From a virus (lineage: Duplodnaviria; Caudoviricetes), in IMG/VR virus record IMGVR_UViG_3300014204_000116, positions 95,891 through 159,890 of that record: DNA of 64,000 nucleotides; one strand, written 5' to 3'. Positions within the stretch are counted from its first letter, which is position 1, and each line of letters begins with the position of its first letter. The notes under the pieces were generated by a model. That model was not told the DNA's origin. It made no database searches and saw only the letters and a program-made list of their open reading frames with translations. A program made the translations under genes and the position numbers. Positions 1 to 64,000 of this stretch are shown here, in pieces.

Positions 1-1329
1 GAGGCTCGCACACGGGGTATAGATTTTGGGGAAATGTGGCCACAGGTTGATCTACACCTATCGGCTGCCTCTATTCCAACGGACATTCGAGACATAGTAC
101 ATCGTATCTGGTTTGGAATGAAGCCAGGTGGCATCCGTGAGAGCGATGACATTTTTACAGACGTCGCCCGAGTTGGCGCGAGTTCTCCCTACGCCGTTGC
201 AAGGCGGGCGTGGGATCGAGAGATAAGCTATGGCAGTGGTGAGAATCCCTGGCGGGCCGTGTTCTTTGTCCTCGGATACCGAAACGATCTGGCCCACGAC
301 ATAGCTGACGAGTTTGTTACTGCTGCGGAGGATGTGGAGCAGCGTTCACAGGAAGAGGGCGTAGAGCCAGGCGCAGCACAAAGATACCGTGACGAGACGT
401 GGGGGCAGGTGCTGGAAGGAGAGCTTGCGCTGTTGCAGATGAAGCCCGCCGAAATGGACGCGATACACAGGCTTTGGAATAACCTGAATTTAGGCACGCG
501 CCGGGAGATACCCGAATCTGACGACATCCAGGCGGATGTGGTTAAGGCTGCCCTAAATTCGCCTGACGCTATTGTGCGTCGTGCATGGAGAAAGGGAATG
601 AGCGCGAAGGAGGCCACTACCAGTGACTATGACTTGCCAAAGAACTATTTTGGGTGGTTCGAAGTGATCAAAGCGCTCGGCCATACTAATTCCACGGTGG
701 CCCTACAGCTCGCCCGATTGCAAAAATTGGATGTAAAAGGGCGCGCCTCATGGATGGACGCTTATCACTGGCTCCAAGGCATCGTTCCAACACCGGCTTA
801 TATGCAAGCTCTTCAGCGCCTGTACAATGGCACCCTGTCAGAGAGTGAAGAGATCCCCGAACCTGACGAGGATATCATGCGGGATATATCGAGGCTCGCC
901 ATGAATCCGGTCCATGCAATTATCGATGCCATAAAGCGGGGCATCTCTTACAGCCGGACATTTCCGCACACGGGTGACTATACCTGGGATCTGGAGGTTA
1001 AGGTTGAGAAACCTGACATGATAGATCAAATGCCCGATATGCCTCGGATGATCATTATTAGGGCTAAGCAATATGTAGGGGATGGGCCGGTGAGCCAAGC
1101 TGCTGTGGGTGGCTATTTTTGGATGAAGGCTGATTGGGCTGATGCCCTAAAAACCCCTCTTACCAGTCTTATAAAGGCGGCAGGCAGGGGCCATCTTTTT
1201 GGTAACAGGGTCATGAAAGCCTACGAAGAGTGTACTAGCGTTCGGTATACCCGCCCGATCAAGTATGGAAAAGGTGGAAGGGCACAGAAAAATATCTACG
1301 GTCAGGGAATCTACGCCTACTACCGCTAA
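1..1329 (+). CDS. Repeat-containing hypothetical protein, 5'-truncated (frame open from base 1); candidate internal head polyprotein
   Basis: Frame 1 is open upstream of the track ATG at 34. Three related blocks: IRESDDIFTDVAR..RAWDREISY, IPESDDIQADVVK..RAWRKGMS, IPEPDEDIMRDISR..AIKRGISY. Confidence 0.7.
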   Translation, partial: EARTRGIDFGEMWPQVDLHLSAASIPTDIRDIVHRIWFGMKPGGIRESDDIFTDVARVGASSPYAVARRAWDREISYGSGENPWRAVFFVLGYRNDLAHDIADEFVTAAEDVEQRSQEEGVEPGAAQRYRDETWGQVLEGELALLQMKPAEMDAIHRLWNNLNLGTRREIPESDDIQADVVKAALNSPDAIVRRAWRKGMSAKEATTSDYDLPKNYFGWFEVIKALGHTNSTVALQLARLQKLDVKGRASWMDAYHWLQGIVPTPAYMQALQRLYNGTLSESEEIPEPDEDIMRDISRLAMNPVHAIIDAIKRGISYSRTFPHTGDYTWDLEVKVEKPDMIDQMPDMPRMIIIRAKQYVGDGPVSQAAVGGYFWMKADWADALKTPLTSLIKAAGRGHLFGNRVMKAYEECTSVRYTRPIKYGKGGRAQKNIYGQGIYAYYR

Positions 1330-1362
1330 AGGGGCCGATCTACAAATAATTTAAGATTCTTG

Positions 1363-1391
1363 TTGACGCCGAGTCTGCGCTCTGCTAAAGT
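1363..1391 (+). promoter_or_regulatory. sigma70-type promoter (TTGACG-N17-TAAAGT, TGn extension)
   Basis: -35 at 1363-1368, -10 at 1386-1391, ATG 1398 follows after 6 nt. Confidence 0.75.
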
Positions 1392-1397
1392 CGGCGC

Positions 1398-1739
1398 ATG
1401 AAAGAAACGTGCACAAGGACAGTAGAGCTTAAGCTCGTTCAGGAACGTCCGAGTCGTTATACCTGGGGCAAAGTTACGGCCATCCACACCATTGGGCCAT
1501 ACTCGATAATCGAATTTCAACAGTGGACGGTCAGGGGCTGCACTGTTAATGTAGGCGAGACTGACTTCCGACCTTCGGCTGCTCGATTCGATCCTTACTA
1601 CAACGGCAAGCGCATGGGCGCGTGCTGGCGCACGCTGGAACACGCCCTTCTGCACCTGATATCCTACCGTGCCACGAGCAGCACGGGCGAGCAGGCTGTC
1701 GAATTCGCGGCTCGCGTTCTTAATCTCCGCTTGCCTTAA
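1398..1739 (+). CDS. hypothetical protein
   Basis: ORF directly after promoter, first gene of plus-strand run. Confidence 0.7.
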   Translation: MKETCTRTVELKLVQERPSRYTWGKVTAIHTIGPYSIIEFQQWTVRGCTVNVGETDFRPSAARFDPYYNGKRMGACWRTLEHALLHLISYRATSSTGEQAVEFAARVLNLRLP

Positions 1740-1744
1740 ATTCT

Positions 1745-1993
1745 ATGGACACGTCTAAAAGTGCAATCCCCATGGATATCAGTGAACCAAGCGGTATGGC
1801 AGCGGCTGTCGAGTGGCAGCGCAGGCATCTTAGCACGCTCAAAGAAGGTGCCACCTGGGTTATTCCACGCAGTGGCACTATCCTGAGGGTCAGCCACGAA
1901 GCGAAAACGATCACGTGCCTGATCAGTTTGCTGCCTGATCCGAGCCTGGAACTCGTCACAAAAGCCATGGGATGGAAGTTCATCAACAGTTAA
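1745..1993 (+). CDS. hypothetical protein
   Basis: ORF tiling in plus-strand run. Confidence 0.6.
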   Translation: MDTSKSAIPMDISEPSGMAAAVEWQRRHLSTLKEGATWVIPRSGTILRVSHEAKTITCLISLLPDPSLELVTKAMGWKFINS

Positions 1994-2018
1994 CCTCAAC
2001 ACCATAATATCGAAAAAC

Positions 2019-2195
2019 ATGAATAAGCCCTTTACATCTTGTCAGCGCCGTAGTATTCTTCGCCTTGTCAACAGCCTGGAGCGCGAGCTTCAGTCGTCGC
2101 ACAACTTCGACATCCGGGGTAGTGTCAAGCCAGTCTTGCGGGGTGTCTTGCAGGACAGGCGGATGAGCCCGGCACGGAGCAGAACTCGCCGTTAA
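2019..2195 (+). CDS. small hypothetical protein (58 aa, not in ORF track)
   Basis: MNKPFTSCQRRSILRLVNSLEREL... fills the gap between neighbours. Confidence 0.45.
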   Translation: MNKPFTSCQRRSILRLVNSLERELQSSHNFDIRGSVKPVLRGVLQDRRMSPARSRTRR

Positions 2196-2233
2196 AACAT
2201 GAAAATAGACAGCGTGGTTAGCCTTATCCGATT

Positions 2234-2665
2234 ATGAATGAATGGATTGTATACCAACCGTTGCGGACGCGCGAAAAAGCGTTTCACGACATTAAACTGC
2301 GAGATGGCGCAGTAATCGAATGCTGCTGGCCCAACGCCGACGCCTGGACGCCGATGGACGGCAAACACTCGGGCAAGTCCATCAAGGACTATCGGGTCAC
2401 CCACATCCGGCGCTGTGAGCACCCGATGGACAGGGATGCCTTGCTCCTCAATAAAGGTGATCGCGTCAGGGTTTGTAACAACCCTCTGTGCGGCCATAAC
2501 GGTGGGATCACCGGCACCGTGGACATCATTGGCTACTTCGTGGATTCGTCAGAGCCCAACACTCGGATGGCGACTGTGATGAAAGATGGTGGTGGAATGG
2601 TCGGCCCGTTCCGGCTTAACGAATTGACCCGCATAACTGAAATCGCTCCGGCTACTGGGGTGTAA
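2234..2665 (+). CDS. hypothetical protein
   Basis: ORF tiling. Confidence 0.6.
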   Translation: MNEWIVYQPLRTREKAFHDIKLRDGAVIECCWPNADAWTPMDGKHSGKSIKDYRVTHIRRCEHPMDRDALLLNKGDRVRVCNNPLCGHNGGITGTVDIIGYFVDSSEPNTRMATVMKDGGGMVGPFRLNELTRITEIAPATGV

Positions 2666-2677
2666 TCTACAGGCATT

Positions 2678-2971
2678 ATGGAAAAGAAAGCTAAAATTTG
2701 GGTAACGAAGTATGCACTGACCAAGGGCATACTGGAGATCGAGGAGGCTATCCTGGATGAAAGTAATCCTCGCGTAGCAAAGTACACCGACGCGCGTGGA
2801 TACCTGATCTTTTACTACGGCGATGACTGGCACTTGAGCCTGGAAGCGGCCATTTGCCACGCGCGTGCAATGCTCGAAAAGTCCATCGCAAATCTTAAGC
2901 GCAGGGTACTCAGGTTGTCCAAACTGTCTCAGTTGTCTGAGGGGCAGTTCAAAGTGATGAAGCACCCGTAA
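2678..2971 (+). CDS. hypothetical phage protein
   Basis: WVTKYALTKGI motif recalled from small phage proteins; ORF tiling. Confidence 0.65.
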   Translation: MEKKAKIWVTKYALTKGILEIEEAILDESNPRVAKYTDARGYLIFYYGDDWHLSLEAAICHARAMLEKSIANLKRRVLRLSKLSQLSEGQFKVMKHP

Positions 2972-2973
2972 GC

Positions 2974-3234
2974 ATGCACCACAGCTTAGTGTGCCCGGCC
3001 TGCGGAAAGGCTCAATTCTTTGAGTTTGGGGATGCTGAGAAGGTCTGCCAATACGAGGGCTGCGTGGGCAACGTCATCAAGATCGTCTACAACGAGGCGC
3101 TGCTCCGGCAGGTGATATCGGATCTCCAGGCTGAGGTAAAACGTCTTCAGCCTGCGCCCAGGCGAACGGGGCGGAAGCCACCCGAGATCCAAAGGGTTAA
3201 CGGAGGGTGGGTCGTGGTTCCACAAATAACTTAA
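2974..3234 (+). CDS. hypothetical protein with CxxC..CxxxxC zinc-ribbon-like motif
   Basis: CPAC..CQYEGC. Confidence 0.55.
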   Translation: MHHSLVCPACGKAQFFEFGDAEKVCQYEGCVGNVIKIVYNEALLRQVISDLQAEVKRLQPAPRRTGRKPPEIQRVNGGWVVVPQIT

Positions 3235-3242
3235 GATTTTTG

Positions 3243-3271
3243 TTGCAATCAACTGCCAGCTATGCCATACT
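3243..3271 (+). promoter_or_regulatory. sigma70-type promoter (TTGCAA-N17-CATACT, TGn extension)
   Basis: ATG at 3279 follows -10 after 7 nt. Confidence 0.65.
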
Positions 3272-3278
3272 GCCACTC

Positions 3279-4487
3279 ATGAATATGAAGACATTGCGAG
3301 TTTCAACCGAAGTCAGGGCTGCCATCCGTAACTCTTTGATCAGGGTCGGGCAGGTTTTTCCGCCCAAGCACCCGATCAGCAAAGAGGCCTATGCCGAGTA
3401 TAAGAGGGTCATGGAAATCCTCGAAGGCACCTGGGTAACAGGCAAGAATTATTTCGATTTTCCTTTCCACGTTCAATTGCACAGGGTGCTTAAAAGGGTG
3501 GTGACAACCGGTGAGGTTCCTCTTCGGGTTCAGACCTACCAGGAGTTTTTAACTCCCACCGATTTGGCAGATAAAATGGCGGCATTGGCTATCGGACAAC
3601 TCGCTTCCATTGATCTCATTCACCCTAACAAGGCTATGGTCCTGGAACCGAGCGCGGGTCGCGGTGCTATTATCGATGCCTTGCTGAGGCGTTCTGAGAT
3701 CCCCTGGAACTGGGAAATAAACGCTGTCGAAATTCAAGGGAGAAACGCCCGCGCTATCACGGATGACCCCCGAGTCTATGTCGTCAATGGTGATTTTTTG
3801 GATCAAAGACCTGCATGCGGTCGATATGATGCCGTGCTGATGAATCCTCCCTTCGCCCGCAATGCGTGGTTGCTCCACCTGGAGCATGCCATCAAGTTCC
3901 TGGGAAAGAACGGCTTCCTTATCGCCGTCGTGCCGAGCACCGCGAATTTGCCTGCGCTTACTTTCATCGAGGACAAGTCTAACGTTTGCATCATACCCGT
4001 CCCACAGTTCTCGTTCGAGGGGACCAATGCCAAGGTTAGCATTCTGACCGTAGGCATCAAGCCGGATATCGCCGCGTGCTATTTCAGCGTGCCGAAGGAG
4101 GTTACTGAATTCAACGCGCCAGATCCCAAAACTCCAAGCCGCTACATCAAGTCCATCCGTAATCACCTTGTCAAAGCACTCTCGGAATTGGCTGCTCTGG
4201 AGGATGAGCTGAGGTCCAAGGAGGAAGAGCTGCCGAATGGCCGGATAGACTTCAAAAAGGCGATATCGAATATTTTCTCGCTTTACGGAGAGGCAGTTAA
4301 GAAAGGGGGCAAGCTGCCCAAAGATCAGGTGCAGGCGCTGATGAGCGATTTGTTCGCGATCTATCGGAGGGAAACGGGTGAGCCCAGTGCGAATGTGGTT
4401 AAATTGCGCACGCTCTGCAAATGGGCCGTTACGCGAGGGCTCACTACCGACGACGAGGCTGTGCAGTTGATGGCAGCCTATGACTAG
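3279..4487 (+). CDS. SAM-dependent N6-adenine (amino) DNA methyltransferase
   Basis: Motif I VLEPSAGRGAI, GDFL, catalytic motif IV MNPPF; start moved to ATG 3279 by promoter position. Confidence 0.85.
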   Translation: MNMKTLRVSTEVRAAIRNSLIRVGQVFPPKHPISKEAYAEYKRVMEILEGTWVTGKNYFDFPFHVQLHRVLKRVVTTGEVPLRVQTYQEFLTPTDLADKMAALAIGQLASIDLIHPNKAMVLEPSAGRGAIIDALLRRSEIPWNWEINAVEIQGRNARAITDDPRVYVVNGDFLDQRPACGRYDAVLMNPPFARNAWLLHLEHAIKFLGKNGFLIAVVPSTANLPALTFIEDKSNVCIIPVPQFSFEGTNAKVSILTVGIKPDIAACYFSVPKEVTEFNAPDPKTPSRYIKSIRNHLVKALSELAALEDELRSKEEELPNGRIDFKKAISNIFSLYGEAVKKGGKLPKDQVQALMSDLFAIYRRETGEPSANVVKLRTLCKWAVTRGLTTDDEAVQLMAAYD

Positions 4488-4755
4488 GGATTATTTTGTC
4501 TACATTTTGGAGTGTCGCGATGGCACCCTTTACACGGGCATCACGACAGACGTGAATCGGCGGGTGCAGGAGCACAACACGTCCAGGCGCGGGGCAAGAT
4601 ACACCCGTTACCGCCGACCGGTTAAGCTGCTATGGAACAGCCAGGCCGTGGATCTGTCTTCTGCCTTGCGTGCAGAGGCGGGTATCAAGAAGAAAACAAG
4701 AGCACAAAAATTAGAGCATATCACGAATTATGAAAAAAGCGTTTACACTGATTGA
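4480..4755 (+). CDS. GIY-YIG nuclease family protein (YhbQ/UPF0213-like)
   Basis: YFVYILECRDGTLYTGITTDVNRRVQEHN..GARYTRYRRPVKL. Confidence 0.9.
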   Translation: MTRDYFVYILECRDGTLYTGITTDVNRRVQEHNTSRRGARYTRYRRPVKLLWNSQAVDLSSALRAEAGIKKKTRAQKLEHITNYEKSVYTD

Positions 4756-5155
4756 GCTGTTGATAGCCATCGTAATTGTCGTAATCTTCTGCGCCCTTAT
4801 GGTGCCCATCTTCGGAGGGGGTAATGTATCGGACGGTGCCCGCGTGGGATGCGTCGGCAAGTTCGCCAACAAAGGTGTCATGGTAAAGTCCTGGGAGGGC
4901 GAGCTGATCATGGGAGGCACCAAGGGATCTTCAGACGGGGATGGTGGCCTGTCCCTGGTCGCCAATGTGTGGGAATTCACCGTTATGGACAACGGGATCG
5001 CGGAGCAGATCAATATGCTTCTGGACACCGGCCACCGGGCCAAGTTTTTCTACCACCAGTCGTTTTTCTACAACCCCTTTGTTCGTGATACCGCCTATAC
5101 CGTGTGGAAGGTTGAAGACCTGCAACCGACTAATTCCCTCCGGCACGGATTTTAG
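4730..5155 (+). CDS. prepilin-type N-terminal cleavage/methylation motif protein
   Basis: MKKAFTLIELLIAIVIVVIFCALMVP, followed by a GKFANKG..KSWEGEL domain. Confidence 0.75.
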   Translation: MKKAFTLIELLIAIVIVVIFCALMVPIFGGGNVSDGARVGCVGKFANKGVMVKSWEGELIMGGTKGSSDGDGGLSLVANVWEFTVMDNGIAEQINMLLDTGHRAKFFYHQSFFYNPFVRDTAYTVWKVEDLQPTNSLRHGF

Positions 5156-5168
5156 ATGAAAGGCTGCC

Positions 5169-5438
5169 ATGACAATACTACAAGCATTTTACCAGGTCAT
5201 GTGGTGCATACTGGTTGCACTCCCGTTTCTTTTGCCAGCCGCAGGCATCGTGTGGGGATTTTGCATAATTATTGAGGGCATAACCCGCCCAGGCCTGGTC
5301 AGGATTATGCTAGGGTGCGCCCTTGTGGCCATCATGCTCATCGCTATGACTACGCTAATCCACTGGTCTACCTCGTGCGGCATTGATTTTACCAGTTACT
5401 CGACTTGGAAAGAAACAACAACTTTGGGCGTTCGTTAG
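5169..5438 (+). CDS. membrane protein
   Basis: two hydrophobic segments. Confidence 0.6.
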   Translation: MTILQAFYQVMWCILVALPFLLPAAGIVWGFCIIIEGITRPGLVRIMLGCALVAIMLIAMTTLIHWSTSCGIDFTSYSTWKETTTLGVR

Positions 5439-5449
5439 GAGATTAGACT

Positions 5450-6385
5450 ATGATGAAGAATGTTTTACAGCCCTGGGTGTGGGAATTGACACTCATGCAA
5501 CAATCGGTTCTTATCGCTGCTGTCCGTGGGCCGGATGGCTTGCGTAAAGACCATTCCTCAAAGCTTCTGTGCCGATGGCTTCGGAGGAGTTTCATGCTCT
5601 CGGCTTTTGATGGCAAGGCGCTGAATGCCCCGGATCTCGCGGGCGGTGGAAGTTTTACGGGGCCAAGCCTGGCGATTCAGGACTATGGCTTGCCGTGTAT
5701 CGCCAAAGCCAAACAAACAGGCGTGCCCGTATGGCATGTCGCGATGATGATCCAGGTGCAGAAATATCTGAAGCTTGTGGATGAGATGCCCCACCACTTT
5801 CAACTGCATTTTATGCACGCCGCAGAAATCCTGGGGTACAAGCACCCTGACTGGGATATCCGCAAATTCTGGAAGGAAACCTACCTGATGATTGTGAACG
5901 ACGCCCATTTGCGCCCCGAGCCCGAGGCCGACATGGACCAGCGCTTGGGCGACAGCGAAAGCCAGTGGCGTAGCGCTGAAATAGTTACGGCTGATCCTCC
6001 TGCGAAAGTGGGAATATGCCAGGACGAAAAGGAACAGGCTGAAATGGTTGGAAGAGCGCTACTTGAGAAAACGCGAGCCGCGACGGAGTCGCTCAAGAGG
6101 GAACGGATCGTGGCGGAGCTGCGTGAGAAAAAGGAAACGGTGCAACCCACCCAGCCCTGGTGGATGGCGAAAGTGGCAGAGGGTGAGGATTTCATCATTG
6201 TTGAGGCTGTTTGTGACCGGTTCATCGTCGTTGGCTTTCGCAAGGACAGCCCGAGGTTTAATTACCTGGGTGATTATTCCTCAATGGGGACCGCTTGTGG
6301 GGCGGTGGATCGCCTATACAATAAAGTGCGTGAGATAAGCGTTACGGAATCTTACGCGGAACTGGGAGCATCCCGCCACGTATGA
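5450..6385 (+). CDS. conserved-type phage hypothetical protein
   Basis: VLQPWV..LMQQSVLIAAVRGPDG..PHHFQLHFMHAAEILGYKHPD; AGGAG upstream. Confidence 0.75.
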   Translation: MMKNVLQPWVWELTLMQQSVLIAAVRGPDGLRKDHSSKLLCRWLRRSFMLSAFDGKALNAPDLAGGGSFTGPSLAIQDYGLPCIAKAKQTGVPVWHVAMMIQVQKYLKLVDEMPHHFQLHFMHAAEILGYKHPDWDIRKFWKETYLMIVNDAHLRPEPEADMDQRLGDSESQWRSAEIVTADPPAKVGICQDEKEQAEMVGRALLEKTRAATESLKRERIVAELREKKETVQPTQPWWMAKVAEGEDFIIVEAVCDRFIVVGFRKDSPRFNYLGDYSSMGTACGAVDRLYNKVREISVTESYAELGASRHV

Positions 6386-6687
6386 AATGGATCATTGCCC
6401 TCCTCGCTGTGGCCCTGCTCGCTGGCTGTGCGTCGGACGGCAACTGGGGTGTAATGAACAACACTCGTTACACCCTTCAGGTTGTCCAGGATGGCGCGCC
6501 GGTCGCCCGCGTCGAGCCCGGCGAAACGGTTGTCCTGAAAAAGCGGGTATGGGTGCGTTATTCCAGCGTGTGCGTGTCGGCATACCAGCAGAATTTGTAC
6601 ATGGGAGGCAACTCTTACACGTTCTATTGGGAGAGAGCCTACATGTGGCAGGTTGACAACGTTAACAGACCAGGAGATGTGAGATGA
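6382..6687 (+). CDS. lipoprotein
   Basis: MKWIIALLAVALLAGC lipobox. Confidence 0.75.
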   Translation: MKWIIALLAVALLAGCASDGNWGVMNNTRYTLQVVQDGAPVARVEPGETVVLKKRVWVRYSSVCVSAYQQNLYMGGNSYTFYWERAYMWQVDNVNRPGDVR

Positions 6688-7391
6688 ACATTATAGAAGA
6701 AATATCCAAGTTAGACAGTGAAGATTTAATTGAGGTTAGACGCGAAAAACCGGGAGGGAAATTCATCGTATCCATCATAACTGGGTATTACAAGGGATCG
6801 ATTACCAGTGACGTGATCGGGACCGCCGATACCACCATAGCGGGAATATCCCTGGCCAGTAAGCGCTATCACGGGAATAGGCCCAGGTGTATTCATGCTA
6901 CGACAGACTACGCTATGGTTGCTTTCAAAACTGCGCCTATTAATAAGTACCTGTGCCACGTCTATTACGAGGGCGGCAATGGCCATAATGGCCGACATAT
7001 TTATGCAGAGAACCCCAACGAGGCATTCAGGCTTCTGCTTCATGAGATCACTGATGACGTGGAGCCGGGGAAAAAGGACAATCCCCGCTACCCACGTAAG
7101 CAGATAGACTCCATCCTCATCGAGGCATATCGCCCACTTTTACCCGGTCAACACCCTGATACGCCCCGATTAGTTTATGCGGTGCTGTCCGGTAAAGCCA
7201 AGCGCAGCGATGGTGCTGTCGTGTGGGAATCTCAGACTATTTCCGAAGACGGTGCACCGGATGGCGCGTGGGCCGAGGCATTCGCTAAATCCCAATGTGG
7301 CGACTCTGCCGGAATGAAGGCGGTTACAACTGGTGTAACCACATTCGGATTCACGGGCACGATGGTTCCCAGTAATGATCCTCGATCATAA
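6684..7391 (+). CDS. hypothetical protein
   Basis: ATGA overlap with upstream gene. Confidence 0.65.
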   Translation: MNIIEEISKLDSEDLIEVRREKPGGKFIVSIITGYYKGSITSDVIGTADTTIAGISLASKRYHGNRPRCIHATTDYAMVAFKTAPINKYLCHVYYEGGNGHNGRHIYAENPNEAFRLLLHEITDDVEPGKKDNPRYPRKQIDSILIEAYRPLLPGQHPDTPRLVYAVLSGKAKRSDGAVVWESQTISEDGAPDGAWAEAFAKSQCGDSAGMKAVTTGVTTFGFTGTMVPSNDPRS

Positions 7392-7421
7392 TGATCCCCG
7401 AGCATAACAACTGATTTTTGT

Positions 7422-8000
7422 ATGAGGTCCAAGGACAAGTCATCACGAGGCGCAGAAGGCCTGCGGATCTTGCACAAGACTTCTGACGGTGAAGGCAGCG
7501 CGCGGAGGCGCAAGAAATCTCTTGCGCGCGTCCCGTCGATATCGTTTAACGAACTGGTCGAGGCCACCTACCAGGCTGCTAGCCAGGAAAAGGCGGGGTG
7601 GAAAACGCTGGCGGTCGAGAAGACTGTCAGTGCGTCAGGACACGTCAGGCGCAAGGCGGTCAATTACACCCGAGACACCAAGTCAAGGCTGCTGCCTAAG
7701 CTGACCGGCAGGGATGGACCCCTATTCATCCTTAACCGGGCTCTGGGTCTGTCAGAGATTAACCAGGGCCTGCTGAAGATCAACTCTGGGGATCTCGGGT
7801 TTGAAGGAATACCCTGTACTGTGCACTTGCCCCAGGTCAACCAAACGATAGAGACGCTTATTAAGCCAGAGTATCGCTTTACCAAGGGATTCAGAAATTC
7901 ACCGCATCTTGCTGCCGCAGTTTCCGGCAAAAAGCGCATGATGATGACAGAGCTTGGCTCAGACGACGACAAACCCCAGCTTCAGATCACATTCTACTGA
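7422..8000 (+). CDS. hypothetical basic protein
   Basis: ORF tiling. Confidence 0.6.
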   Translation: MRSKDKSSRGAEGLRILHKTSDGEGSARRRKKSLARVPSISFNELVEATYQAASQEKAGWKTLAVEKTVSASGHVRRKAVNYTRDTKSRLLPKLTGRDGPLFILNRALGLSEINQGLLKINSGDLGFEGIPCTVHLPQVNQTIETLIKPEYRFTKGFRNSPHLAAAVSGKKRMMMTELGSDDDKPQLQITFY

Positions 8001-8007
8001 CAAAAAT

Positions 8008-8178
8008 ATGGAGCGGCACAAGACCGAATATATGACGTGGTATGAAATTCTGTGGTGCAGGCTAACACACCGTAAATACCACCAGGACTACTCGGCGGAA
8101 GGCCACACTCATTATTGGCGCTGCCACCAGTGCAATCGGCACTTCACTACTTGTCCTCGCATAAAAAATATAAAATAA
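8008..8178 (+). CDS. small His/Cys-rich hypothetical protein
   Basis: WCRLTHRKYH..WRCHQC. Confidence 0.5.
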   Translation: MERHKTEYMTWYEILWCRLTHRKYHQDYSAEGHTHYWRCHQCNRHFTTCPRIKNIK

Positions 8179-8182
8179 GTTG

Positions 8183-8211
8183 TTGCATTCTCCCGGCTGT
8201 TGTGCAATAAT
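8183..8211 (+). promoter_or_regulatory. sigma70-type promoter (TTGCAT-N17-AATAAT, TGn extension)
   Basis: ATG 8223 follows after 11 nt; AT-rich upstream element. Confidence 0.6.
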
Positions 8212-8222
8212 CGGGCACGATT

Positions 8223-10076
8223 ATGGAATACTCATATGTCATAGGCCCGAATCCTTACGATAACGCGATGGCCTGGCGGCAGAAAGGAAACGGCATTTGG
8301 AACACCAAAGCCGACTGTTTGCAGTCCGCTCTCGAAGCCATTTTCGACTCCATGTCAGTTCCTGCGGAACTCACAGGTCGCCACTACGGCCAACCATTCG
8401 TGGAGGGTGTCAGCCTTCCACTCCCAGACGAAGAGGTAATCCAAGTGTGGAGCACAGATCCTGTGGCTACCGCTAATCGTGCCAAGATGGAAGCATCAGG
8501 ATGGGATCATATCCCGCACTGGGATGACAAATCCATGACAATAGGTGGGTTGCATTGCGAAATTCCTGTCACGGATATTGAAAAGTATCTGCGCCCCAAG
8601 CACCATCTGCTGACCGGTGCAAGTAGCGAGGATTCTGCGAAAGCGGTCAGCTCTATCGGAGCAAATGTTCAGGAATTTGCAGTGCATAAGCACGAACTGA
8701 TGGCTCAGGTCACAGATCAGCAGTGGGCTGTAACTGTGCAGCAGTGGGAGCTTGAAAGAGTTCAAGAAAAGCTCGCGAATCAAATAGCTGAAGTGCGCGA
8801 GAAAATGCACATGGCAGATACCTATCTCCATGGCATCAAGAGCAAGGTGCAGCTCTTCCGGGGTGAGCGGGGCACAGGTCCGTATCATGTCTACCAGCAG
8901 CGCCAGTTTCTCAACCGGGAGGTCGGCCTCCTGGCCAACTTGACCAAGTTTGATTTCCAGAACATGGAGCAGCTCGATGAGTGGCTCGTGAAAGAGGGCA
9001 GGTTGTTTAAGATGCTCCCGTTTGAACGCACGATCCTGGTGACGCGCATTCGTGACACTGAAAAGAACTACGGTAACGCGTTTTCCAATTACTATTTCAA
9101 CATCGAGAACAGGGTTAGTGTCATCTGGATTCGCGACGGCAAAAACGTCTACAGGGTCAACGTGGATATCGACTTCGACAACTGCGTGTTTCCCAGTGGG
9201 GATGAGTCCGATAAGATGATCCGTTACGTTGTGAATTACGTCTTTGATGAGATCTACAAACGTCGCACGACGGATAGCTTGGATCGGCCAATCTCTAAGG
9301 AGCCCGAGGGCCAGATCAAAAAGAATGCACTCGAAGAGGAATTCCCCTACAATACCCACACCAAGTTTCCGGCGCGCTTCAGATGTGTCGAGGAGTGGAT
9401 GGATTCAGAAGATTACACGACGAAGCTGTCTGTGGAAATTGCCAAGTCGTGCAACGCCTATCTTACACAGGCCAACCGCCGCAGGATGAAGTTCGTGCTC
9501 CTGCTCCAGGGAATTGTGGATACGACTGATTTTCTGGATATTCCAAAGGGCGCAAATCTCTTCGATTCGCAGGTGGCTGCCACATACTTCACGCTGCTGA
9601 ACGATTACACTCATGCGCTGCCGGATGGCTACGCACGGGATCTAATCGCAGCAGTTACTGAAGCTGGCCAGCTTCGCATCGGGGATACCATTATCGCGTA
9701 TGATGCCGACTTCGAAGAAGATCCCGATCAACATCACAGGTTAATGAGCCGTAGGTCTACGCAATGGCGATTTTACAAAATCGTCAGCCTGAAGGACGGC
9801 ATAAAGGTCATGCACCACTTTCGTGCCAAACGCTGGCCCAATCTTCCCGTCAAGGTGCAAAAGATGGTGACCGTTGGGAAGCAGCCATTCATTCGTGCCA
9901 ACATTACCCAGGACATGGTCAACATGCTCCTGGATGACCGTGAATGGAAGCTGAACAATTCCGAAATTGTTCCCCTGCTGGCACAGTGGCCATACGTGCA
10001 GGAACAGTACAAAGACGCTGTTAATTTTACCCCTTTAAAACTCAAAACCCCGGAAGGAGACGACTATGCCAGCTAA
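8223..10076 (+). CDS. large phage hypothetical protein with coiled coil
   Basis: 617-aa ORF directly after promoter. Confidence 0.8.
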   Translation: MEYSYVIGPNPYDNAMAWRQKGNGIWNTKADCLQSALEAIFDSMSVPAELTGRHYGQPFVEGVSLPLPDEEVIQVWSTDPVATANRAKMEASGWDHIPHWDDKSMTIGGLHCEIPVTDIEKYLRPKHHLLTGASSEDSAKAVSSIGANVQEFAVHKHELMAQVTDQQWAVTVQQWELERVQEKLANQIAEVREKMHMADTYLHGIKSKVQLFRGERGTGPYHVYQQRQFLNREVGLLANLTKFDFQNMEQLDEWLVKEGRLFKMLPFERTILVTRIRDTEKNYGNAFSNYYFNIENRVSVIWIRDGKNVYRVNVDIDFDNCVFPSGDESDKMIRYVVNYVFDEIYKRRTTDSLDRPISKEPEGQIKKNALEEEFPYNTHTKFPARFRCVEEWMDSEDYTTKLSVEIAKSCNAYLTQANRRRMKFVLLLQGIVDTTDFLDIPKGANLFDSQVAATYFTLLNDYTHALPDGYARDLIAAVTEAGQLRIGDTIIAYDADFEEDPDQHHRLMSRRSTQWRFYKIVSLKDGIKVMHHFRAKRWPNLPVKVQKMVTVGKQPFIRANITQDMVNMLLDDREWKLNNSEIVPLLAQWPYVQEQYKDAVNFTPLKLKTPEGDDYAS

Positions 10077-10815
10077 TCAAGCCCTTGTTAAGTCTGAGAG
10101 TGAGAGCGTGGACGCGTTCTTCAACTGCACGCCAGTTATCACTGATTGGGAGTGGGTATATGCCAACCTGGACAAGGTCAGGATCGCTGACCTGATCGAC
10201 ACCATCAAGTCCATGGAACCGCTCAAGGTCGGTGATCAGAACGAGCATGTTATCTGGATACAGCAGCAGACGCTGCGCCTGGCTCTGCGCCACAACGCTG
10301 ACTTGCCGCTCAAGGGTCATACGTGCCCGACGTGTGGCAAGAACCTGGCAGATCCAGTTTTAGAGCAGTGCCTGCCTTGTGCCGAGTGGGAACGCCAGAT
10401 GCCCTACGTGGGAGGCCGAGGAAGTTGCTCCTATTTCGCCCCCAAGTACGATGTGGATTCGCACACCTGGGGAATTATCTACTACATGGGACACCACGAC
10501 ACCAGCCTTTTGACGTGGGTTGCCAAGGGTTTTAACAGCCGGACTACAGCCTGGTTAGCCCTGTATCCTCTTAAGCTGTATGGCAAATGGCTGGAGCGCC
10601 GGTACCTGGGTGTGGGCAATTTCTACAGCGTGTACTGCGAAATGGTGGATGTGTCCTACCTCGTGAAGAATAAAGATAAGATTCCATTTGACCCGGCTGC
10701 CTTCGAAGTATACCTTCGTAACTCCATCGCGGAGCACATGCAGCAAAACCACGATATCCTGAGTTGGACAACCCGAAACGCAGTCAGAGACTATGCACGC
10801 CAAAACAATTCTTAG
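10066..10815 (+). CDS. hypothetical protein with CxxC..CxxC zinc ribbon
   Basis: CPTC..CLPC. Confidence 0.65.
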   Translation: MPANQALVKSESESVDAFFNCTPVITDWEWVYANLDKVRIADLIDTIKSMEPLKVGDQNEHVIWIQQQTLRLALRHNADLPLKGHTCPTCGKNLADPVLEQCLPCAEWERQMPYVGGRGSCSYFAPKYDVDSHTWGIIYYMGHHDTSLLTWVAKGFNSRTTAWLALYPLKLYGKWLERRYLGVGNFYSVYCEMVDVSYLVKNKDKIPFDPAAFEVYLRNSIAEHMQQNHDILSWTTRNAVRDYARQNNS

Positions 10816-11470
10816 TCTGCTCATCGCCGCCGCGCTGATCGGCTGCACGTTACCCAAGAATGCAGCCGTGACCCGGCCTAAAGCGACGACAGCGGTGAGA
10901 GCCCACATAATAGTATCTCCGCCGTCTGCCCCCGGATCAGGCGAATTAATGTCTACGAAAACATTGGCAGCCACACCGGCCTATACCCTGCCTACGCCTG
11001 CCGATGTCGTGATGGAACTGAGGGGTACTAATCTCGTGCTATCCTGGCCCATTAGCATGTCGAATTACTCCGTAATATACAGCCCGCACGCCTATGCTGA
11101 TCTGCGGATGTGGTCTATATTACCTCGTGAAGGAAGCACCGTGACTCCGAACGATACGCGTCTCTCGGTAGTGATTACGAATAGTTTTCCACGGTGCCTT
11201 TTCGCCCTCGTTAAGCCGATACCTGGCTATATTACGCTGTATTGGAGCTACGATTTTGAGGCGTGCCCGGAGGTCACTTCTTTTGTTCTCTATCAGGGAA
11301 GCAAAAGTCGCTGCTATACGAATACGATGCTTTTAGACTATAAGTGCCAGTGGTGTCAGATCCCCGTGCTCAGCGATACAAACTATTACGCGCTTACAGC
11401 CCGGAGCGGGTCAGGCCTTGAGAGTAACTATTCGGAAGAAGCCTGCTATGTCGCGTCAACAAACAAGTAG
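10793..11470 (+). CDS. lipoprotein with C-terminal fibronectin-III-like domain
   Basis: LLIAAALIGC lipobox; GTNLVLSWP; ITLYW..YQG..YYALTARSGSGLESNYSEE. Confidence 0.7.
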   Translation: MHAKTILSLLIAAALIGCTLPKNAAVTRPKATTAVRAHIIVSPPSAPGSGELMSTKTLAATPAYTLPTPADVVMELRGTNLVLSWPISMSNYSVIYSPHAYADLRMWSILPREGSTVTPNDTRLSVVITNSFPRCLFALVKPIPGYITLYWSYDFEACPEVTSFVLYQGSKSRCYTNTMLLDYKCQWCQIPVLSDTNYYALTARSGSGLESNYSEEACYVASTNK

Positions 11471-11645
11471 AATTAAACCTGGGGAGGTCGCCTGTGCAAT
11501 GTGCAAGAAAGTGCACCTACGGCGCACCGGGGTTGCTAACGTAAAAGCCCCAATCTGCCAGGAGTGTGCAGATCGTTATGCAGGGATCACAGACGATAAT
11601 ACCCCTAAGGATAAGGTAAGAGTAAAAATCGGTAACTGGAAATAA
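11448..11645 (+). CDS. small zinc-finger protein
   Basis: CAMC..CQEC. Confidence 0.55.
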   Translation: MSRQQTSRIKPGEVACAMCKKVHLRRTGVANVKAPICQECADRYAGITDDNTPKDKVRVKIGNWK

Positions 11646-11647
11646 CT

Positions 11648-12442
11648 ATGAATACGACTAATGCCAAAAATCCTGATGTGTCGCAGCCGAATGAATCAAG
11701 CGCCGAATTTCATCCGTCCTACGGCATGGTTCAGGTGTCTCGCTTTCAGGGCAACAACGTGCAGTCTTTTTTCGGGTCATCTACCCGCCAATTTTCGGGT
11801 ATCACCCTCACCATTCGGCGGGCCTCCAGACGTTACCACGATGGCAGCGAATGGTATACGGGTGAACACGAACTGATTGAAGTCCTTCTTACCGAAAGTC
11901 AGTTTATCCAGATGATAGCGTCAATGGGCCAAGGGAGCGGGGCTCCCTGCACAATTTCGGATGTTAACCTGGAGGAGCTGAAAAAGATCGTAGTAAGTGG
12001 CAGCTCACATCCGCGCGTGCCTGCGTGCCCTGCGTGCGCAAAGAACAGCCTTCGGGGGCGTATCGAAAATGAATTTAGCCACGCCATGGCGGAGGTTAGT
12101 AAGGCTGTTTCCAAGCTTATGGGGCAGGCTGAAGCACTCCAGGGTAAGCCGACAATAAACAGGGCTGATCGTGCTGTTTTCCTAAACACAGCTCAGGATA
12201 TACGGCGAAAAATTGACGATTACATCCCGTATATCCAAAGCCAATTCAGTGCAGCGTTGGACAGCACGCTCTCCAACGTTAAGGCAGATCTCCAGGGATA
12301 CGTGGAAGCGCTGGTGCACGACGCTGGGATTGAGGCACTCCGACCTTCAATAGATCAGGCCGTCCCTAACCTGGATGAGATGGGTGCATCAAATCCCGAA
12401 CTGGGGCCTAGCGCTGGCCAGGTGATTACAACCAAGGGGTAA
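11648..12442 (+). CDS. conserved-type phage hypothetical protein
   Basis: HPSYGMVQVSR..FFGSS..ELIEVLLTESQF..GSGAPCT. Confidence 0.75.
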   Translation: MNTTNAKNPDVSQPNESSAEFHPSYGMVQVSRFQGNNVQSFFGSSTRQFSGITLTIRRASRRYHDGSEWYTGEHELIEVLLTESQFIQMIASMGQGSGAPCTISDVNLEELKKIVVSGSSHPRVPACPACAKNSLRGRIENEFSHAMAEVSKAVSKLMGQAEALQGKPTINRADRAVFLNTAQDIRRKIDDYIPYIQSQFSAALDSTLSNVKADLQGYVEALVHDAGIEALRPSIDQAVPNLDEMGASNPELGPSAGQVITTKG

Positions 12443-12446
12443 GCTT

Positions 12447-12626
12447 ATGGAGCTGAAGTGTGAAAAATGTGGCAAGGTGGCTACGTTTAATTCCGAAAAA
12501 GAGGCGTTCAATGCGGGGTGGGACTTCAAGCCCATGTGCCCGGTTACGACGTGTAGCGAGTGCCCGTCTGCACCGCTGCTATTTCCAGCCGAAGACAATG
12601 ACAAACGAAAGGATGAGCATGAGTGA
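12447..12626 (+). CDS. small zinc-finger protein (59 aa, not in ORF track)
   Basis: MELKCEKCGK..AFNAGWD..TCSECP. Confidence 0.6.
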   Translation: MELKCEKCGKVATFNSEKEAFNAGWDFKPMCPVTTCSECPSAPLLFPAEDNDKRKDEHE

Positions 12627-12978
12627 GGAAATGAAGGATCAAGAAGTGGTGCGTGGACCAACAAATACCGCGTCCTCCATCGAGGATATGAGCGAGATTG
12701 CGGAGGCATTCAAATTCAACTACGTGCCAGACAAAGAGCAGGTCGAAGCGTGTTCTTACCTGGGGCACCTGGCAAAGCTTCTGGCAAAGGAAATCGGGCG
12801 GGTTGTGCCCGATGGCAAGCACCGGGTTGTGGCCATTAACAATGTTCTCGGGGCAGTTCTGTGGGCACACCAGGGTATTTTGTCCCAGCGCAAGGTAGAG
12901 TTTGTGGCGGTAGGCCCCACGCCTTGCTGCGAGCGCGACCGGGATAAGGATGGCAATTGCGACCGGCATCCGGCGTGA
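12619..12978 (+). CDS. Acb2/Tad1-like helical-hairpin protein (putative nucleotide-signal sponge)
   Basis: FNYVPDKEQ..LAKLLAKEI...VPDGKHRVVAINNVLGAVLWAHQGI resembles the F.Y.P..EQ...LA..I...P.SRE.SLA.TKLEEA.MWA..AI pattern. Confidence 0.5.
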   Translation: MSEEMKDQEVVRGPTNTASSIEDMSEIAEAFKFNYVPDKEQVEACSYLGHLAKLLAKEIGRVVPDGKHRVVAINNVLGAVLWAHQGILSQRKVEFVAVGPTPCCERDRDKDGNCDRHPA

Positions 12979-13106
12979 AATCTATCCCAAGAATTTTGGA
13001 AAGCGTGTGGGTGCCGATAGCCGTGGGGGTAGTGCTCCTCATCGTTTGGTTAGTGGAGTGCTATTGGCTTCAGCGCCCACCTTCCTACAAACGAGAGGAA
13101 AAATGA
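12975..13106 (+). CDS. small single-pass membrane protein (43 aa, not in ORF track)
   Basis: MKSIPRILESVWVPIAVGVVLLIVWLVECYWLQRPPSYKREEK; GTGA and ATGA overlaps with both neighbours. Confidence 0.65.
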   Translation: MKSIPRILESVWVPIAVGVVLLIVWLVECYWLQRPPSYKREEK

Positions 13107-13630
13107 AGACGGGTCTGCTAACAATTTTACTTATGGGGCTGATTATTATTCCATCCGGGTGCACGACTACGAATCGTGGATTTAACAACCCAATCGACAA
13201 TTTTGACAAGGTAGACGACAAAGTGTTGCGGGGTGCCCAGCCAAACGTGATCGGCTTGGGAAATCTCAAGGCCGAAGGCGTAACCGATATCGTGTGCTTG
13301 CGCGAGGAGGACTACTGGCAGAAAGAACCTGCCCTTTGTGCAGACCTGGGTATCGAGTTTCATCACATTCCGCTGAACCCCATGCGGGCACCGGCCCAGG
13401 AAACCGTAAAGGAAGTTCTCAAAGTCATTAAGAATGCCAAGGGAAAGGTATTCATCCATTGCCAGTTTGGGTGTGATCGAACGGGTGTGGTCGTCGCAAT
13501 TTATCGCATCGTGAATGGAGAGAAAAATAAAGTGGCTCTCGACGATGCCATGAAGCATGGTATGTCCTCCTGGGAGATCGGCATGCAGGAGCTTATTAAA
13601 CATGCAAAACCAGAGAACTTTACTGAATGA
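13103..13630 (+). CDS. dual-specificity/protein-tyrosine phosphatase with lipoprotein signal
   Basis: VLRGAQP, FIHCQFGCDRTG (HCxxGxDRTG); N-terminal hydrophobic stretch ending PSGC. Confidence 0.85.
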   Translation: MKTGLLTILLMGLIIIPSGCTTTNRGFNNPIDNFDKVDDKVLRGAQPNVIGLGNLKAEGVTDIVCLREEDYWQKEPALCADLGIEFHHIPLNPMRAPAQETVKEVLKVIKNAKGKVFIHCQFGCDRTGVVVAIYRIVNGEKNKVALDDAMKHGMSSWEIGMQELIKHAKPENFTE

Positions 13631-13944
13631 ACCCCCTAATTGCACATCCGCTTATGAACGTAACTAAAACTGTAGGTAACACGTCGGCGCAGGACACTAA
13701 GGCCAATGTCGCCGACGTAAAGATTGTCGGCGACGGCGATATGTTTCAACTGCTCTGCAAGGCCAGCAGCAAATGCGAAGGGTGGATGAAATCCACAAAG
13801 GCCATGGAAATCCCTGGCGTGGGATGCGTCGTGCAGGTCACTACGCAGCAGGGGAGGCATGTGGCCGAAGCCGTTACATTTGTCCCCGGTGTCGTCATTA
13901 CTGTGGATGCAAACGGTGTCCGAAGGCTGGTTAAGGCGGAGTAG
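13627..13944 (+). CDS. conserved-type phage hypothetical protein
   Basis: KASSKCEGWMKSTKAMEI..GCVVQVTTQQ..VAEAVTFVPGV. Confidence 0.75.
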   Translation: MNPLIAHPLMNVTKTVGNTSAQDTKANVADVKIVGDGDMFQLLCKASSKCEGWMKSTKAMEIPGVGCVVQVTTQQGRHVAEAVTFVPGVVITVDANGVRRLVKAE

Positions 13945-13966
13945 CACTACGTGGCATTACGCCGTG

Positions 13967-13995
13967 TTGACAACCTGTAGCATGTTTGATAAATT
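13967..13995 (+). promoter_or_regulatory. sigma70-type promoter (TTGACA-N17-TAAATT)
   Basis: ATG 14003 follows after 7 nt. Confidence 0.75.
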
Positions 13996-14002
13996 ACCCA
14001 GT

Positions 14003-14704
14003 ATGAATCCGTCGCGAATAACAACTCCGTTAGACAAGCAGATCGATGAGTGGTGGTTCAAGTACATGGACCGGCCACTCAAATGGCGCGTTTTTCTTCA
14101 TCGAACGCGTGACATTGAGAGGGAAAATCACGGCAAATTTGAGTCGCACTTCTACGCTGTGCCAGATCCAAAAAGCCTGAAAAAGCTTGAGCTGGATACC
14201 TTTCCTACAGAGCGCATCGAGGCCCCAACTTTCGAGGAATTGCGCGCTAAGGTCACAGCACTTATCAACTCTTGGCTCAACGCAACGTGGGAGAAGGTCA
14301 TTGTCGTATTCCTGGAAGAGTCCAGGGCGTGGCCGAATCTGGACAATACACGTATGATCAATGATCACAACGTCGTGAAGTTTGACTTTGTCGTGTGCCA
14401 CAGGTCCAGAGACGGGCAGTTTTGGAAGAAGCCTGAAAACACCTATGTTTCTCGGAGAATTGGCGATATGATCTGCACGACAGGGGAAACGGGGTCATTC
14501 CAGGCGCTCGTCTATTCCGAGGAGTTGCTAGCGTCTCTCAACGGCCTCAGCGAAAAGCTTAAAGTTTTGGCGTGCGGATTGCGCGAGCTGGTATTTAAAC
14601 GGCCTGAAGATTTCATACGGTGGTTCAGTGGCCCTATTCAGCTTCTGCCTACGGCCACAGTCGCATTCACTGCTCCACCCGTATCTACACCCGCATCCAC
14701 ATGA
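14003..14704 (+). CDS. hypothetical protein
   Basis: start set by promoter position. Confidence 0.7.
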   Translation: MNPSRITTPLDKQIDEWWFKYMDRPLKWRVFLHRTRDIERENHGKFESHFYAVPDPKSLKKLELDTFPTERIEAPTFEELRAKVTALINSWLNATWEKVIVVFLEESRAWPNLDNTRMINDHNVVKFDFVVCHRSRDGQFWKKPENTYVSRRIGDMICTTGETGSFQALVYSEELLASLNGLSEKLKVLACGLRELVFKRPEDFIRWFSGPIQLLPTATVAFTAPPVSTPAST

Positions 14705-15420
14705 GCTTTCAGCTTATCCAAACCCCAGAAGAGGCGCAGCAGGTCGTGAAGGATATCGCTGGCTGGAGGCCTACCTCGGGTGGCAACAAAGATCCTGAGC
14801 GCCATTATTACCGTAATGCGCTGGCGATGGCGCTCAAGGGATTCGTTCCTACCCGGAGTCGTAGTGTAGTAGTTGCGCGGTATGACGAAGACCGGTCCTG
14901 GCTGAGCGAGCTTAAAGTTCAACAGGTCCACGTCTATAACAAGGGGAACGACGGCTTTGGAACGAAGCTTCCCAACAAAGGGAGGGAAGCCCACACATAT
15001 TTCAAGCACATTGCAGACAACTACGACAACTTGACAGATGTCGTATTCTTCCTCCAGGGGTGGCCCCTTGACAGGAGTGCAGGCGTAATAGATGGTGTTA
15101 ATAACCTTAGCAGCTTCGATTTTGTCGAGTTCGGCATCGATATCCTGGAGACCGGAGAGGTTCAAGAGCCCATGATCTCGTTTTGGGAAGTGATTTTCAA
15201 CGGGCCATGCCCAAGGAAACCGTGGGTATTCCGAGCCAATAGCCAGTTTGGTGTTAGCCGCGAGCGCATTCAGCAACGACCGCGCCGGTTCTACCACGAT
15301 TGTTTGGCTGCCTGCGAAGCAGGATTACCAAGTGTAAAGGCCGAGAGTATGCCTTACCTGTTTGAGCAAGTGTGGAATTATGTATTTGCCCCGAGGTCGC
15401 TATGCAATAACGCCGACTGA
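14701..15420 (+). CDS. DUF3431-like putative glycosyltransferase-related protein
   Basis: VVVARYDED..W..VYNKG..LPNKGREAHTYFKHIADNYDNL..VVFFLQG. Confidence 0.75.
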   Translation: MSFQLIQTPEEAQQVVKDIAGWRPTSGGNKDPERHYYRNALAMALKGFVPTRSRSVVVARYDEDRSWLSELKVQQVHVYNKGNDGFGTKLPNKGREAHTYFKHIADNYDNLTDVVFFLQGWPLDRSAGVIDGVNNLSSFDFVEFGIDILETGEVQEPMISFWEVIFNGPCPRKPWVFRANSQFGVSRERIQQRPRRFYHDCLAACEAGLPSVKAESMPYLFEQVWNYVFAPRSLCNNAD

Positions 15421-15703
15421 GATCGCTTTGCCAAGCGTGCGCTCGCATCTGGAAAGGATTTTGGCTAAGCGGGTTCACGAGGCCATAAACAAAGTAAGCC
15501 ATGAATACGCTTACGAAGTTATCTGCACATCGGTATTGCATGGCATGATGCTTAAAATAACGCAGGAGATCGCCGGTATTGCACATGATTTAGATCTTTA
15601 CGAGCCTATTAACGCGGCGTACGAGGAATGTGGCCCAGGGGGTAAGGCCCTGGTGATTACGTACAAAGGGAAGACCATCGGATATGCGCTTTTAACACTG
15701 TAA
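15380..15703 (+). CDS. hypothetical protein (start uncertain)
   Basis: ORF tiling. Confidence 0.45.
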   Translation: MYLPRGRYAITPTEIALPSVRSHLERILAKRVHEAINKVSHEYAYEVICTSVLHGMMLKITQEIAGIAHDLDLYEPINAAYEECGPGGKALVITYKGKTIGYALLTL

Positions 15704-15720
15704 GCGCGGAATTAACACTT

Positions 15721-15855
15721 ATGATAGCTTGTATTTGCGGAGGATTTGAACTCTTGCTGCTTGTTCCACTGGTCGGATGGGTTACACACTTGTTCCGCAG
15801 GAAGTGCTGCAAGAAGTCCTGCCAGTGTAAATGCCACGAGAAAGGAATTAAATGA
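15721..15855 (+). CDS. small Cys-rich membrane peptide (44 aa, not in ORF track)
   Basis: MIACICGGFELLLLVPLVGWVTHLFRRKCCKKSCQCKCHEKGIK; ATGA overlap with next gene. Confidence 0.6.
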   Translation: MIACICGGFELLLLVPLVGWVTHLFRRKCCKKSCQCKCHEKGIK

Positions 15856-16355
15856 ATAAGGAAAATGATGAGCTGCTGTGCGAGCGATATCCGAAGATTT
15901 TCGCTGATCGGCGAGCGGACATGCGCACTACGTGCATGTGCTGGGGATTCGAATGCGGAAACGGGTGGATGTGGCTGATCGACCAGTTGTGCAAAGCTCT
16001 CCAGGACAGAATCGATAATACCTCTCCTCATCCTCCCCAGGTTATCGCCGCGCAGGTGAAGGAGAAGTTTGGTAGCCTGCGCTTTTACATTTCCGGTGGT
16101 GATGAGGGGGCGCAAGGAATGATAGATCTGGCCGAGCACATGTCCATCAATATTTGCGAAGCGTGCGGATCTATCAAAAACGTGGGCCGCACTTCGGGAT
16201 GGATTTCTGTCAGGTGTGAAGATTGTGCCAAGGCGGAGGGCATAATGGACCGGTGGAAATCCAACGAGGAGTGGGCCAAATACGCGGCAGCACGCGAGCT
16301 TCAAGAGAAAGCTGCGGCTAAAAAGGCAGCATCCGCTATTGACACAACGAAATAA
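15852..16355 (+). CDS. conserved-type phage hypothetical protein
   Basis: GFECGNGW..QVKEKFGSLRFY..ICEACG..RCEDC. Confidence 0.75.
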   Translation: MNKENDELLCERYPKIFADRRADMRTTCMCWGFECGNGWMWLIDQLCKALQDRIDNTSPHPPQVIAAQVKEKFGSLRFYISGGDEGAQGMIDLAEHMSINICEACGSIKNVGRTSGWISVRCEDCAKAEGIMDRWKSNEEWAKYAAARELQEKAAAKKAASAIDTTK

Positions 16356-16367
16356 TTCGGGTAGGAT
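16339..16367 (+). promoter_or_regulatory. sigma70-type promoter (TTGACA-N17-TAGGAT)
   Basis: perfect -35 at 16339-16344, -10 at 16362-16367, predicted +1 near 16374. Confidence 0.7.
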
Positions 16368-16373
16368 CTGCCC

Positions 16374-16654
16374 ATGAATACGAGTCTGGCAACTTTTCAA
16401 TTCGGACTTAACAGTGACTCGGTATTCATGCGGGTGCGCCAAGCGCCCAGGGTCTCGCGACTAAATCGGAAGTGGCTCCGGGTCAAAGGTGTGTTGTGCA
16501 CCTTAATTGTTGGCTACTCCTTTGCCTTGGCAGACCGGCAGAGACAGCAATCTGCCGGTCAATTTTCCCACTCTAACCTGAGTGGGCGTTAGCAGAAAAC
16601 AAGGGAGAGACCGTCGTTAGCTGGCCATTTGGTCGGTGCGGTCTCTCCCTTTTT
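16374..16654 (+). ncRNA. candidate structured ncRNA (about 280 nt) or structured leader
   Basis: Own promoter, at least five hairpins, ends in a terminator-like stem; overlapping 72-aa ORF has no recognisable features. Confidence 0.5.
16601..16654 (+). terminator. intrinsic terminator-like hairpin
   Basis: AAGGGAGAGACCG/CGGTCTCTCCCTT 13-bp perfect stem ending in a T run. Confidence 0.7.
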
Positions 16655-16672
16655 ACCACGAAAAAATTGCAC

Positions 16673-17062
16673 ATGAATAGGCCGATCCCAACGAAGAGGC
16701 AAGCACTCTACGACTACGACACTTCCAGGGCAGCGCACAATCAGCAGAAATCGCGCGACCCAAGAGCGGCACTGACGCCGGTCATGGTCACTTCCGTAGG
16801 TAGGAAATACTTTTCGTGCACCGTGCAAGGATTTCCCATCGGGAAAACCCACACAACCCTGTATAATTTGTCGGACTGGAGCCAGTGCACAGACACGGTG
16901 CCAACCCATCAACTTTTTGTCTCGCCAGACGATTATGCCAACTTAATAGAGGAAAGGACTATCTGGCGCACCCTGCGAGAGGTATTTTCGTGCGGTGGCA
17001 TTAACACGCGGCGTATTCCGTTGGCGAATCTCCGTGAGATCCTGCGCCTCGTGCAAAAATGA
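16673..17062 (+). CDS. hypothetical protein
   Basis: VTSVGRKYF motif; ORF tiling. Confidence 0.65.
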   Translation: MNRPIPTKRQALYDYDTSRAAHNQQKSRDPRAALTPVMVTSVGRKYFSCTVQGFPIGKTHTTLYNLSDWSQCTDTVPTHQLFVSPDDYANLIEERTIWRTLREVFSCGGINTRRIPLANLREILRLVQK

Positions 17063-17265
17063 AAATAGGACATCGAAAGCACGCCCAGGTTAAAAACTGC
17101 TCCGGCAGCAAGCATTCGCACAACTCTCCGAAGGCCACGCTTAAGCGGATCAACAGGCGTGTCCATAAGCGTAGCCGGGCTGAAGGCCGGGCTGAGAGCA
17201 AAGCAATGTGGGGTCCGCCGCCGTCACCTGATTGGACAATGAGCATGCCGGTATTGGGCATTTGA
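17059..17265 (+). CDS. small basic hypothetical protein
   Basis: ATGA overlap. Confidence 0.5.
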   Translation: MKIGHRKHAQVKNCSGSKHSHNSPKATLKRINRRVHKRSRAEGRAESKAMWGPPPSPDWTMSMPVLGI

Positions 17266-17276
17266 AAGACAATCTT

Positions 17277-17561
17277 ATGAAAGACAAACAAACCAAACGC
17301 GTAGAGGCGCTCAAGCGCCTTAGCCAACACATTGACGGGATGCGCCGGAGAGAAGCCGAAATTCGGCTCCAGATCAAAGAGGCGCAGAGTTCAAAAAGGA
17401 ACGTCAGGCCCAAGTCGTTGCTGGAGTCAATGATTGGGTCTCTTATCGATCCTGAATCTCTGCGCATTGACCTCGAAAGGATTGAGCGCCATATTGAGAG
17501 AGCTGTGCGAGAAGCTGCGCACCTTCAGCTAATAATAACAACGGGTAACAGAAAGGTATAG
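17277..17561 (+). CDS. coiled-coil hypothetical protein
   Basis: ORF tiling. Confidence 0.55.
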   Translation: MKDKQTKRVEALKRLSQHIDGMRRREAEIRLQIKEAQSSKRNVRPKSLLESMIGSLIDPESLRIDLERIERHIERAVREAAHLQLIITTGNRKV

Positions 17562-17565
17562 TGCT

Positions 17566-17826
17566 ATGGGCCAAAAATTTGTAACGGGTGACTCCCGTTT
17601 AGAATTCGACCGTCGTGTTAACTTACTACTCGACGAAGGGTATCGGGTGACATACGTCAACTGCCTATTTAATACCTATGAGCGCTGGTGGGCCGTCCTT
17701 GATGGCCCAGGGGAACCAGTGGAGTCTATGGCCTCAGATGCAGTTGTCGCCATGACCAAGATGGATGCGACGGTTCCTCAGCAAGACCGTTATCCGAATA
17801 AACTCATTTTAAGCTTAGCACCATAA
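17566..17826 (+). CDS. hypothetical protein
   Basis: ORF tiling. Confidence 0.55.
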   Translation: MGQKFVTGDSRLEFDRRVNLLLDEGYRVTYVNCLFNTYERWWAVLDGPGEPVESMASDAVVAMTKMDATVPQQDRYPNKLILSLAP

Positions 17827-17840
17827 CCATAATCACATTC

Positions 17841-18491
17841 ATGAAGATCGTAGAACCACACGCCATAATTGAAACACCAATACATGGCCAATTTGCCACC
17901 GATATCCTGGTGCACCTGGAGCGCTGTGCCCGCACATGCTATAAGAGCGAGGGCTACATCACCCCCGGCAGCGCGCCGGGGTTTATCAGCAACTTGATCC
18001 GCATGAAGAAGCACGAGTCTATCATCGAGCATGCGAGTGCCACTGTCCGGTTTATCTGTGATCGTGGCGTCACTCACGAAATTGTTCGGCATCGGCTCGC
18101 GGCTTACTCTCAGGAGTCTACCCGGTACTGCAATTACACCAATGATAAGTTCGACAACGAGATCACCGTGATTCGTCCTCTATTCTTCGAGGAAGGAAGC
18201 GAGGACTGGAATGACTGGTATGCGGCATGTAAGGAGGCCGAGGCGCGTTACATGAAGCTCATCAGCCGGGGTCGGACTCCCCAAGAGGCCAGATCTGTGC
18301 TGCCTAACAGCCTCAAGACCGAACTCGTCATGACGTGCAACATGCGGGAGTGGAGGCACGTTTTCTCACTACGCACGTCATCCAGAGCCCATCCTCAGAT
18401 GACCCAGGTCATGCGCCCACTCCTGGCCGAGTTTAAAACGCACCTGGAGCCGCTGTTCGGCGATCTGGGATGGGGCGTTACCGTATCCTAA
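17841..18491 (+). CDS. thyX: FAD-dependent thymidylate synthase
   Basis: HESIIEH, RGVTHEIVRHRLAAYSQESTRY (RHRx7S), EARSVLP, NMREWRH. Confidence 0.95.
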   Translation: MKIVEPHAIIETPIHGQFATDILVHLERCARTCYKSEGYITPGSAPGFISNLIRMKKHESIIEHASATVRFICDRGVTHEIVRHRLAAYSQESTRYCNYTNDKFDNEITVIRPLFFEEGSEDWNDWYAACKEAEARYMKLISRGRTPQEARSVLPNSLKTELVMTCNMREWRHVFSLRTSSRAHPQMTQVMRPLLAEFKTHLEPLFGDLGWGVTVS

Positions 18492-18503
18492 TGCTGACAA
18501 TTT

Positions 18504-18743
18504 ATGGACCCAAGACAAATGATGGTTCCGGTAAGACAGAAGCCGGTTGATTTCAAGATTCTGTCCAACGTAAGCACTGATCTCCTGGCAGCGGACATCA
18601 TCGACTACCTTAAAAAGGGGTGGGTGTTCCACGGAGAGATATCTCAATTCTCCGGCAAGCTTTGCCAGGCGATGGTGAAGATTGAAACGGAGCGCATGGA
18701 TATTCCAGGCAGTAACATCCTGGTGCCCCAGATGAGGGGTTAA
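18504..18743 (+). CDS. small hypothetical protein (DUF1737-like)
   Basis: YLKKGWVFHG..LCQAMVK. Confidence 0.55.
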   Translation: MDPRQMMVPVRQKPVDFKILSNVSTDLLAADIIDYLKKGWVFHGEISQFSGKLCQAMVKIETERMDIPGSNILVPQMRG

Positions 18744-18758
18744 CCGCCAAGGAAACAA

Positions 18759-19421
18759 ATGAACAGGATCACTGTTGGAATACTCTGCGGTCGTGGAGAG
18801 ACTGACGAGGCGCTGAAAGTGATACAGCGTATCAACAGTGATCCGCTCGTTGAAAATGTCCTGCCACTTTTTCCGGTAGCCCCGAGAAAGTGCGCAGGAC
18901 ATTACATTTACTATCCTCCGGCTGCGCAGAACAGACGCGGGGCGGCACGGACGGCGATGCTCGGGGTTTTATCCAAGCTATCGGATACGGACTACACCGT
19001 TATGCTGGACGACGATACCTTGCCTCTGCCGGGATATTTTGAGGCCATTGCCACGTTGAGCAAGACGGACGTGCCGACGCTTATGACTGGCAAGCTTTTG
19101 AACGCGGACGGCCAGCGTTGTTGGGATGTCTGTGCATTCGACGGGGATGTCCCGGTGATCATTCCGTACGAGTTTTGGGGCAGCGGGGCCTACGCAGATA
19201 CGTGCTATTTTTCCGGCCCACAGCACATCTTAAACGCAGCCGGAATGAAGCTGGCGGTGGCCACGGGCTACCCTGACATTAGCTATGGGGAAGACACCGC
19301 GTTTTGTAGACAATTCATCTCGAAAGGCGGAGTTCTTAGCCCGATACTGGGCATAACGGCTCAACTCCTTCATCAGCATAATGCGCCAAACTTATCGAAC
19401 TGTGGAGTTCACTGGAGTTGA
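18759..19421 (+). CDS. putative glycosyltransferase (GT-A/family 2-like)
   Basis: TDYTVMLDDD (DxD), YGEDTAFC. Confidence 0.65.
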   Translation: MNRITVGILCGRGETDEALKVIQRINSDPLVENVLPLFPVAPRKCAGHYIYYPPAAQNRRGAARTAMLGVLSKLSDTDYTVMLDDDTLPLPGYFEAIATLSKTDVPTLMTGKLLNADGQRCWDVCAFDGDVPVIIPYEFWGSGAYADTCYFSGPQHILNAAGMKLAVATGYPDISYGEDTAFCRQFISKGGVLSPILGITAQLLHQHNAPNLSNCGVHWS

Positions 19422-19595
19422 TGACACTTTATGACGTATGCCTGATGAATACCTGCGAGGTCTGGACGCCGTATTCTCTGCGCTTCGGGGGTCGCAGGAC
19501 TGTTCTGTAATTAAGCTGGTTGTGTTACTGGGCATATCGGTCATCTTAACAAAGGCTGTAATGAAAAAGATCAACGACATTTTTGGAAGGTAGCG

Positions 19596-19889
19596 ATGAA
19601 CTGCTCAAAGCTTAAGCCATTAGAAAAAAACGAAGTGTACATCGCCGTTGCCGACAGCGACGAGGTATTGTTATCGGGATATCTTCCATCCTGCGGGACA
19701 GGCAATCGCTATATCGTCGAGGCCATATTTGAGCCTATCAACAGGAATGTCGATAAGGTGTTGGTGCTGTATGCCCAGGGAAACGTGCAGCGTTTAGTGC
19801 CCAGGGCGTGGGTTAAAAAATTCAACGTCGAGACCCGAGGGATTACTCCGGCATGGAGCCGGGTATTGTCGGGCACGAAGGACGCATGA
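19596..19889 (+). CDS. hypothetical protein
   Basis: ORF tiling. Confidence 0.55.
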   Translation: MNCSKLKPLEKNEVYIAVADSDEVLLSGYLPSCGTGNRYIVEAIFEPINRNVDKVLVLYAQGNVQRLVPRAWVKKFNVETRGITPAWSRVLSGTKDA

Positions 19890-20134
19890 CTCGCGACGAC
19901 TATCGTAAAAGTCCTCAATTTAAGGATGCAGTGAGACGCATTTATATCCGCCTTTTGGCGATTTCAATCTTGGTGTCCGCATTCATCGGGTGGTTCTTCC
20001 ACGATATCATTGCCACCATCCGATCACCGATAGTCAGCATTACAGTCGGAGAGTTCACGGGCGTATTCATCCTGGTATACGTCACGGCTAATCTGATTCT
20101 TCACTGGCTGACAAGTGGCAGCCGCCGCAGGTAA
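19886..20134 (+). CDS. membrane protein
   Basis: two hydrophobic helices; ATGA overlap. Confidence 0.6.
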   Translation: MTRDDYRKSPQFKDAVRRIYIRLLAISILVSAFIGWFFHDIIATIRSPIVSITVGEFTGVFILVYVTANLILHWLTSGSRRR

Positions 20135-20147
20135 GTTATTATTTCTG

Positions 20148-20176
20148 TTGACACCGCTTCTGTAAGCTGCTATACT
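20148..20176 (+). promoter_or_regulatory. sigma70-type promoter (TTGACA-N17-TATACT, TGn extension)
   Basis: ATG 20185 follows after 8 nt. Confidence 0.85.
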
Positions 20177-20184
20177 CCTGGTCA

Positions 20185-21030
20185 ATGAAGCGACAATTTG
20201 TCATACACAATCGTTCGGCATTTCGCGACGAGGAGATCATTCCCCTCCTAAACTTCTCCTGGGACTGCGCTTGGGAGGCAGCTCCAACGGGCCATACCCA
20301 GATCAATCAACACCCGAGGTATAGCCGGTCACAGCCCCGCTACGGGGTATTTCTTACCGCAGAGGAACTGGACTTTCAACAGAGGCAGAATTGCATTTGG
20401 CATGTCCATCTCATAAAGAGCATACACATGCGTGCCGGGATGGCTTACGTCGGTTCGGGGCGTGTGCGCATTCGTCTTGGCGATCCTAAGAAGATCTCGG
20501 TTACATGGCCACGAAATGAAACCTATGGCAAGTTCAAAGATATGCCGGAGTTTCAGATTCGTTCCTGGCGCGAGATGATTATCAGGATTGCCGCACACGA
20601 ATTTGCGCATCTTACTGGCCACGACGGAGTAAAAGCTGGCGAAGAAAAGGCTGAGCTTACGGCGTGGGACGCGGTCGAAAAGTATCGCCAGATGCAGGCG
20701 GAAATAGACGGTGAAATAGATCGTCGGTGTGCCTGCGTAGACAAAAAGCGCGAATGTGCCGATGCCCGCGAAAGGGCTAAATTCGAGGAGAAGAACTCCA
20801 CTCAATTCAAGTTGGATAAGCTGGCCAAGGCCGAGGCCATATGGACCAGGAAGCTGCGGCTAGCGTCTACGAAGCTGAGTAAAATTCGGCGTTCTCGCTC
20901 CTGCATACTCGCGGCGCAGAGGCGCAGGCAGGCCGTTGCAAGTGATCCTTGCCCGCCACCACCGGCAGTCGATGCCGCGCCTGTTGAACAAAATATGCCC
21001 GCAGAAGTGTGCCCGGAATCTGTTCTTTGA
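20185..21030 (+). CDS. HExxH zinc-metallopeptidase-like protein with C-terminal coiled coil
   Basis: IAAHEFAHL..EEKAE. Confidence 0.6.
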   Translation: MKRQFVIHNRSAFRDEEIIPLLNFSWDCAWEAAPTGHTQINQHPRYSRSQPRYGVFLTAEELDFQQRQNCIWHVHLIKSIHMRAGMAYVGSGRVRIRLGDPKKISVTWPRNETYGKFKDMPEFQIRSWREMIIRIAAHEFAHLTGHDGVKAGEEKAELTAWDAVEKYRQMQAEIDGEIDRRCACVDKKRECADARERAKFEEKNSTQFKLDKLAKAEAIWTRKLRLASTKLSKIRRSRSCILAAQRRRQAVASDPCPPPPAVDAAPVEQNMPAEVCPESVL

Positions 21031-21040
21031 TTTAGAAACT

Positions 21041-21259
21041 ATGATAATTATTATCCACGGTGTAACAGGCAGCGACAACCACAGCGCAGTGGTTGGGGCC
21101 GTCGAGGCGCAGAGCCCGATGGCTGTTCGCGATGCCATGAAAAAGTATTTTCAGTCGTATGGCAGGGGCCAGCTTAATCGGCAGCGATTTGCTGAGCTGG
21201 TGACTTTCTCCGGCCTGAAGATTGTGCCCATCGCATCCATCGATTACGACCAGGTATGA
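21041..21259 (+). CDS. hypothetical protein
   Basis: ORF tiling; ATGA overlap with next gene. Confidence 0.55.
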   Translation: MIIIIHGVTGSDNHSAVVGAVEAQSPMAVRDAMKKYFQSYGRGQLNRQRFAELVTFSGLKIVPIASIDYDQV

Positions 21260-21675
21260 AGGCTTACTTAGCGGGCGCTATACTGGGACAGTCAGACGCC
21301 GAGTGCCGGGAATGGCGCAAGGATGCGGCCAAAGCCCTGGCTGAGATCGGTGTCGAGGCACTCGATCCTTTGCGGCGTGATTTTCGAGGCGTAGAGGTCG
21401 AAAACATGAGCGTCATCATTGATGCCAACATCGCTGACATCGAAGCGAGCGACATTGTCCTGGTTAAGGGAAACATTCCTTCCTGGGGGACGGCGATGGA
21501 AATTGTCTACGCCTACGGCATGGATAAGTTCATTGTGGTATGGGGCGTTGGTGACGTGATCTCTCCCTGGCTGAAGTTTCATACGGACGCCCAGGAGAAA
21601 ACCATGGAGTTGGCCCTGGCCAGGATCGTCGAGTTTATCGAGAGTACAAAACACATAGGTAGCAAAAGCAAATAG
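21256..21675 (+). CDS. nucleoside 2-deoxyribosyltransferase-like protein
   Basis: AYLAGAI..WR..LDP..DIEASDIVLV..SWGTAMEIVYA. Confidence 0.85.
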   Translation: MKAYLAGAILGQSDAECREWRKDAAKALAEIGVEALDPLRRDFRGVEVENMSVIIDANIADIEASDIVLVKGNIPSWGTAMEIVYAYGMDKFIVVWGVGDVISPWLKFHTDAQEKTMELALARIVEFIESTKHIGSKSK

Positions 21676-21678
21676 TTT

Positions 21679-22527
21679 ATGAGTGAATTACCAAAAACAC
21701 CGCCCGTTGCGACAGAGTTCCCCGTGAGCACAATTGAGGCTGCGGCTTATGCAGCTTCAGAATTTAGAAACAGCGTTGCCGCCGTGAGGGCAATCGCCGC
21801 CGTCGCGGGCAAGGTCATGACAATTCCTAACGTGAAAATGGCAGAGGTCATCGCGGCATGGGCCTACAAGCGCATGGACGCCTGCAAAACGCTGGAGGAT
21901 CAGAAGAAGGTGCTCGACGACGATCTCTTGAAATTTGGCCCCGAGGTCGCCGCCATCATCAATTCGCTTCACGTCCCACCGGGCACGAGTAACGAATTGA
22001 TGCAGGAGCTGTTCGTCAAATCCTCGGACAGTGCAAAGCTCATCCGCGTCTGCGAAACCATCGTGGGCCTGGCTGACACTTACCGGGAGCTGTCATCGGG
22101 CAGCCCGAGCCGATTGAGAGAGGCGCAGCTCCTCCTCAACTACGCACAGTTTGTCTACAATAATTCAGTTAGTAGGGTCGCTCCGACCGTGCTGGGTGAG
22201 CTGAGGCAGCTTATCATCGCGACGTCCAGCATTTGGAGCGCGGTATCGGCAACGGTGGAAGCATTTGAGACGAGGGTCAACCCGCCCGATATGATTCCGG
22301 TAAAGATCGTCGCCGTCTGCAACGAGCTGGGGACCGTGGCCGTGGTCATGATGAAGCCATCTTCGACTACCGAAGATGCGCGCAAAGCCGCCGACGATGC
22401 AAAGGGCAAGATCGGTGGGGCTCTGCACTCAGAGTCCGTGCTTTACGCGACCATTCCTGCACCCAAGCAGATCGAAGTGAAGGGCGTGGCATTGCCCGAG
22501 ATCGGAGCCGCTAACCCCGCTAGTTAG
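21679..22527 (+). CDS. hypothetical protein
   Basis: 282-aa ORF. Confidence 0.7.
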   Translation: MSELPKTPPVATEFPVSTIEAAAYAASEFRNSVAAVRAIAAVAGKVMTIPNVKMAEVIAAWAYKRMDACKTLEDQKKVLDDDLLKFGPEVAAIINSLHVPPGTSNELMQELFVKSSDSAKLIRVCETIVGLADTYRELSSGSPSRLREAQLLLNYAQFVYNNSVSRVAPTVLGELRQLIIATSSIWSAVSATVEAFETRVNPPDMIPVKIVAVCNELGTVAVVMMKPSSTTEDARKAADDAKGKIGGALHSESVLYATIPAPKQIEVKGVALPEIGAANPAS

Positions 22528-22532
22528 AAAGC

Positions 22533-22838
22533 GTGATTAGCCAGGAGATTACACTTACACCGGAACAGATTAACTGGGGCGTCTATGTGCAAAATCACAT
22601 AGACGCTTTTGGTTCTTGCCTCTACCCGTCGTGGTGCATACGGGCGATTTTCAAGACTAACTTCGAGGCCTTAAAGAGGATATACGCCGACAACCTGTGG
22701 GCTCTGCACTACGACGACGTACTCGATCTTTCGCTGATTACTGATGCCAGTCCTGGTGCAAGTAAACCGAACTCAATTCGTGAGGTCCAGCGCCGACTGC
22801 GCAAAGTTCACAGGGACAAGTGCCAGGGGAGTAGTTAG
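22533..22838 (+). CDS. hypothetical protein
   Basis: ORF tiling. Confidence 0.5.
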   Translation: MISQEITLTPEQINWGVYVQNHIDAFGSCLYPSWCIRAIFKTNFEALKRIYADNLWALHYDDVLDLSLITDASPGASKPNSIREVQRRLRKVHRDKCQGSS

Positions 22839-22843
22839 ACTTG

Positions 22844-23104
22844 ATGTCACTGACAGAATACATTGTAGACAGTTTGCTACAAGAATCTCCTAATCTTGAG
22901 ACGCTGAAGAAGCACAAGGTAGCCCTAACGCCGGACGAGAAGCGGAGTTTTAAGGAGTGCAGCCAGGATCAGTCAGCCACGGCCATGAAATCGGTCGTCA
23001 ACGGCAAGACCTGGTACGCATGCTATACGCACCGAGCTTGCCAGGTTAGCCCTACCCTCAAGGGCGCTCTAAAGGCTTATCCAGAAATTGCTGCTACCGG
23101 CTAG
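22844..23104 (+). CDS. small protein with N-terminal IVDSLLQE tag (candidate internal virion protein)
   Basis: GTAGTTA motif at 22831; MSLTEYIVDSLLQE. Confidence 0.65.
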   Translation: MSLTEYIVDSLLQESPNLETLKKHKVALTPDEKRSFKECSQDQSATAMKSVVNGKTWYACYTHRACQVSPTLKGALKAYPEIAATG

Positions 23105-23118
23105 CGCGTAGTTAAGCT

Positions 23119-26100
23119 GTGACGACGTTACGCACTCAACATGTGCCACCTGACACGGGCCAAGCTTCTGACACTCCAGGGACCGCCCAGGGAGTTGCGC
23201 GTGCACTTTTAGACAGTAGTCCTGAGCTTACTAGCGCCGAAATTGGCGACATGGCCGCATCCGCTGGAATTGGCAAGGTTGTCGCCCAAATCGCCGATGC
23301 CGATCCCCCGGAGGCAGCCGACATCCGCTCACCCCGTAACTGGTTCATTACAAAATGGGACGTGATGTACGGGGGTCAGAAGATTGGATACATCACCCGC
23401 AGCAGGGATAACCCGCTACAGTTTAGACCATTTACCACGATTAATCCGGCGTCCAAGTCCTGTAACTTTAGCCGCTTACGGGACGCCCTCGCCTGGGTCA
23501 TGGTTCATCGTGTGAAAAACTGGGCGGCGAGCGAGAGGCTTGCCCAACACGCCACAGTAGAGGAATCTCACACATCGAACGAGTCCTTAATATTGGTGCA
23601 TGAGGCCGAGGAGATCCAAATGTCGGACATCTGGAAGTCAGCGAATAAGCCCCAGCTCCGCAAGGACGATAAGGGTAAGGATGTACTCCACATCCCTCAC
23701 CTGGCTGCAATTACACCGGATCAGTGGGAGAAGATTTCAGGCATTATGCGGGGCAAAGGCTACGACTCACGTGGCGCTGCTGACGCCAGCCGGGCTGTCC
23801 AATCAATGCTGCGCAGGGCAGGTGAAAGTGGAGAGGCGAGAGTTTTAAAACACGAGGATTGGGTTGATACCATTGCCAAAGTCATTGGGTTGAAAGCGTC
23901 GTCACAAGAGCTTAAGGCTGGTGACAGGGCTGCAACGGCCCGCAAGGTATTCGCACGAGCGGTCAAGAGCTGGGGATTAACTAATAACCCAGACGTGGCT
24001 GGCTATATCCTTCCGAATGGCTCGATGCTGGACTTGTCCGGTGGATCGGGGCGGCGTGCTTACGACCACCGGCAGGTTGGGTCATTCCTTGAGCCTTCTG
24101 AACAGGGGCGTGGAGCCACAGATTGCATGCACGAGTTCATGGATCTGGGGGCTATACGCTGGATGCCAGAAGGCCCAGGTATGGATATTCGCGTGCCACC
24201 CACCAAGGCGCAGTATGCCCAAATTGCCCGTATTAAGGACGAGGCGCATGGTCAGCTCTATCTCGACGTGTATTCGCCGAACTATGGCAAGGCCTACCGT
24301 GGATACGGTCCTAGCCATACCAGCCAGCGCGTCGTCAATGACATCGTCTCGTTTTACAAGACGGGCAAACTGGGGCATATGCCCGAGGTTCAGCAATTTC
24401 ACGGGATGGGAGAGTCTGAAGAGTCTGAGTTTTTTAAGTCTTTTACGTCGTCTAAGTACGCGAAAGAGATTGAATTTTGGAACATAGCCACTACTCCGAT
24501 GCTTCTTATCAGCACTCTCCGGGATCTTAAAGTTCCAGCGGCAGCCTTCGTAGAAATCAGTGTAGCACTGACAGAAGAAGTTCTTCCGAAGTTTGAAGAG
24601 GCGTACTCCGAAAATCTCCAACCGCGTAAGGCGATAGAGGCTGCAAAAGCTTGGCTCAAGGATAGAACAGCGGCTAACGCTGAAGCGGCTGAAACGGCTG
24701 ACTATGCTGCTGCGGTTGCTGCTGACCATGTCGCTTCTTATTCTTCTAGTGCTTCTTATGTTGCTTCTGCTGCTTCTTACACTGCCAGGGCTGCTCACAC
24801 TGCCCATAACTCTCAGCGGGCTTCTTACGATGCTTATGCCATTAACGCGATATTCTATTACACCGCTAAGGCAGGCCTTTCTGCCACGCGCATGGTGGAT
24901 ATCATCAAGAGAGTGGGCCACCAATATTTTGCATTCTTACCCCTGAGTAAGTCGAGTAAGGTAGCGGAAGCTGGCGAAACTTTAGATCCTGCCGAGTTCG
25001 TTAAGTCTTACCATGCGGATAAGTACGGGTCTAAGATCAGAGATTGGAGCTTGGTCTCTGAGCCTGTGGCTCTTCTTCGCATACTGGAGTCTCTCAATGC
25101 TCCGAAGTCAACCTACGTAGAAATCAACATAGCCTTGGCAGAAGAAGTTCTTCCGGTGTTTGAGAAGAAGCGTCCCAAAGATCTCCGCCCCCGAAAAGCG
25201 ATAGAAGCGGCCAAAGCTTGGTTTAAGGACAGGACATCGGCCAATGCTCAGATCGTCCTCGATGTCTCTCAGGGTGCCTGGAAGGCTACCAACGCCTGTA
25301 CTAGTTCCCCAGAACACGCCGCTTTTGCCATATATTATGCTACTGTCAGTGTTACTGCTGAGACTGTTAGCCCTAGCGGCGCTTGGACTGCTATTGATGC
25401 TGCCCATTACACTGTTGCTGACGTTATTAATGCAGGCATTCCTAAGCAACGCGTGGCAGACATCATCAGGGAAGTGGGGCGAAGTTATTTTGGATTCTTA
25501 CCCCAGGAAGGGCATGAAAAGGCAGAAGAGCCAGCCGTAGGCGAAGCTTTAGATCCTTCTGAGTTTGTTAAATCCTACACCACGGCCAAATACCAAAAGG
25601 CTATCCATGATTGGGGTACAGCTACTACTCCTGGGGATCTTAATCTCGTTCTTAAATCTCTCAAAGCTCCCAAGGCAGCTTTTGTAGAGGTTGCCATAGC
25701 ATTTGCCGAAGAAGTTCTTCCAATGGTTGAAAAGGTGTTGCCCAATGATCTTCGACCTCGGCAAGCGATAGAAGCTGCCAAAGTTTGGCTTAAAGACAGA
25801 ACAGAAGCTAATGCTCAAGCCGCTAACGAAGCTTCTGACGAAGCTCTGGCTGCTTCTGCCGATGCCGCTACTGAATCTTATACTGCCTGGAATGCTGTTC
25901 AAACTGCTGCTCGGGCTGCTAATATGGCTTGGGTTGCTTCTACCGATGATGACGCCGGGATGGTTTATAAATACGCTTCTTATATCAATTATTACACCAC
26001 CAGGGCCGGTCTCTCTAACCAGCGTGCCATGGACATCTTTAGGGAAATTGGTGGGAGATACTTTTCGTTCTTAGCCCAGAGTCCAAGCGAGGGCATGGCC

Positions 26101-27423
26101 GAAGTGATTGTAACAAATTTGCTGGATGAAGTCTTAGACCCAGCCGAGTTTGTTCAGTCCTACGCTGTGGCCAAGTACCAGAAGGAGATCGAGACTTGGA
26201 ACAAAGCTGCCACCCCGTTGGATTTTATCCACACCCTTAAAGCCCTTAAGGCTCCTAAGGCAGCTTTTGTAGAAATTAGCCTAGCGTGTGCAGAAAAAGT
26301 TCTTCCAGAATTCGAAGAAAGCTTTCCTAAGGATCTCCGGCCCCGCAAGGCTGTAGAGGCTGTAAAAGCTTGGCTTAAGAACAGAACGGGGGCTAATACC
26401 CAAGTAGCTGCTAATGCTGCTCGGGCTGCCTATGCGGCTGCCCATGCTACTTGGGCTGTTAATAGCACTAAGGCTGCTCGGATTGCTCGGGCTGCTAATG
26501 CTGCTGCTCGGGCTGCTAGTGCTGCTGCCGCTGCTGGTGCTATTAGTTATGACATTTCTGGGGATACTGCTGCGGTTGCTACCTACGCTGTTGAAGCGGG
26601 CCTCCCTAGCCAGCGCGTAATGGATATCATTAAGGAAGTGGGCCATAAATACTTTTCGTTCTTAGGCCAGGGCACCGCGAGAGGGATGGCCGAAGCAATC
26701 GTAGCAAATATGTTGGGCGAATCGGAGGGAACCGATATTCCATCCCCGGAGGAAGAGCCGCTCATTGCCGACATTTCGCCGGAGGACATTGCGCTAAGGT
26801 CTGGTATTTTGGACCGGTATGTCCAGGTAGGTGGTGACTTTGGAGATCCGTGGGTTTATGGGGGCACTTGGTACAGCGCTTACGTGGCTAAGTCTAAAAG
26901 TCGGTGGGATTGTATCTACCACATAGACGGCATGGAAGGCGAAGGCTTGTCAGATTATGATGCCGGGAGTAAGGCCGTTAAAAAGGCGTTAGAAGAGCCC
27001 CAATATGCTGCTTTGATAGCAAAACGGGCAGAAGAGCTTTTGCCGGATAGACTCCGTTCTCAGGGCTACGGCAAATATCCCGATGCTGATCCTGCTGAAG
27101 AGGCGGACACGCTGAAATGGTGCCAGCGAGAAGTATTAGACGATGCGAAGAACGAGATTGCAGATAAACTAGCGGATGAGATGAACAAGAACCGCACACT
27201 TGCTGTTTATCGTGTATCTGACGATGATTTATTTGACAATAACCCGAAGCGAATTTCTGAAGTTGTGCAGTTCCTGGGCATAACGCTGGAGGAGTGGGAG
27301 GAGATGCCTACTGTAGATAAGATAGTTGCATACGCTGACAACTACGGTTGGTACAATCTGGATCATGACCCGGTAAGGATGACAAAAGACGATCTGATCG
27401 CTAGGATAAAGGTGGAGTTGTGA
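23119..27423 (+). CDS. 1434-aa modular polyprotein with four Imm5-like repeats (candidate internal virion protein)
   Basis: Four copies of (A/T)E(E/K)VLP..E....(D/N)L.PR(K/Q)A(I/V)EA.K.W(L/F)K.RT plus Ala-rich helices, separated by Glu-rich linkers; GTAGTTA at 23108. Confidence 0.8.
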   Translation: MTTLRTQHVPPDTGQASDTPGTAQGVARALLDSSPELTSAEIGDMAASAGIGKVVAQIADADPPEAADIRSPRNWFITKWDVMYGGQKIGYITRSRDNPLQFRPFTTINPASKSCNFSRLRDALAWVMVHRVKNWAASERLAQHATVEESHTSNESLILVHEAEEIQMSDIWKSANKPQLRKDDKGKDVLHIPHLAAITPDQWEKISGIMRGKGYDSRGAADASRAVQSMLRRAGESGEARVLKHEDWVDTIAKVIGLKASSQELKAGDRAATARKVFARAVKSWGLTNNPDVAGYILPNGSMLDLSGGSGRRAYDHRQVGSFLEPSEQGRGATDCMHEFMDLGAIRWMPEGPGMDIRVPPTKAQYAQIARIKDEAHGQLYLDVYSPNYGKAYRGYGPSHTSQRVVNDIVSFYKTGKLGHMPEVQQFHGMGESEESEFFKSFTSSKYAKEIEFWNIATTPMLLISTLRDLKVPAAAFVEISVALTEEVLPKFEEAYSENLQPRKAIEAAKAWLKDRTAANAEAAETADYAAAVAADHVASYSSSASYVASAASYTARAAHTAHNSQRASYDAYAINAIFYYTAKAGLSATRMVDIIKRVGHQYFAFLPLSKSSKVAEAGETLDPAEFVKSYHADKYGSKIRDWSLVSEPVALLRILESLNAPKSTYVEINIALAEEVLPVFEKKRPKDLRPRKAIEAAKAWFKDRTSANAQIVLDVSQGAWKATNACTSSPEHAAFAIYYATVSVTAETVSPSGAWTAIDAAHYTVADVINAGIPKQRVADIIREVGRSYFGFLPQEGHEKAEEPAVGEALDPSEFVKSYTTAKYQKAIHDWGTATTPGDLNLVLKSLKAPKAAFVEVAIAFAEEVLPMVEKVLPNDLRPRQAIEAAKVWLKDRTEANAQAANEASDEALAASADAATESYTAWNAVQTAARAANMAWVASTDDDAGMVYKYASYINYYTTRAGLSNQRAMDIFREIGGRYFSFLAQSPSEGMAEVIVTNLLDEVLDPAEFVQSYAVAKYQKEIETWNKAATPLDFIHTLKALKAPKAAFVEISLACAEKVLPEFEESFPKDLRPRKAVEAVKAWLKNRTGANTQVAANAARAAYAAAHATWAVNSTKAARIARAANAAARAASAAAAAGAISYDISGDTAAVATYAVEAGLPSQRVMDIIKEVGHKYFSFLGQGTARGMAEAIVANMLGESEGTDIPSPEEEPLIADISPEDIALRSGILDRYVQVGGDFGDPWVYGGTWYSAYVAKSKSRWDCIYHIDGMEGEGLSDYDAGSKAVKKALEEPQYAALIAKRAEELLPDRLRSQGYGKYPDADPAEEADTLKWCQREVLDDAKNEIADKLADEMNKNRTLAVYRVSDDDLFDNNPKRISEVVQFLGITLEEWEEMPTVDKIVAYADNYGWYNLDHDPVRMTKDDLIARIKVEL
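24424..26667 (+). repeat. four tandem repeats of about 570 nt encoding Imm5-like domains
   Basis: Units start near 24424, 24982, 25549 and 26134; shared DNA such as GAAGAAGTTCTTCC and GCGATAGARGC. Confidence 0.85.
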
Positions 27424-27710
27424 ACAATTTGATGACTGAAAAAATTATGATACACGCGGGACAAGTGGTGAATACACTCCTGGAGCAGGGTGGTGATGCA
27501 GAGGTTGAGTATGATACTGTCGATGTGGACTCCATGCCACATACGGCCTGGATGGTTCGGGCCATAGGCTCATCGCCTACGCAATACGTAGCCAGGGACG
27601 TGGCTCATACGCCCGAACTGGCACGCCAGAGGGCGCACGAGAAGGCCCGGTCGTTAGGCATGACAATTACGCGCGAGATAGATCGCTCTAAAAGTTCACC
27701 ACGCAGTTGA
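27420..27710 (+). CDS. small protein with AGQVVNTLLEQ tag
   Basis: overlaps polyprotein stop; tag motif. Confidence 0.6.
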   Translation: MNNLMTEKIMIHAGQVVNTLLEQGGDAEVEYDTVDVDSMPHTAWMVRAIGSSPTQYVARDVAHTPELARQRAHEKARSLGMTITREIDRSKSSPRS

Positions 27711-27734
27711 CATCACAATCGGAGGGATTATGCT
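27707..27734 (+). promoter_or_regulatory. sigma70-type promoter (TTGACA-N16-TATGCT)
   Basis: ATG 27744 follows after 9 nt. Confidence 0.55.
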
Positions 27735-27743
27735 TTTAGGCAT

Positions 27744-28265
27744 ATGAGTTTAGAGAAGTTTATGGACGGTATGCGAGCAGCCGCAACGGTTGCTCTGTGG
27801 AGGAAGGAAGGCTATCGGGTTGCTGCAACAAACGGGTGTTTTGACATACTGCACGCCGGGCACGTAGGATCTCTGGAGTGTGCCAAGAGGCAGGGAGATA
27901 GGCTTATTGTTGGCATCAATACCGATGAATCTGTTCAAAAGCTTAAAGGGCCAACACGCCCAATTAACGCGCTATACGAACGCGTTGTTGTGCTATGCAG
28001 CCTGGAGTGTGTCGATCTAGTAGTGCCAGTGCCGGAGACTGACATGTGCCAATTTCTTGAGATTACACGGCCCGATACCTGGATTAAGTTTGGGTATACC
28101 CTCCAAACTTTAAACCAGGCGGAAGTGGCCATGGCCAATAAGCTTCATATCAAGATTGAAACCGTCCCGATTACGGACGATGTCTCTACAACCAGGATAA
28201 TTGATAACATCCTGGCAGCGCGTAGCGGGGCAAAGCCTCTCCCGCCTCCGAAGTTCTACTCATAG
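27744..28265 (+). CDS. sugar-phosphate nucleotidyltransferase, RfaE domain II/HldC-like (heptose-1-P adenylyltransferase family)
   Basis: ATNGCFDILHAGH, LIVGINTDESVQKLKGPTRPIN, VSTTRII. Confidence 0.88.
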   Translation: MSLEKFMDGMRAAATVALWRKEGYRVAATNGCFDILHAGHVGSLECAKRQGDRLIVGINTDESVQKLKGPTRPINALYERVVVLCSLECVDLVVPVPETDMCQFLEITRPDTWIKFGYTLQTLNQAEVAMANKLHIKIETVPITDDVSTTRIIDNILAARSGAKPLPPPKFYS

Positions 28266-30262
28266 ATGACCGTTAGATCAATGGTCGCGCTGGTGTTAAG
28301 AGTTAGCCCATTGAAAAACGGTGTGTTGAAATCCAGGCATGTTGGTAATGCCGCCGCCGCACCTGTGTAGGATAGTGCTGCAATTACTGGCCCATTCGCG
28401 GTGGTATTATCGTAGACTGTTACAGTTGAATTTGTGGGTGATCCACAGATTATTTTGTGCAGTTTACCTGGGCCGATCTTACAGAGAGTGTTTGTTCCTG
28501 TGTTGATGTGCTTGTAAATGGACTCCGATGCCTCTGGCCCAAATCGATTAATTCCCGCTACTCTGACATCCAATTTATTGTTTTGAGAATTGCCACCGAT
28601 GTTGCACACTTCCATGCTAACTGGAAGATCGAGGGTGCTCGTTAGTGGAAAATATACAGCGTCAAATTGGTGTATTATCCGATCATCTATGATGAACCAG
28701 GTGCGGTAATGCGTCCAAAAGATTTCAAAAACGTGAATAGCGCTATCGAGGATATATGTGAGGCCTTGGACGCCGTTAAAATTTCCGCTATTCACCCTGG
28801 CAGCGTCTGAGCCATTTTTACGGCAGACTAGGGTTAAAAGATTTCCATTGAATTCGAAGAAAAATCCGTTATAAGCGTTATAGGCTCCCCGTCGTTTTGT
28901 GCAGGTTCCGTTTGTAGTGGGTACGCACAGCGCAGCTTGATAGGCGTTGGTTGATCCGCTGATGTAGCGAGCATTACGGATACTTGTAACAGCTATCGTT
29001 CCATTGGACGTGTAGTCTGTGGACATCTCTAATTGGCCGTCAAAGCACGAGGCTGTTCCGTTGCCAAGCACGGAAGCAGTCCAGAAATTTGTGTCTAGGG
29101 AGGTTTTTGCGAGGTCTTCGCCTACTAGGCGAGTTGTAAGGGCAGTAAGCGCATTTCCGAGGGGAGAAGTTCTGGCTGAAACGCCGAACGTGGCATTTCC
29201 TTCCGTAACGTAAACTTTAAGCGCGTGTGTCCTATTTTCTAGAGCACGTGGCACGGCTTCCACGACGGGGCATAGCAGGCTGCTTAGCCTAAAATAGGAC
29301 GTAGATCCGCTACTGAGTATGGCATCATTTATAACGCGTACTCGAAAGTAAGAGGAGGTCGCTTGTGTGGTTGTGCTATCACCGCCTCCAGCGCTGTAGT
29401 AGTTGAATGAATCCTGGATGTCCCAATTTACTCCGTCAGGACTCTGATCAATATAGATGGTGCAGTTTTGATCGGTGTTAAGGTTAGTCTGTATTCCAGC
29501 AAATCCCGTAGTTTCTTCGGCTGATCCGACGAATGACCCGTGATAAGCCAGGTTAGCCGTGCTGCTGTTGTTGAAACTTTCGAGCACTAACTGGCTGGAA
29601 GAAACGGCCAATCTGTACTTGGAATCTATCCCGAGCCGAGTATGCACGGGTTGTCCTTGTGGTGTGCAGATTACCATGTTTGCCAAAGACCCGCCAGACG
29701 GGATGTTGGGCGCGCCAACGATCTGAGTGGCCAAAGGCTGTCCACCAATACCCGAGACGGCTACAGTTCCGTGGACGTCAGTTCCTTGGGCATTAAGGAT
29801 AGCCGAAAGGATGGAGTTGGTTTCTCCAGCCGTAACAATCTGATTGCCTATGGAAGTGAGCTGTCGAGTTCCAGATTCCTGGATAGCCTGGGCATGATCT
29901 GCCATGTCCAGTAGCAGGTAGTTTGCAGCGACCGTGTTGGCATCTACGGAAGCGAGCGTGGTTTGAGACAGCACGTTTCCACTGGCGTCGATGCACTGTG
30001 CCATGACTGCGGTAGTGCTCGCATTTTTAGTAGCGCTGGCGGCTAGAACTCTAGCTTTATCTCCCGTTACTCCGTCAGACAAGTTTACGCTACCAATGGT
30101 TATATCCCCAGGATTCAAGTTGACCGCCACGGAACCGCCGTACATTACCACTGGAATCGGGCGGTCAGCAACGGAATAGACCGCTATAGTGCCACCACTC
30201 AGGATAGAAGCTTCAGAGACTACCCCTGGATCTCTGATAAAAGAAATTGGTACGTTCCCCAT
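28256..30262 (-). CDS. virion structural/fibre-like protein with beta-sandwich (lectin-like) C-terminal region
   Basis: 668 aa rich in T/S/N/G; GTAGTTA 13 nt upstream. Confidence 0.65.
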   Translation of the reverse strand: MGNVPISFIRDPGVVSEASILSGGTIAVYSVADRPIPVVMYGGSVAVNLNPGDITIGSVNLSDGVTGDKARVLAASATKNASTTAVMAQCIDASGNVLSQTTLASVDANTVAANYLLLDMADHAQAIQESGTRQLTSIGNQIVTAGETNSILSAILNAQGTDVHGTVAVSGIGGQPLATQIVGAPNIPSGGSLANMVICTPQGQPVHTRLGIDSKYRLAVSSSQLVLESFNNSSTANLAYHGSFVGSAEETTGFAGIQTNLNTDQNCTIYIDQSPDGVNWDIQDSFNYYSAGGGDSTTTQATSSYFRVRVINDAILSSGSTSYFRLSSLLCPVVEAVPRALENRTHALKVYVTEGNATFGVSARTSPLGNALTALTTRLVGEDLAKTSLDTNFWTASVLGNGTASCFDGQLEMSTDYTSNGTIAVTSIRNARYISGSTNAYQAALCVPTTNGTCTKRRGAYNAYNGFFFEFNGNLLTLVCRKNGSDAARVNSGNFNGVQGLTYILDSAIHVFEIFWTHYRTWFIIDDRIIHQFDAVYFPLTSTLDLPVSMEVCNIGGNSQNNKLDVRVAGINRFGPEASESIYKHINTGTNTLCKIGPGKLHKIICGSPTNSTVTVYDNTTANGPVIAALSYTGAAAALPTCLDFNTPFFNGLTLNTSATIDLTVIYE

Positions 30263-30280
30263 ACGGCCTAACTACAGTAC

Positions 30281-30313
30281 AAAAAAGCGGCACCCCATCG
30301 GAAGGATGCCGCT
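30281..30313 (-). terminator. intrinsic terminator
   Basis: minus strand AGCGGCATCC-loop-GGGTGCCGC followed by TTTTTT. Confidence 0.75.
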
Positions 30314-30335
30314 GTCCTCTGGTAGCGAGTAGGAC

Positions 30336-30626
30336 TTACTTCTTGCCGTATTTGACGGGACTAGAAGCTGAGGGCGCTGAGGCTACCTGGCCTTTGGTGG
30401 TTTTACCACCGGCCAGCTTACCACGTTGTTCCTTGCCTTTTTTCATGGCCGACTTAGGCGTGGCACCCGGAGAGGGTTTTCCGACGCATTCCAAGGCAGA
30501 GCCAAATTCTTGTTCTGCAAGTGAATCAATCAGATCCATTGCATGAATTGGGCGAGATTCCAGGGCAGAAGTTTTCGACTCGGCCCGCTGGACCGGTTCG
30601 CCGATGAGCTGTTTTGCGAGTGACAT
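30336..30626 (-). CDS. small basic protein with tag-like motifs (LAKQLIGE, LIDSLAEQE)
   Basis: GTAATTA 17 nt upstream; terminator downstream. Confidence 0.6.
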   Translation of the reverse strand: MSLAKQLIGEPVQRAESKTSALESRPIHAMDLIDSLAEQEFGSALECVGKPSPGATPKSAMKKGKEQRGKLAGGKTTKGQVASAPSASSPVKYGKK

Positions 30627-30639
30627 ATATGTGTTATAA

Positions 30640-31110
30640 TTACACCTGTGCAAGGCAGGATTTAGTTTCTACCGATGTGGCGGTCCTGCCGTGCTCGCGC
30701 AATCGGAGATTTAGCTGATTAAACACACGTCGGACGTGTGTCTGATTAAAAGAACCATTTTTGACAAGAAATGTGTAAACGCCAGATTTCATGAGATCCG
30801 TAACTTGTTTACTCTGTGGGTTTCTTGTTAGAATAACAACGGAGGCGTTCGGGCAGCAGATAGAGATTTGTTTTGCGATGTCCAAGCTCGTGTTATTCCC
30901 TGTGATATTGTCCGCCAGGAATATGAGATCTGCCTTAGCCAAATTTTGTCTACACCTACAGCCTACGCTAGGCTCATAGGTTTGTTCAACGTCGCAGTTG
31001 TAGACACTGAGCGCTTCCCGTATCTGGCTAATCACGTGGGGCTCGATCTCTATGACCGCAACTTTTACAGGACATGCAAGAGCTTCACAAAACCGTGTTA
31101 ACGAATCCAT
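30640..31110 (-). CDS. atypical response-regulator receiver (REC)-like protein
   Basis: VAVIEIE..DLIFLAD..SLDIAKQI..VVILT..LMKSGVYTFLVK matches the REC alpha/beta pattern. Confidence 0.65.
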   Translation of the reverse strand: MDSLTRFCEALACPVKVAVIEIEPHVISQIREALSVYNCDVEQTYEPSVGCRCRQNLAKADLIFLADNITGNNTSLDIAKQISICCPNASVVILTRNPQSKQVTDLMKSGVYTFLVKNGSFNQTHVRRVFNQLNLRLREHGRTATSVETKSCLAQV

Positions 31111-31112
31111 TA

Positions 31113-31457
31113 CTAAGGCCCTCCCTTAAAGAAATGCTCGACCAGGGTTTTTGCGCCTGCACTTAAGAGGGCGGTAACGACCATTACACCAACAGCGCCC
31201 AAGAGCGCCCATTTGCCGGATAAAACAGCCTTCCAACTCTCGATTTTTTGGAGGCGGACGTCGATGTCAATTTGTTGTTCGTTAGACTCTATAACTTTGT
31301 CTACAACCCAGTCTGTTTTAAAGTCTAATTTGGACAAAGTCTCTACCAGCCAGCGCTCTTTGTCATCGAGCCTGGCGACGAGATGCGCCGGAATCTTTGA
31401 AATAAACTCCGGTTTTTCTAGCCGATGATATCGTGACTTTGTCTCATCGTTTTCCAT
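31113..31457 (-). CDS. coiled-coil protein with C-terminal TM helix (holin/hemolysin XhlA-like architecture)
   Basis: IDVRLQKIESW then WALLGAVGVMVVTALLSAG; GTAGTTA 14 nt upstream. Confidence 0.55.
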   Translation of the reverse strand: MENDETKSRYHRLEKPEFISKIPAHLVARLDDKERWLVETLSKLDFKTDWVVDKVIESNEQQIDIDVRLQKIESWKAVLSGKWALLGAVGVMVVTALLSAGAKTLVEHFFKGGP

Positions 31458-31491
31458 ACTCCATTAACTACGCAGTTTGGTTCTTAGTAAT

Positions 31492-31890
31492 ATGAAGTTG
31501 ATACCGTGGCCAAATTTACGTGCGTGGCTTAGCCTGGATTACTGGGCGTATCGTCGGTTGCGCAGAAGCGCTAGAAAGGCGGGAAAGTCTTATGCAGTCA
31601 CCGGGCTTACCCAGGATGATGCGGCTAAGCTGTCGAGCGCCGTTTCTGACATTGCCCCCGTAGATGAGGACAAGATTTTGGATAGTGTCACTCCGGTGAT
31701 CTTTCAGCGCCCATCTTTTCCACCTGGTGCTATTGAAGCTGCGCGTAAAGTCGTGGTCACGCATTTCGAGGGGCTGGAGAAAGACTTGCAGGCTAGAGTG
31801 CAGGCCCGGATAGACGCCAGGCCGGAACCTGTGGAAGAATCGGCAAAGCGCATCATCGAACGCGCCAGGGCGATGAGGCCGACGAAATAA
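31492..31890 (+). CDS. hypothetical protein
   Basis: GTTCTTA 12 nt upstream. Confidence 0.6.
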   Translation: MKLIPWPNLRAWLSLDYWAYRRLRRSARKAGKSYAVTGLTQDDAAKLSSAVSDIAPVDEDKILDSVTPVIFQRPSFPPGAIEAARKVVVTHFEGLEKDLQARVQARIDARPEPVEESAKRIIERARAMRPTK

Positions 31891-31903
31891 TTTATCTTTT
31901 TGC

Positions 31904-31932
31904 TTGCATCCAATTACGAATTCTGACATAAT
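31904..31932 (+). promoter_or_regulatory. sigma70-type promoter (TTGCAT-N17-CATAAT, TGn extension)
   Basis: ATG 31939 follows after 6 nt. Confidence 0.65.
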
Positions 31933-31938
31933 CCAATT

Positions 31939-32355
31939 ATGATTGAAGTAGGAATTCGTCGAATTGTGTCGCTCTGGACACGGAGAGGAAAGAAGCTTGT
32001 GCGAGTTCTGGGGTTGGATGGCCAGCCCGTCACAGTCGTGAAAAATGCGGTGGTAACCCGTATTACTCGAAATGAGCTCGATGGATCGTTTTGCCGCGAC
32101 CGGGGCAGAAAGCTGGTCGTTACATTGGAAGCCGTTGATCGCATATGCCTCCGACCAGCGGGAACCCGGCAGAAACTGGATGCTCCGCTGGATGAGGTAT
32201 ACAGGTGGATGGTTCAACGTCGCGCCATTCGCCTGCAACTCGAACGCGCGCGCGAGCGCAAAATTGTGAAGCAGCGACAGCGCGAAGCCCACGCTTTGGA
32301 TCGAGCCGAGCGTAAGCTCCGTGCAAAAGCCAAACAGGAGGTAATATGCCGGTGA
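31939..32355 (+). CDS. basic hypothetical protein
   Basis: RKLVVTL..ICLRPAGTR..LDEVY. Confidence 0.65.
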   Translation: MIEVGIRRIVSLWTRRGKKLVRVLGLDGQPVTVVKNAVVTRITRNELDGSFCRDRGRKLVVTLEAVDRICLRPAGTRQKLDAPLDEVYRWMVQRRAIRLQLERARERKIVKQRQREAHALDRAERKLRAKAKQEVICR

Positions 32356-32744
32356 TTAAACATAAAATTGAAACGGTAGTCCAAGCCATAAAGTGCCCGA
32401 AGTGCGGCGATACGATATTCAGCCGTGCCCGCCACGACTTTCATTGGTGTTCCTGCAAAACTGTTGCTATAGATGGCGGGTTTGACTATGTCAAAGTCTG
32501 CTTTGCCACAGACATGGAGCCCCCAATGGAGTTTCCACTGACCGTAAACGCTACCAAGTCCGCGCTTTACAAGGACTGGAGCTGTTGTCTTAACCAGTAC
32601 GGTTGTATCAAAGATCCCACCTATGCCCGACAAGACAAGCCCAATCGTATTCTCAATCCTGGTGCCCGCCGTGCCGTCAAGGCTCGCTCGCCTCGAAAAG
32701 TTGACGGCAAAGCTAAGCGCCCAGGCCGAAGAAAAACCCGTTGA
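32346..32744 (+). CDS. zinc-binding phage protein
   Basis: IKCPKCGDTIFSRARHDFHWCSCKTVAIDGG. Confidence 0.75.
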   Translation: MPVIKHKIETVVQAIKCPKCGDTIFSRARHDFHWCSCKTVAIDGGFDYVKVCFATDMEPPMEFPLTVNATKSALYKDWSCCLNQYGCIKDPTYARQDKPNRILNPGARRAVKARSPRKVDGKAKRPGRRKTR

Positions 32745-33249
32745 AGTCCTCGCGTTGCTCGATAACAAAAAGCGCACAGTCGGCCTGAAGCGGGATGCGC
32801 TGGTCCAAGCGGCCATTGGCAAATACCTCGCTTTTGTAGACGATGATGACGATGTGGCCGACGACTACGTTGACTCCATTCTCGCGGCGGCAGTCCAAAC
32901 GACGGCGGACGTCATCGTGTTTCGACAACGGTGCACCTTTGTCAACGCGAAGTGCATCTCCTGCCTGGAGATCGACGGCCCGCCATTCTTAGTCGATCAC
33001 GACATTGGTAATGAAATGGAGGCAGTTCACCAGTATCCAGACGGGCATTGGCGGGATATCAAGCGCAAGCCCTGGCATCATAACGCCTGGCGCGCTGACC
33101 TGGCAAAGTCAGTCCGATTTCCTGATACGTCGTTTGGGGAGGATGGTGCCTGGTGCTCGCAGCTTTGGCCCCTCGTGAAATCGCAGTTCAAGATTGACAA
33201 GGCGCTCCATTACTACCAGTTTAATGGTAAGACGACCGAGGCATCATGA
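32623..33249 (+). CDS. glycosyltransferase family 2
   Basis: FSILVPAVPSR..TVGLKRDALV..GKYLAFVDDDD..FPDTSFGED..W. Confidence 0.85.
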   Translation: MPDKTSPIVFSILVPAVPSRLARLEKLTAKLSAQAEEKPVEVLALLDNKKRTVGLKRDALVQAAIGKYLAFVDDDDDVADDYVDSILAAAVQTTADVIVFRQRCTFVNAKCISCLEIDGPPFLVDHDIGNEMEAVHQYPDGHWRDIKRKPWHHNAWRADLAKSVRFPDTSFGEDGAWCSQLWPLVKSQFKIDKALHYYQFNGKTTEAS

Positions 33250-33482
33250 AATTCAAGACAGGACAGTGGGTTGTTTGCTTGCACGTGGATCTTAGCCCGG
33301 CCACATGGGGAAAGGTTGCAGATAGTGGTGTCGCGTCTTCTTACGTGGAATACGGCGAAGATGCCCCGACATGGGAAAGCCCCTACTGGGAAAATGACCA
33401 TTTAAAGCCTGTCGAGTCCGAGGAAGCTGCCCGAAAAATTGTGGAGGACCACGAAGCATCCATCGACTACGATCCCAGATGA
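33246..33482 (+). CDS. hypothetical protein
   Basis: ATGA overlaps. Confidence 0.55.
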   Translation: MKFKTGQWVVCLHVDLSPATWGKVADSGVASSYVEYGEDAPTWESPYWENDHLKPVESEEAARKIVEDHEASIDYDPR

Positions 33483-33820
33483 GTGATTTTGATGAAGCAT
33501 TTTCCGACGTAGTAAGAGCCGAGGCTAAGCGCAGGCCAGTGTGGGTAATTGGCCTAAGGAACTTTCCTGGTGAATTCTACCCGGTCCTAGCCTGGGCACC
33601 TTGTCTTGGGTTCATACATGGCCCACCGGTCAATGGAAAACAACCCGTATTTGTGCCATCAGCAAGCGAGGGGCATCAAGTTTGGAATAGACCCCTTGAT
33701 GAAGTCTACGAAACCGAAGAAGCGGCTGAAAAAGGATCAGAGGAGAAGGGTAAAAAACAAGCCGAAGAATTCAAGTCCATGCTTAACAGTTTCCGCCCTT
33801 TGCCTAAAATAGATCCCTAA
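33479..33820 (+). CDS. hypothetical protein
   Basis: ATGA/TAATG overlaps. Confidence 0.55.
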
Positions 33821-34059
33821 TGAATGCAATAGAAGCGCCAATACCCCTCGAAGAAGAATTTCCTGCGCTGGCTGAAGGCTTGAGCCAAGTGGCGAACGGG
33901 ACACACCCGACAGTGCAGACCGTTCTTGCCGAGAAGAGGGCTGTGCGCATCCGAAACAAGATCGGCCAATGGCACATGAAGATGCTGAAACAACCTGGCC
34001 GCAATGAACCGTGCCATTGCGGAAGTGGCAAAAAGTTTAAGAAATGCTGCGGTCAGTGA
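33820..34059 (+). CDS. SEC-C motif protein
   Basis: [19 protein letters not shown]. Confidence 0.85.
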
Positions 34060-34082
34060 TGGTCGCACTCACCCTAATCGGA

Positions 34083-34613
34083 TCACTTAGTAGGCTTGGA
34101 CCTCTTCAACCCTCGCATCCAATCGGCGACGGACTTTTTAGTGCCCTTGGAAGTTTTCTCCAGCTTTTCCAGTTTCTTTTCGGGATCTTCGCTTGTCTCA
34201 CCCTCTAGAAGTTCATCCACGAGACGCCGTGCGAGTGCTTCGAACTCAGCCTTGCCGTATTCAGCAGCCCACTGGGCAGCTCCAGCAGGGCCAAGTTTGG
34301 ATCGCATCCGGTCAGACGCTGCCCACAGATCATCTTTAGTTGCGAAACGGTGGCTCCCGAGCAGTTGGTTAATGGAAATTCCGCCTGTCCTGTCGTCCAG
34401 GAGATCGTCCTCGGGGTTAACTTCACCAGCAGGCTCACCGGGCAGTGATCCTGGTTTACTAGCTGCGGGCGGTGGGGCACCCGCGCCCGGCTTGCTAGGC
34501 GCGTCGGAGGGCTTCCACTTAAATCTAGGGTTCTTCCCTGGTAAACCCTGGTTTTCTTCCTCACCGGGTTCCAGGACGTTTTCGATTATGCCGTCTACGC
34601 TATTAGTGATCAC
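34083..34613 (-). CDS. acidic/Pro-rich protein with tag motifs at both ends (GIIENVLE, ARRLVDELLEGE)
   Basis: probable GTG start 34613 with GTATTTA 12 nt upstream. Confidence 0.6.
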   Translation of the reverse strand: MITNSVDGIIENVLEPGEEENQGLPGKNPRFKWKPSDAPSKPGAGAPPPAASKPGSLPGEPAGEVNPEDDLLDDRTGGISINQLLGSHRFATKDDLWAASDRMRSKLGPAGAAQWAAEYGKAEFEALARRLVDELLEGETSEDPEKKLEKLEKTSKGTKKSVADWMRGLKRSKPTK

Positions 34614-34669
34614 GTTCTTAAATACAGGAGAGTAATGGGCAGTAGTTACTTTAAATAGGATTGTAGACA

Positions 34670-36043
34670 ATGGCCTACAGATACACATACGTTGATTTGC
34701 TGAACGTAATCAAGGACATCGACGATACCGGCTTGAATTACGCTGGGGCGTGGAATGCCAATGCTCAGTACTTTTCAAACGATGTAGTGCTTTATAACAA
34801 TACTCGCTACATATGCTTGGCCCCAACACAGGGAAATCAGCCGACTATTACCCAGGTAAGGGATGATCATTGGTCTGCCCTGGTGTTTGTCAGCACGGGC
34901 TCCTCGGCCCAGGGGGATATAGCAACGCAGGCACTTGCAATGGCCACAGAGGCACTTGCAATTGCTGTCACTGGCACGAATTTAGGGTATCAATCATACA
35001 CAATCGGTATCACCGCATTAGACACGGCCTGGGCCGGAACAGCCCTTGCGCAGCAAGCATATGATCTCGCTGTCCAGGGTGGAGGCAGCGGTAGCAGTGG
35101 ATCTCTTTGTGAGGAAGCCTACGGCCTGGCGTTGTATGCTCTTCAAACGGCCTGGTCTGGTACGGCCCTAGCTCAGCAGGCCTACGATCTTGCCATACAA
35201 AACAGCGGCACCAGCGGGGGCACTCTTGGCGCTGAAGCTTATGCCATCGCGAACGAAGCTTTAGGTATTGCTGTCATTGGCACTAATCTAGGAGAGCAAG
35301 CTTACACCATCGGGGTTACTGCTCTTAATACGGCCTGGGCTGGGACGGCTCTTGCGCAGCAAGCTTATGACTTAGCAGTTCAAGGCGGGGGCAGTGGGAG
35401 CAGCGGATCTCTTTGCGAGGAGGCCTACGGTTTGGCCGTGTATGCCCTTCAAACTGCCTGGGCAGGCACAAATGCTGGAAATCAAGCTTATTCAGTTGGG
35501 GTTACTGCTCTTGATACTGCTTGGGCAGGCACAGCGTTGGCTCAGCAAGCTTACGATTTGGCCATTCAAGGTGGCACCGGAAGCAGCGGATCTCTTTGCA
35601 CCGAGGCCTATGACTTAGCAGTGTATGCCTTACAGACTGCTTGGACAGGCACTAGCGCAGGTAATCAATCTTATGCTGTAGCCCAGCAGGCTTACGCATT
35701 GGCGGCTATTGGTACGAATGCGGGAGATCAGGCTTATTCAGTCGGGGTTACTGCCCTTAACACGGCTTGGGCGGGGACGGCCCTTGCACAACAGGCTTAT
35801 GATTTGGCCGTTCAAGGGGGCACAAGTAGCAGTGGATCTCTTTGTGAGGAAGCTTATGGCCTGGCGTTGTATGCCCTACAAACCGCTTGGGCCGGAACTT
35901 CTGCGGCAGCTAGTGCACAAGGTGTGGCTGACACAGCTTATGGATTTTCAGTGTACGCCATCGCGCTTTCGGGCACGTCATCAGGCACATCATCACCGTC
36001 CGGTGGTGGCGTGAGCGTCTTGGAAGTGCAAGTATTCAGCTAA
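34670..36043 (+). CDS. fibre-like structural protein: N-terminal CBM5/12-like module plus Ala-rich repeats
   Basis: AWNANAQYFSNDVVLYNNTRYICL; repeated ALxTAWAGTALAQQAYDLA. Confidence 0.75.
   Translation: MAYRYTYVDLLNVIKDIDDTGLNYAGAWNANAQYFSNDVVLYNNTRYICLAPTQGNQPTITQVRDDHWSALVFVSTGSSAQGDIATQALAMATEALAIAVTGTNLGYQSYTIGITALDTAWAGTALAQQAYDLAVQGGGSGSSGSLCEEAYGLALYALQTAWSGTALAQQAYDLAIQNSGTSGGTLGAEAYAIANEALGIAVIGTNLGEQAYTIGVTALNTAWAGTALAQQAYDLAVQGGGSGSSGSLCEEAYGLAVYALQTAWAGTNAGNQAYSVGVTALDTAWAGTALAQQAYDLAIQGGTGSSGSLCTEAYDLAVYALQTAWTGTSAGNQSYAVAQQAYALAAIGTNAGDQAYSVGVTALNTAWAGTALAQQAYDLAVQGGTSSSGSLCEEAYGLALYALQTAWAGTSAAASAQGVADTAYGFSVYAIALSGTSSGTSSPSGGGVSVLEVQVFS
34925..35985 (+). repeat. internal repeats (TAWAGTALAQQAYDLAxQGG.GSSGSLCEEAYGLA)
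   Basis: multiple near-identical peptide and DNA units, e.g. GGATCTCTTTG four times. Confidence 0.85.
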
Positions 36044-36047
36044 GATT

Positions 36048-36398
36048 ATGTCAACTTACTCAAAAAATTTGCTAAGTAGCTCGGTAGACGGGATGCAGAT
36101 TGTCATTAATTCAAATGGGACAAGTACGGCAAATCTGATTCACCAGGCACCGGCAGGTGCAAGCAGCCTGGATGAAGTCTATCTTTACGCATTTAACTCC
36201 AATGTAGCGGCTGCCACACTTGTCCTGTGCTGGGGTGGTACAAATGTAACGACGGATGCTATGACGGCAAGCATTACCGGATTGAATGGGAGAGTTTTGA
36301 TTGTTGATGGCCGACTGATTACAAATGGCAGGAACATATGGGGGTATTGCTCGACAGGGACTGTTTCTATAGATGGGTTTGTCAATAGAATTTCTTAG
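36048..36398 (+). CDS. structural protein (fibre-associated)
   Basis: in operon with fibre gene; DEVYLYAFN..GFVNRIS. Confidence 0.65.
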   Translation: MSTYSKNLLSSSVDGMQIVINSNGTSTANLIHQAPAGASSLDEVYLYAFNSNVAAATLVLCWGGTNVTTDAMTASITGLNGRVLIVDGRLITNGRNIWGYCSTGTVSIDGFVNRIS

Positions 36399-36402
36399 CG
36401 AT

Positions 36403-37104
36403 ATGGGAATTCATTACGTAAAACGCACGGGAAGAAGGTACCTGGTAAACGACCACCTTAGAAACGCACTTGATCCCACAGTGTTTGGCACATTGATCCT
36501 GTATCACGATGCGTCAACTCTAGGATTAGCAGACGGTGCGTCCGTGACTTCTTGGCCTGGAATTGTAGGGCCGACATTTACGGTTCCCTCAGGAAAAACG
36601 GCACCAACGTACGTAGCGTCGGGTGTAAATGGATTACCGGGGGTGTATTTTTCGTCTACTACCACATCCTTATACGAAACAACGTTGTCCATTACGGCAC
36701 CATTCACGATCTACCTGGCACTAACAGCTACACTTCGGGGGGCTGCCGTTGCCCAGCGCACGCTCCAAAGTACGTCAATAAACTGGCTCATGGGGCCATA
36801 TGGAGATCAATGGTCTGTATTCAATGGTGCTGCATTTTTACCAAATCGCACGGCTGCAACATCAGGTGCCATAGCAGTAATAAACACGTCCGCAACCGGA
36901 ACTAATTATACGTGGAGGTTAAACGGCGTAGCGAAAGGCGGTGTGGCAGGAACGGGTAATCCGGCTCTCCTAAACTTAGGAGCAGGCGGGGCATATAACG
37001 AGCCTTGGTTTGGAGTTATTTACGAGATGCTGATATACAATTCCGTGCTTACTGACTACTCAGGAGTAGAGACTTACCTAATGACGAAGTACGGAATGAT
37101 ATAG
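36403..37104 (+). CDS. LamG/concanavalin-like beta-sandwich structural protein
   Basis: DASTLGLADGASVTSW..APTY..GVNGLPGVYF..IYEMLIYNSVL..VETYLMTKYG. Confidence 0.7.
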   Translation: MGIHYVKRTGRRYLVNDHLRNALDPTVFGTLILYHDASTLGLADGASVTSWPGIVGPTFTVPSGKTAPTYVASGVNGLPGVYFSSTTTSLYETTLSITAPFTIYLALTATLRGAAVAQRTLQSTSINWLMGPYGDQWSVFNGAAFLPNRTAATSGAIAVINTSATGTNYTWRLNGVAKGGVAGTGNPALLNLGAGGAYNEPWFGVIYEMLIYNSVLTDYSGVETYLMTKYGMI

Positions 37105-37106
37105 CC

Positions 37107-37379
37107 CTAAAAACGAATCCACTTTTTATCTGGGCACTGCTCCGTGGCCAGCGAAGTTTTTAGGTATACGAGGCATTTGCACATCCTGCACCAATAGCCT
37201 TTTCTTCGGGGACATGCCTGACATTTAGACATCCTGTTGGCCTTGATGTTGGCCGGGACAATTGGAAATCCGTTCAAAGACCACCGGACTTGGGCCATAG
37301 CGAAACTGGCCAATACCTGATTCCAAGTAAGATCAGGCATTGAATACTGACGATCACAGCACGGTATAACTTGGCTCAT
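37107..37379 (-). CDS. small Cys-rich protein (DUF6171-like)
   Basis: RMSKCQACP..CRMCKC..KT.LATEQCPDKKW. Confidence 0.65.
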   Translation of the reverse strand: MSQVIPCCDRQYSMPDLTWNQVLASFAMAQVRWSLNGFPIVPANIKANRMSKCQACPRRKGYWCRMCKCLVYLKTSLATEQCPDKKWIRF

Positions 37380-37434
37380 GTGCTATCTAGCGATAAATGT
37401 CAGTTGTCTACAAAATTTGCTTGTTCTTTACAAT

Positions 37435-37518
37435 AGGTGCTGTGGGTGTTTGTGGTTCGGCCTAAAGGCCCTGACCGCGTGTTTCATGTCTTACCTTGGA
37501 ACTAGCCCCACAGCACCT
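37435..37518 (+). ncRNA. candidate three-way-junction structured RNA or leader
   Basis: 12-bp perfect closing stem AGGTGCTGTGGG/CCCACAGCACCT enclosing two hairpins; intergenic. Confidence 0.45.
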
Positions 37519-37533
37519 TTACTCTATGCGGAT

Positions 37534-37836
37534 ATGCAAAAACTCGTCGTAGTCACAGTGTTAGCGCTGTTGCTTACAGGCTGCATGTCCTTTGACAAGG
37601 GCGGAACCCGCCATTACATTTGTTTCGGCGTTGGTATTGTCAGCGTGAATACCAACAATCCAACCGCTACAGTGGTAAAGTCAACAACAGTAGGGATCGG
37701 TGCATCGAGTCTTCCAATGTCTCGGTGCACCGTTGGATTTTCAGAATCTGTGGCTGTTATGCTACAGACCAACCAACCAGTAGTTATCGAAGTGGAGCAG
37801 GCTCCTGGAAAGCCCTTCCGTGTGGAGACAAAATGA
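37534..37836 (+). CDS. lipoprotein
   Basis: MQKLVVVTVLALLLTGC lipobox. Confidence 0.75.
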   Translation: MQKLVVVTVLALLLTGCMSFDKGGTRHYICFGVGIVSVNTNNPTATVVKSTTVGIGASSLPMSRCTVGFSESVAVMLQTNQPVVIEVEQAPGKPFRVETK

Positions 37837-38246
37837 AGACTATTATCACACCCTTGATACTTGCGTGCGCCCTGCTACTCTGCGGGTGTAGCTCGACGAA
37901 TAAAAACCTCATCGTGACGACTGGCACGATCCTCGGGGTTGAAGTGGCTGAGAATCCGCAAACCGGCCTTTACCAGGCTAAGCTGGGCTACGGAAGGACT
38001 GAATTTGCGCTCGTGCCCACCGGCACTAACGGAGTTACTCCCGACGTTATCATGGAAATTCGCTATCATGGATTTTTTTCTACGGAAGGTGGACTTTATC
38101 AGCGCCTTGCGGTGGGCCAGACGGCGTGTTCGCAAGTTCCCGCTGCCCTAATGTTCGGCAAGGATGAGCGGGGTAATTCTCCTACAAATTCGGTGGTGAG
38201 CATGCTGGAGAGCATGAGGGCTAAACCGTCCGCAACGAATCGTTAA
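37833..38246 (+). CDS. lipoprotein
   Basis: MKTIITPLILACALLLCGC lipobox; ATGA overlap. Confidence 0.75.
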   Translation: MKTIITPLILACALLLCGCSSTNKNLIVTTGTILGVEVAENPQTGLYQAKLGYGRTEFALVPTGTNGVTPDVIMEIRYHGFFSTEGGLYQRLAVGQTACSQVPAALMFGKDERGNSPTNSVVSMLESMRAKPSATNR

Positions 38247-38566
38247 AGCCACTTGCCTGGGCGTTTTGTAAGCTCGTTGTCGATGTAATCGATGATGGCC
38301 TGCGGATCATGGCTTATGTTGAAGCAATGGAGCCACGCAGCCACTTTTTCTTTGAGGGCATCCCCGTGAAGCTTCTTATGCTGTGGCCAATTGTGTTCCC
38401 AGTCTAAGCGGCCAACCTCTCCCTCGATGTACTCCAGGGCAAGATCCTGGGTATCAAGAACGGGATCATGATCGGGCTGGTAAGCGACAGGTGGAGGAAG
38501 TTCAGGTGGTAGCCAAGTGTCTGGCGGGCCATCCAGCAGGGTTTCGACTATGAGCCGTGCGATCAT
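38243..38566 (-). CDS. small protein with N-terminal ARLIVETLLDG tag
   Basis: tag motif; palindromic GTAGTTA motif upstream. Confidence 0.65.
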   Translation of the reverse strand: MIARLIVETLLDGPPDTWLPPELPPPVAYQPDHDPVLDTQDLALEYIEGEVGRLDWEHNWPQHKKLHGDALKEKVAAWLHCFNISHDPQAIIDYIDNELTKRPGKWL

Positions 38567-38571
38567 TCTTC

Positions 38572-38583
38572 GTAGTTAACTAC
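38572..38583. promoter_or_regulatory. palindromic GTAGTTAACTAC, candidate divergent late promoter pair
   Basis: GTAGTTA on both strands, 15 nt and 17 nt before the two divergent start codons. Confidence 0.6.
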
Positions 38584-38586
38584 AGT

Positions 38587-39255
38587 ATGGCTGCACTTAA
38601 CCAGGTCTGTGGCGTTGTAGACGCCTTGTCCGCATTTCAAGTTCAGGTGATGAACTCGTTGAATGGCCGATTTTTAGCCCTTCGACGCCTTGCTGAGTTA
38701 CTGGAAAGTGCATTCGATATGACCGGATTCATTCCTGACATTACTCGGCTAATACCCCTGGCTTCTATCGATTTGAGCTTGTACGAGAATTTGCGAGTTG
38801 AGTGCGCATTCCTTAATTTACCTCCGGCCAGTGAGTCGGCAGAGCAGTATATCGGGGAGCTGCGCGCTCAGTTGAACGCGGCATACGCCCAGATCCTCAG
38901 GCAGCTCAACATGAGCCCACTGAGCACGTTGTCTACTCTCCAGTCGAAACTGGACGATTACCAAAACCAGATGAATTTGGCCGCGTTAAAAGGCACCGAT
39001 TTTATGGCTTGCTTGCAGGCAGCGTGTTCGGCAGCAACCGCTGTAAGTAATTTTTCAGCGGATCAGGTGAAAGACATCGCAAACAACTATTACAGCAATT
39101 TTGTCGTGGGACAGGGCAAATTGCTATCTTCTGCCGCGCAGGCAAAAGTGGATAACCTCAACTCAGTGAAGAGCCAGGTGCAAGAACTTATCAGTGGCCC
39201 ATCGGCGCAGGATACGGCAGCCGCGTCTGCGGTCGTAACATCAGTAACCGGTTAG
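38587..39255 (+). CDS. helical hypothetical protein (probably structural)
   Basis: late motif upstream. Confidence 0.65.
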   Translation: MAALNQVCGVVDALSAFQVQVMNSLNGRFLALRRLAELLESAFDMTGFIPDITRLIPLASIDLSLYENLRVECAFLNLPPASESAEQYIGELRAQLNAAYAQILRQLNMSPLSTLSTLQSKLDDYQNQMNLAALKGTDFMACLQAACSAATAVSNFSADQVKDIANNYYSNFVVGQGKLLSSAAQAKVDNLNSVKSQVQELISGPSAQDTAAASAVVTSVTG

Positions 39256-39328
39256 TTTTGGCATATGCCTCATATTGTCTACATTTAGACTGATGAGTTT
39301 TTTGTTCTTATGTAAGGTTACAGAGTTT

Positions 39329-39550
39329 ATGACAACACCAAAAGAAAACAAGGATGGCCAGTTCATCGTGGTTGAAAACGGCCAGCGATCTAGTGAGTTG
39401 ATGAGCGAGGCTAAAGCTAAGCAGGAGGCTGCCAAGCGCCAGTCTACCAATGAGTCAAAGGGCGATAAGCGTTCTGACGTAAGTGTTAAACAGAACCTTT
39501 TTGGGACTTTGGTCATGCTTCTGGTACCGGCGATTAGCCTGTGCCTGTGA
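39329..39550 (+). CDS. small hypothetical protein
   Basis: GTTCTTA at 39304. Confidence 0.5.
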   Translation: MTTPKENKDGQFIVVENGQRSSELMSEAKAKQEAAKRQSTNESKGDKRSDVSVKQNLFGTLVMLLVPAISLCL

Positions 39551-39565
39551 TGGGCTCCAGCAGCT

Positions 39566-40405
39566 ATGCCAAAGAACGCCGTAAGGCCAGATGCAGCTTT
39601 ACATGGTGAAAAGCCCGCGATGCCGGGTGATCAGCCGCAGGGTGCGCCCGTAAAGCCGAAGAAAAAACGACTTTATAAGCGCAAGGGCCAGTCTGTGCTT
39701 AAGGCCCAACTTACCGGGCAGGTTAGTCCGCCGCCTGTTCCTCCTCCAAGAACTCTTAATCTGGACCCGGCTGTACTCGAAACAGAGGGCGTGGATGGCA
39801 GCGAAAAAAAGATCATTGAGGGCCTATTTTCAAAAGCGTTCGAGCGTTACACAAAGCGCAAGGAGGCTAATCGGGGTATTGAGGCCATAGCCGACGTAGT
39901 CAGTCACATCCAGAGTGGTGCCTCCATGAAAGACATGGAGGAAAAGCTCACTCCACTCCTGAGCGAGCAGTCTTCCAAGACAACAATTTTGCAAGCCGTC
40001 ATGTTTAATCACATGATGGAGCTTGTCGCACTCCACTGGGATATGCGATGGCACTTGATGCGAGAGCTATGGGAAGATCTGCGCGAGCAGAAACTGAAGC
40101 CCGTCGAGAAGTTGGCCCTGCTAAAATTGGCAGACCAGCAAGCGGAGAGGGCCGCAAATTATATCAATAACCAGAATCCTACGTTTCAGCCGATGACGGA
40201 AGTCGATTCCACTATGGAACGGGCATCTAAGCAGGCTGTAGACACAGCTAAGCGTAGGAACTCTAAGGAGCTGGAGGGCACCACTCCCCAGGGGCGCGAG
40301 ATCGTGCGCCGGTTGACATTCAAAGCTAAGCAAGCGGCGGATAAGATTGTAGAAAGCGCTTTAGCAAAACCCACCGAAGCAAAACCTCCCGAAAATTCGA
40401 AGTAA
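39566..40405 (+). CDS. helical hypothetical protein, possible terminase small subunit
   Basis: basic N-terminus, helical body, position upstream of terminase (positional inference only). Confidence 0.45.
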
Positions 40406-40421
40406 TTTTGTTCTCTATAGG

Positions 40422-41447
40422 ATGAGAAAAGTTGCGCTGATAACTGGCATAACTGGTCAGGATGGTTCTTACCTCGCGGACATGCTGATAGCTAAAGGCT
40501 ATGAAGTCCACGGAATAATACGCCGATCTTCAAGCATAAACACGGAGCGCTTGAATCTGATTTACTCAGATCCGCACGGCGGAGAGACAAAGCTTAATTT
40601 GCACTACGGGGATCTTACGGATGGCAGCAGTCTTTGCCGTCTCCTGGAAAAGATACTCCCTACAGAGATATACAATCTCGGAGCGCAATCGCACGTTCGT
40701 GTGTCTTTCGATATCCCCGAGTATACCGTGGATGCCACAGGCATGGGCACGCTCCGCCTTCTGGAGGCTATGCGAACGGTAAAGTGCAGGGCCAGGTTCT
40801 ATCAGGCCGGTTCGAGCGAGATGTTTGGAGGCTTGTTCGACGGCAATACTATTTTGAACGAAACATGCCGGTTTCATCCCCGTTCGCCCTACGGCTGTGC
40901 GAAGGTATTTTCGCATAATATTGCTGTGAATTACCGGGAGAGCTACGGGATGCACATTTCAAACGGGATACTGTTCAACCACGAATCGGCCAGGCGTGGC
41001 ACTACCTTCGTAACCCGTAAAATCACCAAGTTTGTTGCAGGCTTACTGAATAAAGCCTCCGGCCTCCAAACGCTGTATCTTGGTAACTTGGTAGCCAAGC
41101 GCGACTGGGGATACGCACCGGAATACGTGCGGGCCATGTGGCTTATGCTGCAACAAGAGGAGCCGGACGATTACGTGATCGCAACCGGGAAGACATACAG
41201 CGTAGTGGACTTCTTGGAGGCGGCGTTCAAAGTAGTGGGCATCGACAACTGGAAAAAATATGTCGTGGTAGATCCTCACTATTTCAGACCGGCAGAGGTC
41301 GAAGTGCTTGTCGGTGATGCGTCCAAAGCTAGGCAGATTCTTGGGTGGGTTCCAACCGTTGAAATGGAAAAGCTGGCCCGCATAATGGTAGAAGCGGACG
41401 CTTACGGTGAAAACATGGAAGACGTGCGCGCGCTGTGGACATCTTAA
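40422..41447 (+). CDS. gmd: GDP-mannose 4,6-dehydratase
   Basis: [58 protein letters not shown]. Confidence 0.97.
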
Positions 41448-44400
41448 ACCTGGATTCAAAATCGATAGATCAGGCGATTCTTAAAGAGCTGGGTTTTGCG
41501 GATGCGGGCGACTTCGAGATGGCCACCGCTGCGCTTAACCCCACAGAGAATCGTCTGCTGTTTAGTCGATATGCGGAACTCCTGGAGTCCGTCAAAACCC
41601 GAATTCGGTCGGGTGGATCACAGGATATTCCGCTGGCTTCAGAATGGGACTGGGAGAAGGACTATTGGCGTAAACCTCCCACAATGCGCCAGTTTATCGA
41701 AGATCCTTTCTGGCTCGGCTCCACACTGCTTCCGTCCGAGGACAGCGTGGGTATATTTCCCACTTGGCGCGAAATTCTGCTTCAGGATTTTGACATGGGG
41801 TCTACAGTTCACAACCTGGTGATAACCGGTAGTTTGGGCATAGGGAAGTGTCTGGGATACAATGAGTTATGCTTGATGCACGATGGCGCTGTTAAACCGG
41901 TCCAGCAAATACAGGTAGGAGATTTGTTGATGGGGGATGACTCTACGCCTAGGCGCGTAATGTCTACGATGAGCGGGCGAGGGCCACTCTACCAAATTTA
42001 TCCATCTAAAGGAGAACCTTTTGTCTGCAACGGGGCGCACATTTTGTGCCTAAAGTCATCGGTGTCGGATGAAATTGAGCACGTGTCGGTTGAAGATTTC
42101 TTAAAGTGGCCAATAGAAAAGAAGAACAAAGCAAGACTGTACAGAGTTCCGGTGGAGTGGGCTGAAAAAACGGTGTTAATTGATCCTTACTGGTTAGGGC
42201 TGTGGCTTGGAGATGGCACGAGCCGACGTGTGGAGATTACCACGATGGACGAGGCAATACGTGACTACCACATCGCCTATTGCAGCCAATTCCCTGAGTT
42301 AAATTTGCACGTTTACAACGCGGGAAAAGGGGCCAAAGCGTCTTCGTACACGTTTACAGTTCCAAGGGGCAGCCGTTACAAAAACCCGGTGCGCTTAAAG
42401 CTGGAACATTACGGCCTGACGGAGTGGGCTCAAACTTGTCCGAAATTTATACCAAACGACTATCTTTACAACAGTCGGAGTATAAGACTTAAGCTTTTTG
42501 CGGGGTTGATCGACACAGACGGTTCAAAAAGTAGGGGTGGAAAGTGCACAGCCGCTAAACGAGATAAGGCAAGCAATGGCGTGTACGAGATCACGGTAAA
42601 ATATGAGAGGTTTGCAAACCAAATACGGTTTCTGGCTCAATCACTTGGGTTCTTTGCACAGACGAAGGTAAAGATTGTCAATAGCACAGCATACTATAGA
42701 ACCATTATTTCCGGTGCTTACGATGTTCCGTCGCTATTGGAAAGAAAGGTAAGCCGCGCCCGTGGAACTACGCTTAGTCCTCTGACGGGACACGTCCGAG
42801 AAGCCAATTGTCTGAAGACTAAGTTTGCGGTTATACCTAAGGGAGACGGGGACTATTACGGATTTGAGATCGATGGAAACCATCGTTTTCTGCTCAAAGA
42901 TTTTACTGTTACGCACAACACCTACGTGATGGTAACCATTCTCCTTTACCGTCTGACCCTTGCTACACTGCTGCGAAATCCGTCGAGCTTTTTCGGATTG
43001 GGCGCTGGCTCAAAAATCATCTACAACGTTCTGTCCGTCACAAAGACTCAAGTCCAGGAGACTGCCTTCGGTGATGCACAGAACTTCATGGCGCGTAGCG
43101 AATACTTCCTGAAGGATTGCGACTTTGACCCGGACAGTAAGCACTCGAATTTTCGCGTTGAGCTGCCCGGCGACATCTATTTCACTGCGGGCTCTAAGGG
43201 ATGGCACGTGCTGGGGCGCAACGTTCTGGGTGTGGCGCTCGATGAAGGCAACTGGCGCAATGAAGCTGACCCGGATACGAAGGCCTACGATCTTTACAAC
43301 GAAGTCCGGGTTCGTATTCAAAACCGCTTCATGCGGTCTTCTAAATTCCTTCCCGCTATCTCCATTTTGGCATCGTCGGCCAGGGATGAGTCTTCCTTTA
43401 CTGAGAAGGTCATCAAAGAAATCGAGAAGGTTAACGATCCCAAGCACCAACTTGTTTACAGGCACGCTGTCTACAAAATAAAGAGGCACGTGCTGAAACT
43501 TTCCGGCAATTGGTTTAAGGTGTGTTATGGCCTGAAGACCCAAGAGCCGTACGTCATGACCGGGATCTATGCCGAGGATGGCACACCACTTCCCGGAGAG
43601 ACGCACGAACAGACTCCCCAGGGGGCGTCCGTAGAGCTGGTGCCTGTGGAGTATCTGCCGGACTTCAAACGTCGTCCCAGGACCGCACTACAGTCAGTAT
43701 CCGGTATTTCTACGGGAGGTTCAAACCGGTTCTTCCCGACTACGATAGACGTTGAACGGTGCATCGAGCTTGCAGAGCACGATGGCATTGTAGATCCAGC
43801 TCGTCCTGGCGTAAAATTCATGTCAGTCTCGACTGAGGATGATACCAATGTATGGGACTACCTCGACCATAATAAGTTCCTTACAAAGGTTGCCTCTGTA
43901 ATCCAGCCTCGGCGGCATCCAAGTATGGCTCGATTTGCCCACCTGGACTTGGCCACGCAGACGATGGCCGGTCTTGCTGTATGCCATTTAGTGAATAGTA
44001 AGCTGGTTGAGGGCTTGGTGGACAAATCGGGCAACCCGTTCAGCGAATATCGGCTTATCGTCGAGTACGACTTCATATTGACTATTACGGCGGGCAGAAC
44101 TAAGCCAATCAGCCTGGAGAAGATCCAGAATTTCATCCTATGGCTGGCACAGAAGTGCAATTACCGGTTTGCTGCGGTAACAGCAGACCAGTACCAGTCT
44201 TCAATGCCACTTCAGATGCTTGAATCGAGAGGATTTAAGACCGATCTGTTGTCCGTGGACCGCGACAAAAAGGTCTACACAGCTTGGCGTCAGGCATTCG
44301 AGGAACTTCGCCTGCGGCCCTACAGATCGGATCAGTTAACCCAAGAAATAGAGTGCTTAGTCGATGATGGTAAGAAGGTTGATCATCCAAAAGACGGGAG

Positions 44401-45775
44401 TAAAGACACGTCCGACGCTTGTTTTGCTTTAGAGACTTTAGTAAGGACTTTAGACGGGCAGGTCAGAAAAATAGGAGAATTGCAGCCTGGGCAGAAGTGT
44501 TGGGTTTATTCATTAGACACATTGAATCGAGTAGTTGCTGGAAATGCAACTGCTCTTGGGATTACGCGAAGAAGTGCAGACTTACTAGGCATAACACTGG
44601 ATAATGGGTGCACTATTAAGGTTACACCGGATCATCTGCTAATGCGCCGAGATGGCAGCTATATCCGTGCTGACAGTGTAACGCCAGGTATGTCCATGAT
44701 GCCATTTTACTTTAAGCGGAACGCGAAAGGGCGCGGTCGTGTGTTTAACCCGCACACAAATAAATTTGAATTCGTGTACAGGCTCATAGATGAGCAATTG
44801 CGGGGGGCTAAACCTCCTGGGTTCTGTATCCACCATGAGGATCTACGCAAGATAAACGATCAGCCCGGTAACCTTAAACGATTGACAAACGGGGAGCACT
44901 GGGCGCTCCACCACGATATTAAGCTCGAAGATGGGCGGGCAACCGAGCTAAAACGGCAAAAGAACCTGGCTGACTACAATGCAAAGCCCGAGACTAAATT
45001 CGCTGCCAGACTGCGCGTAAATTACGCCAGGAAATTTTCAAAAGATAGAATTACGCAGGCTATAGCAGCAATTCCGCGTCTGCTGTCCACCGAGTTTCGT
45101 GCCCAGCACAGCCTGTTTATGCGTGAGTACATGAGTGATCCAGCGACAAGATACTCCCAGATTAAAGGCCTGCTGTCCTACAACGAAGGTCGAAAAATTA
45201 AGATTACCATTGAAGATCTAGTGCGCTTGCGCGGCCAAGGGATGACGAATCGAGACATTTCTGAAATCTATGGGTGCTCTGTAAGTGTCGTAGAGCGTAG
45301 TGCAGCTAAAGCTCGGCATTTAGGTGTCAGTATGCTCATCAATTTTACGCGGTACAGAAGTAGATTCTATGCTGCGGAAAGGGTTAAAAAAGTAGAAAAG
45401 GTGTGCCAGTTGCGCGATCACGGAGCCACGGTTATCGAAGCCTGTAAAGCAGCCGGAATAACGTCTAAAACGTACTACGATTGGTCAAAGCGGCTTAACC
45501 ACAAGGTCATAAGCGTCCAAAATCTTCCACCGGAGCCTGTTAGCTGTCTACGCGTAGACATATTTCATAACTTCGCCCTTGAAGACGGAATTTTTGTGCA
45601 TAACTGCGCAGGTGCCTACTACGACGCGATTACCTCCGAGGAAAAGTTTAGCGTGAGCGTTGACAATAGCCCGTCTATTATAGGGAACAATTCGCTCAGC
45701 CCGGCTGAGGTAGAAAAACCTCCTATGGAAATTACACTGCCGATGGGATACACTAAAATAAAGTCGTTCTCATAG
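41435..45775 (+). CDS. terL: terminase large subunit with two inteins (about 694 aa after splicing)
   Basis: Walker A GSLGIGK|T, Walker B VALDE, nuclease acidic motifs [27 protein letters not shown]|C. Confidence 0.88.
41849..42919 (+). mobile_element. intein 1 (357 aa) with LAGLIDADG homing endonuclease, inserted in Walker A
   Basis: starts [17 protein letters not shown] and FAGLIDTDG blocks, ends VTHN followed by Thr. Confidence 0.92.
44420..45604 (+). mobile_element. intein 2 (395 aa) with HNH-type endonuclease and HTH-like segments
   Basis: starts CFALET, block [24 protein letters not shown], ends FVHN followed by Cys. Confidence 0.9.
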
Positions 45776-45789
45776 TAGTTAAGTGTGAA

Positions 45790-46137
45790 ATGGCAAGTAC
45801 CCGAATAGAGCTGTCGCCGTATAGCATGTTCACAAACACGCCTGCGTATCAAGGTGTGCCTGTGGAGATTGAGGGGGTGCGCCAAAACGTAATTGTATTT
45901 GGGCTGATGGTAGATGCTGTCGTAGCCAGCGCATCGGATACCACGTATAGGGTGCCCCAAGCTGCCGCAGGGCGTCTCGATCTTATCTCGGAGAAGTTTT
46001 ACGGAACAACAGAGCTATGGTGGGTATTGGCCTTGGTTAATAACCTTTCCGATCCTCTTGTGGGGGCGGCTGTAGGCCAGACAATTCGCATACCAACTCG
46101 TGATAGGATGGCCGCAGAAGGAGTTTTAAATGTATGA
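45790..46137 (+). CDS. baseplate wedge gp53/LysM-like protein
   Basis: GRLDLISEKFYGTTELWWVLALVNNLSDP..GQTIRIP. Confidence 0.8.
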   Translation: MASTRIELSPYSMFTNTPAYQGVPVEIEGVRQNVIVFGLMVDAVVASASDTTYRVPQAAAGRLDLISEKFYGTTELWWVLALVNNLSDPLVGAAVGQTIRIPTRDRMAAEGVLNV

Positions 46138-47429
46138 ATAGTAAAGATGTCACTACACTAATCCAAGATGGACAATGGGCTGAGGGAATTGTGGATGCGC
46201 TAATTGACGGAGGCGGGGCTCTCCTCGAAGACCGTATCGATGACCTGCTGGCGCGCTACGTCAACGACCAGGGCAAACCTTTGCTGGATCGCCACCAGAT
46301 TCAGGGGTGGTACCAATACGACCCTACTCCCAACAAAAAATACATCCCATGGATCATCCGAGAAGTGGCCGAAAAGCGGATGAAGCTTCCCCAGCACGGC
46401 CACGAGCTTCGAGATGCACTGCTCACGTTTGAGCGCCTTCTCCCCATCCCGGCTTACCAGGGGACGCGCGATCTTTATTCTACCGACTGGAAGGGGCTCA
46501 AGGGCATCGTGGCCCGTTACGGAGAGATGAAGAGCAAGAGTTCGCAGGAACGCGAAAAGCGCCAATCAGGGGTCAAAGTTGTGGCAAAATCCGGCAATCT
46601 TTCGTGCCTTAGGATCACAGACGTGCAGAGCCTCAACAACTGGTCATGGAAAGCCTACTCGGCTGAGAATCCCAATTGGCATGGAAAGGCGATTAAACCC
46701 GGCGATGTTAAAGATCCGTTTGAAGATAGCCTGTGGTGCACGCGGTTTCCGACCTACGCGACCACCTATCTGCAAAGCGGGCCTTTCAACATGGTTTTGA
46801 AAGATGGGTATCCATACGTGGGCCTGGTGTTCACGAAGGGTGAAGCCCAGGATTTGAACAACCACGGAATTACGACCGCCGTAGCCGAAGAAATCTGGCC
46901 GGTCGTCAAGGACGAGATTCCGAAAAATGTGACGCTTTCTCGAAATGCGAAGGTATTCGAGAACATTCGATTTTTGGAGGGAAGCGTTGAGCCTGGCACA
47001 GTGATTGAAGGCTCTGTGGACTTATCCGGCACCCGCCTGTCGGCATTGCCGGATAACTTGAAGGTTAATGGCTCGCTTGATATTTCTGGCACAGCCCTGA
47101 AGAATCTTCCCTCCGGCCTAACCGTGACCGGCACTCTGAAGATTAATGGCACGGGTATCACAGACTTGCCAAGTGATCTTCGCGTTGAAGACATGGAGTG
47201 GAGCCCGCCGCTCGATTGGACCAAGGTGAAAGCACTCTACTACCGGCTGCGCCAGGAAGAGATGAAAGTGCACTATTTGCAGCATCCGAAGCTGGGCAAC
47301 GAATCTCCCGAGGCCAAGGAACGCGAATGGATTAAGTTCCAGACCTCGTTGGCGGCATTCTTCCAGAATGACCCGGAAGTGGATAAAAACGTAAGGTCAG
47401 TTTACCGAATGGTCGGAGGCGCTAAATGA
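46134..47429 (+). CDS. tagged protein, DPTxNKKY/WCT family with leucine-rich repeats
   Basis: AEGIVDALID..LLE; YDPTPNKKYIPWI; LWCTR; LSGTRLSALPDNLKV/ISGTALKNLPSGLTV. Confidence 0.75.
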   Translation: MNSKDVTTLIQDGQWAEGIVDALIDGGGALLEDRIDDLLARYVNDQGKPLLDRHQIQGWYQYDPTPNKKYIPWIIREVAEKRMKLPQHGHELRDALLTFERLLPIPAYQGTRDLYSTDWKGLKGIVARYGEMKSKSSQEREKRQSGVKVVAKSGNLSCLRITDVQSLNNWSWKAYSAENPNWHGKAIKPGDVKDPFEDSLWCTRFPTYATTYLQSGPFNMVLKDGYPYVGLVFTKGEAQDLNNHGITTAVAEEIWPVVKDEIPKNVTLSRNAKVFENIRFLEGSVEPGTVIEGSVDLSGTRLSALPDNLKVNGSLDISGTALKNLPSGLTVTGTLKINGTGITDLPSDLRVEDMEWSPPLDWTKVKALYYRLRQEEMKVHYLQHPKLGNESPEAKEREWIKFQTSLAAFFQNDPEVDKNVRSVYRMVGGAK

Positions 47430-49003
47430 CGCTTTCTCATGAAGTAGTAGCTACGCTTCTAGGAGACGTAGGGCTACTGATTGAAGATCGCATTGATGAC
47501 CTTATTAACACGTATGGTAAGGCCCTGGTAAAGGCTGTACACGAAGTTCCAGGGGTAAATGTGGGCCAGCAACTGCGGCCTCACCTAGAAAAATGGGCAC
47601 AATTCGATCCCAATAGACGGAAGAAATACCTTCCATGGATCGTGAAACAAATTGCCCAGGAAAAGCTGAAGCCATCAGACCATAATCTCGATCATCTCAG
47701 GGATCAACTTCGTGCCTACGAGCGCTTGGTCGCAATCCCAGAATTCGAGGGTAGCCGGGACATTTTCAGCTATGACTGGCCCACGTTTGATCGAGAAATT
47801 ACTGCCAATCTTGACGTCCGTAGTCAGTCTGAAAAGGAGCGCAGGGCTAAGGAGGCTAAAAAGAAAGGCGTGGGTTCTTACGGTGGGACCGAGGGAGTTA
47901 CCAAGATTGCGGAGGCAGGCCCGTATGAGCTTTTGGAGATTAAAGACGCCGTGTCACTATCGTGGTGGTCGTGGAAAGCCTATGATCGCGAATTTAACCC
48001 AAATTGGAAACATCCGACCATAGAGCCTCCTTCACCCGAGGTTATTCGTGATCCGGCTAACCGTGGCGAGCTAATTCGTGACGGAAAATGGTGCGTTCGT
48101 GTGCCGAGTTACGGCCTTGACTACATAAAGGGTGAGCCAACAAAAGCATTCTACATGGTGCTTAAAAACGGCGGTCCTTATGTAGGGATATTGCTCAGTG
48201 ACGGCCAGTGGAAGAATTTGGATAATCGCGGTATTGATTTTGGGATAGCGGAAGAAATATACCCAGTTGTGAAAGGCATCATTGCTCAGCACAAGGCATC
48301 TGGATTTGAATTGGAATACGAAGGGGAGGTTTTTGAGAATTTGAGGTTTGTGCGCGGAGAGGTTAAAGAGGGAGAAATATTTGAAGACATAGATCTGAGT
48401 GGAGCTTCAGTTACGACATTGCCCAAAAATTGCCATTTTCGCTCATTGCGCATAGATCGGTCATCCATCGAGGTCATTCCCTCAGGAACTGTCATCAATA
48501 GCTTCTTGTCGGCGACTAAAAGCAAGCTTAGGATAGTCGAACCTGGTGTTAAGATCAATGACATTTTTGACGCGTCTTACAGTAAGCTAGAGTCGTTACC
48601 CCCAGGCATGATTTTGACCAAGTTGAAGCTTATCGGGTGTCCGATTGCTAGCTTACCCGAAAATTTGGAGGTTAAGGAGGAGTTAAACCTCGAAGGAACA
48701 TTGGTATCTGAACTTCCGAAAACGCTTAAGCTCGGTGGAAATATGACTTGGAGTGCACCGCTTGACTGGTCAAAAATAAAGGGTGCATTCTACTACAATT
48801 TTTTGCCAAGAATGCACCAGTCATTCCTATCCAGTCCCAGTATAGCGGACAGAAGCGACGAAGCAAAAGCGGCGGCTTGGAAAAGGTTCAAGGTAAAGTT
48901 GTGGGATTACTTCCAGACTGATCCTAAGATTTATTCAGAAGTTGGGCTGGTATTCACGCAAAGAACCCCGGAACCACCGGAAGATGTAAAGGAAGAAGAG
49001 TAA
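47426..49003 (+). CDS. paralog of preceding gene with more leucine-rich repeats
   Basis: VVATLLGD..LIE|DRIDDL; FDPNRRKKYLPWI; WSWKAY..NPNW; LRR units LESLPPGM, IASLPENLEV, VSELPKTL. Confidence 0.75.
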   Translation: MTLSHEVVATLLGDVGLLIEDRIDDLINTYGKALVKAVHEVPGVNVGQQLRPHLEKWAQFDPNRRKKYLPWIVKQIAQEKLKPSDHNLDHLRDQLRAYERLVAIPEFEGSRDIFSYDWPTFDREITANLDVRSQSEKERRAKEAKKKGVGSYGGTEGVTKIAEAGPYELLEIKDAVSLSWWSWKAYDREFNPNWKHPTIEPPSPEVIRDPANRGELIRDGKWCVRVPSYGLDYIKGEPTKAFYMVLKNGGPYVGILLSDGQWKNLDNRGIDFGIAEEIYPVVKGIIAQHKASGFELEYEGEVFENLRFVRGEVKEGEIFEDIDLSGASVTTLPKNCHFRSLRIDRSSIEVIPSGTVINSFLSATKSKLRIVEPGVKINDIFDASYSKLESLPPGMILTKLKLIGCPIASLPENLEVKEELNLEGTLVSELPKTLKLGGNMTWSAPLDWSKIKGAFYYNFLPRMHQSFLSSPSIADRSDEAKAAAWKRFKVKLWDYFQTDPKIYSEVGLVFTQRTPEPPEDVKEEE

Positions 49004-49007
49004 AGTT

Positions 49008-49535
49008 ATGGCATTCTTAACCGAGGCTAAAGTTGCAAAAACACTGGACATTCCGGTGAATCTTCCAGCAACGGAAGTTAAGCAGGGAGATTGGCTAATA
49101 GTGGCGACGATAAAGATCTCCTCGCCCATGAAGCTGACCTACCAGTTTATGACACTCCAAATGCTATCTTCCTCGGTGGATACATCTCTTATCGTGGCAG
49201 GGAACAAGGTGAGCCCCTCGCTGGATTTGGCATTTATCGGGCTGTATCGCAACTACCTGTCCGGGCACCCAGGAACACAGCCCGCCCTGGATGTCGTAAA
49301 GATCCGGGAGACAGACAATAGCCAATTGGACTGTATCCCGATTACTGACATTTCCGGCCAGTTTATCACTGTTCGTTTTGCGCCCCTCGTGACGTACGCC
49401 ACGGCAGGCGTGTATTCATTTATCGTGGCGAACAACATGCAATCTTCAGCCACTTCGACAATTCCACTTACTACATCAATCGATTTTAAGTTGTGTGCCA
49501 CAGGCCAAATACGCCTGGAGCTTGAGGGAAGCTAG
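49008..49535 (+). CDS. structural protein, paralog of 50237-50692
   Basis: IPVNLPATE..TAGVYSFIVANN..ATGQIR. Confidence 0.65.
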   Translation: MAFLTEAKVAKTLDIPVNLPATEVKQGDWLIVATIKISSPMKLTYQFMTLQMLSSSVDTSLIVAGNKVSPSLDLAFIGLYRNYLSGHPGTQPALDVVKIRETDNSQLDCIPITDISGQFITVRFAPLVTYATAGVYSFIVANNMQSSATSTIPLTTSIDFKLCATGQIRLELEGS

Positions 49536-49538
49536 CGT

Positions 49539-50240
49539 ATGAACGCTGAGGGTATCGTTTCAGCTTTACTCAGCGAGGCCCGCATCACTCCAAAAGAGCT
49601 GGTGAAGGAAATTCCAGGGATTTTGGCCCACTACACCTATACGCCAGCGTTCGGTGGGGGCAGGTGGTCTGTAGAACGGCAGGAAGGTGGTGATAGCCAC
49701 TACATCGGGGAGATCTGGCATAATTACATTACAGATGAGTGGTCAGCTATGGAGGTTGCGCCTTGTGGGCGACAACCTACACACTGGTACCCTCCCCTGT
49801 CGAGATCTCGTGTTAGGCCAAGTCGTCAGCAAGCGGCCAATGATTTGTGGGAACTTTACAGCGAACAGTTGCATAGCAAAAACCGTGTGATAGAAACTGC
49901 GAAGGGTGAAGAAGCGGGAATTACGCCGGACAAATTTGTGAAGTCTTTTGGCATAGCTCGACTTTTTCGAAGATACCGCTTCACGGACAGACAGGGGGCG
50001 ATTGAGCAGGGTATTTTTGCCCCGCCTGATGAGAATGTGTACGTTGATATCAGGAGTGATAAACACCCCGGAGAATACGTATACATCGGTCAACTAAGCA
50101 AAGTTGGCGCGTTTTGGAGGCCTATCCTGGTTCTGGACAAAAATGGATTTAGCAGATCAGCACACAGTTTTAAAGGGTACAGATCGCGCGAAGAAGCTGC
50201 AACTGATCTGGAGGCTATGTATCTAAAGATGAATAAATGA
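49539..50240 (+). CDS. tagged two-domain protein
   Basis: MNAEGIVSALLSE|ARITPKELVKEI and internal EE|AGITPDKFVKSF; two related halves (YIGEI..SRQQAANDL, YIGQL..SREEAATDL). Confidence 0.7.
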   Translation: MNAEGIVSALLSEARITPKELVKEIPGILAHYTYTPAFGGGRWSVERQEGGDSHYIGEIWHNYITDEWSAMEVAPCGRQPTHWYPPLSRSRVRPSRQQAANDLWELYSEQLHSKNRVIETAKGEEAGITPDKFVKSFGIARLFRRYRFTDRQGAIEQGIFAPPDENVYVDIRSDKHPGEYVYIGQLSKVGAFWRPILVLDKNGFSRSAHSFKGYRSREEAATDLEAMYLKMNK

Positions 50241-50692
50241 GTGCTGTTTACATTACACCCGAGCGCTACGCCACAATTGCGAATCTTCCGGTTAGCTTGC
50301 CGGAGGCTGAACTTCGCCGTGGTGCGTATATTCAACTCGCAGTGTTTAAGCTAGCTCCGACACAAAAAGCAGCGATTCGAGTCTTAGCACTGACGGTTAC
50401 AAAAATTTTGACGCCGGGGGTAATACCGGACAACATCAACTCGACATTTGGGCTGGCAACTGTAGGTATTTATGGGCCAATCAATTTGATCTACGGTTGC
50501 ATGTTGTGCAGCCCAATTGTCAGCGTATCGGTTGGTGGCGTTGGAACGGCTGCACTTAACCCGTATACAAACCATGTCATAGACACACCTGGGGTATACG
50601 TGGCGGCAGTATTCAATAACACGGGCCGAACGTCAGACTATGCTATTGACATGTCAGTGTGCGTGACCGGAGTCGTGAAATTTTTTAAATGA
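50237..50692 (+). CDS. structural protein, paralog of 49008-49535
   Basis: LPVSLPEAE..TPGVYVAAVFNN..VTGVVK. Confidence 0.65.
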   Translation: MSAVYITPERYATIANLPVSLPEAELRRGAYIQLAVFKLAPTQKAAIRVLALTVTKILTPGVIPDNINSTFGLATVGIYGPINLIYGCMLCSPIVSVSVGGVGTAALNPYTNHVIDTPGVYVAAVFNNTGRTSDYAIDMSVCVTGVVKFFK

Positions 50693-53637
50693 GCGGACAA
50701 CTAGAATCAGCATTAGTCCTACAGCTAGTGGACACTATCAAGTGGGGGTCCGCACTTGGGCCTATTGGCACCACGGGGGCTCTATCCCAGGTAGACATAG
50801 CAGCTCCGCTAGATGTTACAGCCTATGCCCGGCGTGATCGGGAGCTTGCCTACCGTGATATCATAAATGCGGCTGCTATCCTAAAGGTATCGCTCGAAGT
50901 TGAGACGGTTTGGAATTCCCCAGAGATTCGTCCTCGTGTTCAGGGGCTGACCACCGATATTATGCCGTACGTGGCAGGTGATATTGGCCAAACTAACAGC
51001 TTTGTTACGCATGTGAAGCAAACGTCCGTGCCTAAGGACGCGCTGATCGCGGATAAAGACTTGGCGGGCCGGGATGCTTTAGTTTACGAGATTCTGGCAC
51101 GTGCATGCCAAATATTTGCAGATCCTCCCATAACCCCGAAGGATTATACAGGCACTGTCATACCGAGCACATCAGCGTGGTCGCTGGCCGAAGCAACAAG
51201 TAATCAATCGGACATCAGCACTGCCTTACCTGTTAACCGTGACCTATTCAAAAATCCCGATACTTACCTGGCAGGTCGAGACAACGAAGTCGCGGTCTAT
51301 GCCGCGAAGTTGGCCAGGATTCTCAAAAATCCGTTTGAGTTTGCGACACGCCTCTACGTAAGGATTGATGGCACCGATGCACGAGAAATAGAGACATACT
51401 CGTTCATTCGCGTGCACTGGGATCAGTCCAAGCTGTATCAGCCTGGGGACGAAGTTTACTACGGGGATAGTTGGTGGCAGGCCCTGTCCCTGACCATGGA
51501 TGTCCCTGGAACGTCTGTAGTGTGGATGGCCATTGATTCTCCGGTGGAGAGGGTCTTCATTGCAGAACCAGCTTATACGGATCGGAATCGCATCATTTAC
51601 GATTCCACCCTTAAGACACTGCGGTGGGTGAGTGAAACTGCCACAGACGTGCATCCTCCACAGATATGTGCGCTGTCTATCCCAGGGGCTTTGCCTGGGC
51701 AGACCATTACTACTGTGCCCCAGATTCCTCAAGCGTCAGATGCCCAATTTTGGAGGCAAAAGGCGGCTAGAATTTCTTACGAAGGGACTCTGACAAGTCA
51801 CCTGGAAGGATATCATGACACTACAATCCTAAGAACCGGGCAGGCTCAGACGGATACTATTGGCTTGACAGGGCCAGGTGCGTTATCTGTGACTTTTGCA
51901 ACTCCGATGTTGCCTACGAACAAGTACAAATTTTCGGCGCTTGTTAAGCCCTCGCAAACGATTGATATTTTCGGTGCGCACAACCAGCAGTCTTTAAGCG
52001 GAACGCTAAGCGGTGTCACGTTTATCGGCCCCTACGTTCCTACTGTTTCAGGTGTTCCTGGCCGGGCTGTTTCTTACGCGTTGACACTGCCCGTGGGTAA
52101 TTGGACTGCGGCTCTTGAATACACGAATCTAGGCGCGACTACAGAAGGATTTGGGGCCAAACTGACGGCAGACGGTGTGCAGATCATGGAGGATACGTCC
52201 CCGCTGCTATTCCAGGATGGTGTGGGCAATCAATACCCACAAGGTCACTTGGTCACTTCGTCACCGGTTGCATTTACGTCATCTGGCGCTGTAACAACCC
52301 TGGGTGTTCAGTGGACGTATGGTGAGGGCGTTTTCCACGTCAGAACTCTTAAGCTGGAAACGCGCGACCGGAATATAGGCCGGTACTCCATGCAGCTAGA
52401 TGTCCAAAATGCTTTGGGGACATCATTCTTGTCGCAGGCCGGAACTTTGATCCCCGCCGTGGATTCTTCTGGAGAACGAAACCATTACGGGGTAATGCCG
52501 TTTGAATTCTCAGTTACCGGAACGGTGCTGGCTCCCCACGTGGTATTGAGCTGGTTGCCTGTGGGTGATGGCCTCCCGCTCCAAACCCGGCAATTCGAGC
52601 TTGAGAAATATGTGCACACTGTTCCAGTTCCAGAAGTTGGTGGCTTCATGGGGTGGAAGCAGGAATGCCTGGATCGCGCAGCTCGCGTGATCACCACGTC
52701 GTTTAACTCATTCTTGTCCTTGACGTCCGACGCAGACATTCCTGAATTTACGACGGATGGAACGCTTTGGAATAAGACATCCACAGAAAAGTGGATGAGT
52801 ACCATTGAAACGTATCAACCCCGCCTGCGAGAAGTCCAGGATATTGCATCTGTTGTCGATGGCCGACAATACCTGGTTTACAGCGGTGTTATTGTCTACA
52901 ACGGCGGGACATACGCATCAGGGCAAAAGTTTTACGGCACGAATGTGCCGAGTTTTCTAAGCTACAGCGCCCGGCTTGATCAAATTGGGGCCTTTACGCA
53001 GTCGTATCCCGGCCATATCGGAAAACCGGGGCTTATGCCCTCGGGCCTGTGGTTCGACGGAAAATATGTAAAGCAGGCGAATCCCACAAAGACGCAAGTG
53101 CCTGTGGTGGTTTCATTGCAACCATGGATGATTGAGGCCGGGCTTTACGTGGCACAGCGTGATTTCTGGTCGCCAGATTCTGTTCAATCAGGTGTAGATG
53201 CGGTGGGCCAGGCTGCTGATCGCTATCCTGATACGATTACGTATACAGGAGGCTTTTACGGTGGGGCACTGGATGCTTACGTGTATCAAAATATGGCAAC
53301 TTCGCTAGTGTCTATGGGCACCGGGTACGCTGAAGATGTCATAGTTTATTTTTCAGGTTCTAGCGCTGGTACAGCATCCATATTGAGCCTGGGTACAGGT
53401 TACACTGAAGACGTGGTATTTTCGTTTGCAGGCACTAACGCAGGTACAGCATCCATATTGAGCCTGGGTACAGGTTACACTGAAGATGTGATATTTCCGT
53501 TTGCAGGCACAGATACAGGTACAGCCACGTTTTTGAGCTTAGGCACGGGCTACGTTTTTGACGCGGCGGTGTACGCGGGTCTTTACGCAGAATACGGAAC
53601 GTTTACGGGTGGATTTTTGGCAGGAACATATGCGTAG
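50689..53637 (+). CDS. large tail/baseplate-associated structural protein with CBM5/12-like module and C-terminal repeats
   Basis: WDQSKLYQPGDEVYYGDSWWQA; beta-rich; 25-aa repeats. Confidence 0.7.
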   Translation: MSGQLESALVLQLVDTIKWGSALGPIGTTGALSQVDIAAPLDVTAYARRDRELAYRDIINAAAILKVSLEVETVWNSPEIRPRVQGLTTDIMPYVAGDIGQTNSFVTHVKQTSVPKDALIADKDLAGRDALVYEILARACQIFADPPITPKDYTGTVIPSTSAWSLAEATSNQSDISTALPVNRDLFKNPDTYLAGRDNEVAVYAAKLARILKNPFEFATRLYVRIDGTDAREIETYSFIRVHWDQSKLYQPGDEVYYGDSWWQALSLTMDVPGTSVVWMAIDSPVERVFIAEPAYTDRNRIIYDSTLKTLRWVSETATDVHPPQICALSIPGALPGQTITTVPQIPQASDAQFWRQKAARISYEGTLTSHLEGYHDTTILRTGQAQTDTIGLTGPGALSVTFATPMLPTNKYKFSALVKPSQTIDIFGAHNQQSLSGTLSGVTFIGPYVPTVSGVPGRAVSYALTLPVGNWTAALEYTNLGATTEGFGAKLTADGVQIMEDTSPLLFQDGVGNQYPQGHLVTSSPVAFTSSGAVTTLGVQWTYGEGVFHVRTLKLETRDRNIGRYSMQLDVQNALGTSFLSQAGTLIPAVDSSGERNHYGVMPFEFSVTGTVLAPHVVLSWLPVGDGLPLQTRQFELEKYVHTVPVPEVGGFMGWKQECLDRAARVITTSFNSFLSLTSDADIPEFTTDGTLWNKTSTEKWMSTIETYQPRLREVQDIASVVDGRQYLVYSGVIVYNGGTYASGQKFYGTNVPSFLSYSARLDQIGAFTQSYPGHIGKPGLMPSGLWFDGKYVKQANPTKTQVPVVVSLQPWMIEAGLYVAQRDFWSPDSVQSGVDAVGQAADRYPDTITYTGGFYGGALDAYVYQNMATSLVSMGTGYAEDVIVYFSGSSAGTASILSLGTGYTEDVVFSFAGTNAGTASILSLGTGYTEDVIFPFAGTDTGTATFLSLGTGYVFDAAVYAGLYAEYGTFTGGFLAGTYA
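53305..53560 (+). repeat. about 3.3 tandem 75-nt repeats (LGTGYTEDVVFSFAGTNAGTASILS)
   Basis: GAGCCTGGGTACAGGTTACACTGAAGA at 53385 and 53460. Confidence 0.85.
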
Positions 53638-53650
53638 TTAAATCGATATT

Positions 53651-54919
53651 ATGAACGAAGTTACCATAGGCCAATCTGCACGAGGAAGCTACAAAGTGCA
53701 GGTTGTAGACGCGAAGACCAAGCGAATAATTGAAGATCGCCCGTGGCGAAAAAACCTTATTCTAAATAGCGGATTGAACATGATCCACACGTATTTGTGG
53801 GCTGACGCAATGCGGTGGGCCAGTGCAGGCACCGGAACAGACGCTAATTATGAGGATTCGTCAACAGGTACCGCTGTTAGTGATGCTTCTGGAAACGTAA
53901 CATTTACTGGCTATACCTTAGCGGCAAGTCGTGAGGGCGCGATCATACTATGGGATACAGGTGAACAAGGCAGGATTACTGGTGGCTCCGGGTCAAGCTG
54001 CACCATTACTCCGGCACCGGGCGGAGCCGGAATAGCAGATGGAGCATTTACGCTATTTAGGGCAGAACGCAGCGTCCTTGTTACACCCCGAGTGGGAGGG
54101 GCATACGGATTTACCGGGAATTGTTTGGCAAGCTATCCAAATACTTTTTCATCAATATCTGGAAACGTAATAACTTTGCGGCGAACGTTTGAATTTCCTG
54201 CGGAGGGAAGTGCAGTTACTTACGGAGAAGTAGGAGTTCATCCAATCAACGGTAATGGCGCTACTTGTTTTGCGCGTATGACAATACCCGGAGGTATTGC
54301 ACTGACAACGGGTCAGCAGTTGCGGCTTATTTATCAGCTTGTCTTGACCGTTGGCCCCACAAATGCCGTGCAAACGGGTACCATGTCTATCACAGGATGG
54401 CCAGTAGCACCGGCGTCTACTACGAATGTTAAATGGGCACTGTGGGGAGTTGGCATATCTTCCGTGCTCTCTACGGGAGCAACCAGTACTCTAGGCATGT
54501 CTTCACAGGGTATGGCCAATGAGCCCTCAAGATGCTCTACAGACTGGCCACTTTGGGTATCGCCGAATCGAGCGGGGTACACTGGATGGTCATGGCCTAC
54601 TGCGACTGCGCATGCACACCCCGGATATTCTACGAGTGATGTTGTGGGTTGGCCACAGATAATAAATTATGTCAACAGCGGGCTTGTCTACTCACATGAG
54701 AAACAGCTTAAGATCGGTACTACTCTCGGAAACTATGACACGTGGGGATATATCTGTGCAATAGGGCAAGGATACTATGATTCTGGGAGTAGCCACTATC
54801 CTAACAACTATTTCGTGGGGTGGACGCTAGAATTTGATGAAGATCAGAAAAAGACTGATATCCAGAACCTGGCCCTTGGGATGAAATTTAGCTGGAGTCG
54901 AGAACTTAACATGGACTAG
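53651..54919 (+). CDS. tail fibre/baseplate-type structural protein
   Basis: YKVQVVDAKTKR..WRKNLILNSG..AGTGT..EVGV..GQQLRLIYQL; GTAGTTA upstream. Confidence 0.7.
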   Translation: MNEVTIGQSARGSYKVQVVDAKTKRIIEDRPWRKNLILNSGLNMIHTYLWADAMRWASAGTGTDANYEDSSTGTAVSDASGNVTFTGYTLAASREGAIILWDTGEQGRITGGSGSSCTITPAPGGAGIADGAFTLFRAERSVLVTPRVGGAYGFTGNCLASYPNTFSSISGNVITLRRTFEFPAEGSAVTYGEVGVHPINGNGATCFARMTIPGGIALTTGQQLRLIYQLVLTVGPTNAVQTGTMSITGWPVAPASTTNVKWALWGVGISSVLSTGATSTLGMSSQGMANEPSRCSTDWPLWVSPNRAGYTGWSWPTATAHAHPGYSTSDVVGWPQIINYVNSGLVYSHEKQLKIGTTLGNYDTWGYICAIGQGYYDSGSSHYPNNYFVGWTLEFDEDQKKTDIQNLALGMKFSWSRELNMD

Positions 54920-54920
54920 C

Positions 54921-56114
54921 ATGAACTTTGCCCTACAAGGATTATACAAGGTGTTGGTGGTGGACGCCAGGACTAAACGCGTTCTTTGGGAGCAGCCTGA
55001 GTGGCGCAAGAACTTGATCTTGAACGACGGATTTGAACGTATTGCTACCAACTTTATTTGCGAAAATTTTTTGTACGCTTACGCCGGAACGGGCACCCGT
55101 TCAAATAACACTGATTCCTCGCTTACAGGGGACACAGCGGCGTGTGATAGCCTTGGAAATGTTACCCTGAATGTGGGTAGCACGGTTGTTTTCGATCTGG
55201 GGACACCAGGGGAAATAGCCAACATAATAAAGTGGACCAATACAGGATTTGAAGGGCGTATTTTGACAACGCCAACATCTCGAACAGCTACTATCGTGCC
55301 CGTTGGATCTTCGCAAACTGGGTCATTTGTCCTTTATAAAACCAATCAGTACGAGCTTCAATCCGAGACTGCTCGGACATCCACTTATTTTCCCGCTTCT
55401 CCCTGGTGCGGAACCGGCATAGTAGGGAATGAGGTTGTCCATCAGCGAACATGGGATTTTGCGGAAGAAACCACTTTGACGACCTACCACGAGATGGGAG
55501 TTGGGTGGAGTATGACCGCATTGTCCGCTAACACCACATTTTCAAGATTCTTGTTGCACTCGCCCGTGTCTGTGGATGTTGGGCAGCAGTTGAGGCTCAT
55601 ATACCAGTTACGGTTGGTTATGGTGCCATCTGCTGCAACAGCAAAAACGGCAAACATCGTTGGGATGTCTAGCACTACCGGCTACGAACAATTTACTTAC
55701 CTGGGTCTATCTAAAGTTTTGGCTACAGGCGTTACATCCTATGCAGATGCCGCAGGCTATTCCAATGAGCCGTGCCAATCTACGGGGATCAGAATTTTTG
55801 TATCGCCGGATAACACGGCTATTTCAACCGGTTTGGGCGCGACTCCCGTGGATCGTGTTTCCGGTGCTTTTGGGAAGGATGTGACATCCCCTGGCTATGT
55901 GGCTTATAGCGGGCAGCGCATTAAGGAGGTTACCCTGGCGGTGGGCGAGGGTAACATGACAATAGGCAGCATGGGTGTAGGCAGCGGAACCGGATATGTG
56001 GCGCGCGACTATGGGCTTGTTTTCGTGTTTGATACACCACAGGTTAAGGACTCCTCGAAGACACTCAACTTACAGTTCTATTGGAATTGGAAGAGGGTGT
56101 TACAGGCAGATTAA
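54921..56114 (+). CDS. paralog of preceding structural protein
   Basis: YKVLVVDARTKR..WRKNLILNDG..AGTGT..EMGV..GQQLRLIYQL. Confidence 0.7.
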   Translation: MNFALQGLYKVLVVDARTKRVLWEQPEWRKNLILNDGFERIATNFICENFLYAYAGTGTRSNNTDSSLTGDTAACDSLGNVTLNVGSTVVFDLGTPGEIANIIKWTNTGFEGRILTTPTSRTATIVPVGSSQTGSFVLYKTNQYELQSETARTSTYFPASPWCGTGIVGNEVVHQRTWDFAEETTLTTYHEMGVGWSMTALSANTTFSRFLLHSPVSVDVGQQLRLIYQLRLVMVPSAATAKTANIVGMSSTTGYEQFTYLGLSKVLATGVTSYADAAGYSNEPCQSTGIRIFVSPDNTAISTGLGATPVDRVSGAFGKDVTSPGYVAYSGQRIKEVTLAVGEGNMTIGSMGVGSGTGYVARDYGLVFVFDTPQVKDSSKTLNLQFYWNWKRVLQAD

Positions 56115-56506
56115 TGTACCAGTTAGACGAAATCATAGGAGCGGCTAACTACTGGCTGGATACCAGGGGAACGGCCCACACTGCCAGGAGCCATGTTGAA
56201 TGGGCCTGCAAATATCTTCAGTGTCCGCAGCCTCCACCGAATGATGACGCGGGATTCAGCCCCATACGACGGCGTATGCTGGAAAAGGGATGGGTCAGGG
56301 TTACGATCCCAGGCTATAGGATCAGCGTTGATTACTTCCAGATAAACAATGCACAGCTAGACTGGCTTAAAGAACAAGCCGATTCACGCCAAGTGCCCGT
56401 AGTCGATAATGAAGAAAACGTAATTTATACACCGGGCCAAAATGAAAGTTTAGCCCGGTGTATTGTAAGCACTCTGCTAGGAGAATATCCGGGTATTGCG
56501 CGATGA
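56114..56506 (+). CDS. hypothetical protein with C-terminal ARCIVSTLLGE tag
   Basis: TAATG overlap; YWLD..H..WA..MLEKGWVRV. Confidence 0.65.
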   Translation: MYQLDEIIGAANYWLDTRGTAHTARSHVEWACKYLQCPQPPPNDDAGFSPIRRRMLEKGWVRVTIPGYRISVDYFQINNAQLDWLKEQADSRQVPVVDNEENVIYTPGQNESLARCIVSTLLGEYPGIAR

Positions 56507-56812
56507 CGTCGTAGCGTCGTAGACTTCCACGGCGAACTTCTTTCCTATCGTCATCAGAGTTTGTGCCCCGGCGCTCTTGGCCTTAGATAGCTGGACGTAC
56601 ACTCCCGTCCGCATGTCTGTCACAGCCGCGATCTTGATGGCATCATTCTCAATCTCCCACGCGCCGATGTTATTTCGGGGGATGTCTTCACCCTTAAAAA
56701 GTTGTTGGCAGATTTTGTACAGCTCATGGATGGCTTGCTTGCCACCGACTTGCTGGCTTTTTGATATGCTGTCCAGGACTACCTGGTGATGGGGAGGAAT
56801 AACAATGTTCAT
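56477..56812 (-). CDS. hypothetical protein
   Basis: last gene of minus-strand trio; start at MNIVIPP. Confidence 0.55.
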   Translation of the reverse strand: MNIVIPPHHQVVLDSISKSQQVGGKQAIHELYKICQQLFKGEDIPRNNIGAWEIENDAIKIAAVTDMRTGVYVQLSKAKSAGAQTLMTIGKKFAVEVYDATTSSRNTRIFS

Positions 56813-57381
56813 AATGGTTTTTCGAAAACGGAGAATGCTCGCAGTCTGTTGTTGAAGCCACACATGACGCCGACCACGGCGACAAAAATTGCATCGGGCG
56901 GAGGACTCGGTATAATGTAATGAATGATCCCAACTCGTCCGCCAGGCGGTAGGACCGCAAAGGCATTTTCTATGAGCTTGTTTGGCTTTGGATACACATC
57001 TGATCCTACTGCGTAGTGGGCGGCATCAACCTCGCTGTAAGGTGGATCGATGAGAATGCCTGCCCACGGGACTCGTGCACCAGAGCCAGATGGGCTGAGG
57101 GGTAGGGTGTTGTCCCACGGGAGCCGGGCATCCTGTAAGAAGTCGGGCTCACACCTTGGGTCAAGATCGAGTGTTTTGTCGTTTGGCCCAAATCCACGTT
57201 TGTATGGGTATAGCTTAGCCAACCCACCACACACATGCAGCACTGGATCGGTTATCTTGCACCCCAGGAGGGCGCGGGCACGCTCGGGAAATCCGCCGAG
57301 GTAGGCACCGTAATATTTTTGGCCTCCTTTGAGCTTGGCTCGCGCCAGAATCCACATGTCGCATATCGGTCTATAACTCAT
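56809..57381 (-). CDS. putative amino-methyltransferase-like protein (DPPY)
   Basis: VLHVCGG..LDLDP..DAR..ILIDPPYS. Confidence 0.6.
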   Translation of the reverse strand: MSYRPICDMWILARAKLKGGQKYYGAYLGGFPERARALLGCKITDPVLHVCGGLAKLYPYKRGFGPNDKTLDLDPRCEPDFLQDARLPWDNTLPLSPSGSGARVPWAGILIDPPYSEVDAAHYAVGSDVYPKPNKLIENAFAVLPPGGRVGIIHYIIPSPPPDAIFVAVVGVMCGFNNRLRAFSVFEKPL

Positions 57382-57917
57382 GCTTTTGAACCTTCTTGTT
57401 TGGGATTGTTTATCCCACGGATAGCTTTCAGATCCGCGAGTTTCTGATCAGTGTCCTCCTGTACGGGCAGGAAAGTAGCGATTGCCAGGGCAGACCACGC
57501 ATGGCTGCTAATGCCATAGGTTGGGCCTGGTTTTTTCTTGTTGCCCGTTTCGCCGACGTAGGCAATCATGGCACGTCGAACATCGGCATCATTGGCTTTA
57601 TTGGAAGCGCAGTGCACCATTATGACGTCCTTACGCCTCAGGGCGTGGAACGGGATATCTTTCAGGAAGCAGATCTCTATTACCCGACCAATAAAGAAGC
57701 AGGTTTCGAAAGTTTCCACTCCTACCCTCTGGCCGTAGCTCATTATGGTTTCGCAGCAAACGGTTACGTCGGGCTCGGTCCAGTCTCGGAGGAAATTGAG
57801 CAAGTCTGCATTAGGCAGAATCTTGTGATCCAGCACGCGGTGGCTGGCGATATCCCAGACGACGTAAGCTCCGTCATTTGTCCCAGGATCAATTCCAATG
57901 ATTTTTCCGGCAGTCAT
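57378..57917 (-). CDS. RuvC-like Holliday junction resolvase
   Basis: IIGIDPG, CCET, ANDADVR, HAWSALAIA; start at MTAGK. Confidence 0.8.
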   Translation of the reverse strand: MTAGKIIGIDPGTNDGAYVVWDIASHRVLDHKILPNADLLNFLRDWTEPDVTVCCETIMSYGQRVGVETFETCFFIGRVIEICFLKDIPFHALRRKDVIMVHCASNKANDADVRRAMIAYVGETGNKKKPGPTYGISSHAWSALAIATFLPVQEDTDQKLADLKAIRGINNPKQEGSKA

Positions 57918-57959
57918 AGTGCGAATAAACGTGAATTCTATCGTTCTTAATAGAAGAAC

Positions 57960-59054
57960 ATGAAAGCTCAGCAGATAATCGAAAAATTTGGACTTCGAAG
58001 CACATCCCTGGCTGAAGGCGTCGTGGGCCAGAAGATGGCCGAGGAGTGTATCCAACGATTTGTAGACAGTGATCCTAGCGGTCGGGGAAAATACCTTCTC
58101 TGGATGTTTTACCAGGCTGGCGGGGGTAAGGAAAAGTTGGACCTGTCCAGGCAATGCTGGTTTGAAGGGTATAAGGATGATCCGCCTTTACGCGCAAAGA
58201 TGAAAAAGCGCTGGATCAGCGAGCGTATCGCCGGTTTTACAGACGAGGACACCGGAGAAGTGCTTAAGCCGGTTAGTGCCGAAGAAGCAGAAAAATTATG
58301 GATCGGGGCAGAACCTCAACTGAGGGACGATTTCATCTATGGAGACGAGGGTCATATTGCTAATGGTGGCTTTGGATTTTTTCAGACATGGGAGGCTTCG
58401 CGGGGCCGGTATGACCGTGTTGTGGCGGCAGTGGGCTTATTCCACAAGTTTCGGAGGTCACTCCGCGACCGGGGAATATGCACCGATTTGACTATCGATA
58501 AATATCCTACTTTGGCCGATCTTGCGTCGGCTATGGCTGACGTAATCGTAACTAAGCTCCAATTGGCCTATGACCACGATGTCGTATATGACGATTCTTG
58601 GCTTATGGTCGTGTGCCCCTACACGATTGGCTCAAGTATCCGCTATGGCATTTCTAAATGGTGCACTTCAAACAAGTCGGAGCTGGTTCGGATGTCACGG
58701 GGAGCACCTAATAGATGGGCTGAATACGCCGGAAAGTCGTCTTTGTACTACTGCCGGTTTAAGGGCATCGAAGGCATCGGCGCGTCGAGCAGCGTGGCTA
58801 TCCAGGTCATGTGGGATACCTGTTTATTCGATAGGACATGTAGTGATGGCGCTGCACTAGACAGGGTGTCCCACGCGAAATACTGGGATGCCGAGGACGT
58901 GCTCCACACCATGTCGGACTATCTCAAGGATCTTTCGAGCAATCCGGCAGTAGCAACCGGGCACTTGGCGGCGTTTAAGGAAGCTTTCTACGCTATTGTG
59001 CGCCACTACTCAACGTTCAATATGCAGCGTGTCGTAACCAGCCGGTGTAGTTAG
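57960..59054 (+). CDS. DPSxxGKY/WCT family protein (distant relative of 46134 and 47426)
   Basis: SDPSGRGKYLLWM..RYGISKWCTS; GTTCTTA 17 nt upstream. Confidence 0.65.
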   Translation: MKAQQIIEKFGLRSTSLAEGVVGQKMAEECIQRFVDSDPSGRGKYLLWMFYQAGGGKEKLDLSRQCWFEGYKDDPPLRAKMKKRWISERIAGFTDEDTGEVLKPVSAEEAEKLWIGAEPQLRDDFIYGDEGHIANGGFGFFQTWEASRGRYDRVVAAVGLFHKFRRSLRDRGICTDLTIDKYPTLADLASAMADVIVTKLQLAYDHDVVYDDSWLMVVCPYTIGSSIRYGISKWCTSNKSELVRMSRGAPNRWAEYAGKSSLYYCRFKGIEGIGASSSVAIQVMWDTCLFDRTCSDGAALDRVSHAKYWDAEDVLHTMSDYLKDLSSNPAVATGHLAAFKEAFYAIVRHYSTFNMQRVVTSRCS

Positions 59055-59057
59055 GGC

Positions 59058-59573
59058 GTGACAAGATTTGCTGTAAAAATTGTAGACGTTTTGCTCGAAA
59101 CTGGAGAAGCGGACCAGGATTATGACCAGGGTTTCTACGATTTACTCGTCGAAGAGCTTGAGCAAGCAGGAATCACCGGGGCGCGCCACAAAGAATTCGA
59201 CAAGTACCAGGGAGTTTATCTATTTATTCCCCATGTCGGAAAGTTCTGGACTGTCGGCGACGACGGATTGTCGAAGACTCTCCAGCTTGAGGATGAGCCT
59301 GACCGGCAATTCAATATTGGTTACTTCACTTACAACCAGGGTCAGGACACGGCCATAGAAGACGTCAGCGAACTCATCGAGTTTTGCAAGCGTAAGATCA
59401 TTCGTGCCCAGGGGCATCAAATCGCCATAAATGCGGTTGACTCGGCCATGGATCAAATGTCTGCAAGTGGTGAGCCCGTAAGCGGTAAGACCAAAGCTAC
59501 CATGATTCCAGTCACGCCTTCCGTTGGCCGATCAGGGATGGGGCAGGCTCCATCCCATTTTCCAACTCGTTAG
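59058..59573 (+). CDS. protein with N-terminal AVKIVDVLLE tag
   Basis: tag motif; GTAGTTA 11 nt upstream. Confidence 0.65.
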   Translation: MTRFAVKIVDVLLETGEADQDYDQGFYDLLVEELEQAGITGARHKEFDKYQGVYLFIPHVGKFWTVGDDGLSKTLQLEDEPDRQFNIGYFTYNQGQDTAIEDVSELIEFCKRKIIRAQGHQIAINAVDSAMDQMSASGEPVSGKTKATMIPVTPSVGRSGMGQAPSHFPTR

Positions 59574-61954
59574 TCTACCTGCGCATTTAGCACAATGTTT
59601 CCGAGTCGGAGCAGTTCGTAGTCCTGTGCCAGTGTTCTTACCGCGTTATTGCCAGGTGTTTCCAAAGCCACTCGGGTTACGCTTGACACGCCGTTTACGC
59701 TGCTCAAAACTGTCTCGATGCTGCTCTTGGACGCTCGAATACCTGATATTTCAGTGCCATAAATGGCTCCACCGACTGGCAGGCCCGTTGACCACGTGCG
59801 CAGTGCAGCGCGGATTTCACGCCGCTTTGACTGCGTATTGTCGCCTGTGTAGCCAATGTAGACATTAACAGATCTTTCCGTAGTGTAGCCGCCCACTTGG
59901 TTCAGCTTCATGGTAAGATCACCAGGCGCGCCTTTGAGCCACAGCCGGACTTGGCCTGTGAGGAGGTTGACCGTGCTCTTATATTTTTGTGCAGGCTCGG
60001 GATCTACCAGCTTAATAGCATCCGGTAAATCTTCCTGGCTGGCGCTGAGGTTATCGCCGTAAAGTTCTGCAAAGCCTGCTGTCGCTCCGGGGACTACCGT
60101 CAGCTCGTCGGGACCGAGGAACAAGCGGATGGACCAGGCCTGTATGGGAGCGACCGGTAACTGCGACGTGTATAGACTCGTGGTGCCATCGTCATCGGTC
60201 GTGACTGGTGCACCGATGCCGTTTCTTGATACGTCGTAAACGTAGTCGGATTGTAGTACCGTGAACAGCTCAGTTGAATTCGAGGGGGTCAGATCTGCGA
60301 TTGGCGTGGCCATGTTGATGGAATCCACCCCGTAAGTTTCATCGAGCTTGCGCAGCATATCCGAATAGATGAGCGCCTGTCCTGGCCGGAGGGCCTGTAT
60401 GGTGACTTTAAGCGTATCGTCGATGGAGTTTTGCACGTCGCTGACTGTAAAGCCCTGGAGTGTTTTAAACCGCAAGCTGATAGGCACAGGCCTACTGCTT
60501 CCATCGTATATCTGGACCAGATCCGTTGCCATAGCCTTCGTTTGCATATAGGTCTGCAACGATTGTTTAAGCTGCGGAGACAAATTAACGAGTCCGCCAC
60601 TCACGCCCGTTGTCCAGGCATAAATGATGACATTGTTGCCTTCGAGCAGGCTGTTTTCGGAACGGATGGATGCGCGCGCGTAAGAGACCGATCCAAGCAC
60701 TGAATCTGAAAAGCCTGTGGCGATAGTCTGGTAGTCGTCCAGCGTTACTGCGCGATCATTTGTCCGTGTGTTGTAGGGGATATTAACGCGCGCTTCCTCT
60801 AGTGTCTCCGCATCCCGTCCACCCTGGCCGGTCGATGTCGTGTTTGTGACCAGCACGGTAACCGGGCTGTATGTGCTTGGAATAATGCCGGTTATAGATG
60901 TGCTAACCGTGCTAAGTTCGATGTTGCCCTGGATGCCACCGCCGACGCGATAAGTGACTGCGATCACGCTATCAGTAGGCAATTTTGCGCCAAACGTCCC
61001 ATCGCCAAACGTAATGATGGTTTCGCCCGTTGCAAATGTTCGGATCTGATATACCTGATCATCCGCGCCCGACAGGGTAAGGGAACTTACCTTTGTCCAT
61101 ACCTCGTCATTCACTGTCACGGATGTGGAGTTGTCTATGACCGGGGATGTGCTGAGCTTAACTCCAAAGCTAGTCGTGTCGGATGTGGGGGCCGTAAATG
61201 TGTCCGTCACGGTTTGGCCTTGAATGAGCTGAATGCGCTTGTCAAAGATGACGGCGGTAACAGATGTGGTTGTGCCTGTATACGAGGGAGAGACTATGAG
61301 CCGATTATTGCTTATTGCACCGGGCGCGGCTTCGATGGCTTCGATGGTGTAAGTGGCCGTTTCGCCCACAACCTGGAACGTTTGGCCTGCCGATACATAC
61401 TGTGTAAGGTCAATAGTGGAGTCCGAAAGATCCACGTTGGTAGAGCCGTTGGTAACGTTGCAGGTTGTTGCCAAAACTTTGGCACCAGCTAATGAAGGAT
61501 CGAGGGTGACAATGACGGTCTGCGGTGTCAATTCTCCCGCATTAATGGTGTAATCCTGCACTACTTCAAACGGCAACGATTGAGAGTCTGACGTGCGAAC
61601 CAGGGTATTTTTCTGGATAACCACTTGTGTGGCCTGGGCGGTTTGAAGAGTTGCTTCACACGAGACAACGGCTGCGGTTGGGCCGCGAAGCTGATAGCCG
61701 GTTAAGGCTCCCAAGCGAACAGCGCTTTCGCGCACGGTCATGGTGGTAATGAATTGTTCTCCGGCCTGGCGATTTACCAGGAACGCCATCGTAGCCAGTG
61801 CCCAGGCGACGATATCGATGATCACCGTCCCAAAGCCACCGGTCAGGAAGTCATTCCAAAGTTTTGGATATCGAGCCCGGATGCGCTGTTGAAGGGCATC
61901 CTTTTGGGATTGATAGTCAAACTTGATATAGCGTAGTGTGTTTTCTGTGCTCAT
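59570..61954 (-). CDS. baseplate wedge protein (baseplate J/T4 gp6-like)
   Basis: DYQSQKDAL..WNDF..RESAVRLGALTGY..FGDGTFGA..YRVGGGIQGN..GGRDAETLEEAR..RAVTLDDY. Confidence 0.88.
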   Translation of the reverse strand: MSTENTLRYIKFDYQSQKDALQQRIRARYPKLWNDFLTGGFGTVIIDIVAWALATMAFLVNRQAGEQFITTMTVRESAVRLGALTGYQLRGPTAAVVSCEATLQTAQATQVVIQKNTLVRTSDSQSLPFEVVQDYTINAGELTPQTVIVTLDPSLAGAKVLATTCNVTNGSTNVDLSDSTIDLTQYVSAGQTFQVVGETATYTIEAIEAAPGAISNNRLIVSPSYTGTTTSVTAVIFDKRIQLIQGQTVTDTFTAPTSDTTSFGVKLSTSPVIDNSTSVTVNDEVWTKVSSLTLSGADDQVYQIRTFATGETIITFGDGTFGAKLPTDSVIAVTYRVGGGIQGNIELSTVSTSITGIIPSTYSPVTVLVTNTTSTGQGGRDAETLEEARVNIPYNTRTNDRAVTLDDYQTIATGFSDSVLGSVSYARASIRSENSLLEGNNVIIYAWTTGVSGGLVNLSPQLKQSLQTYMQTKAMATDLVQIYDGSSRPVPISLRFKTLQGFTVSDVQNSIDDTLKVTIQALRPGQALIYSDMLRKLDETYGVDSINMATPIADLTPSNSTELFTVLQSDYVYDVSRNGIGAPVTTDDDGTTSLYTSQLPVAPIQAWSIRLFLGPDELTVVPGATAGFAELYGDNLSASQEDLPDAIKLVDPEPAQKYKSTVNLLTGQVRLWLKGAPGDLTMKLNQVGGYTTERSVNVYIGYTGDNTQSKRREIRAALRTWSTGLPVGGAIYGTEISGIRASKSSIETVLSSVNGVSSVTRVALETPGNNAVRTLAQDYELLRLGNIVLNAQVD

Positions 61955-62067
61955 GGGAAATTTAGTAGTGCCAGATCTTTTCCAAAATGCCCCGTGGCAA
62001 CTTGGGTATATGACCAAGCTGTATCTTCGACTTTGAACAAGCCGGGATGCCTATCGTGTTTTGCCAC
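61951..62067 (-). CDS. small 38-aa ORF coupled to baseplate gene (not in ORF track)
   Basis: GTG 11 nt after GTAGTTA; its TGA overlaps the baseplate ATG (ATGA). Confidence 0.4.
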   Translation of the reverse strand: MAKHDRHPGLFKVEDTAWSYTQVATGHFGKDLALLNFP

Positions 62068-62070
62068 GCA

Positions 62071-62280
62071 CTAACTACCGTGGCCTGGAGGGGGTGATTG
62101 CAGGCCGCACGCGCTTATCAGGTAATTTGTGACCTTACCATCGGAATCCCCTCTTATCATGCTGTCACGGATAATCTGAAGCTTGCACAGCGTAGCAATA
62201 ATCACGCATCGGGCCTTAAACTGCTCTGCATTCGTGGTGGCCATTCCTTCGAGTGCTTTTATTTGATCTTCTAGGGTCAT
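62071..62280 (-). CDS. small hypothetical protein
   Basis: ORF tiling. Confidence 0.55.
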   Translation of the reverse strand: MTLEDQIKALEGMATTNAEQFKARCVIIATLCKLQIIRDSMIRGDSDGKVTNYLISACGLQSPPPGHGS

Positions 62281-62314
62281 TGTTGATTTTTTGTGTCAGA
62301 TAAAAGAACTAGTT

Positions 62315-62722
62315 TTACAGCCGAAAGATGCGATTATCTCCAGAATCCCACTGGAGCTTGATATCGTGGCCACTCGGCACTATCGGTAATCCAGCCGCGT
62401 TTGTGATGCACGCAATGAGACGGGACGTAGACGCCGTGCCAGTATCGCGGTAAATGACAACTGCGTTGCACAAGGGACCGGTGACAGCCGTGAAAACGAT
62501 ATCATCAGCATCGGCAACTCCTCCTGTGATAGTTTTTTGATCGAACGGGCCTGATATGGCGATGCGCGCAGAAACGTCAATATCAGAAAGCCACATATGG
62601 CCGGATAATGATGGCGTGTAGTAAGTTGTGTCAACTAGAACTGCACGAATAGTCATACTGGTCCAGCTAATTAGGCCGTCCAGAAAGGCTTCCCGGCCTT
62701 TATCATAGAGCGCGTTCTGCAT
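62315..62722 (-). CDS. phage structural (tail-associated) protein
   Basis: NALYDKGREAFL..IRAVLVD..GVADADDIVF..GLPIVPSG.DI.LQWD..IFRL. Confidence 0.75.
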   Translation of the reverse strand: MQNALYDKGREAFLDGLISWTSMTIRAVLVDTTYYTPSLSGHMWLSDIDVSARIAISGPFDQKTITGGVADADDIVFTAVTGPLCNAVVIYRDTGTASTSRLIACITNAAGLPIVPSGHDIKLQWDSGDNRIFRL

Positions 62723-62738
62723 AAATTAAACTTTTTTG

Positions 62739-62768
62739 TTGCAATACATTCTCGGATGTGGTTAACTT
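62739..62768 (+). promoter_or_regulatory. possible sigma70-type promoter (TTGCAA-N18-TAACTT)
   Basis: T-tract upstream, precedes helicase. Confidence 0.45.
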
Positions 62769-62783
62769 TGACAGCTTAAATAC

Positions 62784-64000
62784 ATGATGAGCACAATACT
62801 TGAGCACTTTCCATTACCCATCCCGAGGCTTGGACAAAAGCAGTCTATTGAATTCATCCAGGACATGATCGCGGATGATGTTCGGGACATCGTAATCGAA
62901 GCACCGACAGGCTTGGGAAAGTCAGCGGTGGGCGCAGCGTGTTGCCATTGGGCCGGAACTTTTCCGCTTGTGACACAGGGAAATGTGGAGATTCGACCTG
63001 GCGGATATTACCTGGTGACGCAGAAGGCGTTGCAAGATCAAATCGTCGTGGATGTCCGGCAACAATTTAAGAATAAAGACTTTGCTTCGCTGAAGTCCTC
63101 GGAGACATACTCCTGCGATGGCCACGGTAACTGCCAAATTGGCATGTTGGTGGATAAATCTCGCGCCTGCGAAGGCCGCAAGGAAGGCTATTGCCCCTAT
63201 ATCCGAGCACGGGAGGCCTTTGGCAGGGCCACATTCTCGCTGACGAATTACGCCTATTTCATGACCGAGAAATTGCTCGTCGGGCAGCTTCCTCCCCGCC
63301 AGGTCATGGTACTCGACGAGTGTCATACGTTAGAGCGGACTTTGCTCAAGTTTGGCGAGCTGGTATTCACGCAAGCGCTATTCAGGGACTGGGGGATGAC
63401 CCCTCTCAAAGTGCCGGAGTACGACGACATGGACACGTTTATCAAGTGGGTCGATACGATGTACCTTCCTATCGTTAATGACCGGCTGGAGGCCCTAAAG
63501 AGCTATGTTTTGGCTGATCCCAACGCAGCCCAAGACCGTAAAGTTAAGGCGCGCATAACGGCTCTTCAAAATCAGCAGCTTCGGGCCAAGGTAGCCGTCA
63601 GTAATGCGCGAGAACACCCGGATGACTGGGTTTATTGGTGCGACGAGACCGAAAAGGACGGCACCATAGCCAATTTGAAGCCGCTACAATCAGCGCCATA
63701 CGCCCCTCTACTCCTGGAGGGAGCGCGCTATCGGATTTACATGTCGGCATATCCGGGGGATCAGGATCTGTTTTGCCAAAGCCTGGGCCTAGACCCGGAA
63801 ACGGTTGCCTGGATAAAGCTGCCATCGGCGTTCAAGCCAGAGAGCAGGCCGATTGTAATGGGAATGATCGGGTCGATGAGCAAGAAAAATCAGGGTACCA
63901 CCCTTCCTGCGCTGTTGCGAGTTGTAGACAAAATCATGACGCAGCACCATAACGAGAAGGGGCTTATACACTGCAACTCGTACGTTTTAGGCGAGAAGAT
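62784..64000 (+). CDS. DinG/XPD-family Fe-S DNA helicase, 3'-truncated (absent from ORF track)
   Basis: Read by hand: PRLGQ (Q motif), IEAPTGLGKS, TQKALQDQ, four Cys (YSC, NC, AC, YCPY), TNYAYF, VLDECH, YMSA, GLIHCNSY. Confidence 0.9.
   Translation, partial: MMSTILEHFPLPIPRLGQKQSIEFIQDMIADDVRDIVIEAPTGLGKSAVGAACCHWAGTFPLVTQGNVEIRPGGYYLVTQKALQDQIVVDVRQQFKNKDFASLKSSETYSCDGHGNCQIGMLVDKSRACEGRKEGYCPYIRAREAFGRATFSLTNYAYFMTEKLLVGQLPPRQVMVLDECHTLERTLLKFGELVFTQALFRDWGMTPLKVPEYDDMDTFIKWVDTMYLPIVNDRLEALKSYVLADPNAAQDRKVKARITALQNQQLRAKVAVSNAREHPDDWVYWCDETEKDGTIANLKPLQSAPYAPLLLEGARYRIYMSAYPGDQDLFCQSLGLDPETVAWIKLPSAFKPESRPIVMGMIGSMSKKNQGTTLPALLRVVDKIMTQHHNEKGLIHCNSYVLGEK

Follow-up and report, generated by a model that had tools for sequence, protein, structure and literature searches.

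The window that we analyzed, 64,000 nt of viral DNA, corresponds to bases 95,891 to 159,890 of an IMG/VR virus record, a linear sequence of 159,890 bp that is ∼72% complete and has a G+C content of 51%. The phage is tailed, with genes for a baseplate wedge and tail fibres, and it lies very far from any cultured phage, the best match of the baseplate being only 25 to 33% identical. The genes around the region of interest are all on the plus strand. Upstream is a cysteine-rich gene of 167 aa (15852 to 16355, stop codon at 16353 to 16355), a member of a widespread phage protein family that has no Pfam or PHROG model and that is represented at 296 viral loci and more than 511 metagenome loci. It is followed by a compact unit made up of a promoter, a highly structured region and a terminator (16339 to 16655), within which lies a 72-codon open reading frame (ORF72; plus strand, 16374 to 16592). 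This frame, which had been recorded in the initial annotation of the sequence, opens with an ATG and closes with a TAG stop codon located 8 nt before the terminator stem. Downstream, a plus-strand gene encoding a 129-aa protein with a Phage_ProQ_C_like domain (16673 to 17062; PF24203, E = 5.6e-8; phrog_3032) is the first in a tightly packed plus-strand block, which also contains thyX (17841 to 18491).

The initial annotation had read TTGACA-N17-TAGGAT as a promoter, and our consensus scan recovered the same site as a σ70-type promoter on the plus strand at 16339 to 16367. Specifically, the −35 element TTGACA (16339 to 16344) and the −10 element TAGGAT (16362 to 16367) are separated by a 17-nt spacer and together match the σ70 consensus at 10 of 12 positions, with the −35 element overlapping the 3′ end of the 167-aa gene. 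A perfect TTGACA combined with an acceptable −10 element occurs at 14 sites in the record, compared to 3.7 ± 1.4 in dinucleotide shuffles, and 12 of these 14 sites are on the gene strand. The excess over expectation indicates that most of the perfect-TTGACA promoters are real. The promoter spacing places the predicted transcript start at A16374, which is also the first base of the ORF72 ATG; the gap between the −10 element and the ATG is 6 nt, the arrangement of a leaderless start. Elsewhere in the record, six promoter-like sites whose −35 element is perfect or nearly so have a start codon 7 to 9 nt after the −10 element, and the ORFs behind them encode 608, 317, 233, 281, 173 and 79 aa. Because promoters of this phage lie 6 to 9 nt ahead of the start codons of real genes, ATG 16374 resembles a normal gene start. 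Shine-Dalgarno sites were not found above background in the genes of the phage (20% versus a background of 16%). Taken with the promoter-to-start-codon spacing, this lack of a Shine-Dalgarno excess means that early genes of the phage are as a rule leaderless or nearly so. The AGGA inside the −10 element ends up 7 nt before ATG 16374, and we rejected it as a Shine-Dalgarno site because the genes of the phage show no excess of such sites. The genome-wide leaderless design, which makes no use of Shine-Dalgarno sites, puts the ATG exactly where it would be expected if the unit were an ordinary small early gene, that is, a leaderless mRNA for a 72-aa orphan protein.

At its 3′ end, the unit carries a predicted plus-strand intrinsic terminator (16601 to 16655) with a GC-rich stem and a U-tract. 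A 13-bp terminal stem with a T run had been described at 16601 to 16654; both elements are present, and we count the outer stem as 14 bp (16601 to 16614 paired with 16638 to 16651), enclosing an inner stem of 7 bp (16620 to 16637) and followed by TTTTT. The record contains 133 terminator-like hairpins, and with a folding energy of −35.4 kcal/mol this one is stronger than all the others, the next having an energy of −29 kcal/mol and typical ones −18 to −23 kcal/mol. On the minus strand, a T-rich tract also follows the hairpin. Strong plus-strand terminators are rare in the phage, and the next one is located at 22576 to 22609.

The T run ends at ∼16655 and the ProQ_C-like gene begins 18 nt further on, at 16673. 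Reading of the sequence between the T run and ATG 16673 revealed no −10-like hexamer that fits, the consensus scan found no promoter-like site on the plus strand between 16367 and 17467, and the recurrent upstream motif of the phage is absent ahead of the gene at 16673. TTGCAC was considered as a shared promoter motif for the downstream gene and was rejected, as it shows no enrichment. Since there is no recognizable promoter before 16673, the block from the ProQ_C-like gene to thyX would be transcribed by readthrough of the terminator, with the polymerases that read through starting either at 16339 or at the upstream promoter at 13967. Transcripts of the upstream operon would also enter the structured region. 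A strong terminator located 18 nt before a block with no recognizable promoter would act as a gate, and the terminator probably also gates the ProQ_C-like to thyX block, whatever the other role of the unit.

To describe the structured region, we folded the predicted transcript. RNAfold of 16374 to 16660 gave a minimum free energy of −123 kcal/mol (z = −6.27), and none of 200 dinucleotide shuffles was equally stable. The outer and inner terminator stems contribute ∼22 kcal/mol to this fold, and the RNA body without the terminator has a z of −4.0. The reverse complement of the unit is 17 kcal/mol weaker (z = −4.3), which suggests that the RNA is made from the plus strand; an excess of stability on the plus strand is expected if G-U pairs in a plus-strand RNA matter. 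We also scanned the whole 159,890-bp record in 150-nt segments (2,130 for the plus-strand ranking). The two segments at 16536 and 16461 are the most structured on the plus strand in the record (z of −4.36 and −3.73, respectively), and both are absent from the top 15 of the minus strand. The initial annotation had remarked on the lack of any similar hairpin density elsewhere in the window, an impression in line with this ranking of the plus strand of the record. The element is real and statistically exceptional.

The main helices of the fold have pair probabilities (P) of 0.83 to 1.00 in the partition function. At the 5′ end, helix P1 is formed by the terminal AUGAAUACGAGUC (16374 to 16386) paired with 16416 to 16429 in 13 bp with one bulge (P 0.86 to 0.95), a 29-nt internal loop lying between the arms; in the predicted fold, P1 sequesters the 5′ AUG. 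It is followed by two small hairpins, at 16432 to 16448 (6 bp, pentaloop, P 0.93) and 16451 to 16462 (4 bp, P 0.83), and by a composite stem-loop at 16468 to 16520. The lower helices of the latter comprise 3, 6 and 3 bp (P of 0.74, 0.90 and 0.43, respectively), and it is capped by a 7-bp hairpin at 16486 to 16504 (P 0.95). Next come a GC-rich hairpin at 16533 to 16560 with a perfect 10-bp stem and an 8-nt loop (P 1.00) and a hairpin at 16567 to 16586 with a perfect 7-bp stem and a 6-nt loop (P 0.98). The stems that had been drawn by eye at 16374 to 16429, 16432 to 16448, 16486 to 16504, 16533 to 16560 and 16567 to 16586 were all recovered at these positions. AAUUUU lies directly 3′ of the hairpin at 16533 to 16560, which, judged from its sequence, could serve as a weak internal terminator.

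These features might conceivably have come together without a dedicated function, the region being only the structured 3′ UTR, terminator included, in which the upstream operon ends, with the promoter match and the open frame coincidental. Chance would account for about 2 to 4 of the 14 perfect-TTGACA matches, 6.8% of dinucleotide shuffles keep the frame open over 72 codons, and our homolog searches, described below, saw conservation nowhere. However, the promoter, the ATG at +1, the open frame and the extreme fold would all have to coincide, the fold is a strand-specific outlier in the whole genome, and 245 nt of extra sequence would be costly in a tightly packed phage genome. We thus regard an absence of function as very improbable.

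If the unit is a gene, its product would be the ORF72 protein, and we examined the frame for signs of coding. The codon log-odds of ORF72 is −0.059, compared to 0.22 ± 0.10 for 72-codon pieces of long ORFs, and only 0.8% of gene pieces score lower. None of the six frames of the region looks coding by this measure, frame 0 being no better than the others, and a ranking of all small ORFs places ORF72 with the antisense and noise ORFs and far below the cluster of likely small genes. In a cross-validated 3-periodic Markov model, it is located at the 1.6th percentile of gene pieces. Both the codon usage and the periodicity of ORF72 are thus within the lowest 0.8 to 1.6% of gene segments. The Markov-model density ratio in favor of a non-coding ORF72 is only ∼3.6, and the Pfam-confirmed neighbor gene also scores low (0.046 to 0.056). 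Neither is the start codon exposed. Opening nucleotides 1 to 12 within the first 60 nt costs 12.3 kcal/mol, versus 0.8 to 5.4 kcal/mol for nine other promoter-proximal starts, and the 5′-terminal AUG is accordingly far less accessible than these.

The predicted product likewise bears few marks of a known protein. It contains no Glu, and Arg, Ser and Leu make up 36% of its residues, as in a random translation; it has a basic N terminus, one 15-residue hydrophobic stretch and a polar tail. Its ESM recognition score of 1522 is low, 91% of known-family proteins reaching 2300. An AF2 model is of low confidence overall (pLDDT 65), not good enough for a search by fold, and contains a confident helix at residues 30 to 50 (pLDDT 84 to 89). 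Relatives of ORF72 were found neither in a word-indexed search of 5.8 billion clusters nor in an exhaustive phmmer search of 1.84 billion representative proteins, which returned only ORF72 itself, and there was no family match in Pfam or PHROG. The ProQ_C-like frame is open back to 16577, and a −1 frameshift fusion of ORF72 to it was considered and rejected, since the overlap at 16577 to 16592 contains no slippery heptamer.

As an explanation, then, the ordinary small early gene draws on the position of the ATG, on the extent of ORF72, which begins at +1 and stops only 8 nt short of the terminator, and on the confident AF2 helix. Moreover, phage genomes hold many more small orphan ORFs than ncRNAs, and the genes adjoining the unit are orphans too. 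The mRNA would be very structured either by chance or by selection; in the latter case, the structure could stabilize the mRNA or throttle a dose-sensitive or toxic product through the sequestered 5′ AUG. Against it stand the codon usage, in the lowest 1 to 2% of real gene segments, the random-like composition, the low ESM score and the buried start codon, and the coding region would have to hold the most structured plus-strand RNA of the record. In addition, 15 hydrophobic residues are too few for a membrane helix to be called with confidence, and a consensus scan of the minus strand revealed no promoter-like site inside the unit or immediately downstream, as would be required for a type I antitoxin RNA. 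A type I toxin-antitoxin assignment was rejected on the basis of these features and of the 72-aa length, with the antisense promoter assessed by consensus scan only. Overall, we take the small gene to be a serious contender, albeit one that we would not expect to prevail.

The open frame could also be read as a sensor. The initial annotation had offered, as an alternative, that the 72-aa ORF acts as a leader peptide or attenuator; in such a translated leader, ribosome progress or a phage antiterminator would decide between a stop at the terminator and readthrough. This would explain why an ATG stands at +1 of an open frame with unconstrained codons, why the RNA is so heavily structured and why the terminator lies 18 nt before genes that have no recognizable promoter, and the nascent RNA up to 16635 indeed has an alternative fold of −99.7 kcal/mol that engages the 5′ arm of the terminator. 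However, with the usual footprint of a ribosome and a stop codon 8 nt before the stem, a terminating ribosome would cover no more than about 2 bp at the base of the stem, and the geometry thus gives a leader-peptide attenuator mechanism little support. The only antiterminator-like pairing that we read is 7 bp, against a terminator of 14 + 7 bp, and 72 codons are long for a leader peptide, with no run of regulatory codons in the translation. Hence, while the leaderless ORF gained weight from the placement of the promoter, the attenuator part of that proposal is not well supported, and we consider it improbable.

We searched widely for relatives of the RNA. The covariance-model check that the initial annotation had proposed was run with Rfam 15 on the whole window at gathering thresholds, and no family was matched; the families covered include tmRNA, RNase P, SRP, 6S, pRNA, group I and II introns, riboswitches and HEARO. 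Under permissive settings, the best result was a chance hairpin match to mir-9201 (19.4 bits versus the 95.5 needed, E = 0.25), which falls on the terminator hairpin. ARAGORN found no tRNA or tmRNA gene in the window, in agreement with the earlier failure to recognize tRNA, tmRNA, RNase P or SRP hallmarks. Sensitive blastn against 50,697 phage records revealed no homolog of the RNA. At 160 loci in IMG/VR and JGI metagenomes that carry relatives of the upstream gene (≤56% identical), blastn, nhmmer and tblastn found neither the RNA, nor the ORF, nor a ProQ_C-like gene. Searches of viral and genome collections with exact hairpin patterns gave two matches, both unrelated terminators with no similarity in their flanks. 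A covariance model of the RNA core (171 nt, 51 bp) recovered nothing but itself from 50 records; run on 84 loci, it picked up just those hairpins that the patterns had already selected. The sole other copy, on a Logan contig of 2,550 bp, is 100% identical and so provides no variation. The collection of homologs by BLASTn and nhmmer that had been suggested was carried out and yielded none beyond this identical copy. Within the phage genome, there are no repeats of the region elsewhere, and candidate antisense targets consist only of chance 11- to 15-nt matches.

The downstream genes are similarly isolated. Searches of viral, metagenome and genome collections, of the phage records and of 50 large viral records gave no relative of the ProQ_C-like protein; its AF2 model (pLDDT 51) is too poor for fold comparison, and a PDB sequence search came back empty. 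The nearest relative of thyX is 47% identical and shows no synteny.

Our data led us to favor, tentatively and with a confidence just short of even, the reading that the unit has an RNA-level function, in which the fold and not an ordinary protein is under selection. The unit would be a discrete early transcript made by the host σ70 RNA polymerase, running from about 16374 to the U-tract at ∼16655, some 280 nt if these predicted ends are correct. A long helix would lock away each end of the transcript (P1 the 5′ end, the terminator the 3′ end), with four more stable stem-loops in between. This is the build that would be expected of a nuclease-resistant ncRNA that binds protein or RNA, provided that the predicted stability holds. 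A trans-acting role, or a partnership with the adjacent Tudor-like ProQ_C-like protein, would be consistent with this build and setting. The same element would also set how much of the early transcription that starts at its own promoter or arrives from the upstream operon goes on into the ProQ_C-like to thyX genes.

Four independent lines speak against an ordinary protein (noise-like codon usage, the absence of relatives, a start codon locked in a helix and the fold itself) and put an RNA-level function slightly ahead. Phage priors, which strongly favor small ORFs over ncRNAs, nevertheless leave the ncRNA and small-gene readings roughly level. Indeed, the unit combines two unlikely signals, a fold that is a genome outlier and a gene-like start with an open frame. 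Counting against an ncRNA are the ATG at the start position of a leaderless gene, the 72-codon open frame, which is kept in only 6.8% of shuffles and would coincide with a chance ATG at +1 (∼1 in 16) in roughly 0.4 to 1% of cases, the stop codon 8 nt before the terminator, which is a normal gene-plus-terminator layout, the codon evidence, which is modest (likelihood ratio of ∼3.6), and the lack, among the classes of partner protein tested in the record, of a reverse transcriptase or a FinO domain. Of the novel ∼280-nt phage ncRNA that had initially been proposed, the promoter, hairpins and terminator are thus real and exceptional, while the ncRNA reading itself has received no support from homologs. 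A more specific version makes the unit the first known representative of a novel class of multi-helix phage ncRNA, ∼280 nt long with helix-locked ends, expressed early and acting in trans, for example as a decoy or scaffold, perhaps with the ProQ_C-like protein, and with its terminator serving as a gate to nucleotide-metabolism genes. We think it rather unlikely that all of this holds.

Phage ncRNAs with their own promoter and intrinsic terminator include lambda OOP, the c4 RNA of P1 and P7, the CI RNA of P4 and prophage sRNAs. The unit is similar to these in being a stand-alone promoter-to-terminator unit with strong secondary structure and no protein homologs. Unlike them, it matches no Rfam family, opens with an ATG-initiated 72-codon frame and has antisense matches in the phage genome only at the chance level noted above. 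It is also longer and more helix-rich than typical base-pairing sRNAs. Among large phages, ncRNA candidates have been reported in jumbo phages such as PA5oct (PMC7318152), and ncRNAs have been sought in phiKZ (PMC8244752).

The layout of the unit also resembles that of the terminated leaders of lambdoid phages in having a short structured transcript, a constitutive start and a strong terminator before a block of later genes, with downstream expression obtained by readthrough. Such leaders include the lambda pR′-tR′ "6S" RNA, which needs antitermination by Q, the nut sites before tR1 and tL1, and the put RNAs of HK022. The resemblance is one of layout only, as we recognized no boxA/boxB-like or put-like motif in the unit. 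Leaderless or sequestered small-ORF mRNAs provide a third comparison, examples being lambda cI transcribed from pRM and the type I toxin mRNAs hok and tisB, in which the translation start is sequestered. The unit shares with them an ATG at the predicted +1, a short ORF followed by a terminator and a helix-locked 5′ end. In contrast to leaderless small genes, however, ORF72 has no coding signature and no relatives, and in contrast to typical toxins (<60 aa) it encodes 72 aa with only a 15-residue hydrophobic stretch and, in the consensus scan, has no promoter-like site on the opposite strand.

Finally, the ligands of ProQ/FinO-type chaperones are structured RNAs that are bound via their terminator hairpin (PMC9977716). 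The unit resembles them in being a structured RNA with a strong terminator end, and its adjoining gene has a domain named for the ProQ C-terminal (Tudor-like) domain (PF24203). However, the record contains no FinO/ProQ N-terminal domain, the part that binds the terminator, and adjacency is the sole link between the RNA and the ProQ_C-like gene. We rejected a FinO/ProQ ligand-chaperone pair because the record gave no match to the FinO/ProQ domain (PF04352), with only the ProQ_C-like domain PF24203 present next door. A retron msr-msd RNA was also rejected, there being no RVT_1 domain or reverse transcriptase in the 160-kb record (∼72% complete).

The element is a singleton and so carries limited weight for now. 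If it functions as an RNA, the very few ncRNAs known from lytic or large phages would be joined by a large structured one, in the form of a clear unit, with a promoter, ends and a fold, that can be synthesized and tested and that has a candidate partner protein adjoining it. If it is a gene, it would be a leaderless mRNA with its start codon buried in a 13-bp helix. Either way, the host-type promoters of this uncultured phage lead straight into start codons, and leaderless early genes that lack a Shine-Dalgarno site matter both for annotating the phage and for guessing its host.

Within the unit of promoter, multiple hairpins and terminator at window positions 16339-16655 (+ strand), residues 16533-16566 (+) form a perfect 10-bp GC-rich hairpin followed by AAUUUU. 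As judged from its sequence, this element could act as a weak terminator upstream of the main one. Termination at this site would shorten the RNA to about 190 nt, and the stop codon of the 72-codon ORF contained in the unit would be missing from it. Directly 3' of the main terminator is the gene for a 129-aa orphan protein with a Phage_ProQ_C_like domain (PF24203; 16673-17062, +), for which close relatives were not found in any collection searched. Its frame is open upstream through the terminator to 16577, and this extension contains no start codon. On the other side, the unit is flanked by a gene for a Cys-rich 167-aa protein with paired-cysteine motifs (15852-16355, +). This protein belongs to a large phage protein family that has no Pfam or PHROG model; among its matching large contigs, some have lengths of 120-350 kb.

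A second sigma-70-like promoter followed by a highly structured stretch is present at window positions 37592-37800 (+). Here, TTGACA-17-TACATT precedes 174 nt with a predicted fold of -60.1 kcal/mol (z = -3.63). In contrast to the main unit, however, these 174 nt lie within a frame of positive coding score (ORF 37378-37836).

Across the whole record, perfect-TTGACA sigma-70-like promoters are enriched ∼4-fold (14 compared to 3.7 expected), and most are on the gene strand; examples are located at window positions 13967-14005, 20148-20187, 27707-27746 and 33783-33822. At six sigma-70-like promoters, the start codon of an ORF of 79-608 aa is positioned 7-9 nt past the promoter end. Shine-Dalgarno enrichment was not found at the phage genes (20% versus 16% background). 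Given the promoter enrichment, this spacing and the lack of Shine-Dalgarno enrichment, the phage apparently makes early mRNAs that are leaderless or nearly so.

A recurrent motif, GTAGTTA(A), is found 4-10 nt upstream of gene start codons at ∼20 sites in the record, for example at window positions 22831, 30275 (- strand), 38572, 45775 and 53634. In total there are 33 copies compared to about 20 expected, the majority at gene starts. These sites have no -35 element and frequently lie directly 3' of a terminator, and the start codons that follow are often within ...GTATG. The motif is probably a phage-specific promoter or initiation signal, perhaps of a late class.

Finally, 38.7 kb upstream of the window, a palindromic hairpin with a near-perfect 14-bp stem (-23 kcal/mol) is found at record positions of about 57,150-57,300, adjoined by a further perfect-TTGACA promoter at 57322. 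Both strands score as highly structured, and the hairpin looks like a bidirectional terminator.

Follow-up and report, generated by a model that had tools for sequence, protein, structure and literature searches.

Encapsulin cargo-loading peptides are usually C-terminal and rich in Gly, Ser and Leu; their binding partner is the shell protein itself, and they stay uncleaved. [quoted passage not shown] Capsid-targeting sequences or propeptides are carried in T4 by IPI–III, gp24, Alt, gp22, gp67/68 and gp21 (reviewed in PMC9026906 and PMC3012670). Residues 4 and 7 of the 10-residue T4 tag target the protein, residues 8 and 10 direct its processing, and the protease gp21 cleaves after L/I-x-Glu (PMC9026906). 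Propeptides are likewise found in the giant phages phiKZ, 201phi2-1 and SPN3US, where they are cut by gp175 or gp245 (PMC5694885, PMC10052503), and a further point of comparison is provided by the polyvalent proteins of phages and conjugative elements (Iyer et al. 2017, PMC5512222).

The window analysed here is a stretch of 64,000 nucleotides from an uncultured, giant, T4-related phage, the contig of which (G000) is 72% complete. A short peptide of 10–20 residues, here called the tag, is common to the extreme N-termini of otherwise unrelated proteins. The first-pass annotation listed 13 strong and two weak instances, and all of these were located at the genes named, each in an open reading frame at or near the position given. 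The tag sites of the window, together with a tagged protein that straddles its start, are as follows.

1..1329, plus strand: C-terminal 442 aa of a 521-aa protein (G000 95654–97219) straddling the window start; its N-terminal tag lies 215–250 nt ahead of that start
22853..22885, plus strand: N-terminal tag, residues 5–15 of an 87-aa protein (22841–23104); GTAGTTA precedes the gene
23185..23214, plus strand: weak N-terminal tag, residues 23–32 of a 1434-aa Imm5-like polyprotein (23119–27423; GTG start, GTAGTTA 11 nt upstream); final residue Asp, not Glu
about 25525–25560, plus strand: shorter linker tag near residue 803 of the same polyprotein
26098..26130, plus strand: internal tag, residues 994–1004 of the polyprotein, in the linker between Imm5-like units and immediately preceding the conserved start of the next unit
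26689..26721, plus strand: internal tag, residues 1191–1201 of the polyprotein, past the last Imm5-like unit
27456..27485, plus strand: N-terminal tag, residues 13–22 of a 96-aa protein (27420–27710)
30597..30626, minus strand: short 10-residue N-terminal tag of a 96-aa protein (30336–30626), in the register of the T4 IPII/IPIII tag
34569..34595, minus strand: weak tag near the N-terminus, residues 26–34 of a 195-aa protein (34083–34670)
34197..34232, minus strand: tag near the C-terminus, residues 147–158 of the same 195-aa protein
38531..38560, minus strand: N-terminal tag, residues 3–12 of a 107-aa protein (38243–38566); GTAGTTA upstream
46179..46229, plus strand: double N-terminal tag, residues 16–32 of a 431-aa LRR protein (46134–47429)
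47435..47485, plus strand: double N-terminal tag, residues 4–20 of a 525-aa LRR protein (47426–49003)
49545..49577, plus strand: N-terminal tag, residues 3–13 of a 233-aa protein (49539–50240); one of the three exact consensus matches
56453..56485, plus strand: C-terminal tag, residues 114–124 of a 130-aa protein (56114–56506); six residues follow the Glu
57966..57983, plus strand: weak short tag, residues 3–8 of a 364-aa protein (57960–59054)
59070..59099, plus strand: N-terminal tag, residues 5–14 of a 171-aa protein (59058–59573); GTAGTTA 11 nt upstream of the start

The consensus first given for these peptides, A-x-x-[IV]-V-x-x-L-L-x-[ED], captures a real motif in too strict a form, being matched exactly only three times in the window. 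A looser motif, consisting of two hydrophobic pairs one helical turn apart and then Glu, covers all instances, with several tags ending in Asp or lacking the Glu (those at 23185, 38531 and G000 44603). At the conserved Leu, Ile, Val, Ala and Glu positions codon choice varies freely among the instances, which places selection at the level of the peptide and rules out a repeat or start-region element at the DNA level. Use at the N-terminus, internally and at the C-terminus had been proposed, and all three positions are found, but in practice the tag is mostly N-terminal. The tag at 34197..34232 is truly internal, because there is no start codon nearby.

The closest parallel is with T4. The N-termini of IPII/IPIII, gp24, Alt, gp22 and gp21, read from NC_000866, are built like the tags described here: in both phages a short N-terminal amphipathic peptide is borne by unrelated, fast-evolving proteins and ends in L/I-x-Glu, which in T4 is the site cut by the S77 protease. 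Three short tags of 10–11 residues equal the T4 tag in length and register, with hydrophobic residues at positions 7–8, a small residue at 9 and Glu at 10–11. T4 also offers a counterpart to the C-terminal tags, in that Alt and gp21 are processed at that end as well. The likeness extends to the head module, in that the portal of this phage is of the T4 type (Portal_T4 scores 65 bits) and its relatives have the corresponding capsid and protease genes. In all four relatives at 93–100% completeness an S77 (gp21-type) prohead protease gene adjoins a gp23-type capsid gene (96–112 bits for gp23); the protease, part of a protease-scaffold protein with a coiled-coil C-terminal portion, itself begins with a hydrophobic-hydrophobic-Glu peptide, as does T4 gp21, and small head-module proteins encoded just upstream of it carry short tags. 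Genes for an S77 protease, scaffold and capsid are absent from the 72%-complete contig of the present phage, and Pfam and PHROG scans of 30 proteins revealed no protease or capsid gene concealed beside the portal or at the contig start. Since the relatives have these genes and the contig is incomplete to this extent, we infer that this phage has them also; from synteny with the relatives G001 and G003, an S77 protease-scaffold gene and a gp23-type capsid gene would be expected immediately upstream of the first genes of the contig. In capsid sequence, even the nearest cultured phages are only about 30% identical.

There are also clear differences from T4. The main form of the tag is one helical turn longer and has a different consensus, and polyproteins employ it time and again as a linker. 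Where T4 has about eight carriers, there are about 12 such genes in the window alone, and the 160 kb as a whole contain about 18 together with two polyproteins. The candidate cargo is not uniformly small and basic; charge was discarded as a property shared with the T4 internal proteins, which are basic, as the tagged proteins are mixed and follow no pattern.

Whereas the gp21 pattern of T4 fits well, the comparison with phiKZ that had been drawn alongside it is weaker, because phiKZ-type propeptides are long and have small-x-Glu sites. phiKZ, 201phi2-1 and SPN3US are similarly giant phages with many head-internal ejection proteins, some of them paralogues with conserved N-termini, that are cut after Glu by a distant relative of gp21. 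Their propeptides, however, mostly exceed 100 residues and end in small residue-x-Glu (A, S or G at P3), a pattern that the tags do not follow; these are 10–20 residues long with hydrophobic residues at P3 and P4, and the protease of the relatives matches Pfam S77 directly. Polyvalent proteins resemble the polyproteins in being large and multi-module, in their virion-gene context and in their predicted packaging, injection and division into units, but they combine disparate enzymatic domains, often with a peptidase of their own, whereas repeated binder modules are separated here by a genome-wide candidate address and cleavage peptide. Encapsulin systems also use a short portable peptide to send unrelated cargo inside an HK97-fold shell; the tags differ from those peptides in being mostly N-terminal, in a clade whose shell is a gp23-type capsid, and there is no encapsulin context here.

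A PSSM trained on this genome proved to be over-fitted to the polyprotein linkers, giving few matches in the relatives, and regex-based tests were therefore used instead, the tag seeds for the scan being drawn from the genome itself by regex. The loose regex matches the 160-kb proteome 20 times, against 8.7 ± 3.0 expected from 500 within-protein shuffles (about 2.3-fold). The matches are concentrated at N-termini, with nine in the 5,075 residues that lie within the first 25 of each protein and six in the 37,953 others (odds ratio 11, p = 1e-5), and the same bias is seen in three related genomes of 220–240 kb (odds ratios 2.9–4.6). The flanks of 42 related portal loci yield 15 N-terminal matches, compared with none on the reversed sequence. 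With the hydrophobic core defined without any acidic residue, a Glu follows within two residues at N-termini in 25 cases out of 40, but internally in only 21 of 82. The hydrophobic-x-Glu ending, corresponding to the L/I-x-Glu motif of gp21, is thus a feature of the tags, with exceptions in Asp. Hydrophobic-x-Glu is itself a common tripeptide, and this counts against a T4-type interpretation.

No credible tag is present in the first 22.8 kb of the window, where the nucleotide-metabolism genes lie, bearing out the earlier remark that none had been noticed in early genes: the metabolic, early-looking part of the window is tag-free. An upstream signal, GTAGTTA, is common to the portal, baseplate and fibre genes; it too is missing from positions 1–22800, and tagged genes are enriched behind it (odds ratio 4.9, p = 0.008).

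By BLAST the carriers are mutually dissimilar, except for the 46134/47426 pair and the Imm5-like units. The attached domains had been described as unrelated save for a family at 46134, 47426 and 57960; the first two are indeed clear paralogues (32% identity), but the third is barely similar, its resemblance to 47426 being confined to a short N-terminal stretch (E = 0.002). The sizes of the two paralogues, like those of T4 gp23 and gp24, raised the possibility of capsid and vertex proteins; this was ruled out, both being LRR proteins (for 46134–47429, PDB 8z5u, E = 7e-17). The 525-aa protein, of which an identical copy is encoded on a contig of 225,968 bp, has 39 metagenome homologues, and the tag is kept in all those with an intact N-terminus; the homologues that conserve it are 30–50% identical, and Glu20-Asp21-Arg22 at the tag junction is invariant in a 37-sequence alignment. 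In the AF2 model, residues 1–20 have pLDDT values of 52–58 and the remainder at least 84, and the tag is predicted to lie outside the folded domain, not packed against it. The step in confidence thus coincides with the invariant Glu, which lends indirect support to removal of the tag. The tag is portable, as had been claimed, since the same domains that stand alone with a tag here occur as tag-flanked modules in multi-module proteins of the relatives, where tags mark the module junctions. The domain of the 87-aa protein closes a 517-aa protein of four modules in the relative G001, and that of the 107-aa protein recurs behind an internal tag in the same genome. Pfam and PHROG searches leave the function of almost all tagged proteins blank, none has a known virion annotation, and neither an IMG/VR single-protein pattern search nor comparison with cultured phages found close relatives. 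The presumed cargo has the look of binders and enzymes directed at the host, comprising Imm5-like domains, LRR proteins and many orphan proteins.

The first-pass annotation had read the tag as a system that addresses cargo to the capsid and is then cleaved. Its portability, its N-terminal bias, the hydrophobic-x-Glu ending and the T4-type head module with S77 in the clade all speak for that reading, and we consider it probable that the tag represents a T4-type capsid-targeting propeptide system, greatly expanded, whose carriers would be packaged and cleaved. The principle is already known from the T4 capsid-targeting sequence (PMC3012670, PMC9026906). The tag would be the clade's own version of that sequence: a short helix, amphipathic, with one hydrophobic pair at i, i+1 and another at i+4, i+5 (a single pair in the short form), that would dock its carrier onto the scaffolding core during prohead building. 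The T4 gp21-type (S77) prohead protease would cut after the Glu of hydrophobic-x-Glu; removal of N-terminal tags would leave the cargo free inside the head, to be ejected with the DNA, and cutting at linker tags would release the separate units of the Imm5-like polyproteins and of other proteins with several modules. Tags at the C-terminus, which do not fit simple propeptide removal, would be trimmed or kept. The tags that end in Asp or lack Glu also tell against this reading, as do the absence of protease, scaffold and capsid genes from the contig and the mixed charge and missing virion annotation of the tagged proteins.

An unlikely alternative is that the tag is a docking helix that stays in place and binds some common partner other than the prohead core, for which the portal, a chaperone, a host hub protein and an adaptor of the tail or baseplate are candidates. 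Although many tagged genes of the window sit among tail-fibre and baseplate genes, the recognisable tail, sheath, fibre and baseplate proteins carry no tag themselves, and the tag is found instead in polyprotein linkers and on head-module proteins and the protease of the relatives. The invariant post-tag residues of the LRR family are as expected for a helix within a functional surface, and some tags have a C-terminal location or an Asp ending, but coupling of Glu to the core is seen at N-termini only and the AF2 model leaves the tag unpacked. Should the capsid-targeting reading prove wrong, the presence of one conserved docking helix in about 15 late proteins that are otherwise unrelated would still point to a common partner. 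That the tag is a processing signal only, a site at which the prohead or another protease separates modules or trims ends with no part in addressing, seems distinctly improbable. A cleavage site needs about three residues, whereas 8–11 are conserved here with helical periodicity, and for most tags, no more than 10–20 residues from the N-terminus, there would be little to gain from cutting alone; the linker tags of the two polyproteins and of the G001 multi-module proteins, like the hydrophobic-x-Glu ending, accord with processing, but in T4 a single short peptide serves both functions (PMC9026906). Chance, a composition effect or a functionless DNA-level repeat near start codons, already disfavoured, is hardly credible given the N-terminal bias across four genomes, the free codon variation, the conservation in divergent homologues and the absence of matches on reversed sequence, even though the excess over shuffles is small and the loose regex also picks a few plainly unrelated segments, e.g. 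signal peptides.

If the capsid-targeting interpretation is right, the tag would allow the ejected proteome of an entire clade of uncultured giant phages to be recognised from sequence alone, would pick out unannotated candidate anti-defence effectors and would account for the deployment of the giant Imm5-like polyproteins. The T4 principle would then appear old, flexible and scalable, with N-terminal, linker and C-terminal use and a dialect in each genome, and would offer a handle for loading foreign proteins into capsids or for protein delivery. Modest evidence for such genome-specific dialects comes from the assignment of tags to genomes, correct for 27 of 71 against 17.8 expected, with eight of 300 label shuffles doing as well. 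More tentatively, and as a reading on which we stop short of commitment, one genome-specific peptide could act as a general loading and cutting code, by which 15–20 unrelated host-directed proteins per genome would be shipped in the capsid. Used N-terminally, between modules and C-terminally, and drifting with the scaffold-protease fusion, it would surpass in size and modularity every capsid-cargo system so far described for a T4-type phage. The cargo so loaded would comprise LRR binders, an Acb1-like enzyme and, via tagged linkers, some 19 Imm5-like units. The Acb1/2H-like phosphoesterase among this apparent cargo is encoded elsewhere in the genome.

Every tag instance named in the first-pass annotation was found in place, and its observation of a short helical peptide shared by unrelated proteins is confirmed. 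The motif recurs, although the consensus printed there proved too strict, with only three exact matches in the window. In its long form the tag comprises Ala, two variable residues, a hydrophobic pair, two further variable residues, a Leu/Met-Leu/Ile pair, and then Glu after zero or one residue; the short form (Ala-x-x, hydrophobic pair, Gly, Glu) has one helical turn fewer. Twelve window genes and the gene straddling the window start carry the motif, which lies inside the first 35 residues in 10 of the 12 window carriers. Some tags end in Asp, and some sit C-terminally. The carriers have no annotation, and no common pattern is seen in their charge.

A loose regular expression gave 20 matches in the proteome of the whole contig, against 8.7 ± 3.0 in shuffles. 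The positional signal is sharper than this overall enrichment, with 9 matches in 5,075 N-terminal residues and 6 in the other 37,953 (odds ratio 11, p = 1e-5). The same test gave odds ratios of 2.9-4.6 in three relatives of 223-238 kb, which were fetched in tiles and had their genes called by the codon-usage and ribosome-site script that was run on the whole contig. A portal search yielded 42 related loci, and a crude ORF scan of these portal flanks found 15 N-terminal matches, with 0 in reversed sequence. When the hydrophobic core was defined without any acidic residue, Glu stood no more than two residues further on in 25 of the 40 N-terminal cases but in only 21 of the 82 internal ones. Modest evidence points to a tag dialect specific to each genome (27 of 71, 17.8 expected). 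Codon choice at the conserved tag residues varies freely between instances, which rules out a DNA element.

In phage T4, gp21 cleaves after L/I-x-Glu, and the first 10 residues of IPIII are enough for encapsidation; residues 4 and 7 act in targeting and residues 8 and 10 in processing, with Asp at position 10 blocking cutting. Across the T-even phages the internal proteins are anti-restriction proteins of diverse kinds, with only the tag in common (PMC9026906, PMC3012670). Inspection of the T4 N-termini (NC_000866) shows that IPII/IPIII, gp24, Alt, gp22 and gp21 open with an amphipathic peptide whose last three positions are hydrophobic-x-Glu. Three short tags of the contig, 10-11 residues long, share the register of the T4 internal-protein tag, and the long tag is similar to the propeptide of gp24. 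On balance we favour the view that the tag represents a T4-type system of propeptides for capsid targeting and cleavage, one that has been greatly enlarged and doubles as a polyprotein linker, and for which packaging and cleavage are predicted. The capsid-cargo addressing and cleavage system proposed in the first-pass annotation is partly supported; the T4 principle is already known, and the variant here would be a new one.

The 159,890-bp IMG/VR virus contig, of which the window is the final 64 kb, has a completeness rating of 72%. DNA and protein searches found no close cultured phage, the sole matches being remote baseplate ones. The contig encodes a T4-type portal, sheath, tube and baseplate, and neither Pfam S77, the family of the gp21 prohead protease, nor Gp23 is found on it. 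In all four relatives at 93-100% completeness the S77 protease gene immediately precedes one for a gp23-type capsid protein, and in a relative at 67% both are missing. In G001 and G003 the pair lies just past homologues of the contig's first genes. The S77 protease and capsid genes are most likely encoded in the 66 kb that the contig lacks, and we infer the protease itself from the relatives. A protein identical to the 525-aa product of window gene 47426 is recorded on a 225,968-bp contig.

Like T4 gp21, the relatives' protease begins with a hydrophobic-hydrophobic-Glu peptide. Fused to it at the C-terminus is an Ala/Pro-rich coiled-coil region of ~300 residues, which looks like a scaffold domain:

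G003 7692-9200 (locus L072): S77 protease-coiled-coil fusion
G004 91784-93427 (locus L064): S77 protease-coiled-coil fusion
G001 234235-235851 (locus L095): S77 protease-coiled-coil fusion

Small proteins just upstream of this protease bear short tags, one of them two, and a small portal-adjacent gene keeps its N-terminal short tag across diverged relatives.

The 87-aa tagged protein at 22841 is homologous to the final module of a 517-aa protein of G001 that carries one tag N-terminally, one at each of two junctions between modules, and a degenerate one ahead of the final module. The 107-aa protein at 38243 has its counterpart in a G001 protein, where it corresponds to the C-terminal half, immediately behind an internal tag, and other modules from outside the window behave in the same way. 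In two Imm5-like polyproteins the tag occupies the linkers, ending 1-2 residues before the conserved domain start of stand-alone Imm5-like genes. One further protein carries an internal tag, followed by a 2H phosphoesterase/anti-CBASS Acb1-like domain (residues 328-434):

contig 46222-47997 (L005:8222-9997), outside the window: 591-aa protein, internal tag at residues 252-262

At contig positions 42400-47997, also outside the window, seven small or medium genes are clustered, most with N-terminal, internal or short tags, an arrangement reminiscent of the variable loci for internal proteins in T-even phages.

Within the window, two paralogous leucine-rich-repeat (LRR) proteins lie immediately 3' of the large terminase:

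41435-45775 (+): large terminase, 1446 aa, interrupted by two inteins
terminase residues ~147-428: intein 1, Hint + LAGLIDADG
terminase residues ~993-1390: intein 2, Hint/intein-splicing + HNH + HTH
46134-49003 (+): LRR genes 46134 and 47426

Their repeats resemble PDB 8z5u and IpaH-type effector LRRs, and the family is widespread among related metagenomic phages. Among 39 metagenome homologues (30-54% identity), every one whose N-terminus is intact retains the tag, and Glu20-Asp21-Arg22 is invariant in an alignment of 37 sequences. In an AlphaFold2 model computed from that alignment pLDDT averages 90, with 52 for residues 1-10, 58 for 11-20 and 91 thereafter; as modelled, the tag forms a loose helix that lies outside the fold, with the boundary at the invariant Glu. 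Two small paralogues (49008-49535 and 50237-50692, +; 23% identity, E = 7e-9) flank the 233-aa gene that bears a tag, with a 982-aa protein and two tail-fibre genes following downstream.

The word GTAGTTA precedes the start codon by 8-15 nt in the portal, baseplate-hub and fibre genes, and also in at least six genes that carry the tag; its association with tag carriers has an odds ratio of 4.9 (p = 0.008). About 33 sites occur in the contig, and the word is conserved in the relatives, at 20 genes in G003 and 11 in G001. It may act as a late promoter or translation signal, one that would leave almost no leader.

Window sites of GTAGTTA: 22831, 23108, 30275 (-), 31471 (-), 34642, 38572/38583, 45775, 53634, 59047

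Equal frequency of the motif in early proteins was an outcome that the first-pass annotation had named as refuting its own proposal. The early-looking stretch at window positions 1-22800, which encodes ThyX and a nucleoside deoxyribosyltransferase, has neither GTAGTTA nor a credible tag, and if it is indeed expressed early the proposal passes this check. A 141-aa protein at 4730-5155 (+) has an N-terminus that resembles a type IV prepilin leader and hydrophobic helix.
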